This document shows positions 1-37,985 of a stretch of 37,985 nt of DNA, in pieces. The notes beneath the pieces are model-generated. The model was not told where the DNA came from. It did not search any database and saw nothing but the letters and a program-made list of their open reading frames with translations. This DNA comes from Bacteroidota bacterium (lineage in GTDB: Bacteria > Bacteroidota > Rhodothermia > Rhodothermales > Rubricoccaceae): NCBI GenBank assembly GCA_039024735.1, contig JBCCPW010000001.1, positions 1-37,985 of the forward strand, read 5' to 3'. The stretch's first letter is position 1, and every line of letters starts with the position of its first letter. Position numbers and translations under genes: made by a program.

Positions 1-714
1 CGCGATCACCTGCGGCAGTTCCCCGACGACGAGTTCATCGAACCCAAAGCCCTCGTTGCCGACCCCCGGGAAGCCGACCGTCACGGTCTCGTAGTCCGTG
101 TTCTTGTCGATGAAGCCGACGAAGTTGAGCTGACCGTCCCCAGGCTGGTCGCCGGTCGACCCAGAGTTCGGGATTGGCCCGTACCGGAGGGTGTCGACGG
201 CGCCAGGCCCGACGGGGTCTAGGATGAGGAGCACGAAGTCGACCGTCTCGACGTCGTTGAGATAGAATCCGAACGCGTTGACGGGCGTGGCGCCAAAGTC
301 AAACACGACATCCTGCCGACCGAAGAGGAAGTTGTCTCCGTCTGTCGGGTACACGCCGTTCTGCGTGTCGTTCGGGTTCTGGTTGACGAACCCGGCTGAG
401 GTCGCAGTTGCCGTGACCGTGATCGGCTGGCCGACGACAGCCCCGGAGAAGGTGAGGGCCTCCGAGAAGTTGGCGTTGTTGGAGGGATACGCGCTCGTGG
501 CCGTGAACGACTCGAAGCTCTGGTTCTGGATCGTCGCCGGGTCCAGGGCGGAGAGGAATGCTTGCCGTGCAATGAACGGCGCCCCATCCGTGAAGACGTA
601 CGGCGGACTGGACTGCGTCGGGAAGCGGCTGTCCTGTCCGTAGTACTGGACCGGTTGAGCCGTGACGAACGTGACCGATGCTGCGAGGAGCGCAATGAGA
701 GACGCGAGACGCAT
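1..714 (-). CDS. Secreted protein, 3' end beyond the window; tandem paralog of the N-terminal domain of 1001..3451, probably T9SS cargo
   Basis: Not in the ORF track because it runs off the window edge. Manual translation from ATG 714 gives MRLASLIALLAASVTFVTAQPVQYYGQD...ARQAFLSALDP...PTDGDNFLF...NAFGFYLNDVE...LNFVGFIDKNTDYE...NEGFGFDELVVGELPQV. It has a signal peptide and aligns motif by motif with the neighbour (YGQY, ARNQFLGDLDP, TSGDNYLY, SAFGAYISD, SFVGFTD, NEAFGFDDFVVGEINQV). Confidence 0.85.
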   Translation of the reverse strand, partial: MRLASLIALLAASVTFVTAQPVQYYGQDSRFPTQSSPPYVFTDGAPFIARQAFLSALDPATIQNQSFESFTATSAYPSNNANFSEALTFSGAVVGQPITVTATATSAGFVNQNPNDTQNGVYPTDGDNFLFGRQDVVFDFGATPVNAFGFYLNDVETVDFVLLILDPVGPGAVDTLRYGPIPNSGSTGDQPGDGQLNFVGFIDKNTDYETVTVGFPGVGNEGFGFDELVVGELPQVIA

Positions 715-932
715 AGGAAAAGGTGGCAAGGGGAGGGGCGGATGGTGGCCGGCCGGTATCGGTCGATGCACCCGGTCCTTGAATCAGTCTCGTTTCCTGT
801 ACCATCGCTCTTGCAGATCACCGAGGCGGTGCCCGCCTCGGCGTGAGCGTCCATCCGCCTCGGTGCCTCCACCGGTCGGCCTCTCGAGGTGGGACGCCGT
901 CGCCACCGCATCACCGGTTCTCTTAACGAAAG

Positions 933-972
933 CGCCCGCCTCGGTGCGCCGGAAACGGCACCGAGGCGGGCG
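933..972 (-). terminator. Motif-built hairpin downstream of 1001..3451, putative terminator or 3' stabiliser
   Basis: CGCCCGCCTCGGTGC (933-947) pairs perfectly with GCACCGAGGCGGGCG (958-972), about 30 nt past the stop codon. The U-tract is weak. Confidence 0.55.
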
Positions 973-1000
973 GGGAGGCGGACGGGCCGTGTGGCGTCGT

Positions 1001-3451
1001 CTATCGGACGAGCGTCACGCGGCGCGTCTCTCGCACGCCGGGCGCTTCCACGATCACGACATAGGCGCCCGGAGCGAGACCCTCGGTGGGGACCACGACG
1101 CTCGTTTCAGCGGCACCGAGGCGGTGCTGCCGCACGCGGCGTCCGAGGGCGTCGAAGACGGACAGGGTCGCGCCCGCGCCGACCTGCACGTCCAGGTGAA
1201 ACGCGCCGTTGGCGGGGTTCGGGACGGGCGTGCCCACGTAGGCACTCGGAGTCGCGGGCGCCTCGGCGTCCACCACAGCAGCGGTCGTCAGCACGAAGCG
1301 CGGCGCCCACTCGCCGTCGGTGGCCTCGGCGGCAAACGTGTACCGCTCGGCGCTGAGGTCGAGGATGGCGCCGGTCTCCAGATCGCGGAGCGTGCCCTGA
1401 AGACCCGCGCTCCGCCAGACGAGGTCGAACGTGCCCGCCTCGGTGACGAGGATCGAGAGCGGGACGGCGGCGGACCCGTGCGGGAGGGCCAACACGGCCT
1501 GTGCGCGGGGCTCTCCGTCGCGGGTGCCCATCGGGGCGATGAGGCCGACGGCGCCGCCCGGCCAGTCGGGCTTCGAGGCGTCCGTGCGGTCCCAGCCGTC
1601 CGTGGCGTCGTCGCGGAAGCGGATCCAGGTGGTCTCGTCGCGGGTGAGCGCCCCCGAGGCGGTCTCGCCGAACATCGCGAAGCGGATGGCCGCCTCCGCC
1701 TCGGGGCCGTCTTTGCCGTGGAACGGCGGCTCTTCCGTGGTGACCGCCGCGATGGGGTCGAAGAAGAAGGTGACGGGCTGCGTGATGTTGGTCGGGGCCG
1801 TCCCGACGGTTCCGTCCTTCGCGACCTCGATGAGCATCCCGTTCCACACCGCGATGGCGTTCTGCGGCGTGGGATCGTCGGGGCTTCCCATCGGTGGGGG
1901 CAGCGTCTCGAAGACCACCTCGTACGTGCCGGGGCCGTCCTGGTCGATGTCATCCCCTGTGCGCGGGTTGAGGCCGCTGGGGTTTCCGGGGTTCCAGATG
2001 AAGCCTTGCGCTGCCATCGTCCCGCCCGAGGCGGAGAGCGCGTTGAAGTCCATCGGGAAGGTGAACGGGTTGCCGACCATGTAGAAGTCGTCGTCGTTCG
2101 GGGTGATGGTGCCTGGAGGTGCTCCCGCCGTGGTGGGGTCTCCGTTGGGGGTCGTGAAGCCTGCGGGGCAGGTGGTGAAGCTGGAGGCGCAGTTGGTGTT
2201 GTCCGCGAACTCCTCGGAGAAGAGCCCCGTCAGCCTCGGGCCGGTCGCGGAGAGTTGGAAGTTGTCCAACTCCACGCTCACGCTCGTGCCGTCGCCGAAG
2301 GACGGGTCGTTCGGCGTGAAGGCCTGATCGTACCAGTACCACCAGAAGCCGCGTCCGGGGCGGAGGGTCGTGCCGGTCGTCGGGACGGGCACGTAGTCCC
2401 AGCGGGTGCCGCCCTGATAGGCGTCGTAGAAGTTGAATCCGGCGGAGGGGTACTGCGCCTGCGTCACGCCGTCGCCCGCGGGCACGCCGAGCACGACGTT
2501 CTGCTGCGCGAGGTCGTCCACGGTCACGTCGCGCACGGGCGCGGAGAGGAGCCGCCAGCCGGGCTCGTCCACCTGGTCCAGCACACGGTCGGTATCGGTC
2601 ACCACGGGCGGGCCGTTGACCTGGTTGATCTCTCCGACAACAAAGTCGTCGAAGCCGAATGCCTCGTTGTCTACCGGCGCGTTGTCCCGGCCGACGAAGC
2701 TGATGTCGATCCGCTCGTACCGGGTGTCTTCGTCGGTGAAGCCGACGAACGAGACCTGGTAGTTGCCGGGGAAGTCGCCGCGCGGGTCGTCGGTCTGGTT
2801 GTTCTCGTTGGTGACCGGACCGTAGTCCAGCACCACGGGCGTCCCGCCACCGAGGGGGGTCAGCGTGAGGCGAATCGTGTCGTACGCCTCGGTGTCGGAG
2901 ATGTACGCGCCGAAGGCCGAGAACGCGCGGGGTGCGCGGCCCGCGGTCACACTGCCGGGGGCGTACCGGATGCTGAGCGCGATCTCCGTCGAGTTGTCCG
3001 GGACGCTCGCGTCCACACCCGTGTTGACGCCATCGTAGCCCACGGCGTAGAGGTAGTTGTCTCCGCTCGTGGCCCAGGTCCCGAAGATGTTGCCGCTGGT
3101 CGGGTTCACAACCGCCGCGTTCCGCGCGAAGAGCTCGGCTGGGATCTCGGCGGCGCTGCCGTATCCATCGAACCGTGCGATGGTCTCGCTTTCGAGGGGA
3201 GAGTTCGGGGCGCGTGCTGGGGTCGTCGTCTGTGCGGTTTCGCTCTCGAAGTCGAAGAAGGAGATCGAGAGCGGGTCGAGGTCGCCGAGGAACTGATTGC
3301 GGGCCGTGGTGGCGCCGTTAGTAGCGGGAAGTGCCGAGACGGAGGCGGTCGGGACGTACTGGCCGTAGAACGTCTCCGGAGCCGCGTTCTGGGCCGAGGC
3401 GGACGTGGCGCCCAGGAGCAGGGCGCCCAGGAGGAAGTGCCGAATGGACAT
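1001..3451 (-). CDS. T9SS type A sorting domain-containing secreted protein (816 aa)
   Basis: Signal peptide MSIRHFLLGALLLGATSASAQ; internal PGWRLLSAP...GRGFWWYWYD module; C-terminal PVPNPA...SVFDALGRRV...GLAPGAYVVIV...RVTLVR typical of a T9SS CTD. Confidence 0.85.
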   Translation of the reverse strand: MSIRHFLLGALLLGATSASAQNAAPETFYGQYVPTASVSALPATNGATTARNQFLGDLDPLSISFFDFESETAQTTTPARAPNSPLESETIARFDGYGSAAEIPAELFARNAAVVNPTSGNIFGTWATSGDNYLYAVGYDGVNTGVDASVPDNSTEIALSIRYAPGSVTAGRAPRAFSAFGAYISDTEAYDTIRLTLTPLGGGTPVVLDYGPVTNENNQTDDPRGDFPGNYQVSFVGFTDEDTRYERIDISFVGRDNAPVDNEAFGFDDFVVGEINQVNGPPVVTDTDRVLDQVDEPGWRLLSAPVRDVTVDDLAQQNVVLGVPAGDGVTQAQYPSAGFNFYDAYQGGTRWDYVPVPTTGTTLRPGRGFWWYWYDQAFTPNDPSFGDGTSVSVELDNFQLSATGPRLTGLFSEEFADNTNCASSFTTCPAGFTTPNGDPTTAGAPPGTITPNDDDFYMVGNPFTFPMDFNALSASGGTMAAQGFIWNPGNPSGLNPRTGDDIDQDGPGTYEVVFETLPPPMGSPDDPTPQNAIAVWNGMLIEVAKDGTVGTAPTNITQPVTFFFDPIAAVTTEEPPFHGKDGPEAEAAIRFAMFGETASGALTRDETTWIRFRDDATDGWDRTDASKPDWPGGAVGLIAPMGTRDGEPRAQAVLALPHGSAAVPLSILVTEAGTFDLVWRSAGLQGTLRDLETGAILDLSAERYTFAAEATDGEWAPRFVLTTAAVVDAEAPATPSAYVGTPVPNPANGAFHLDVQVGAGATLSVFDALGRRVRQHRLGAAETSVVVPTEGLAPGAYVVIVEAPGVRETRRVTLVR

Positions 3452-3587
3452 AGCGAAGGGAAGCGAGGTGGGCTTCCCTATCGGCCGATCCTGTATCGAA
3501 TTAAAGAACGGTTTGTCCTCTTCTGGCGAAGGTGCTTCCGCCTCGGTGGTCTCCCGACCCCGGGCGACGTGCAGGTCGCGAACGAGA

Positions 3588-3629
3588 CCGCCCGCCTCGG
3601 TGCGCTCGTGAAGCGACCGAGGCGGGCGG
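3588..3629 (-). terminator. Motif-built hairpin downstream of the TIGR01777 gene
   Basis: CCGCCCGCCTCGGT (3588-3601) pairs with ACCGAGGCGGGCGG (3616-3629). Confidence 0.5.
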
Positions 3630-3701
3630 AGTCGGAGCGATCGTCAAGGTCTTGAGACCGTTCGAGATCGCGCTCGTCTTCCTGACGGGAGTGCCCGGTT
3701 G

Positions 3702-4649
3702 CTATGCCCCGCCTCGCCAGCGGTGGACGAGATTCTCTGCCGCGACCTCCCACGTGGGAAACTCAAACGTAAAGCCCTCGGCTGCGAGCCAACCCGGAAC
3801 GACGCGTCGGCTTTTGAGGACCAACTCGGTCTCTGTCCGTAGGAATCGGGCGCCGATTTCCAGCATCCATCGCGTCGCAGGAAGCCCGATTCGGGTGCCC
3901 CATGCCTTGCGCAGCTCTCGCATGAATGCCGCGTTCGGGAGCGGATGCGGGGCCGCGAGATTGACGGCGCCTGCGACGTGCTCGTGCGCGATGAGCCACC
4001 GGATCGCACGAATGAAATCCGCGTCGTGGATCCACGAGACGAACTGCCGTCCGCTGCCGGACGTGCCACCGAGGCCCCGCCGCACGAGTCCGAGGAGCGT
4101 GTCGAACACGCCGCCTCGGTCCGGGCTCATCACCATCGCGGAACGCATGAGCACGAGCCGCACGACGGGCGGGACGGTGGCTTCGGCTTCGTTCTCCCAC
4201 GCCCTCGCCACGTCGATGCTGAAGCGCCACGTCTCGGGCGCGTCGGGCTCATCGCCGCCGATGCGCCCGGTTGCCTCGTCGTTGGGGGCGTCGAAGCGAT
4301 GGGCGTAGATCGTGGCCGTGCTGGACTGGAGCCAGAGCGCAGGAGGACGAGAGACGCTCGCGAGGGCGCGGCCGAGCACGCGCGTCGCCACGCGCGAGTT
4401 CAGGATGGCCGCCCGGTTGGCCGGGGTGTAGCGGCAGTCGACGCTGCGCCCTGCGAGATTGATGAGCGCATCGGCACCGTCCAACTCATCCGTCCACTCG
4501 CCGAGAGTCGTCCCGTCCCACTGGACCGTCCGCCACGGCGCAGGTGCCGGGCTCCGGGTCAGGACCACGACCTCGTGCCCGTCCGCGTGGAAGGCTCGCG
4601 CGAGAAGCGTCCCGATCTGGCCGGACCCGCCAGAGAGGATGACGGTCAT
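3702..4649 (-). CDS. TIGR01777 family NAD-dependent epimerase/oxidoreductase (YfcH-like), 315 aa
   Basis: Rossmann motif VILSGGSGQIG, INLAGRSVDCRY, SSTATIY, GSGRQFVSWIH, and C-terminal LVLKSRRVVPGWLAAEGFTFEFP (DUF1731-like). Confidence 0.9.
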   Translation of the reverse strand: MTVILSGGSGQIGTLLARAFHADGHEVVVLTRSPAPAPWRTVQWDGTTLGEWTDELDGADALINLAGRSVDCRYTPANRAAILNSRVATRVLGRALASVSRPPALWLQSSTATIYAHRFDAPNDEATGRIGGDEPDAPETWRFSIDVARAWENEAEATVPPVVRLVLMRSAMVMSPDRGGVFDTLLGLVRRGLGGTSGSGRQFVSWIHDADFIRAIRWLIAHEHVAGAVNLAAPHPLPNAAFMRELRKAWGTRIGLPATRWMLEIGARFLRTETELVLKSRRVVPGWLAAEGFTFEFPTWEVAAENLVHRWRGGA

Positions 4650-4670
4650 GCGGGTAAAAGGGAAGGAGCC

Positions 4671-4735
4671 ACCCGCCTCGGTGCCCTCGCGGAGCGACCG
4701 AGGCGGGCGGAGTTCTCGCGACGCACCGAGGCGGG

Positions 4736-4736
<1 letters not shown>
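4671..4736 (-). terminator. Three-copy motif cluster and hairpin directly after the acnA stop
   Basis: ACCCGCCTCGGTGC (4671-4684) pairs with GCACCGAGGCGGGT (4723-4736), with an alternative partner copy at 4697. It abuts the acnA stop codon (4736-4738). Confidence 0.5.
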
Positions 4737-7465
<2,729 letters not shown>

Positions 7466-7714
7466 GCCAGAAGGGGAAACAGTACGCGGAGGATAGACGC
7501 CAGAGTCTACGCGGAAGCACCGAGGCGGTGCCGCCCGTGGCGGTGAAGCCCGAGCCCATTTCGGCCCGGCCAGCGGACAGGACCGCCTCGGTGTCTCCCC
7601 GGTGAGACCGAGGCGGAGTGGGGCCGCCCGATCCAATCGCGAGGGGTATCGGGCACGCTCGGGACGACCTCCGTATCGTGGGAGACGGTCCCACCCACCC
7701 GATTCAGTATCCCC

Positions 7715-10700
7715 TTGCGTCTCCTCACCCTCCTCGCTGCCACGTTCTTCGTGGTGCCCGCTGCCGCCCAGGCACCTGCGGCTTCGGCCTCTCCAGAGCC
7801 TACCGTGGTGCCCGCCACCCGCGTCAACACGTCAGTGCCGGTCCGCACGATGCGGCCCTCGACGACGCTCCGTCGCCAGGCTCCCATTCTCGTGCCCAAC
7901 AAGTTCCACGTCTTCGGCAAGGCGTTGGAGCCGGATCCGGTCTCAGGGTTCAAAGACCCCGTCCGGGACTTCGGAATGGCCGCGATGGCGCGCCGGGCTG
8001 CGCAGGGCAGCATCCTGCAAGACTTCGAGGCCACGCCGGTCGCGAACGTCGCCCCGCCGGATCCGAGCGGGGACGTCGGGCCGAACCACTACGTGCAGAT
8101 GGTCAACTCGCGCACGACCATCTTCGACCGCGCGGGCAACGTGCTCGTCGGGCCCGTCAACAACAACACGTTCTGGCAGGGCCTCGGTGGCCAGTGTGAA
8201 CTGAAGAACGACGGCGACCCCATCGTGCTCTACGACGAGATCGCCGATCGCTGGATGATTTCGCAGTTCGCCCTCAACCCGTACGCGTTCTGCGTCGCCA
8301 TCTCGGCCACACCAGACCCGACGGGCGCCTACCACCAGTACGAGTTCCCCTGGACGGAATTCCTGGACTACCCGAAGGTGGGGGTCTGGCCTGACGGGTA
8401 CTACGTGGGCATGAACACGTTCAGCGCGAGCACATTCAGCTTCCTCTACTCCGAGTACGTGGTCCTGGAACGGGACCAGATGCTCCAGGGGCTGCCCGCA
8501 CAGTCCATCCGTTTCCAGGACACCTCCACCTCCACGCCGCTGCCCGCCGATGTGGATGGTCCATCGCCGCCGCCCGGTACCTCGGGTCTGTTTACGGCCA
8601 TCAACGGGGGTCAGATCGCGGTGAACCAGCTCACGCCGGACTGGACCACGCCCTCCAATTCGACGCTCAATCGGCTCGCTACGCTTGCCACGCAGCCCTA
8701 CTCGTCCCGCACGGTCGGGATTCCGCAGCCGGGCACGTCTGACGGACTGGACCCCCTCAGTCCGCGCGGGATGTTTCGCACGCAGTATCGAAACCGGGGC
8801 ACGCATGGCATGCTCCTCTTCAACCACACCGTGGACGCGTCCGGCGTCGCGGGCGTGCGCTGGTACGAACTCCGCGACGGGGGCACTGGCACGTGGAGCA
8901 TCCACCAGCAGGGCACCTACGCCCCAACCGATGGCCTGCACCGCTGGATGGGATCCGTCGCGATGAACGGCAATGGTGACATCGGGGTCGGGTACTCCGT
9001 CTCGTCGAGTTCGGTCTTCCCGTCCATCCGTTTCGCGGGGCAGACAGCGGCCAACTCAGGCACGGGCGTCCTGGACATCCCTGAGACCGAGATCTTCGCC
9101 GGGACGGGCTCGCAGACCGGCACCGGCGTTGCCACCCGAGGCGTGGGCCGCTGGGGGGACTACACACACCTCGCCATCGACCCGACCGACGACGAGACGT
9201 TCTGGTACACCAACCAGTATTACCCGGCCACCTCCAGCTTCAACTGGCGCACGCGCGTGACGCAGTTCACCTTCGAGGATGTCGATCCTCCGGTACTCGC
9301 GGTCTCGCCGGGCGCCGTCTCGCTCGGGCTCGGCACGGACGAGATGGCCATGCGAGACGTGACGATCACCAACGCGGCCGCATCGGGTGCTGCGACGCTC
9401 CGGGTCACCCCGTCGCTGCAGAACTTCGTGCCCTCCGTTGACCCGTTCGTCGACTCCGACGATGCCGGGGGACCCGCGGTGGCGTTCCAGGACATCTCGG
9501 GAACGGGGACTGCGCTCGGGATCTCGAGCGACGACGACTCGCGCCAGACCGTCTCGCTTCCGTTTCTCTTCCCGTTCTACGGGACGGACCGGACGCAGAT
9601 CATCGTGAGCACCAACGGGTTCATCGCCATGAGCACGAACACGTCGGCCTTCGGGAATGAACCCATCCCGGACAGTTCGACGCCCAACGGTGTGATCGCT
9701 CCGTTCTGGGACGACCTCGACCCGAGTTCTGGCGGGACGATCTACTCGGGGACGCTGCCGGACGGTCGGTTCGTGATTCAGTGGGAGGAGGTCGTTCGCT
9801 TCAACACCTCCGCTCCCTTAACCTTCCAAGCCCTCCTCTCCAGCGATGGGACCATCGAGTTCCAGTACGAGACCATGAGCGGAACGCTCACCTCGGCCAC
9901 GGTCGGGGTTGAGAACGACGCCGGGACGGAGGGCATCGAGGTGGCGTTCAACGAGGCGTATGTGACCTCGAACAAGGCCGTTCGCATCCCGCGGACGCCT
10001 CCCTCGATCGGCTTCGCGAGCGTGCCCACCGGGATCGTTTCCGTCGAGCCAGGGGACTCCGAGGCCCTCCCGGTCTCGTTCGACTCGGCGCGGCTCCCGA
10101 CGGGGACGTACACCGCAGACCTGGTGTTGGCCTCCAACGATCCGTCCACCCCGAGCCTGACCGTCCCGCTGACGCTCATCGTCAACGGCGAGACCGCCAC
10201 AGCGACGATTGAAGGGACCCCGGGCTGGCGCCTCTTCGCGCCCGCCGCGACGGGGATGACCGTGGCCGACCTCGCCGAACTCAACCGCCTGAGCGGCATC
10301 CCCGGCTACGACGAGATCAACAACCCCGGCGGAAGCCCACCGTCCGTTCCGAACCTCTTCACCGGCTACGACGGCACCGCCCTCGTCGCACCGGCAGGAG
10401 GGAGCGACCCGCTCCGCCTCGGTGAGGGCTTCTGGTGGTACCTCTACGACGTGAACTACTCGGACGGACCGACGAACCAGAGCTACGCCCTGCCCTTCAC
10501 CCTCGCGACGGGCAATGCGCCGATGACCTCGGACGTGGACGTGGCCCTCCACGCCGACGGCGACAAGGTGAACCTGATCGGCAACCCGTTCGGCCAGAGC
10601 CTGGACCTGTCCACCGCGGGCTCGTGGCCGGGCGAGGAGAACCTCCTGGTGCCCATCTTCGCCATCTACGACTCGGGCGCGAACAGCTACTCGTTCTCCA

Positions 10701-11644
10701 CGACGACGCCCGTGGTGAGCGCGTGGCAGGGCTTCTATGCCTACGGCGAGACCGCGGGCACACTCACGATTCCGGAGACCGCGCGCACGACGGGCGGGAC
10801 GCTCCGCAAGGGACAGGTCGATGAGCGCGTCTTCCTTGCGCTCGAACTCACCGAGGCGGACGACCCCGCTGACGGCGAGGACCGGCTCGCCGACCGAGGC
10901 GCGGTGCTCTACTTCGACGAGTTGGCCTCGGCTGGAACCGACCCCTTCGACCTCGCGGAGTTCGCGCCGGTGGACGAGGCGTACGTCTCGCTCGCCTTCG
11001 GTGCCGAGGGGGCGGACGGGCAGACCGTTCTCCGCGGGCACGAGGGACGCTCGCCCGCAGACGGGGACCTGGAGATCCCGCTCCACGTCCGCGCGGTGGG
11101 AGCGAGCGGGTCGCTCACGCTCTCCTGGCCGTCGCTCGACCGTCTGCCAGACGACTGGGGCGTCACCCTGCGCGACCTGGACATGGGTACCGAGGTGGAT
11201 CTCCGCGAGCAGGCGAGCTACGCCTTCGACGTGGAGCCCGTGGCGGTCGCCCCTCGGGGGGCCTTCCGCACCCCCCGAATCCCGAGCGCCCCCGAGGCCC
11301 TCGCCACCGGGGATGCGTCGCCTCGGTTCGTGCTTCTCGTGTCCCCCGCAAAGGCGACCTCCACAGCAACGGATGCAGACGCCGCGTTCGCGCTTGCACC
11401 TCCGATGCCGAACCCAGCCCGCGAGCGGGCGACGCTGCGCTTCTCCCTCGCGACGCCCGGCGAGATCGCACTCTCGGTCTTCGACGTGCAGGGCCGGGAG
11501 GTGGCCCGCCTCGGTGAGGGCGCGTACGTCGCCGGGGACCACGCCGTGGTGTGGGACACGAGCACGCTGGCGGCGGGCGTGTACGTGGTGCGGCTCGTAT
11601 CCGCTGACGCGGTGCTGACGCAGCGGGCGGTAGTGGCGCGATGA
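7715..11644 (+). CDS. T9SS type A sorting domain-containing multidomain secreted protein (1309 aa, TTG start)
   Basis: Signal peptide; N-terminal [18 protein letters not shown] / GDPIVLYD / DYPK / RWGDY domain; Ig-like and nidogen-like ([10 protein letters not shown]) segments; GWRLF...GEGFWWY module; [17 protein letters not shown]...VFDVQGREV...[10 protein letters not shown]. Confidence 0.87.
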
Positions 11645-11676
11645 CCCCCTAGCCGTTCACCGCTCGGTATCTCTCT

Positions 11677-11719
11677 CGGCCTGCCTCGGTGCTCCCCACG
11701 GAGCCACCGAGGCGGGCCG
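11677..11719 (+). terminator. Motif-built hairpin after 7715..11644
   Basis: CGGCCTGCCTCGGTG (11677-11691) pairs with CACCGAGGCGGGCCG (11705-11719), with one G-U pair. Confidence 0.5.
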
Positions 11720-11785
11720 CTGGGTACCCAAAAGGCTAGTTTTTGGGCATTTGAGGCTGGGGTGGCTTAGGTTTTGGCCGGAACG

Positions 11786-11809
11786 GCCGATCTGCCGATC
11801 TGCCGATCT
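11786..11809. repeat. Short tandem repeat (GCCGATCT)x3
   Basis: Read directly, upstream of 11860. Confidence 0.8.
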
Positions 11810-11859
11810 GTGGCTCTCGTGCGAGGGCCGCCATTCTCACACGCTGACCCCCCACCCCG

Positions 11860-14800
11860 ATGCGAGTCCTCTACGCTCTCGTCGCCCTGCTCGTATGCGC
11901 GACGCTGATCCTCCCCACCTCGGCGCTTGCGCAGCCGTCCTTCACGTCCACCTCGACGTCTCTTCTGAGCCGTGACGACGTGCGCGCGGCGGTCTCCGCC
12001 GACGCCATGACCGGCCCGCTCCGTCACCTCGACGGTACGCTCCAGGCCCTTCACGCCGCACGACAAGCTTATCTCGCAGACCAAGCCGCTGGTCTCACTC
12101 GCCTGTCGTTCGACGAGGCGGTGGGCCTGAGCGCGGTGGCGGGTGAGCGCGTGATCATTGACGCGTTCGCGCACACCGAGGGCGGAGTGGATGCGCTCGC
12201 GAGCGATCTCGCAGCCCTCGGGTTCAAGGAGACCGGCCGCTTCCGGCACATCGTCTCCGGTCGGCTCCCCGTGGACGCCATCGCGGATGCGGCGGCGCTC
12301 AGCACGCTCCGTTCCGCCGCGGCGGCGCTCGCGGCCGTGAATCGGATCCCGGCAGAGCAGATCGAGGCGCTGCGTGCCGTCCGCGATGCCCGCCCTGGAT
12401 CCATCATCGGAGAGGCCAGCGTGGCGCTCCGCGTGGACGGCGCGCGGACACAGTACGGCATTGACGGCTCTGGCATCACCATCGGGGTTCTCTCGGACAG
12501 CTACGACACGGCGACCGCTGGAGGCGGTGCCGCGGGCGGCGTGACCTCGGGGGACCTCCCCGCCTCGGTGAATGTGCTGGACGAGTTTGACTCTCCCGGT
12601 CCTGGAATCGACGAGGGGCGCGCGATGATCGAGGTCGCCTTCGACGTGGCGCCGGGCGCTGATTTCGCGTTTCACACTGCTGTTGAGGGCCAGGCTAGCT
12701 TCGCGCAGGGCATCACGGATCTCCGCAACGCGGGATCGGACGTAGTGGTGGACGACATCATCTACTTCTCCGAGCCCTACTTCCAGGATGGCATCATCGC
12801 GCAGTCCGCCGATGCGTCCTTCGCTGCGGGCGTCCCGTATTTCTCCTCCGCAGGGAACGCAGGCAACCGTGGCTATGAGGCCCTGTTCGTAGACTCTGGC
12901 ACGAGTGTCACTGTCGGGGGTAGGGTCTGCGACCTCCACGACTTTGACCCGGGTCCCGGTGTGGACTTCCTGCTCTCCACATCGCAGGCCGGAGCCGTCA
13001 ACTACAGTCTTCACTACGACGAGCCCTCGGTCCTCGCGGGAGCAGGTCAGGCGCCGACCAGTGATTATGCCCTCGGCTTCTTTTTGGGCGGGTCCACGGT
13101 TGATGTCTTTGACTCCAACAACGCCGCATCGGGTCTGCCCTTTGAGTCCGCAGAACTCAACGGGACCGGTACGTTTAACATCCTGATCCTCCGCTGCTCA
13201 GGAGATGCACGTCAGGTGGCCGTGGTCCCCTTTGGCGGCAACAGTCTGTTCAATGAGTACGGTGGCGGGGAGAGCGGTGGCGCTACGTCCTATGGTCACG
13301 CGAACGCTGCCGGTGCCTTCGGCGTGGGTGCTGCGCCGTGGTTCGACACGCCCCCCTTCACGGCAGCCGCCGAGGCGGTGCCGGAGTCCTTCACGGCGTA
13401 CGGTGGTGTGTTGGTTCGGCTTAATGCAGACGGCACGTTCAAGGCGACACCCGAGGACCGCGAAAAGCCTGACGTGACCGCCTCGGATGCGGACAACAAC
13501 ACGTTCTTCGGCTTCGACGCGACCGAAGACCCCGACACCAACCCCAACTTCTTCGGGACGAGTGCTGCCGCACCCAACCTCGCGGCCGTGGCGGCGCTGA
13601 TGCTCGAGGTGGCCGGCGGCCCTGGCACCATCTCACCGAGTCAGATCTATGCCGCCCTTGAGGGGACGGCCGACGACATCACGGCCTCCGCAGGCACAGC
13701 CGCTGGCTACGACCGGCGCACCGGCAACGGCTTCGTCCGGGGCGACCTCGCCATTGCGGCGTTCGCCTCCGCCCAGGCTGTCGCAGGCAATGCAGGCTGG
13801 CGTTTGCTCGCACCGCCCGCTCCAGGGCTCACCGTGGCAGACCTCGCGGAGATCAACCGTCTCTCGGGCATCCCGGGCTTCGACGAGATCAACAACCCGG
13901 GAGGGAATCCCACCTCGGTGCCTAACATCCTCACCGATTACGACGGCATCACGTTCTTCCCGCCCACTGGCGGCAGCGAGGCGCTCCCCCTCGGCGAGGG
14001 CTTCTGGTGGTACTTCTACGACGTGGACTTCACGGACGGGCCGACCAACCCGAGCATCGCGCTGCCCTTCACACTGGCTGTCAGCGCCGCGCCCACAACC
14101 TCCGACGTGGACGTGACGCTCCACGATGACAACACGAAGGTCAACATGCTCGGCAACCCGTTCGGTGAGAGCCTCGATCTTTCGGGCGCAGCCTCGTGGA
14201 CCGGCGCGGGCAACCTCTTCACACCGGTCTTCGCCATCTACAACGCGGGCTCAAACAGCTACGCCTTCTCTACCACACAGCCGGTCGTCGCGCCGTGGCA
14301 GGGGTTCTTTGCGTACGGCGAGACGGCGGGAACGCTCACCATCCCGGAGTCCGCCCGCACGACGGGAGGCATGCTCAGTCGCGAGGCGGATGAGCGCGTC
14401 TTCCTCGCCTTCGAACTCACCGAGGCGGACCTCGCCGACGGCCAGGAGCCGCTCGCGGACCACGGCGCCGTGCTCTACTTCGACGAGTTCGCCTCGGTGG
14501 GCGAGGACCCGTTCGACCTTGCGAAACTTGCACCGCTCGACCCCGCTCACGTCCTGCTGGCCTTCGAGGCGATCTCGAATGAGGGCGAGCCGGTTCTTCG
14601 CGGGCACGAGGGGCGGTCTCTGCGTGAGGGAGCGTCCGAGATCCCCCTGCACGTCCGGGCCGCCGGTAGCAGCGAGACGCTCACGCTCTCGTGGCCCACG
14701 CTCGACCGCCTCCCTGCGGACTGGACGGTGATGCTCCGTGATACCCAGACCGGCACCGAGGTGGATCTTCGGTCCGAGACGAGCTACACGTTTGAGGTGA

Positions 14801-15213
14801 CTCCGGAGTCTCTCTCGCCGCAGGCCGGTCTCACCGTGCCTGCCCCGAGGCCGATCGCCCTTCCCGGGACGAGAGCCCGTGGTGAATCGGCCCGGTTCAT
14901 GCTGGCCGTGACCCCGCCGCGTTCCACGAGTGAGGAGGTTGACGGTGGCCTCGTGCTCGCCCTCGGCGCTCCGGTGCCGAACCCGGCGAGTGGCGAGGCG
15001 ACGCTCCGGTACGTGCTGCCGACGGCAGGCGCCGTTCGGGTGGATGTGGTGGACCTCCTCGGGCGCACCGTCACGACGCTGGTGGACGGCGAGCGGGCTG
15101 CGGGCGTCGGGACGGCCGTCGTGGACGTGCGGTCTCTGGCGAGCGGCGTGTACGCGGTGCGGCTCGTGGCCGGTGAGGAGATGCGCGTGACGCGTCTGAC
15201 AGTGACGCGGTAA
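11860..15213 (+). CDS. Subtilase-fold (S8/S53-like) serine peptidase with T9SS C-terminal domain (1117 aa)
   Basis: Signal peptide and prodomain; DGSGITIGVLSDS (Asp), DEGRAMIEVAFDVAPGA, SSAGN, KPDVTA, FFGTSAAAP (catalytic Ser); GWRLL...GEGFWWY module; CTD PVPNPASGEATLRY...VVDLLGRTV...LASGVYAVRL. Confidence 0.88.
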   Translation: MRVLYALVALLVCATLILPTSALAQPSFTSTSTSLLSRDDVRAAVSADAMTGPLRHLDGTLQALHAARQAYLADQAAGLTRLSFDEAVGLSAVAGERVIIDAFAHTEGGVDALASDLAALGFKETGRFRHIVSGRLPVDAIADAAALSTLRSAAAALAAVNRIPAEQIEALRAVRDARPGSIIGEASVALRVDGARTQYGIDGSGITIGVLSDSYDTATAGGGAAGGVTSGDLPASVNVLDEFDSPGPGIDEGRAMIEVAFDVAPGADFAFHTAVEGQASFAQGITDLRNAGSDVVVDDIIYFSEPYFQDGIIAQSADASFAAGVPYFSSAGNAGNRGYEALFVDSGTSVTVGGRVCDLHDFDPGPGVDFLLSTSQAGAVNYSLHYDEPSVLAGAGQAPTSDYALGFFLGGSTVDVFDSNNAASGLPFESAELNGTGTFNILILRCSGDARQVAVVPFGGNSLFNEYGGGESGGATSYGHANAAGAFGVGAAPWFDTPPFTAAAEAVPESFTAYGGVLVRLNADGTFKATPEDREKPDVTASDADNNTFFGFDATEDPDTNPNFFGTSAAAPNLAAVAALMLEVAGGPGTISPSQIYAALEGTADDITASAGTAAGYDRRTGNGFVRGDLAIAAFASAQAVAGNAGWRLLAPPAPGLTVADLAEINRLSGIPGFDEINNPGGNPTSVPNILTDYDGITFFPPTGGSEALPLGEGFWWYFYDVDFTDGPTNPSIALPFTLAVSAAPTTSDVDVTLHDDNTKVNMLGNPFGESLDLSGAASWTGAGNLFTPVFAIYNAGSNSYAFSTTQPVVAPWQGFFAYGETAGTLTIPESARTTGGMLSREADERVFLAFELTEADLADGQEPLADHGAVLYFDEFASVGEDPFDLAKLAPLDPAHVLLAFEAISNEGEPVLRGHEGRSLREGASEIPLHVRAAGSSETLTLSWPTLDRLPADWTVMLRDTQTGTEVDLRSETSYTFEVTPESLSPQAGLTVPAPRPIALPGTRARGESARFMLAVTPPRSTSEEVDGGLVLALGAPVPNPASGEATLRYVLPTAGAVRVDVVDLLGRTVTTLVDGERAAGVGTAVVDVRSLASGVYAVRLVAGEEMRVTRLTVTR

Positions 15214-15240
15214 CCGGGTCGCCTCGGCGTCCTACGACTT

Positions 15241-15273
15241 GGCCCGCCTCGGTGCTCTTCACCGAGGCGGGCC
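15241..15273 (+). terminator. Perfect motif-built hairpin, probable intrinsic terminator of the peptidase gene
   Basis: GGCCCGCCTCGGTG-CTCTT-CACCGAGGCGGGCC followed by GTTTCGTT, 28 nt after the TAA. Confidence 0.7.
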
Positions 15274-15348
15274 GTTTCGTTGGGGGATTCGGGCGGACTG
15301 CGTCGGGTGGCGTCTACCGTCTCCGAACCATTCCGGGGCACCGAGGCG

Positions 15349-15572
15349 GACAATCGACCGCCGACCACAGACAGCGGACCGCCGCTGCGCTTCTTCGTCG
15401 CTCTGCCGTGAGCGGTCGTTCGGGTCGCAGACCGTGACCCTATCGTGTTCAGCGAACTGGTGGTGGGTGCGTTGCGCTGAGCACTCGGCAGGTCGGTCGG
15501 GTGCCCCCGGTTCCCCTGAGACCACGGACGACCCGGCCGAGGACCGCTCAACAACGGCCGTTGTCTGTGGTC
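15349..15572. repeat. GAC-heptamer repeats with inverted partners
   Basis: GACAATC GACCGCC GACCACA GACAGCG GACCGCC (15349-15383); GACCACG GACGACC (15520-15533) with inverted GGCCGTTGTCTGTGGTC (15556-15572). Confidence 0.6.
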
Positions 15573-15998
15573 CCCCTGCATCGAGGCCCCTGGATCAAAC
15601 GCTGCTCGGGCAGCCACACAAGTGCAGACACACGGCCCGTGTGCTCTGTGGCGTCCCGCAACCGGGTGGGGGTTTGGCGAGGCGCGAGCACCGAGGCGGA
15701 CTCCTCCGTCTTTCGGGCGCCTGCCTCGCGGGAGGACAACAGCCTGTACCTCCGGCAGCAGTCGTCCACCCCTCGTGAGAGAAGGCCCCTCCTGGGTCTC
15801 GCGAGGACGTGGCAGAACCGCTGGCCAGACGCCCCCGACTCTGCCCCAATGGCTAATTCCGGACCGAGGCGGGCAGGCGCGATGGCGCGCGGTTCGTAGC
15901 GCCCGTCTCGCGCGGTCTGGACTCGCCTCGGTGCTCCTCGTACGGTCACCGAGGCGGGGTGTCCGCCTCGGTCATTCGGTGTCGTACGGATGGGTCGG

Positions 15999-16928
15999 CT
16001 ACTCCGCGTCGGCGCGAGCCGCTTCGATGGCCTCCACAAACACCGTCAGCGGCTGGTTGCCGTTGACGAAGCGCCCATTGACGAAGAACGCGGGCGTGCC
16101 GCTCACGCCGTTCTCATCGCCCAGGGCACTCTGGGCATCCACGGACGCAGACACCACCTGGTAGGCCTCGGACGACTCGTCCGTCGCGCAGGTCTCCCAC
16201 GCCGCGAGGTCAATCCCGGACCCGGAGAGGGCGCTGCGAGACCGGGCGATCACGTTCGTCACCTCGATCTCGCGCTGCTGTGCGAAGTAAGCGTCGTGTA
16301 GCGTCCAGAAGGCTTCGTTGCTCTGCTGGGCTGCGCAGGTAGACGCGATGGCGGCGGGTGTTGCCCATGGATGGTTGCCCAGCGGGAAGTGCGCGTAGAT
16401 GAGCTTCACGTCCTCCGGGTACTGCTCCAGAACCGTCTCGACCGTGGACGAGGCGAGCCGACAGTACGGGCACTCAAAGTCCGAGAACTCGATGATGGTG
16501 ACGGGCGCGTTGGGATTGCCTCGGACGGGGAGCCCCGCCGTTGCCGTCGCGAGGGCCTCGGCCCGCTCACGCGCCTCGGCGATTTCGGCCTCACCTGCCT
16601 CGGTGCGCGCCTGCGCCAACTCGTCCGCCGTGCGGCTCGCGTTGATGGCCTCCGAGGCGACGAGGTAGAGCGCGGCGTTGTCTCGCGTCACGAGGAACGG
16701 CTGCGGCGGCTGCCCAGCGATCAGAATGGTGCCCTCATCCATCCCGGCAGAGACGGCCACCAGCGTATCGATGGAGACCGGAAGGTCTGCGATCTGAGGA
16801 AACTCGTGCTTGAGGTTGGCGACGAGAAGGGCCTTCCGCTCCTCGGACGAGTCGGCAGGTTGGCTGTTGGCCGGGCCGCAGCCCACGAGGACGGCCGCGA
16901 GAAGAGCGAGGGTGAACGTGCGAGGCAT
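15999..16928 (-). CDS. DsbA/BdbD-like thiol-disulfide oxidoreductase, lipoprotein (309 aa)
   Basis: Lipobox LVGC; RGNPNAPVTIIEFSDFECPYC; YAHFPL; GVSGTPAFFVNG (cis-Pro loop). Confidence 0.92.
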   Translation of the reverse strand: MPRTFTLALLAAVLVGCGPANSQPADSSEERKALLVANLKHEFPQIADLPVSIDTLVAVSAGMDEGTILIAGQPPQPFLVTRDNAALYLVASEAINASRTADELAQARTEAGEAEIAEARERAEALATATAGLPVRGNPNAPVTIIEFSDFECPYCRLASSTVETVLEQYPEDVKLIYAHFPLGNHPWATPAAIASTCAAQQSNEAFWTLHDAYFAQQREIEVTNVIARSRSALSGSGIDLAAWETCATDESSEAYQVVSASVDAQSALGDENGVSGTPAFFVNGRFVNGNQPLTVFVEAIEAARADAE

Positions 16929-17037
16929 GACGTCGGGTGGAAGGCGTGAGGTCAGAGTACGGCGGTCAGAGGACGTTCGTGTGTCGCGCGCGAGGGCGCG
17001 AGAATCGTTCCGCCTCGGGCCCGAGACGGGATGGGCA

Positions 17038-17077
17038 GAAAAGAGGAGGGCGGCCCGCGCAGTGCGAGCCGCCCTCC
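17038..17077 (-). terminator. Rho-independent terminator of the OmpA-domain gene (not motif-based)
   Basis: The minus strand reads GGAGGGCGGC-TCGCACTGCGCGG-GCCGCCCTCC followed by TCTTTTC. Confidence 0.8.
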
Positions 17078-17133
17078 GGGCACGTCCAGCCAGCGGGTGC
17101 GCTAGGCCACCGCCGACCGGTCAGGACGTGGAG

Positions 17134-18861
17134 CTACCGGCGCGAGATGCCAGTGGGCGTGAACATCCCGTCGGCCGGGATGGAGTCGCCACGGCGGGCG
17201 CGGCCGTCACCCGGTCCCGGATCCTCCTTGGAGTTGGCGTTCGGGTCCTGCCCGAGGCCCTCCGCACGGAGGCGGTCCATGTCGATGCCGTTGGCGACGT
17301 AGTAGTCGCGGATGGCGTCGGCACGAGCCTGGGAGAGGCGAAGCTGATCATCCTCGCGGTCGTCCGTGTAGCCACGGATGAGCACGTTGATGTCCGAGCA
17401 GCGGCGGAGCACGTCGAGGTTTTCGTCGAGGCGCTCGCGAGCGTCGGCCGTGAGGGCGGCGCTGCCGAACTCGAAGTAGACCGAGTTGAGCTCCGAGACA
17501 TCAGCGCAGAACGTGTCGATGACGGTGACCATCGCCGTGCACGTGTCTGAGCCGTGCGCGTTGGTCGCGGTCGCCGTGACCGTGTACGAACCGACATCGC
17601 TGTAGCTGTGACGCGTCGGGAAGGTGACCCCGCTGTCGCTGTCGCCGTCGCCCCAGTCCACCGAGATGGAGACCGGCTGCGAGGCGTCGTTGTTGACGCT
17701 GCCGTTCAGAGTCACGGTCTCGCCCAGGCCGATCTGGGACGGCGTGATCCGGCAGGCCGTCAGTTGCGGCGGGATGCGCGGCTCCACGACGGTCACCACG
17801 CAGGTGTCCATCGACTCGTTGTAGTCGCCCGCTGCGGTTGCCGTGACGGTGTAGGTGCCGGGCGTGCGGTACGTGTGGGACGTGCTCATCCCCGCTCCCG
17901 TGGAGCCGTCGCCCCAATCCCAGGAGATGCTGATCGGCGGGGTGGCGTCCTCGTTCGTGATCGCCATGAAGGAGCCGGACTCGCCCGCGATGAGTTCACC
18001 CGTGGGGCACTCGAGGCGCATGACCTCGACCTCCGTGTACGGCTTCTTGAAGGCGAACTTCAGACCGCCGCCGTACATCACGAGGTTGTCGTAGTCGGAG
18101 TCGTCTCCGAACGTGCCGATCTGGCTCGCATCGGGGAAGCAGCTCTGGTTGCTCGCCGTCCGTGCGCCGGGGTTCGTGCCGTCCACGGCGCAGTCGTCGA
18201 AGATCCACGAGACGTCGGCCTCGAGGAAGAGAGAGAGACGGTCGCCGAGCATGTAGTCTAGGCCGACGCCCGCGTAGGGACCGACACCGACGCTTCGGTT
18301 GATGTTGACCGTCCGCGTGGTGCCATCGCTGTTCGGAATCTCCGCGCTCTGGTTGTCGCTTCCGAACGTGAACTGGGCCCCCAGGTTGACGTATGGCGAG
18401 AGGCGAGACGACGGGAACGGCATGTACCGGAGCGCAGCCGTTGCGTTGTAGAGCGTCTCCGATCCCTGATTCACGCTGTAGGTCGTGGCATCAGTTGAAC
18501 TCTGGAGGATGACGGGGAAGCCAGAATCCAGTGCAGCGTACTGTGCGTAGTTCAAGCCAAGGCCCAAGCCGAGGGACTCCGTGAACTGGTACCCGATCTC
18601 GGGGCCGATCAGGAACCCAAAGTTCTCGGTCAGCCAGTCAGTTCCGGTGGGGGGCTGAAGGGTCGCGCTCGGCACGTCATAGTTCTGGTCGAGGTCGCCA
18701 CCGTACGCGGTGAGGCCGCCCTTCAGAGCGACGTAGATGGAGTTGCTCGGCCGGACAATCTGCGCGTGAGCCGACGTGGCGAGCAGCAGCGCCGTGCACC
18801 CGAGCAGGATGGCGGTGGAGAGACGCAGAGTCGAGGTCGTCTCCTGTCGGTTCAAAGCCAT
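17134..18861 (-). CDS. Outer-membrane beta-barrel + 2 PKD domains + OmpA C-terminal peptidoglycan-binding domain (about 575 aa)
   Basis: Signal peptide ending AHA-Q; amphipathic barrel strands ending YGGGLKFAF; WDWGDG and VDWGDG PKD motifs with HTY/HSY..G.YTVT; SVYFEFGSAAL...IRGYTD...LSQARA OmpA domain. Start trimmed to ATG 18861. Confidence 0.88.
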   Translation of the reverse strand: MALNRQETTSTLRLSTAILLGCTALLLATSAHAQIVRPSNSIYVALKGGLTAYGGDLDQNYDVPSATLQPPTGTDWLTENFGFLIGPEIGYQFTESLGLGLGLNYAQYAALDSGFPVILQSSTDATTYSVNQGSETLYNATAALRYMPFPSSRLSPYVNLGAQFTFGSDNQSAEIPNSDGTTRTVNINRSVGVGPYAGVGLDYMLGDRLSLFLEADVSWIFDDCAVDGTNPGARTASNQSCFPDASQIGTFGDDSDYDNLVMYGGGLKFAFKKPYTEVEVMRLECPTGELIAGESGSFMAITNEDATPPISISWDWGDGSTGAGMSTSHTYRTPGTYTVTATAAGDYNESMDTCVVTVVEPRIPPQLTACRITPSQIGLGETVTLNGSVNNDASQPVSISVDWGDGDSDSGVTFPTRHSYSDVGSYTVTATATNAHGSDTCTAMVTVIDTFCADVSELNSVYFEFGSAALTADARERLDENLDVLRRCSDINVLIRGYTDDREDDQLRLSQARADAIRDYYVANGIDMDRLRAEGLGQDPNANSKEDPGPGDGRARRGDSIPADGMFTPTGISRR

Positions 18862-18993
18862 GGAGGAGGGGGTGGGGGTGAGGGGCGAGCCAGAGGGGGA
18901 GTGGCAGACGCCGAGATGGACGTGAGGGGTACCGGAAAGGACAGCACGCCCCGCAGAGCGGGATGTCCAAGTATCCGAAGAGAATCGGCCGCT

Positions 18994-19009
18994 TGCAAGG
19001 ATTGGGCCG
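18994..19009 (-). promoter_or_regulatory. Candidate sigma-54 (-24/-12) promoter upstream of the OmpA-domain gene
   Basis: The minus strand reads CGGCCCAATCCTTGCA, which is GG-N10-GC with TTGCA, about 130 nt upstream of the start. Confidence 0.4.
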
Positions 19010-19149
19010 ATCCTGGACCGATCAGTGGACACCGTCTGGAATCGGGGTCACGCGGGTGGGGAAGCCGAGAACTTCCGGTTCCTCCACCTGTTCCGACCGA
19101 GGCGGTGACACGGCCGGTAGACACGAAGCACCGTGCCAGAGGCGAGGCC

Positions 19150-19401
19150 CTAGAGCGACTGGACGTGCCGCTCGAGCTGGCTCTTGAGATTGGCCGCCTT
19201 GTTCGGGTGCAGGATCCGCCGTGTCGCCATGCGGTCGAGCTGGGCCTTGACCTCCCGAAGCTTGGGCTCGGCCGCTGCGCGGTCGGTCATGGCCTGGAGG
19301 TCCTTCATCAGCGTGCGGACGCGAACCTTGTGCTGGCGGTTACGAAGGCGGCGCTTGGCGTCCTGTCGGACGCGCTTGGCGGCGGATTTGTGCTGGGGCA
19401 T
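19150..19401 (-). CDS. rpsT: 30S ribosomal protein S20 (83 aa)
   Basis: MPQHKSAAKRVRQDAKRRLRNRQHKVRVRT...LDRMATRRILHPNKAANLKSQL. Confidence 0.97.
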   Translation of the reverse strand: MPQHKSAAKRVRQDAKRRLRNRQHKVRVRTLMKDLQAMTDRAAAEPKLREVKAQLDRMATRRILHPNKAANLKSQLERHVQSL

Positions 19402-19594
19402 GAGAAGCGCGAAGCTGGTCGGGTGGCCCGGCATCCTCCGGGCAGGGTTTCGGTCAGAGTTCAACGGGGCCAAAAGAGCGACCCCGAAGTAGCCCACTAA
19501 GTTAGATGGCCCTCTGTGCAGATGAAGCGAAAGCGCGCCCTGTGCGCTGTCTGCACCGAATCCACGCGACGGGCGGCCTCCGGTGCCGTGCCTC

Positions 19595-20512
19595 ATGCTC
19601 GACTTCCTCCGCGACCTCTTCTCGCGCCCCGGTGCTCCCCGCACGGTCATCCTGTTGGAGCCCGACACGATGAGCACGCCGCGCCAGTACGAGGTGCGGC
19701 CGAGCTATGCGGCCTACGCGACGGTGATCGGGACGGTGCTGCTCGCGGCGGTCCTGATTGTGCTGGTGGTGTTGACTCCTCTGCGCCGGGTCCTCGCCGG
19801 GCCAACGGCGACCGAACTTCGCGGCACGGCCGAGGACAACGCCCGCCGCGCGGCCGCGCTCGAAGATTCCCTCTCGACGCAGTATCGGCAGATCGAGCAG
19901 CTTCGCGCGCTGATCACGGGCGACCTCTCAGACGAGATGCTCCTCGATCCCGAAGCCATCGAACTCCCCTCGGAGGACGACCTCGCCGAGGCGGAGGCCG
20001 GCCAACCGCTCCGCCTCGGTGTGGACACGCCCGAGGTGGAGCGACCGGCGCTTCCGCTCCGGGGCCTCCGGGCCAGGGGAGAGGGCGCGGCGCCGAGTCC
20101 GGCCGCCCAAGCCTACCTCGCGAGCCTCCGGCTTCCCGTCCCGCCGCCCCTTGACGGGGTGGTCTCGCGCGGATACCATGCCGCCTCGGGGCATTTCGGA
20201 TTGGACATCGCGACGGACGAGGGGACACCCGTGCGCGCCATCGGCGAGGGCTACGTGGTCTTCGCGGACTGGACCGATGCGGGCGGGTGGACCGTTGCTG
20301 TCCAGCATGCAGACGGCTACCTTTCGGTGTACAAGCACAACGGGCGCCTGCTCAAGCGTATCGGCGACCGCGTCCGAAATCGCGAGACCGTCGCGCTCTC
20401 GGGCGACTCTGGCGGGGTGACGTCCGGGCCGCACCTCCACCTCGAAATCTGGCACGACGGACTGGCGCAGGACCCAGCCGCGTACCTGATCCTCCCTTCA
20501 CGCGGGCGCTGA
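19595..20512 (+). CDS. M23 family metallo-endopeptidase with N-terminal TM helix and coiled coil (305 aa)
   Basis: Zinc motifs HFGLD (HxxxD), YKH and GPHLHLE; TM segment near the N-terminus. Confidence 0.92.
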   Translation: MLDFLRDLFSRPGAPRTVILLEPDTMSTPRQYEVRPSYAAYATVIGTVLLAAVLIVLVVLTPLRRVLAGPTATELRGTAEDNARRAAALEDSLSTQYRQIEQLRALITGDLSDEMLLDPEAIELPSEDDLAEAEAGQPLRLGVDTPEVERPALPLRGLRARGEGAAPSPAAQAYLASLRLPVPPPLDGVVSRGYHAASGHFGLDIATDEGTPVRAIGEGYVVFADWTDAGGWTVAVQHADGYLSVYKHNGRLLKRIGDRVRNRETVALSGDSGGVTSGPHLHLEIWHDGLAQDPAAYLILPSRGR

Positions 20513-20550
20513 CCTTCTCAGGCGAGACCCGCCAGCCCTTTCCTGCCCCG

Positions 20551-21036
20551 ATGGCCCTCTTCCGTTCCGCCTCGGAGTCCCCGTCTGGATCCCCCCTCCC
20601 CATGGCCAAGACCCGCACCTCTGCCCCCGTGTCCTCCGCTGACCAGCACAACATCATCGGGTCCGGGTCCGTCGTGGAGGGGACGCTTCGTGCCGGAGGC
20701 AACGTCCACGTCTCAGGCACGGTCAACGGCAACGTGGAGGTGGACGGCCGGACGGTCGTGATGCCGGGCGGCGTGATCGACGGCGAACTCGTCTCGTCCA
20801 GCGCCGAGGTGGGCGGGCGCGTGAAAGGTCACGTGCGGTGCTCGGATCGTCTCGTGCTCAAGCCGACGGCCGTGATCGACGGCGACATCCAGACGGTGAA
20901 GCTGGTGATTGAGGACGGCGCGACGTTCAACGGCCGCTGTCAGATGGGGCCGACCGCCGGGCAGCGTCGCTCCGGTGAGTCGCGAGGGGACCGCACGCGC
21001 AGTGCACCCGCCACCGAGGCGAAGAACGCCGCGTGA
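20551..21036 (+). CDS. Bactofilin (polymer-forming cytoskeletal protein); alternative start at 20602
   Basis: NIIGSGSVVEGTLRAGGNVHVSGTVNGNV...GRVKGHVRCSDRLVLKPTAVIDGDIQTVKLVIEDGATFNGRCQM beta-helix signature. Confidence 0.93.
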   Translation: MALFRSASESPSGSPLPMAKTRTSAPVSSADQHNIIGSGSVVEGTLRAGGNVHVSGTVNGNVEVDGRTVVMPGGVIDGELVSSSAEVGGRVKGHVRCSDRLVLKPTAVIDGDIQTVKLVIEDGATFNGRCQMGPTAGQRRSGESRGDRTRSAPATEAKNAA

Positions 21037-21473
21037 GCCGCCGTCCTGCCGATGACCCCGACCGCCTCGGTCCCGAGGCGGACGACGCTTCGCCGGATGA
21101 GGCGTGGCCGGACGAGCCCGACGCCTGGGAGGCCTCCGACCGCGAGTGGCGCGAGAAGTGGGAGCCTCGCGAGGAAGACGAGGACGCTGTAGAGCCGCCA
21201 CCTGCCCACTACCAACCCCGAACGACCTCTGCAAAAGGCGTGGCGTCGTCCTACGAGGAGGGCATGCGCGAGGCCGGGCCATATCTCACCATCGGGCTCC
21301 AGATCGCCCTGTCCATGTTCTTCTTCGTTGGGGCTGGGTGGGCGCTGGATGAGTTCGCGGGCACGAGCCCGTGGGGGGTGCTGGTCGGGGCGGTCCTGGG
21401 CTTCCTCGGCGTGATCGGGCTGGTGATCCGACTCGCACACGAAGCGGACGCGTCGAACCGACCGCCTCGGTGA
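21033..21473 (+). CDS. AtpZ/AtpI (ATPase gene 1) family membrane protein with acidic N-terminal extension
   Basis: YLTIGLQIALSMFFFVGAGWALDEFAGTSPWGVLVGAVLGFLG two-helix pattern. The GTG start overlaps the bactofilin stop (GTGA). Confidence 0.8.
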   Translation: MSRRPADDPDRLGPEADDASPDEAWPDEPDAWEASDREWREKWEPREEDEDAVEPPPAHYQPRTTSAKGVASSYEEGMREAGPYLTIGLQIALSMFFFVGAGWALDEFAGTSPWGVLVGAVLGFLGVIGLVIRLAHEADASNRPPR

Positions 21474-21637
21474 CGCGGACCGGTACCGAGGCGGAATCGG
21501 GCGCGACGAAAACGCAAGCCCTGTCCGTCCCTTCGAAGTGTTTTCACCCCCCCTTGCGGGGGCCTACTCAGGGCGGCGGGTAGCTTGGTTGCCCTCCCCA
21601 AAAGGAGGTCGATCCAGACCCCTTCTCCGCTCCACTC

Positions 21638-21958
21638 ATGACCCCCCTCGCGAGCTTCCTGCTCGGCGCGTCCCTCGGGCTGGCCCACACGATAGTGGGC
21701 GTGGTCACGGCGCGAGTTGCGGAGGGGCGGAGCTACCAGGTGTTCGCCGTCATCGCGCTCGGAGGCACGCTGTTCCGAATGCTTGCGGTCCTGGCGGTGG
21801 TGGTCGGCATTCTCCTTCTCACGTCCGTCGAGGTCGCCCCGTTCATCGGAGGGCTCGGCGTCACGTTCGTCATCGGCCTCGCGGCCGAGGTTCTTCTGCT
21901 CCTCCGTCGCTCCCCCCAGGCGTCGGCGTCCGAGACGCCGGTGACTACCCCCGCTTGA
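21638..21958 (+). CDS. Small membrane protein, AtpI-like by position (106 aa)
   Basis: Three hydrophobic helices and GGTLFRMLAV, resembling the AtpI-type G..R motif; lies directly before atpB. Confidence 0.65.
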   Translation: MTPLASFLLGASLGLAHTIVGVVTARVAEGRSYQVFAVIALGGTLFRMLAVLAVVVGILLLTSVEVAPFIGGLGVTFVIGLAAEVLLLLRRSPQASASETPVTTPA

Positions 21959-21966
21959 CGCGCCCT

Positions 21967-23175
21967 ATGCTGAAGCTCCCGTTCGGCCTCGCCCTTGCGC
22001 TCCTCGTCTCCCTTTCGCTCGCGCCACCGGCCCAGGCGGCCGATGACGACGAGCCGAAGACCCTGGACGCGGTCGGTCACACCGCCGACGGCAACTATCT
22101 CGACTTCCTCCCCTTCACTAAGGTGGAGTTGCCGCGTCTGTTCGTGACGCGTGGCGCAGATGGCGGGCTGCGCGTGGATGCGTTCGGAACCTCGAAGGCC
22201 GCGATCCTCTCCGATGCCTACACCGTCAAGCCCAAGGATGAGGCAAGCCCGGAGGGCACCGAGGCGGGACCGATCGACGAGTCGACGTACCTCAAGAGCG
22301 CCTACAAGGCGAACATCGTGGCGGCGGGCGGCTCCGAAATCGTGATCGACCTGTCGCCGACGCGGCACGTGCTCTTCGCGGTCTTCGCCATGACCATCCT
22401 CTGCATCACCTTCTTCCGCATGGCCGGGAAGTACAAGCGGGGGGTCGGGCGCGAGAGCGCTCCGAAGGGGATCATCCAGAACTCGCTGGAGACGGTGGTG
22501 CTCTACATCCGCGACGAGGTGGCGCGGCCCAACCTCGGCGAGAAGACCAACCGGTACCTGCCGTACCTGCTGACGGTCTTCTTCTTCATCCTGCTCTGCA
22601 ACCTGCTCGGCCTGGTTCCCTTCGGCGCCACCGCGACGAGCAACATCGCGATCACCGCCGTGCTGGCGGTCTTCACCTTCGTCATCACGCAGATCGCGGG
22701 GACGAAGGACTACTGGGGCCACATCTTCAACCCGCCGGGGGTGCCGGTGGCGCTCAAGCCCATCCTCATCCCGGTCGAGTTCCTGGGGCTGTTCACGAAG
22801 CCCTTCGCGCTGGCCGTGCGTCTCTTCGCCAACCTGACGGCGGGGCACCTGATCATCCTCAACCTGATCGGGCTCATCTTCCTCATCCGCAACGACTTCG
22901 GCGTAGGCGCCGGGTGGGGCACCACGGTCCCGGTGATGCTGATGACGCTCTTCGTCTACTGCCTGGAGGTGCTCGTGGCCTTCATCCAGGCGTACGTCTT
23001 CACCATGCTGAGCGCGCTGTTCATCGGGATGGCCGCTGCCGAGCATGAGCACGACCATGATCACTCCGAGGACCACGGCCTGACGACGCACGACATCGCC
23101 GTGGCCCACGCGAATGGCCAGACCCCCCACAAACTCCACGAGCGCACCGTCGGCACCGAGGCGGCCATGGCCTGA
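21967..23175 (+). CDS. atpB: F0F1 ATP synthase subunit a (402 aa)
   Basis: CNLLGLVPFGATATSNI, PVEFLGLFTKPFALAVRLFANLTAGH (essential Arg), LEVLVAFIQAYVFTMLSALFI. Start trimmed to ATG 21967. Confidence 0.96.
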   Translation: MLKLPFGLALALLVSLSLAPPAQAADDDEPKTLDAVGHTADGNYLDFLPFTKVELPRLFVTRGADGGLRVDAFGTSKAAILSDAYTVKPKDEASPEGTEAGPIDESTYLKSAYKANIVAAGGSEIVIDLSPTRHVLFAVFAMTILCITFFRMAGKYKRGVGRESAPKGIIQNSLETVVLYIRDEVARPNLGEKTNRYLPYLLTVFFFILLCNLLGLVPFGATATSNIAITAVLAVFTFVITQIAGTKDYWGHIFNPPGVPVALKPILIPVEFLGLFTKPFALAVRLFANLTAGHLIILNLIGLIFLIRNDFGVGAGWGTTVPVMLMTLFVYCLEVLVAFIQAYVFTMLSALFIGMAAAEHEHDHDHSEDHGLTTHDIAVAHANGQTPHKLHERTVGTEAAMA

Positions 23176-23266
23176 CGAGCGCTCCGCCTCCTCGCGGAGG
23201 CCTCACCGACACCCCGGGCGCGACCGCGCCCTCCCGTAGATCACCACCCTCACTCTACACAAGGAC

Positions 23267-23509
23267 ATGGATCCCCTCGCACTTGGTTACCTCGGCGCCG
23301 GTCTCGGCGCAGGCCTCATCCTCCTCGGCGCCGGTCTCGGCATCGGCCGCCTCGCTGCCTCCGCCCTCGAAGGCTCGGCCCGCCAGCCGGAGGCCGCCGG
23401 TGACATCCGGACGACCATGATCATCGCGGCTGCCCTCATCGAGGGTGCGGCGCTGTTCGGCCTCGTCGTCTGCATCCTGATGGCGCTCCGCGCGCCCGCC
23501 GGCTTGTAA
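23267..23509 (+). CDS. atpE: F0F1 ATP synthase subunit c (80 aa), H+-type
   Basis: GAGLGIG glycine motif, ARQPE loop, ALIEGAALF (carboxylate Glu without the Na+-site Ser/Thr). Confidence 0.97.
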   Translation: MDPLALGYLGAGLGAGLILLGAGLGIGRLAASALEGSARQPEAAGDIRTTMIIAAALIEGAALFGLVVCILMALRAPAGL

Positions 23510-23643
23510 ACGACCCGCGCCCGGCACCAGTGGCCGGGCGTCCCGTTTTGCGCCCGGGAACGGCCTCCCGGTCCGCCTCGGTCCCTCTGTGGAGGGAGCC
23601 GAGGCACCGGGAGGCGCCTCGGGTTCGCATCGCCCGTCTACCC

Positions 23644-24153
23644 ATGAGCTTCATCCTCGCCGCCGACCTCCTCGCGCCCAACGCCGGGACCGTCTTCTGG
23701 ATCTTCATCGCCTTCAGCGGCCTGCTCTTCCTGCTCTGGAAGTTCGCGTGGCCCGTGATCATCGGCGGCATCGAAGAGCGGGAGCAGCGCATCGAAACCT
23801 CGCTCACCGAGGCGGACCGCGCGCTCACCGAGGCGAAGCAGCTCCAGGCCGACAACGACGCCGCCCGACGCCAGTCGGAGCAGCAAGCGCAGCAGATCCT
23901 CCGCGAAGCCCGCGAAGAGGCGGACGCTGTCCGCTCGAAGGACATCGAGAAGACCCGCACGGAGATCGCAGCCATGCGCGAGAGCGCCCGCGAGGAGATC
24001 GAGCGCGAGAAGCGCCAGGCCCTCGCCGAACTCCGCTCCGAAGTCGCCGCCCTGGCAGTCTCCGGCGCTGAGAAGATCCTCCGCAAGGAGATCGACCCGA
24101 AGACGCAGAGCGACCTCGTGGACGACTTCATCTCGGAGCTTCCGAAAAACTGA
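23644..24153 (+). CDS. atpF: F0F1 ATP synthase subunit b (169 aa)
   Basis: PNAGTVFWIFIAF...LWKFAWPVIIGGIEEREQRIE, long coiled coil, AEKIL. Confidence 0.95.
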   Translation: MSFILAADLLAPNAGTVFWIFIAFSGLLFLLWKFAWPVIIGGIEEREQRIETSLTEADRALTEAKQLQADNDAARRQSEQQAQQILREAREEADAVRSKDIEKTRTEIAAMRESAREEIEREKRQALAELRSEVAALAVSGAEKILRKEIDPKTQSDLVDDFISELPKN

Positions 24154-24228
24154 GGGACACGGGATGAGCGATGGAGGGATGAATGAATCCCCTCTTCTCT
24201 TGTCTCCTATCCCCGCTCCCTCCACCCC

Positions 24229-24780
24229 ATGAACCCCGTCGCCCGCCGCTACGCGCTCGCGCTCTACGAGGAGGCCAAGGCCCAGCGCCAGGTCGAGACC
24301 GTGGACGCCGACGTTGAGACCCTGGAGTCCGCGCTTGACTCGAGCCGCGAACTCACGGCTGCGCTCACGAGCCCCGTCGTCTCGCGCGAGAAGAAGGACG
24401 CCATCCTCGGCCGTCTCTTCGACGGCAAGGTCTCGTCTCTCACGATGCGGTTCCTGCGGCTCCTCATCTCGAAGGATCGCGAGGACCTCATCCGCGAGGC
24501 CGTTGGGGCGTACGCCGCCCTTCGTGACGAGCGCCTCGGCATCGTGGAGGCGACCGTTCGCAGCGCGAAGCCCCTCTCGTCCGACGAGGCCGACCGCCTT
24601 CGGGCCTCGCTCGAAACGCGCTCCGGCAAGACGGTTCGCATGAAGATGACCGTGGACCCGTCGCTGATCGGGGGGCTGGTCGTCCGCCTCGGTGACGTGG
24701 TCTACGACCGCAGCGTCGCCCACCAACTCCAGACGCTCCGCGCCAACCTCCAGGAGCGCGCCGCTGTCAGCCTCAACTAA
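24229..24780 (+). CDS. atpH: F0F1 ATP synthase subunit delta (183 aa)
   Basis: VARRYALAL...VDPSLIGGLVVRLGDVVYDRSV. Confidence 0.96.
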   Translation: MNPVARRYALALYEEAKAQRQVETVDADVETLESALDSSRELTAALTSPVVSREKKDAILGRLFDGKVSSLTMRFLRLLISKDREDLIREAVGAYAALRDERLGIVEATVRSAKPLSSDEADRLRASLETRSGKTVRMKMTVDPSLIGGLVVRLGDVVYDRSVAHQLQTLRANLQERAAVSLN

Positions 24781-24839
24781 GCCGGTCGTGAGAGGGCAGG
24801 CAGCCGTGCCCCGCCTCGCGCCACCGCATCCGACAGACC

Positions 24840-24860
24840 CCACTGGCCACTGGCCACTGA
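24840..24860. repeat. Heptamer tandem repeat (CCACTGG)x3 in the atpH-atpA spacer
   Basis: CCACTGG CCACTGG CCACTGA. Confidence 0.75.
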
Positions 24861-24873
24861 CCCCATCCCCGAC

Positions 24874-26481
<1,608 letters not shown>

Positions 26482-26559
26482 GGATTGGGGACCTGGGACT
26501 GGGGACTCGCTCTCCATCTCGGGTTCCCCCAGTCCCTAGTCCCACCCATCCCCAGTCCC
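26482..26559. repeat. Inverted heptamer repeats (GGGGACT / AGTCCCC type) in the atpA-atpG spacer
   Basis: GGGGACC TGGGACT GGGGACT ... CAGTCCC TAGTCCC ... CCCCAGTCCC; the two arms can pair. Confidence 0.7.
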
Positions 26560-26566
26560 GGCGAGC

Positions 26567-27502
26567 ATGGCGAGCCTCAGAGACATCCGCAACCGGATCG
26601 GCACGGTCCAGAACACGCAGCAGATCACGCGCGCCATGAAAATGGTGGCCGCGGCGAAGCTGCGGAAGGCGCAGGAGCGGATCTTCACCACCCGCCCGTA
26701 CGCGTTCAAGATCCGCGAGATGATCGGGCACCTCCGCCAGCGGCTCGACCCGCTCGCGCACCCGCTCTTCCAGCCGCGCGAGGAGGTGGCGAGCGTGCTG
26801 CTCGTCGTGGTGACGAGCGACCGTGGACTGGCCGGTGCCTTCAACTCGAATCTCCTCAAGGTGGTCGAGGCGCGGATCCAGGAGGACTACGCCCACCTCG
26901 GTCAGGAGAACCTGCACGTCCTCGCCGTGGGGCGGAAGGGGCACGAGTACTTCGCCAACCGGGGCTACGATCTCGTGGGCGACTTCCGAGGCGCCTTCAA
27001 CGATCTCCGCTTCCCCATCGCGGGCGAGGTCATCCAGATCGCCGTGGAGGGCTTCGACGCGGGCCGATGGGACCTGGTCGAGGTGGTCTACAACGAGTTC
27101 AAAAACACCATCTCGCAGAACCGCGTCGCAGAGCAACTGCTGCCCATCCCGGCCGAAACGTTCTTCACGCCGGTCATGGAGGACGCATCCGATGTGGCGA
27201 CAGAGTCCACCGAGGCGGGCGAGGGCGAGGTGGAGTACATCTTCGAGCCGAGCGCGCAGGCGCTGCTCAACCGCCTCGTGCCGGAGTACCTCCAGTACCA
27301 GCTGTGGCGCGCGATGCTGGAGAGCAACGCCGCCGAGCAGGGCGCGCGGATGGTCGCGATGGAGAACGCCACGACGAACGCGGGCGAGCTTCTGAAAGAC
27401 CTCCGCCTGACGTACAACCGCGCCCGCCAGGCCGCCATCACGACCGAGATCATCGAGATCTCGTCCGGCGCCGAGGCGCTGCGGCAGGCCCAGGGCGGCT
27501 GA
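26567..27502 (+). CDS. atpG: F0F1 ATP synthase subunit gamma (311 aa)
   Basis: MASLRDIRNRIGTVQNTQQITRAMKMVAAAKL, SDRGLAGAFN, AEQGARMVAMENATTNA, YNRARQAAITTEIIEI. Confidence 0.99.
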   Translation: MASLRDIRNRIGTVQNTQQITRAMKMVAAAKLRKAQERIFTTRPYAFKIREMIGHLRQRLDPLAHPLFQPREEVASVLLVVVTSDRGLAGAFNSNLLKVVEARIQEDYAHLGQENLHVLAVGRKGHEYFANRGYDLVGDFRGAFNDLRFPIAGEVIQIAVEGFDAGRWDLVEVVYNEFKNTISQNRVAEQLLPIPAETFFTPVMEDASDVATESTEAGEGEVEYIFEPSAQALLNRLVPEYLQYQLWRAMLESNAAEQGARMVAMENATTNAGELLKDLRLTYNRARQAAITTEIIEISSGAEALRQAQGG

Positions 27503-27600
27503 TCTCGATATCGGATCGCGGAAGGGCGATGGCCGAAATGGCCGTCGCCCGAAGGCGTGAGGCCGGGTGCCAGCGGGTGCCCGGCCTCTTCCGTTGGAGG

Positions 27601-27713
27601 TCCCCGCCTCGGTGAGGCTACAAGATGCACCGAGGCGGGGAGAGTCCGCCGCTGGGCGTCGTGTTTCGCTTCAGCGGTCCGCCTCGGTGCTTCTGAAGAG
27701 GCACCGAGGTGGA
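27601..27713 (+). terminator. Two successive motif-built hairpins after atpG
   Basis: TCCCCGCCTCGGTG / CACCGAGGCGGGGA (27601-27641) and TCCGCCTCGGTGC / GCACCGAGGTGGA (27678-27713, one G-U pair). Confidence 0.55.
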
Positions 27714-27806
27714 TGGAGGCTGCTGCTTGAGAGACGAGCAGCGTGCGAGCGTGAGCGGCCGGGATCACACGGATTCTATGCCCTGATGTTAGGATGTGCC
27801 CCAAAG

Positions 27807-27904
27807 GACGACGGACCACAGACGACGGACCACAGACGACGGACCACAGACGACGGACCACAGACGACGGACCACGGGCGGATGGTGGTCTGTCGTCCGT
27901 GGTC
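27807..27904. repeat. 14-bp tandem repeat (GACGACGGACCACA)x5 plus an inverted arm
   Basis: Four perfect copies and one variant copy at 27807-27876; inverted arm GTGGTCTGTCGTCCGTGGTC at 27885-27904. Confidence 0.92.
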
Positions 27905-27958
27905 TCCGCCACACACGGAGACCGAACGGCATCCAGACATCAGAGCCATGAAACGGTA

Positions 27959-28324
27959 TCACTCCACCCGGTCAGCGGTGATGACCATCCCGTTCTGGTG
28001 GAGCGTGAGGCTCTCGGTGGTTCCGTCGGTCGCGCGGTTGAAGACGATCCGGGCCTCGAAGGCGGCGACGGCGAACTCCGTCTCGGACCTCGTGTCCAGC
28101 ATGAAGATGTCCTGGCCGGGAACGTGGGCGAAGAGACGGTCGGCGTTGCGCGTGATGGACAGGACAGCGCCGGGCTGAAGCTCATAGCCCCCGACGTGGC
28201 GTTCCAGTACGTCTTCAGAGACGGTGCTGTCTACGGCGGCAGCGGTCGCCTCGGTGGCGGACTGCGCGAATGCGGGCGCGGTGAGAAGGAGAGCGAGGGT
28301 GAGGGCGGTGAGGAGACGAGTCAT
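27959..28324 (-). CDS. Small secreted DUF3471-like domain protein (121 aa)
   Basis: Signal peptide MTRLLTALTLALLLTAPAFAQ, then LERHVGGYELQPG...LFAHVPGQ...SETEF...IVF...LTLHQNG, the pattern of the DUF3471 domain usually found C-terminal to serine hydrolases. Confidence 0.75.
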   Translation of the reverse strand: MTRLLTALTLALLLTAPAFAQSATEATAAAVDSTVSEDVLERHVGGYELQPGAVLSITRNADRLFAHVPGQDIFMLDTRSETEFAVAAFEARIVFNRATDGTTESLTLHQNGMVITADRVE

Positions 28325-28453
28325 GAGACCGTTGGGGGTTGAAGGTGCCACAAGGTTGAGCATCTGCGGCGCGGGGGCCTCCGGCGAACGGGTGGTTTGA
28401 GTCTCGTCCTTTCGGCCGAGGCGGTACCGAGGCGGTGTCTGTAGCCTCGTGCC

Positions 28454-29617
28454 ATGCGCGATGCCCTTCGCTCTCTTCTCGCTCTCCCTCCGGCTCCCGG
28501 TGCCCCGCAGAGGACCGTCGCGGATTGGCTCCTCCTCGTCGCATTCGTCTCCCTCGGTGTTTGGGACGAGGCCACGTCGAACGCGGCGGAACTGCGGGGC
28601 CTCGCGATCGGGCTGAGCGCGGTTGTCCCCTTCGCGCTTCTGTGGCGCCGCTCGAACCCGCTGCTCGCCCTCCTCGTGCCACTCCTCGTGCGCGTGGCGT
28701 GGAGTGCGGGCGAGGGGGCCATCGGCATGGTCCGGGGAGCGCCGGACACGCTCGTCAGCGTCGACCTGTCGATCCTCGTGATCACATACGCCCTCTTTCG
28801 CTGGGGTTCGGGTCGGTCCATCGCGACCGGCGTCGGCCTCGTCGCGGTAGCGGTTGGCATTCGCCTGGGCGGGGTGTGGGCAGCGGACGGGTACGGGTTC
28901 CTCGGTGTCTCCGCGTTGGATGCCGCCGTGCGGTGGCTGGTCCCGGCCGTGGGCGGGTACGTCCTCCGCATCCGCGATGGTGCCGCGCGGGCCCGTGTGC
29001 TGGACGCGAGGCGAAGCGAGCGGGTCGAGATCGCGCGCGAACTGCACGACACGCTGGCCCACCACATGACCGCCATCGCGATTCAGGCCCAGGCCGCCCG
29101 CGCCGTCGCGCCGACGCGTCCCGAGGCCGCGACCGAGGCGCTGGTCGCCATCGAAGACGCGGCGTCGCGCGCGCTCGCGGAGATGCGGGCGACCGTCGGT
29201 GCGCTCCGTGGCGGCACCGAGGCGGACCTCGTGCCTCGACGAGGCATGGCCGACCTCGCCAGCCTCGCGTCGGAGGGCGACGGTGCCTCGGTCGACGTGG
29301 AGGTCGATGACCGCCTCGGTCCCCTCAGTCCGTCCGTCGAGGCGGGGCTATTCCGGGTAGCGCAGGAGGCGGTGACGAACGCCCATCGGCATGCGCGCCA
29401 CGCCCAACGGATCACCGTCTCCCTCTCGGCTGCGGGGGACACCGAGGTGGCACTTGTGGTCTCCGACGACGGCACCTCGGTCCGCTCCGGCACGCCCGGC
29501 TTCGGCCTCATCGGGATGGAAGAACGCGCCCAACTCCTTGGAGGGACCCTCTCGGCGGGGCCTGCGCCCGAGGGCGGGTGGCGGGTGACCGCGGTGCTGC
29601 CTCGGCACGCCCGATGA
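28454..29617 (+). CDS. Membrane sensor histidine kinase, HisKA_3 (DesK/LiaS/NarX-like), 387 aa
   Basis: Multi-TM N-terminus; ERVEIARELHDTLAHHMTAI; FRVAQEAVTNAHRHA; VSDDG; GFGLIGMEERAQLLGG. Confidence 0.93.
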   Translation: MRDALRSLLALPPAPGAPQRTVADWLLLVAFVSLGVWDEATSNAAELRGLAIGLSAVVPFALLWRRSNPLLALLVPLLVRVAWSAGEGAIGMVRGAPDTLVSVDLSILVITYALFRWGSGRSIATGVGLVAVAVGIRLGGVWAADGYGFLGVSALDAAVRWLVPAVGGYVLRIRDGAARARVLDARRSERVEIARELHDTLAHHMTAIAIQAQAARAVAPTRPEAATEALVAIEDAASRALAEMRATVGALRGGTEADLVPRRGMADLASLASEGDGASVDVEVDDRLGPLSPSVEAGLFRVAQEAVTNAHRHARHAQRITVSLSAAGDTEVALVVSDDGTSVRSGTPGFGLIGMEERAQLLGGTLSAGPAPEGGWRVTAVLPRHAR

Positions 29618-30258
29618 TCCGCGTTCTCATCGCCGACGATCAGGACCTCGTCCGGTCTGGACTCGCGCTGCTCCTAGGAGCGCAGGAGGGCATCGAGGTG
29701 GTGGCGCAAGCCGCGAACGGGGAGGAAGCCGTCCGCCTCGCGCAGAGGCTCCGTCCCGACGTGTGCCTCCTCGACATCCGAATGCCCATCCTCGATGGCA
29801 TCGAGGCGACGCGCCGCCTCGCGGGGGCCGACGTGGAGGAGCCGATGGCTGTCGTGGTGGTGACCACGTTCGACCTCGACGAGTACGTGTACGGCGCGCT
29901 CAAGGCGGGCGCACGCGGCTTCCTGCTCAAGGACGCAGGCCCTGAGTTGCTGGCGCAGGCCATCCGCGCGGCTGCTGCGGGAGACGCCCTCATCGCGCCG
30001 AGCGTGACGGGTCGGTTGATCGAGACGTTCGCCGCCTCGGTGACGCCGAGCGTCCGGGAGCCGGCTCAGCCGCTCACCGACCGGGAGGAGGAGGTGCTCG
30101 TCGCGGTGGCGAAGGGGCTGACGAACGCCGAGGTGGCCGACGCGCTCTTTGTTAGCCTGAGCACGGTGAAGACCCACCTCTCAAGCCTCATGTGGAAGCT
30201 GGAGGCGCGCAACCGGGTGGAACTGGCGATCTGGGCGCACGAGACGGGACGGGTGTAG
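29614..30258 (+). CDS. NarL/LuxR-family response regulator (214 aa)
   Basis: MIRVLIADDQ, PDVCLLDIRMP, GFLLKD, LTDREEEVL...TVKTH HTH. ATGA overlap with the kinase stop. Confidence 0.95.
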   Translation: MIRVLIADDQDLVRSGLALLLGAQEGIEVVAQAANGEEAVRLAQRLRPDVCLLDIRMPILDGIEATRRLAGADVEEPMAVVVVTTFDLDEYVYGALKAGARGFLLKDAGPELLAQAIRAAAAGDALIAPSVTGRLIETFAASVTPSVREPAQPLTDREEEVLVAVAKGLTNAEVADALFVSLSTVKTHLSSLMWKLEARNRVELAIWAHETGRV

Positions 30259-30264
30259 AGCCCG

Positions 30265-30292
30265 CCCGCCTCGGTGGGCACACCGAGGCGGG
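30265..30292. terminator. Motif-built hairpin filling the 35-nt gap between convergent genes, putative bidirectional terminator
   Basis: CCCGCCTCGGTG-GGCA-CACCGAGGCGGG between the stops at 30258 and 30294. Confidence 0.65.
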
Positions 30293-30293
30293 G

Positions 30294-31772
30294 TCACGTC
30301 GCGCGCTCCGCGCAGAACGTCGCGAGGCGATCCACCGCGGCCCGCAGCGCAGGCGGCTCCGCGCGGCCGTAGCCCAGCACGATCCCGCCTCGGTCGCGGA
30401 GTGTTTCCATGTCCGCCGTGTGCGTCGAGAGCGCCGTCGCGCCGATGCCCTCGCCCGAGACGACCCCGGCCGCCTCGGTGTCGTCCACGCCGGGGGGGAG
30501 CCAGAGGCAGACGTGGAGCCCGGCTTCCGTCGGCCCGAGGGTCACGCCGGGGATGGCCGCGTCGGTCACCGCTTGCACGAGGGCGTCGCAGCGGTGACGG
30601 TAGAGGCGTCGCGTGCGGCGCAGGTGGGAGGCCAGCATGCCGTCCGCGACGAACGCCGCGACCGTCGCCTGCGCGATCATCGGCGGGCCGCCCCCGAGGA
30701 GGCGCACGGCCTGGGCGAGCGGCCCGACCAGCGCCTCGGGCACGATGGCGTAGCCCACCCGGAGGCCCGGGAACAGCGATTTGTTGAACGTGCCGACGTA
30801 GAGCACGCGCCCCGAGGCGTCGATGCTCTGAAGAGGCGCGAGGGGGCGCCCGGCGTGGCGGTACTCGCTGTCGTAGTCGTCCTCCACGATCCACGCGTCG
30901 GCCGCCTCGGCCCAGCGGAGGAGCGCGAGGCGCCGGTCCACGCTCATCACGGCACCGAGGGGGAATTGGTGCGACGGTGTAGCGTAGGCGAGCCGGGCAT
31001 CGGGCGCGAGGCGGGTGCCCGCCTCCACGTCCAGGCCCTCGTCGTCCACCGGGACCGAGACGACCCGAGCGCCGATGCTCTCGAAGGCGGCCCGCGCGAA
31101 GACGTAGCCGGGCTCTTCCATCCAGACGGCATCGCCCGCATCCAGCACCACGCGACCGAGAACGGCCATCGCCTGCTGCGTCCCGGTCGTGACGATGACC
31201 TGATGGGGCGTGCAGGTGAGTCCCCGGAACGAGGCGAGGTGGTCCGCGATGGCGCGGCGGAGCACCGGGAGCCCGGCGGGCGGGGGCGGCGCGAGGAGGG
31301 CATCGCCGTGCTCGCGGAGGACGCGAGCCGTGGTCCGCCGCCAGTCGTCGATGGGGATCGCTTGCTCGTCGGCGCGGCAGGGGCTCGTGCAGAGCACCCA
31401 GGGGGCATCGGCGGGGGCGACCCACTGCTGTGCCCAGTCCGAGACGCGAGGGAGATGGGGCGCTGCCGTGACCACCGAGGCGGGCAGGGGCATCGGGCGC
31501 TCCAGGTCGATGTCGGCGACGTAGGTGCCCGAGCCCTGGCGCCGCGTGATGAAGCCTTCGTCCAGCAGCCGGGCGTAGGCTTCTTCGACCGTCGTGCGGG
31601 AGACGCCCACGTCGCGGGCGAGCACGCGCGAGGCGGGTAGCCGGAGGCCCGAGGCGAGGTGGCCGGTCAGGACGAGGTCGCGAAGGCGGGTCGCGAGGCG
31701 CTCGTAGGTGGGGGCAGGGCCGGGAGCAGGCGCGAGCGGCAGGTCCAGCGCGGGCGGTGCGGTGCGGGGCAT
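30294..31772 (-). CDS. MocR/GabR-family transcriptional regulator (GntR wHTH + PLP aminotransferase-like domain), 492 aa
   Basis: RLPASRVLARDVGVSRTTVEEAY...GSGTYV wHTH; TPSHQFPLG, WIVEDDYDSEY, GTFNKSLFPGLRVGY (PLP Lys). Start trimmed to ATG 31772. Confidence 0.94.
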   Translation of the reverse strand: MPRTAPPALDLPLAPAPGPAPTYERLATRLRDLVLTGHLASGLRLPASRVLARDVGVSRTTVEEAYARLLDEGFITRRQGSGTYVADIDLERPMPLPASVVTAAPHLPRVSDWAQQWVAPADAPWVLCTSPCRADEQAIPIDDWRRTTARVLREHGDALLAPPPPAGLPVLRRAIADHLASFRGLTCTPHQVIVTTGTQQAMAVLGRVVLDAGDAVWMEEPGYVFARAAFESIGARVVSVPVDDEGLDVEAGTRLAPDARLAYATPSHQFPLGAVMSVDRRLALLRWAEAADAWIVEDDYDSEYRHAGRPLAPLQSIDASGRVLYVGTFNKSLFPGLRVGYAIVPEALVGPLAQAVRLLGGGPPMIAQATVAAFVADGMLASHLRRTRRLYRHRCDALVQAVTDAAIPGVTLGPTEAGLHVCLWLPPGVDDTEAAGVVSGEGIGATALSTHTADMETLRDRGGIVLGYGRAEPPALRAAVDRLATFCAERAT

Positions 31773-31820
31773 AAGTGGTCTGGTCAGAAAGTCCAGAATG
31801 GATCTGGATGATAGCCACTT
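31773..31820. promoter_or_regulatory. Putative MocR operator in the divergent promoter
   Basis: AAGTGGTCT...AATGGATCT direct repeats plus inverted AGCCACTT (reverse complement AAGTGGCT) in an AT-richer patch. This two-direct-plus-one-inverted layout is typical of MocR-family sites. Confidence 0.65.
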
Positions 31821-31865
31821 TGGGCCGGAGGTTGGGCGTGCCTCTCGTTTTCCCCCCTCCAACCG

Positions 31866-32759
31866 ATGACCCGTCCGTCGCCGCCGATGGCCGCCGTGCT
31901 GGCCGCCTTCGGCATCGTCTACCTCGTCTGGGGCTCCACGTACCTCGCGATCCGCTTCGCCATCGAGACGCTCCCGCCGTTCACGATGGCCGGGTCGCGG
32001 TTCGCCATCGCGGGCCTCGTGCTGTACGCCATCGTTCGGCTCCGGGGCGCGGAGGCACCGAGGCGGGCGCACTGGCGGACCGCCGCCATCGTAGGGACGC
32101 TTCTCCTGGTGGGCGGCATCGGCGCGACCACCTGGGCCATCCAGCGGATCCCGTCGGGCATCGCGGCGCTCCTCGTCGCGACGCTCCCGATGTGGATGGT
32201 TCTCATCGACGCCACGCGGCAGCGCGTGCGGCCGACCGCCTCGGTGGCACTCGGGGTCGCCCTCGGGCTGGCCGGGGTGGCGGTGCTGATCGGACCGTCG
32301 GAGTTGGGCAGCGAGCCTGTGGACCTCCTCGGTGCGGTGACGGTGCTGGGCGCGACGATGAGCTGGTCGGCGGGCTCGGTGTACCAGCGCGGGGCCGAGA
32401 CGGCGCCTGACACGCTGCTCAACGTCGCGATGCAGATGCTCGTGGGGGGCGTGCTGCTGATCGCCCTCGGGGGCCTCCTCGGTGAGCGTCCGGTGCTGGA
32501 CGAGGCCTCGCTCCGGTCCATGCTCTCGCTCGCGTACCTGATCGTGTTCGGGTCGCTGATCGCGTACAGCGCCTACGTCTGGCTGCTGGGCGTGTCCACG
32601 CCCGCGAAGGTCTCGACGTACGCCTACGTCAACCCGGTGGTGGCGGTGATCCTCGGCTGGTGGCTCGCGGACGAGCCGCTCAACGGGCGCGTGGTCCTCG
32701 CGGCGGTGGCGGTCGTCACGGCCGTCGTGCTGATGACGCGCCGAAAGAAGGTGGCGTGA
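31866..32759 (+). CDS. EamA/DMT family transporter (YedA-like), 297 aa
   Basis: VYLVWGSTYLAIRFAIETLPPF, IPSGIAALL, YLIVFGSLIAYSAYVWLL, STYAYVNPVVAVILG; about 10 TM helices. Confidence 0.93.
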   Translation: MTRPSPPMAAVLAAFGIVYLVWGSTYLAIRFAIETLPPFTMAGSRFAIAGLVLYAIVRLRGAEAPRRAHWRTAAIVGTLLLVGGIGATTWAIQRIPSGIAALLVATLPMWMVLIDATRQRVRPTASVALGVALGLAGVAVLIGPSELGSEPVDLLGAVTVLGATMSWSAGSVYQRGAETAPDTLLNVAMQMLVGGVLLIALGGLLGERPVLDEASLRSMLSLAYLIVFGSLIAYSAYVWLLGVSTPAKVSTYAYVNPVVAVILGWWLADEPLNGRVVLAAVAVVTAVVLMTRRKKVA

Positions 32760-32777
32760 CGGTCCGCCTCGGGGCGC

Positions 32778-32815
32778 TCCGCCTCGGTGCCTTCGCGAGG
32801 ACGCACCGAGGCGGG
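32778..32815. terminator. Motif-built hairpin between convergent genes
   Basis: TCCGCCTCGGTGC (32778-32790) pairs with GCACCGAGGCGGG (32803-32815), between the stops at 32759 and 32821. Confidence 0.6.
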
Positions 32816-32820
32816 AGGCG

Positions 32821-33708
32821 TCAGAGCGCGAGGAGGCGGATGGCGCCGCTGCCGGTGCCGACGCGGATCGTCGCGCCGCCGCCGCTCAGTCGGCCCCGGG
32901 CCTCGCGGCGCTCCTCCTGACCGGCAAAGTCCAGGTCGTCGTCGATGCGGACCGAGCCGCCGTCGAGGTTCACGTCGAAGCCGTCACGGTCGTCGAGGCG
33001 GAGGGTGACGCTGCCGGAGCCGGTGTCGAAGACCGCCCGGCCGGTGTCCGCCAGCGCGAGGTCTACGTCGCCGGAGCCGGTGTCCACCGAGACGGTGCCG
33101 CCCTCCACGATCCCGATCTCAACATCACCGGAGCCGGTGTCGATGCGGACATCGCCGCGAAGGCGTCCGGCCTCCACATCGCCCGAGCCGGTGTCGATCA
33201 GGATGGTGTCGCCGGTCACGTTCTCCAGCGACACGTCGCCGGAGCCGGTGTCGATGCGTGCGTCGCCGGTGATGGACGCGAGTTGGATGTCGCCTGCGCC
33301 CGTGTCGAGAGAAACGGAGTACTCGCGCGGGATCTCGAGGGTGACCGTGAACGAGGCCTCGGTGCGGGTCCAGCGGCCCCAGCGCCGAGGCGGGCGGGTG
33401 CGGACGATGAGGTCGGAGCCAGAGGCCTGGGCGGAGAAGCGGCGGCGCTCGAACTCGCGCTCGGCATCGCGCCCGCGGCCTTCCACGGTCACGCGAGCGC
33501 GGTCGCCACGGGTGGTGCGGATCGTCACGTTCTCGTTGCCGAGGTCGAGCCGGAGTTCGCCGCCCGCCCGGACGCGGAAGATCTCATCGAAGAGGACATC
33601 GGTCGAAGCCGCCGTCGCGAAAGGAGGGGGCACCGAGGCGGACACCACGGGCGCCGCGACGGCGAGGAGGAGGGGGATCGCGAGGAGCGAGAGGAGGCGA
33701 GAGCGCAT
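32821..33708 (-). CDS. DUF4097 family beta-strand repeat protein, secreted (295 aa)
   Basis: Signal peptide; repeated (I/V/F)DTGSGDV units; C-terminal GGGATIRVGTGSGAIRL. Confidence 0.85.
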   Translation of the reverse strand: MRSRLLSLLAIPLLLAVAAPVVSASVPPPFATAASTDVLFDEIFRVRAGGELRLDLGNENVTIRTTRGDRARVTVEGRGRDAEREFERRRFSAQASGSDLIVRTRPPRRWGRWTRTEASFTVTLEIPREYSVSLDTGAGDIQLASITGDARIDTGSGDVSLENVTGDTILIDTGSGDVEAGRLRGDVRIDTGSGDVEIGIVEGGTVSVDTGSGDVDLALADTGRAVFDTGSGSVTLRLDDRDGFDVNLDGGSVRIDDDLDFAGQEERREARGRLSGGGATIRVGTGSGAIRLLAL

Positions 33709-33943
33709 GGTGGCAGAACAAGGGGGTGCGTCCCGGACGGTCTCCGCCTCGGGGAGGTTACACGGTCTGCGAAAAAAACCGCACGGCCTGGTTCTGGAAT
33801 GTGACCGGGCTCGAAGAATCCCGGCGCACCGAGACGGCCGACCGCTGTCCCGTCTCGGTGGTCAGTGGGCGCCGCTCGCTTGTGGCACAGGCAGTGTCAC
33901 TTTCGGCCAACCGGGATGCACCGAGGCGGGCGTGTGAGAGGGG

Positions 33944-34420
33944 TCAGACGCGGCGCTGTCCGTTTCGCCCCGGCGGCGGGGCCTCCTGACGGATGACGGC
34001 GTCTGTCATCCAGCACCCGTCGTACTCGCCCCCGCGCTGGCGGGAGAGGCCGAAGACGTACGCCACGCGCCGTCCGTCGGACTGAACGAGCGTGACGCGC
34101 TGGGCCGCTTCGTCTCCCTGGATCCGGATGTCGCTGTACATCGCGCGCTCGAAGCCGAGCATGTCCCGGTAGGCCGGGCCCTTGACCATCGCCGTGAACC
34201 GCTCCAGCGGCCCGGTCGCCGCGCGGTTGTCGGGTGACGCGAAGCGGAAGGCGGTCGCGATGCCTGCGTCATCCTCGTTGTTGGCTTGCAACGCTTCTAC
34301 CTGGAGGCGGATGACCTCCTCGGCGGTGAGGTCAGGGGAGGGTTTGGGATCGTCCATGGGGTCGGCGCGAATCGCCAGTAGCGCGATGGGAAGCACCAGG
34401 AGAAGGAAGAGAGGACGCAT
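33944..34420 (-). CDS. DUF4864-like domain protein, exported (158 aa)
   Basis: PSPDLTAEEVIRLQVEALQ...GIATAFRFASPDNR...GPLERFTAMV..PAY...YVFGLSRQ...GCWMTDAV. Start trimmed to ATG 34420. Confidence 0.75.
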   Translation of the reverse strand: MRPLFLLLVLPIALLAIRADPMDDPKPSPDLTAEEVIRLQVEALQANNEDDAGIATAFRFASPDNRAATGPLERFTAMVKGPAYRDMLGFERAMYSDIRIQGDEAAQRVTLVQSDGRRVAYVFGLSRQRGGEYDGCWMTDAVIRQEAPPPGRNGQRRV

Positions 34421-34603
34421 GGGGTCGGGACGCGGGCTCTCCTTTCGTATCGACACCGCGCCGAGAAGGTCCCGCGAACGCCCGGCGTTCCAGGCGCCCG
34501 GAGAACACAGGCCGCCTCGGTTCTGCCGACCGTCCTCCTCGGTGCCGATGCCAAACCACCGAGGCGGGCGATGTGGAACTCTCCGTGACGAGCGGCCGAG
34601 CGG

Positions 34604-34633
34604 TTGCCCCGGGGCTCGCGCGCACCCTAGATT
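34604..34633 (+). promoter_or_regulatory. Candidate sigma-70-type promoter of tRNA-Ser
   Basis: TTGCCC-N18-TAGATT followed by a GC-rich discriminator, 11 nt before the tRNA. Confidence 0.4.
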
Positions 34634-34644
34634 CGCGGCCCCAC

Positions 34645-34734
<90 letters not shown>

Positions 34735-34745
34735 TGCGAATTCCG

Positions 34746-34780
34746 AAAACCGGTCCAGGCTCCCGTCCTGGGCCGGTTTT
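34746..34780 (+). terminator. Intrinsic terminator after tRNA-Ser
   Basis: AAAACCGGTCCAGG-CTCCCGT-CCTGGGCCGGTTTT. Confidence 0.85.
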
Positions 34781-35121
34781 CTGTATCTGGGGGGCGGGAT
34801 CGGGGGTGTCTTGATCTTGATCGGCGTTCTCTAGAATCGTCCGCCACGAGGCGACGAGGAAGACGGTGGGCTCCTGCTGACGGTGAGCTCCTGTGGCAGC
34901 AGATCGCGAGGGTACCGCCTCGGTCCCCTGCTGCCCAGGGAACAGTGGAATCGGCACCGAGGCGGGGCGACTGGGCTGGTGAGCGTCGGGCCTGGCCGGT
35001 CGGGGAGGGGTCTCATCCGTTCCCGTTGCGACGCGGCCGGGGTTCGTTTGGAGTCGGCATGGGGCCTCTACCCGAGTGGCTCCCGCCTACATATGTTCCG
35101 GCACCTTCACCCGCTCTCCCT

Positions 35122-37985
35122 ATGCGCTCCCTACTGCTCTCCCTCCTCCTCTCGCTCGTGCTGGTGGTGCCTGCCAGTGCCCAGGAGGACCCGCTCACTG
35201 TGGCGGACTTGAGCTACAACGCCCTCTCGTGGCGAGGCATCGGACCGGCCTTCACGTCAGGCCGCATCGCCGACATCGCGATTCACCCGCACGACCCGCA
35301 AACGTGGTACGTCGCCGTCGGCAGCGGTGGCGTGTGGATGACCTCGAACAGCGGCACCACCTGGACCTCCCTCTTCGACGGACAGTCGTCCTACTCGACT
35401 GGGTCCATCGCGATCGATCCGCAGAACCCGAACATCATCTGGGTGGGGACCGGCGAGAACGTCGGCGGACGGCACGCAGCCTACGGCGACGGCATCTACC
35501 GCTCGTCCGACGGCGGCCGGACGTGGGAAAACCGCGGCCTCAAAGAGAGCGAACGCCTTTCCACCATCTGGATCCATCCCGACGATTCCGACGTGGTGCT
35601 TGTCGCGGCGCAGGGCCCGATGTGGAGCAGCGGCGGCGAACGCGGCCTCTACCGCACGGAAGACGGCGGCGAGACGTGGTCCCAGGTGCTCGGCGACGAT
35701 GAGTGGACCGGTGCGACGGACATCGTCGTGGACCCGCGTGACCCCGACGTGATGTACGCCGCCACGTGGGACCGCCATCGAACCGTCGCGGCCTACATGG
35801 GCGGTGGCCCCGGAACCGGCATCCACAAGAGCACCGACGGCGGCCGGACGTGGACGGAACTGACACGCGGGCTGCCCTCGAGCAACATGGGCAAGATCGG
35901 CCTCGCCATCTCCCATCAGAACCCGGATATCGTCTACGCGGCCATTGAGACGGACCAGCGCAGCGGTGGCATCTGGGTGACCCGAGACCGAGGCGCGCGA
36001 TGGACCAAAGCCTCGGACGCGGTCGCCGGAGGGACCGGCCCGCACTACTACCAGGAACTGTACGCCTCGCCGCATCACGAGGGCCGCATCTACCTGATGG
36101 ACGTGCGCGTGCAGCAGTCCAATGACCACGGCGAGACCTTCTTTATCCAGAACACCAGAAACAAGCACGTCGACAACCACGCGCTCGCCTTCCACCCGAC
36201 CGATCCCGACTACCTCCTCGCTGGGACGGACGGCGGCATCTACGAGTCGGTCGATGGCGGCAACAGTTGGCGGTACATCGACAACCTCCCCGTCATCCAG
36301 TACTACAAGGTCGCCGTGGACGATGCGGCTCCCTTCTACAACATCTACGGCGGCACCCAGGACAACAACTCGCACGGCGGCCCCTCGGCCACAGACACGC
36401 GCGAGGGGGCAGGCAACGGCGACTGGTTCATCACACTCGGTGGCGACGGCCACCAGTCGGCCACCGAGCCGGGCAACCCGGACATCACCTACGCTCAGTC
36501 CCAACAGGGCAACCTGCACCGGATCGATCAGGTCACCGGCGAGGCGACGTACATCGTGCCGCAGCCCGGACCGGGCGAAGGCCCCGAGCGCTTCAACTGG
36601 GACGCCCCGATCCTCGTCAGCCCGCACGACCCTGCGACGCTCTACTTCGCCTCGCAGCGGGTGTGGATGTCGACCAACCGTGGCGACAGCTGGACGGCCA
36701 TCTCGGGCGACCTGACGCGCAATCAGGAACGCTTCGAACTCCCGATCATGGGCCGCATCCAGTCGATCGACAACGCGTGGGACATCTACGCGATGTCGGT
36801 CTACAACACGATCACTTCGGTGGACGTGTCGGCTCAGGACGCCAACCTGATCTACGCAGGAACAGACGACGGCTTGCTGCAGGTCACCGAGGACGGTGGC
36901 GGCTCGTGGCGCGCCATCGAAGTTGGCTCGATCCGCGGCGTGCCTGCGACCGCCTTTGTCAACCACGTCTACGCTGATCTGCACGACGCCAACACGGTCT
37001 ACGCTGCGCTCGACAACCACAAGTACGGCGACTTCGCCCCGTACCTCGTCAAGAGCACGGATCGCGGCCGTTCATGGGAGATGGCGACCGAGGGCATCCC
37101 CGAGCGCACGCTGGTGTGGCGTCTCGTCCAGGACCACGTGCAGCCTGACCTGCTCTTCGCGGCTACCGAGTTCGGCGTGTACTTCTCGCCCGACCGAGGC
37201 GGCGAGTGGATCGAACTCGGCGGGGACATGCCGACCATCGGCGTGCGCGACATCGTCATCCAGCGCCGCGAGAATGACCTGGTAGCGGGAACGTTCGGGC
37301 GCGGCTTCCTCATCCTCGATGATTACAGCCCGCTGCGCGAGATGACCGACGATGTCCTGGCGAGCGAAGGGCATCTCTTCGGCCTGCGCGACGCCAAGCG
37401 CTTCAACTATCGCCGGGCCAGCAACGGGTCGGTTGGCGATGACGAGTACCGGGCTCCCAACCCCGAGTACGGGGCCGTCTTCACGTACTACCTCCGCGAC
37501 GGCTTCCAGAGCCTCGAAGCCCAGCGCAAGAAGGCGGAGGGCGAGATCGAGGACGGCGAGGACGTGCCGTTCCCCGGCTGGGACGCCCTGGATGCCGAGC
37601 GCAACGAGGAAGCCGACCGCGTCGAGTTGCACATCCGGACCGCCGAGGGCGATGTGATTGCGCGGGTCCAAGGCCGAAACTCGAAGGGCTTGCATCGGGT
37701 CGCGTGGGATCTCGAGCGAGACGCGCTCGGACCGATCACGCCGGGCGAGAACAGCCGCGTGAGTGGCTTTGAGGCCGAACCGGGCACGTACTCGGCCACG
37801 CTCGTGCGCATCGCGGCCGGAGAGACGCAGACGCTCTCGGTGCCGGTCTCCTTCGATATAGTGCCGCTACGCGACGGCGCTCTCCGCTCCGCATCGCCTG
37901 CGGACCTGACAGCGTTCCGCGAGCGCATGGAGCGTCTCGCGACCGAGATGTCGCTCTTCTCGAATGCCGTGGAGCGCGCCAGTGA
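35122..37985 (+). CDS. VPS10/sortilin-like BNR (Asp-box) repeat protein, commonly annotated as glycosyl hydrolase; 3' end beyond the window
   Basis: Not in the ORF track because it is open at the window end. Frame from ATG 35122: MRSLLLSLLLSLVLVVPASAQ...WRGIGPAFTSGRIADIAIHP...GSGGVWMTSNSGTTW...GTGE...GDGIYRSSDGGRTW, with repeated S/T.D.G.TW Asp-boxes, GGTQDN, RFNWDAP and GTFGRGF. Confidence 0.9.
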   Translation, partial: MRSLLLSLLLSLVLVVPASAQEDPLTVADLSYNALSWRGIGPAFTSGRIADIAIHPHDPQTWYVAVGSGGVWMTSNSGTTWTSLFDGQSSYSTGSIAIDPQNPNIIWVGTGENVGGRHAAYGDGIYRSSDGGRTWENRGLKESERLSTIWIHPDDSDVVLVAAQGPMWSSGGERGLYRTEDGGETWSQVLGDDEWTGATDIVVDPRDPDVMYAATWDRHRTVAAYMGGGPGTGIHKSTDGGRTWTELTRGLPSSNMGKIGLAISHQNPDIVYAAIETDQRSGGIWVTRDRGARWTKASDAVAGGTGPHYYQELYASPHHEGRIYLMDVRVQQSNDHGETFFIQNTRNKHVDNHALAFHPTDPDYLLAGTDGGIYESVDGGNSWRYIDNLPVIQYYKVAVDDAAPFYNIYGGTQDNNSHGGPSATDTREGAGNGDWFITLGGDGHQSATEPGNPDITYAQSQQGNLHRIDQVTGEATYIVPQPGPGEGPERFNWDAPILVSPHDPATLYFASQRVWMSTNRGDSWTAISGDLTRNQERFELPIMGRIQSIDNAWDIYAMSVYNTITSVDVSAQDANLIYAGTDDGLLQVTEDGGGSWRAIEVGSIRGVPATAFVNHVYADLHDANTVYAALDNHKYGDFAPYLVKSTDRGRSWEMATEGIPERTLVWRLVQDHVQPDLLFAATEFGVYFSPDRGGEWIELGGDMPTIGVRDIVIQRRENDLVAGTFGRGFLILDDYSPLREMTDDVLASEGHLFGLRDAKRFNYRRASNGSVGDDEYRAPNPEYGAVFTYYLRDGFQSLEAQRKKAEGEIEDGEDVPFPGWDALDAERNEEADRVELHIRTAEGDVIARVQGRNSKGLHRVAWDLERDALGPITPGENSRVSGFEAEPGTYSATLVRIAAGETQTLSVPVSFDIVPLRDGALRSASPADLTAFRERMERLATEMSLFSNAVERAS

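Follow-up and report, generated by a model that had tools for sequence, protein, structure and literature searches.

ACCGAGGCGG is a recognition word spread without polarity over the whole genome under study (G000, 87% complete; 3,424,325 bases counted). Because the words of related genomes (dialects) tend to follow a swapped recC, we propose that ACCGAGGCGG may well be an extreme form of Chi, namely the site of the RecBCD that this lineage has swapped, accumulated through biased recombination; the proposal is tentative, drawn from sequence comparison, the Chi activity itself is putative, and a DNA-uptake signal is its main rival. The window, that is, the whole stretch of 37,985 nucleotides analysed, contains 64 exact copies between positions 820 and 37202 (34 on the plus and 30 on the minus strand), while the zero-order expectation is 0.35. 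An earlier note, made from the letters alone, had tallied about 60 copies against about 0.4 expected and called the strands roughly balanced, and the exact counts bear it out. It was also right that the copies are concentrated in intergenic DNA (37 are non-coding and 27 coding, with genes taken from our own gene caller) and yet lie in most genes (17 of the 27 called).

The word is not restricted to the window. Genome-wide there are 5,859 copies, or 1.7/kb, which is 48 times the 121 expected from an order-3 Markov model (33 are expected at order 0 and 300 at order 4), and the median density over the 310 contigs longer than 5 kb is 1.68/kb. Coding copies number 3,047, compared with 344-389 after three synonymous-codon shuffles, and these two kinds of background confirm the enrichment and exclude an artefact or a codon effect as its cause. 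Across the genome, the base at -1 is C in 70% of copies, that at -2 is G in 51% and that at +1 is a purine in 79%, a flank bias that gives the extended consensus (G)(C)ACCGAGGCGG(R); within the word, mismatches at positions 3-6 (CGAG) are almost never tolerated. Some 52% of the copies lie within genes, in either orientation, and about half of the genes contain one, while intergenic density reaches 6/kb. Native DNA is richer in the word than acquired DNA, with depletion in polysaccharide islands, and the tripeptide TEA occurs 2,030 times in the proteome versus 587 for its permutations. The hexamer CTCGAG is avoided in G000 (0.18 of expectation), and a 20-base palindrome was present in no viral contig searched. 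As for replichore skew, which the earlier note had raised, there is no polarity in the contigs of G000 (chi2 95 on 132 df, no link to GC skew) or in 17 strand-balanced samples of the single-contig genome G028, which rules out KOPS or a polarised Chi of the E. coli type. Our literature search did not find the phenomenon described; the octamer lists in the supplement of PMC8022716, outside the coverage of that search, are possibly relevant to its novelty.

Copies in genes arise mostly by point substitution, since 79 of 93 coding sites align ungapped to their orthologues in G028 and a gap stands opposite in only 3. Were the copies instead remnants of REP- or MITE-like hairpins spread by a RAYT transposase, an alternative listed in the earlier note, one could account for the intergenic density, for the presence of the word in 309 of 353 convergent gaps, for word hairpins no more than 30 bases from the stop codon of 595 genes, and for gaps near coding sites at 15% versus a 5.6% background. 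This origin is nevertheless very improbable and largely refuted by the ungapped alignments, by the absence of Y1_Tnp from G000 and five other carriers of the word (G027, G031, G034, G040 and G041), by 14-base spacers that comprise 213 distinct sequences among 222 with near-random complementarity, and by flanks in which we found nothing shared among copies outside the consensus.

In G000, fixed pair spacings of 0 and 14 bases occur (the inverted pairs of the window are in Table 1), and close-pair geometry varies from dialect to dialect. The hairpins are not intrinsic terminators, the U-tract being missing (at least three T in only 12 of the 595), and flank complementarity is not raised as a template switch would have it for distant inverted pairs. 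Decayed copies displayed no 5'/3' asymmetry in their shadows, and the dense word clusters that might have flanked a driver gene were tandem arrays adjoining unrelated genes. Neighbours in the same orientation are depleted (0.378 vs 0.501), and the Neisseria DUS behaves alike (0.386 vs 0.509, p=0.04, in a control of 820 collapsed ORFs with only 70 pairs). Because of this match, orientation spacing does not single out Chi, and we rejected it as a discriminator between Chi and DUS.

Table 1. Copies and inverted pairs of ACCGAGGCGG in the window.
Feature	Position	Strand	Remark
Inverted pair, back to back, spacer 14 bases	936..969		directly past stop of gene 1001-3451 (-)
Inverted pair, spacer 14 bases	3592..3625		past epimerase gene 3702-4649 (-)
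Inverted pair, spacer 14 bases	4673..4706		past aconitase gene 4736-7465 (-)
Inverted pair, spacer 14 bases	7583..7616		divergent genes either side
Inverted pair, spacer 7 bases	15244..15270		past gene 11860-15213 (+)
Inverted pair, spacer 13 bases	21462..21494		overlaps end of gene 21033-21473
Inverted pair, spacer 15 bases	27604..27638		past ATP synthase gamma gene 26567-27502 (+)
Inverted pair, spacer 6 bases	30266..30291		convergent genes either side
Inverted pair, spacer 16 bases	32779..32814		convergent genes either side
Exact copies	starts 820, 960, 1115, 3616, 4697, 4725, 7519, 7607, 10850, 11706, 14419, 15261, 15340, 15690, 15863, 15948, 19096, 21485, 22258, 23155, 23806, 27209, 27629, 28426, 29216, 30282, 31474, 32057, 32805, 33632, 33920, 34558, 34956, 37193	+	exact match
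Exact copies	starts 855, 936, 1435, 3538, 3592, 4111, 4673, 7363, 7583, 10414, 11506, 12560, 15244, 15963, 20011, 21062, 21462, 23573, 24684, 27604, 27679, 29311, 30032, 30266, 30385, 30470, 32236, 32779, 34512, 34915	-	exact match

A survey of relatives revealed the dialects that the earlier note had envisaged. At least five words are present in the family, reach densities of up to 4.4/kb and take each other's place among close species; besides ACCGAGGCGG these include GCTGGCGG, GCCTCTGGCG (16,991 copies in one genome), GGCGGGGYGG and CCTCGAGG, and the excess over a reversed-word control reaches about 300-fold. The word-to-control ratios in the word-less genera g3 and g5-g8 are at most 3.4 for CCGAGGCGG and at most 1.3 for GCTGGCGG. 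Read in Chi orientation, ACCGAGGCGG, GCTGGCGG, GCCTCTGGCG and GGCGGGGYGG have the G-rich terminus GG(C/T)G(G) in common, a pattern that CCTCGAGG fits via the common CGAGG only. Four of the five dialects are non-palindromic, the exception being that of G037 and G044, a palindrome around CTCGAG. The dialects are scattered over the species tree, for which ComEC alone served as proxy (8 changes vs 9.6 when shuffled, P=0.15, 22 genomes).

Two uptake systems of this general kind are established: the DUS of Neisseriaceae, with the receptor ComP, and the USS of Pasteurellaceae, with the predicted receptor PpdA/ComN. The earlier note favoured a signal of this sort, and its description of the word at the genome level stood. 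A third DUS/USS family, in which a non-canonical type IV pilus receptor binds the word and uptake bias spreads it, would fit the density, the strict core, the two orientations, the permissive coding sites and the orientation statistic shared with Neisseria, as well as the inverted pairs past stop codons and the island depletion (in a comparison that includes the available part of bioRxiv 2025.10.24.684340). The competence genes it presupposes are present, G000 encoding PilB, PilT, PilC, a secretin, pilin-like genes, ComEC and DprA, with ComEA apparently cut by a contig end. We nonetheless consider this family less likely than Chi, because the same machinery occurs in word-less genera (ComEC in 49 of 50 genomes, the minor-pilin profile in 47 of 50, DprA in 5 of 5) and because, of the five putative receptors examined (ComEC, the 139-aa minor pilin and three pilin-like proteins of 217, 237 and 573 aa), none tracks the dialect. 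Almost every genome has an acidic version of the 139-aa minor pilin, and G000 contains no classical N-methyl pilin. Moreover, DUS dialects are congruent with the core phylogeny, according to the available part of PMC3630211, unlike the scattered dialects seen here.

A recombination-protein site, another alternative in the earlier note, fares better, since RecC fits the words better than uptake does, even though four genomes break the rule at Q38 described below. RecC is encoded by 34 of the 50 family genomes and by 0 of the 14 genomes of the five word-less genera (g3, g5-g8), recC being confined to the word-bearing portion of the family; in G000, recC is on contig C3, and recB and recD are on C124. 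Sequence comparison shows that recC has been exchanged horizontally between genera: the monophyly of four tested g1 RecCs is rejected (p-AU 4e-8), G026 and G033 are 79% alike in RecC and 54% in ComEC, and G000 and G027, which have the same word, are only 47% alike in RecC and 79% in ComEC. When dialects are divided into CTGG-type and the rest, a post hoc grouping chosen after the Q/R pattern had been seen and with six genes tried, the RecC tree requires 4 changes (P=0.008 vs shuffles, 22 genomes), the ComEC tree 7 (P=0.44) and the four pilin-like trees 5-6 (P 0.46-0.86, 16-18 genomes). With five classes, P is 0.034 for RecC and 0.05 for the 217-aa pilin.

The only PDB relative of the G026 RecC is E. 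coli RecC, and residue numbering was mapped by comparing these two proteins. The best of 662 RecC columns is equivalent to E. coli L36 (permutations were as good in 2 of 300), with L in 10 of 12 CTGG-type genomes and V in 11 of 11 others, while the third-best is equivalent to Q38. Q38 is among the Chi-recognition residues listed in PMC5959072, in the available part of which the RecC recognition determinants are termed elusive. These two Chi-channel positions predict the dialect in most genomes. The breakers are G031, G040 and G046, with Q38 and the CCGAGGCGG word, and G023, with R38 and a CTGGCG word. Also against the link, G000 and G027 use one word in spite of their divergent RecCs, G039, G045, G024 and the g4 genomes have a RecC and a weak or absent word, and in G041 (81% complete) and G044 (65%) a word is present but RecC gave no match. 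Independent pairs on the ComEC tree give 3.7 in the same direction and 0 in the opposite one, and independent contrasts give only p=0.125 on the ComEC tree and p=1 on the RecC tree. Among RecC carriers outside the family, in which the channel residues differ, there was no GCTGGCGG excess in the six tested and no CCGAGGCGG excess in the five tested, and no such word was found at distant recC loci. A prediction fixed beforehand for metagenome recC loci met too little data, with 5 of 80 loci of the family type: L417 matches G026; L421 and L422 are G032-like, with R38 and 18 and 7 copies of CCGAGGCGG, as predicted but not independent; L418 and L419 are in a class without prediction.

The words might also be HIP1-like, arising from a repair bias linked to a methyltransferase, or the site of some mobile nucleoid or repair protein. 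The palindromic dialect is centred on a hexamer that G000 avoids, patchy alternate HIPs accompany matching methyltransferases (PMC4390886, available part), G000 carries an MmeI-like enzyme together with C5 and N4/N6 methyltransferases, and the fixed pair spacings could reflect a dimeric binder. We regard this explanation as improbable, and the methylation-driven variant in the earlier note found no support in the three methyltransferase families tested, none of which tracks the word. The MmeI-like enzyme has close homologues in the word-less G017, G022 and G024 and was not found in G026, G041 and G046; G028, the richest in word, has no PF00145 or PF01555 match (five genomes tested); the main word of G029 has no adenine; and most dialects are not palindromic.

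If ACCGAGGCGG is a Chi site, RecBCD would degrade a double-stranded end until RecC encounters the word; an allele bearing it would halt resection and hence be retained, while a word-free allele would be overwritten. At two-ended breaks, or with incoming linear double-stranded DNA, either strand would be subject to the bias and replichore polarity would be unneeded; classical transformation brings in single strands, which are no substrate for RecBCD, and this counts against the Chi reading. The word would shift when the RecC channel is altered around L36/Q38 or when another recBCD allele takes over, after which former copies would decay and new ones build up. Weak recognition per site may raise the density beyond what Chi reaches in E. 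coli (GCTGGTGG), and the back-to-back pairs past stop codons may represent a secondary use as 3'-end hairpins. In the available part of the literature, GCTGGCGG figures among five candidate Chi motifs (PMC8022716) and is a suggested weaker site in Pseudomonas syringae, the Chi of which is GCTGGCGC and, like those of H. influenzae, B. subtilis and S. aureus, unskewed (PMC5959072). Known Chi densities are about 0.2-0.3/kb, far under the 1.7-4.4/kb seen here (PMC8022716, PMC5959072, available parts); this too speaks against Chi, as do the symmetric shadows of decayed copies and the dialect-dependent geometry of close pairs.

It is conceivable, rather than probable, that Chi is a selfish, swappable genome signature, the gain or mutation of recBCD leading biased repair to rewrite up to 4% of a chromosome and thousands of codons within one genus. 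If so, there would be DUS-like words without an uptake receptor, which may explain hyperabundant words in other lineages. To our knowledge, uptake words filling genomes are known from only two bacterial families, and Chi from few species, in which it is only moderately dense. The family would thus offer a natural experiment on the RecC-to-Chi recognition code and on molecular drive at the recombination step, while its words would show to what extent a proteome can be bent by a DNA signal. Were uptake the cause instead, this would be a third DUS/USS system, outside Proteobacteria.

Compared with known systems, the family words resemble cyanobacterial HIP1 and alternate HIPs in being very dense, located in genes, made by substitution and patchily replaced, with one palindromic dialect. 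They differ in being mostly non-palindromic, in having a CG-containing core and yet no methylatable base shared by the dialects, and in that no matching methyltransferase was found. REP/REPIN elements with RAYT also form hairpins directly past stop codons, but here the unit is of 10 bases, half of the copies sit in codons without insertion and G000 has no RAYT. With DUS/USS the words share about 1 copy per kb in genes, both strands, a strict core, frame choice, inverted pairs past genes, dialects and an equal depletion of same-orientation neighbours; ACCGAGGCGG is unrelated in sequence, however, its dialects are not congruent with phylogeny, the hairpins of G000 have no U-tracts, and neither a classical N-methyl pilin in G000 nor a tested pilin-like protein that tracks the dialect is at hand. 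Compared with Chi, the family words are up to 5-20 times denser, have 9-10 bases, form inverted pairs past genes, turn over within a genus and reshape the proteome, and ACCGAGGCGG is not polarised along replichores as Chi is in E. coli. Like Chi, they are short, G-rich and mostly non-palindromic, and the GCTGGCGG dialect is identical to a candidate Chi; in G000 the word is unskewed, as reported for the Chi of P. syringae and others (available part of PMC5959072), rarer in acquired islands and accompanied by an encoded RecBCD.

The word ACCGAGGCGG occurs in 64 exact copies in the window, 34 on the plus and 30 on the minus strand, where 0.35 would be expected; this bears out the earlier note, which had tallied about 60 copies on both strands and a more than 100-fold enrichment over about 0.4 expected. 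Nor is the element confined to the window. Across the source genome, G000 (3.42 Mb in 461 contigs, 87% complete), there are 5,859 copies versus 121 expected under a Markov-3 background that already includes the word itself, and the median density is 1.68 per kb over the 310 contigs longer than 5 kb. Single-mismatch variants are scarce at positions 3-6 (3-43 copies each) and frequent at positions 1, 8 and 10. The two low-density large contigs annotated, C2 (0.32 per kb) and C15 (0.61 per kb), carry chiefly polysaccharide genes (33 proteins scanned). The window's genes include type IX sorting domains, and a long open frame on its plus strand (35122-37983) extends to the window end; minus-strand ORFs overlapping it had no Pfam match.

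The intergenic concentration noticed earlier (about 37 of 63 copies) holds, with 37 window copies non-coding and 27 coding, and 2,794 intergenic (6.0 per kb) versus 3,047 coding copies (1.03 per kb) in G000. By our own gene calls, 1,560 of 3,123 genes contain at least one word. Coding copies are equally sense and antisense (1,588 versus 1,459) and use the tolerated reading frames, TEAx, xRLG and xASV. Synonymous-codon shuffles, a background proposed earlier, retain only 344-389 copies, and the TEA tripeptide occurs 2,030 times versus 587 for its permutations; the protein sequence itself is thus bent. Compared with orthologues in the relative G028 (n = 112), 79 of 93 sites align ungapped, with identity near 57%, and a gap lies opposite just 3 of the 93, while gaps near coding sites are elevated (15% versus 5.6%), as expected at permissive sites. 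The replichore skew that the earlier note wished to see checked is absent, both for the word in G000 and for GCCTCTGGCG in 17 samples around G028. Back-to-back pairs peak at spacers of 0 (265 pairs) and 14 bases (222 pairs, with 213 different spacer sequences). The word lies in 309 of 353 convergent gaps, and a hairpin of this back-to-back kind lies within 30 bases past the stop in 595 genes, followed by a T-run of at least 3 in only 12 of them. G000 also has tandem arrays of 12-18-base units, one word per unit, many radiating from a back-to-back pair and several located at contig ends.

Coordinates of tandem arrays and of other loci mentioned in the text
Feature	Genome	Contig	Positions
Tandem array	G000	C142	4960-5103
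Tandem array	G000	C307	13-123
Tandem array	G000	C19	4647-4777
Tandem array	G000	C88	19-122
Tandem array	G000	C236	1-88
recB-recD, 22 CCGAGGCGG in 5.1 kb	G000	C124	3453-8517
MmeI-like restriction-modification gene adjoining NurA-domain gene (L064)	G000	C319	163-4894
Pilus cluster (L101)	G000	C52	1898-6816
Pilus cluster (L102)		C220	
Pilus cluster (L151)		C291	
Pilus cluster (L105)			
T2SS-like cluster (L113)	G027	C6	1-20000
Frameshifted recC and minor pilin	G028	C1	2344805-2345552, 2515656-2516004

A survey of 49 relatives in the family found the same word in several and different words in others, at densities reaching 1-4 per kb. ACCGAGGCGG is abundant in G034 (2,317 copies), G027 (1,852), G040, G041, G030, G031, G032, G046 and G001, where the reversed word numbers 29-49, and CCGAGGCGG reaches 13,545 copies in G034. 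GCCTCTGGCG occurs 16,991 times in G028 and 14,211 times in G025, and at most 164 times in each of the other 199 genomes searched. GCTGGCGG reaches 8,186 copies in G026 versus 1,635 for the reversed word, a noisy control whose ratios outside the family climb to about 3 and, in one case with low counts, to 5; GCTGGCGG is elevated in about ten genomes of genus g11 and weakly in G035, G036 and G049. Three more dialect words were seen in samples of 2-150 kb only: GGCGGGGYGG in G029, CGAGCTGGCG in G023, and a palindrome around CCTCGAGG in G037 and G044, whose abundance contrasts with the strong avoidance of GCCGGC (0.10 of expectation) and CTCGAG (0.18) in G000. Congeners at similar distance, such as G000 and G026, carry different words, and shuffling the dialect labels gives as good a fit to the ComEC tree. 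Searches of the open literature without supplements, one for the exact word included, listed no paper describing these words.

The REP-like and methylation-driven alternatives raised earlier gained no support. RAYT is found in 17 of the 50 family genomes and not in G000, which argues against a RAYT-spread element; neither an MmeI-like enzyme nor two methyltransferase families track the word in their distribution, and HIP1-like readings, as set out in PMC4390886 and PMC13756078, are less likely. Of the competence genes whose correlation with the word was to be checked, the family has ComEC (49/50 genomes), DprA (5/5 tested) and a type IV pilus cluster of non-canonical kind, in word-less genera as well. 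Family-wide, this cluster comprises PilB, PilC, PilT, a secretin, pilins and three more pilin-like genes, of which one has a Cys/His-rich domain at its end; its pilins begin MGQQQLLL and are missed by the Pfam N-methyl model. Of five genomes tested, G027 alone has a further cluster, T2SS-like and containing classical N-methyl pilins. As candidate readers, ComEC and four pilin-like proteins showed at most a borderline tree or column association with dialect. The frameshifts in the minor pilin and recC of the single-contig G028 are probably sequencing indels.

Because the words resemble Chi, we looked for RecC. The feature is real and striking, and to its being a Chi-like RecBCD word we give slightly less than even weight, RecC being the most likely reader. 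RecC is scarce in the order (26/201) and exchanged between genera. Within the family, 34 of 50 genomes have it; none of the 14 from genera g3 and g5-g8 does, and no strong word turned up in these genera. With dialects split post hoc into CTGGCG-type (12 genomes) and the rest (11), six genes having been tried, the two classes require four changes on the RecC tree (P = 0.008; 22 genomes, G028 excluded for its frameshifts and unlabelled genomes uncounted) and seven on the ComEC tree (P = 0.44). At the equivalent of Escherichia coli RecC Q38, 11 of 12 CTGGCG-type genomes have Q and 8 of the 11 others have R (Fisher p = 0.003, related genomes not being independent), and among 662 ranked RecC columns the L36 equivalent comes first and the Q38 equivalent third. 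PMC5959072 counts Q38 among the residues that recognise Chi and reports a Chi without skew, GCTGGCGC; PMC4614115 places the adjacent helix at the Chi site; and GCTGGCGG is among the candidate Chi motifs of PMC8022716. RecC-less genera may resect breaks by another route; a weak profile matched no AddAB-sized nuclease in G022, G016, G010, G002 and G017. The recC, recB and recD genes are often richer than average in their own genome's word (L203, L202, L228 and other recC loci), as with 15 GCCTCTGGCG-type copies in 2.5 kb of G025 recC.

Other results weigh against RecC. With the ComEC tree, independent contrasts of dialect and RecC reached p = 0.125; with the RecC tree they gave no signal. The Q/R rule is broken by G031, G040, G046 and G023, and the word common to G000 and G027 goes with RecCs that are 47% alike. 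G039, G045, G024 and genus g4 have RecC yet little or no word, and G041 and G044, both incomplete genomes, have a word yet no RecC match. No word excess was seen in RecC carriers outside the family or at distant metagenome recC loci, and no shadow asymmetry around the word.

Were RecC to read the word as Chi, resection would stop there, so that word-bearing alleles would survive gene conversion and word-less ones be overwritten. Judging from RecBCD biochemistry (PMC9836394), this bias would be symmetric between strands if breaks are two-ended or donors linear and double-stranded. A changed channel, or a new allele of recBCD, would begin a new word, and genomes such as G030 and G046, which have two words at half strength, may be in transit.

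Within genes, neighbouring words at distances of 60-500 bases share an orientation too seldom (448 of 1,184 versus 50% expected; among 60 ordinary 7-mers the largest downward deviation is -0.03), in G028 as well. Since Neisseria DUS show an equal depletion (27/70, p = 0.04), this shows that the word has a directional reader and does not tell which. An uptake word (DUS/USS) with a hypothetical receptor, although less likely, stays the main rival because every genomic trait of the word is common to DUS/USS, as described in bioRxiv 2025.10.24.684340, PMC12616744 and PMC3630211, and with Neisseria DUS the likeness extends to orientation.
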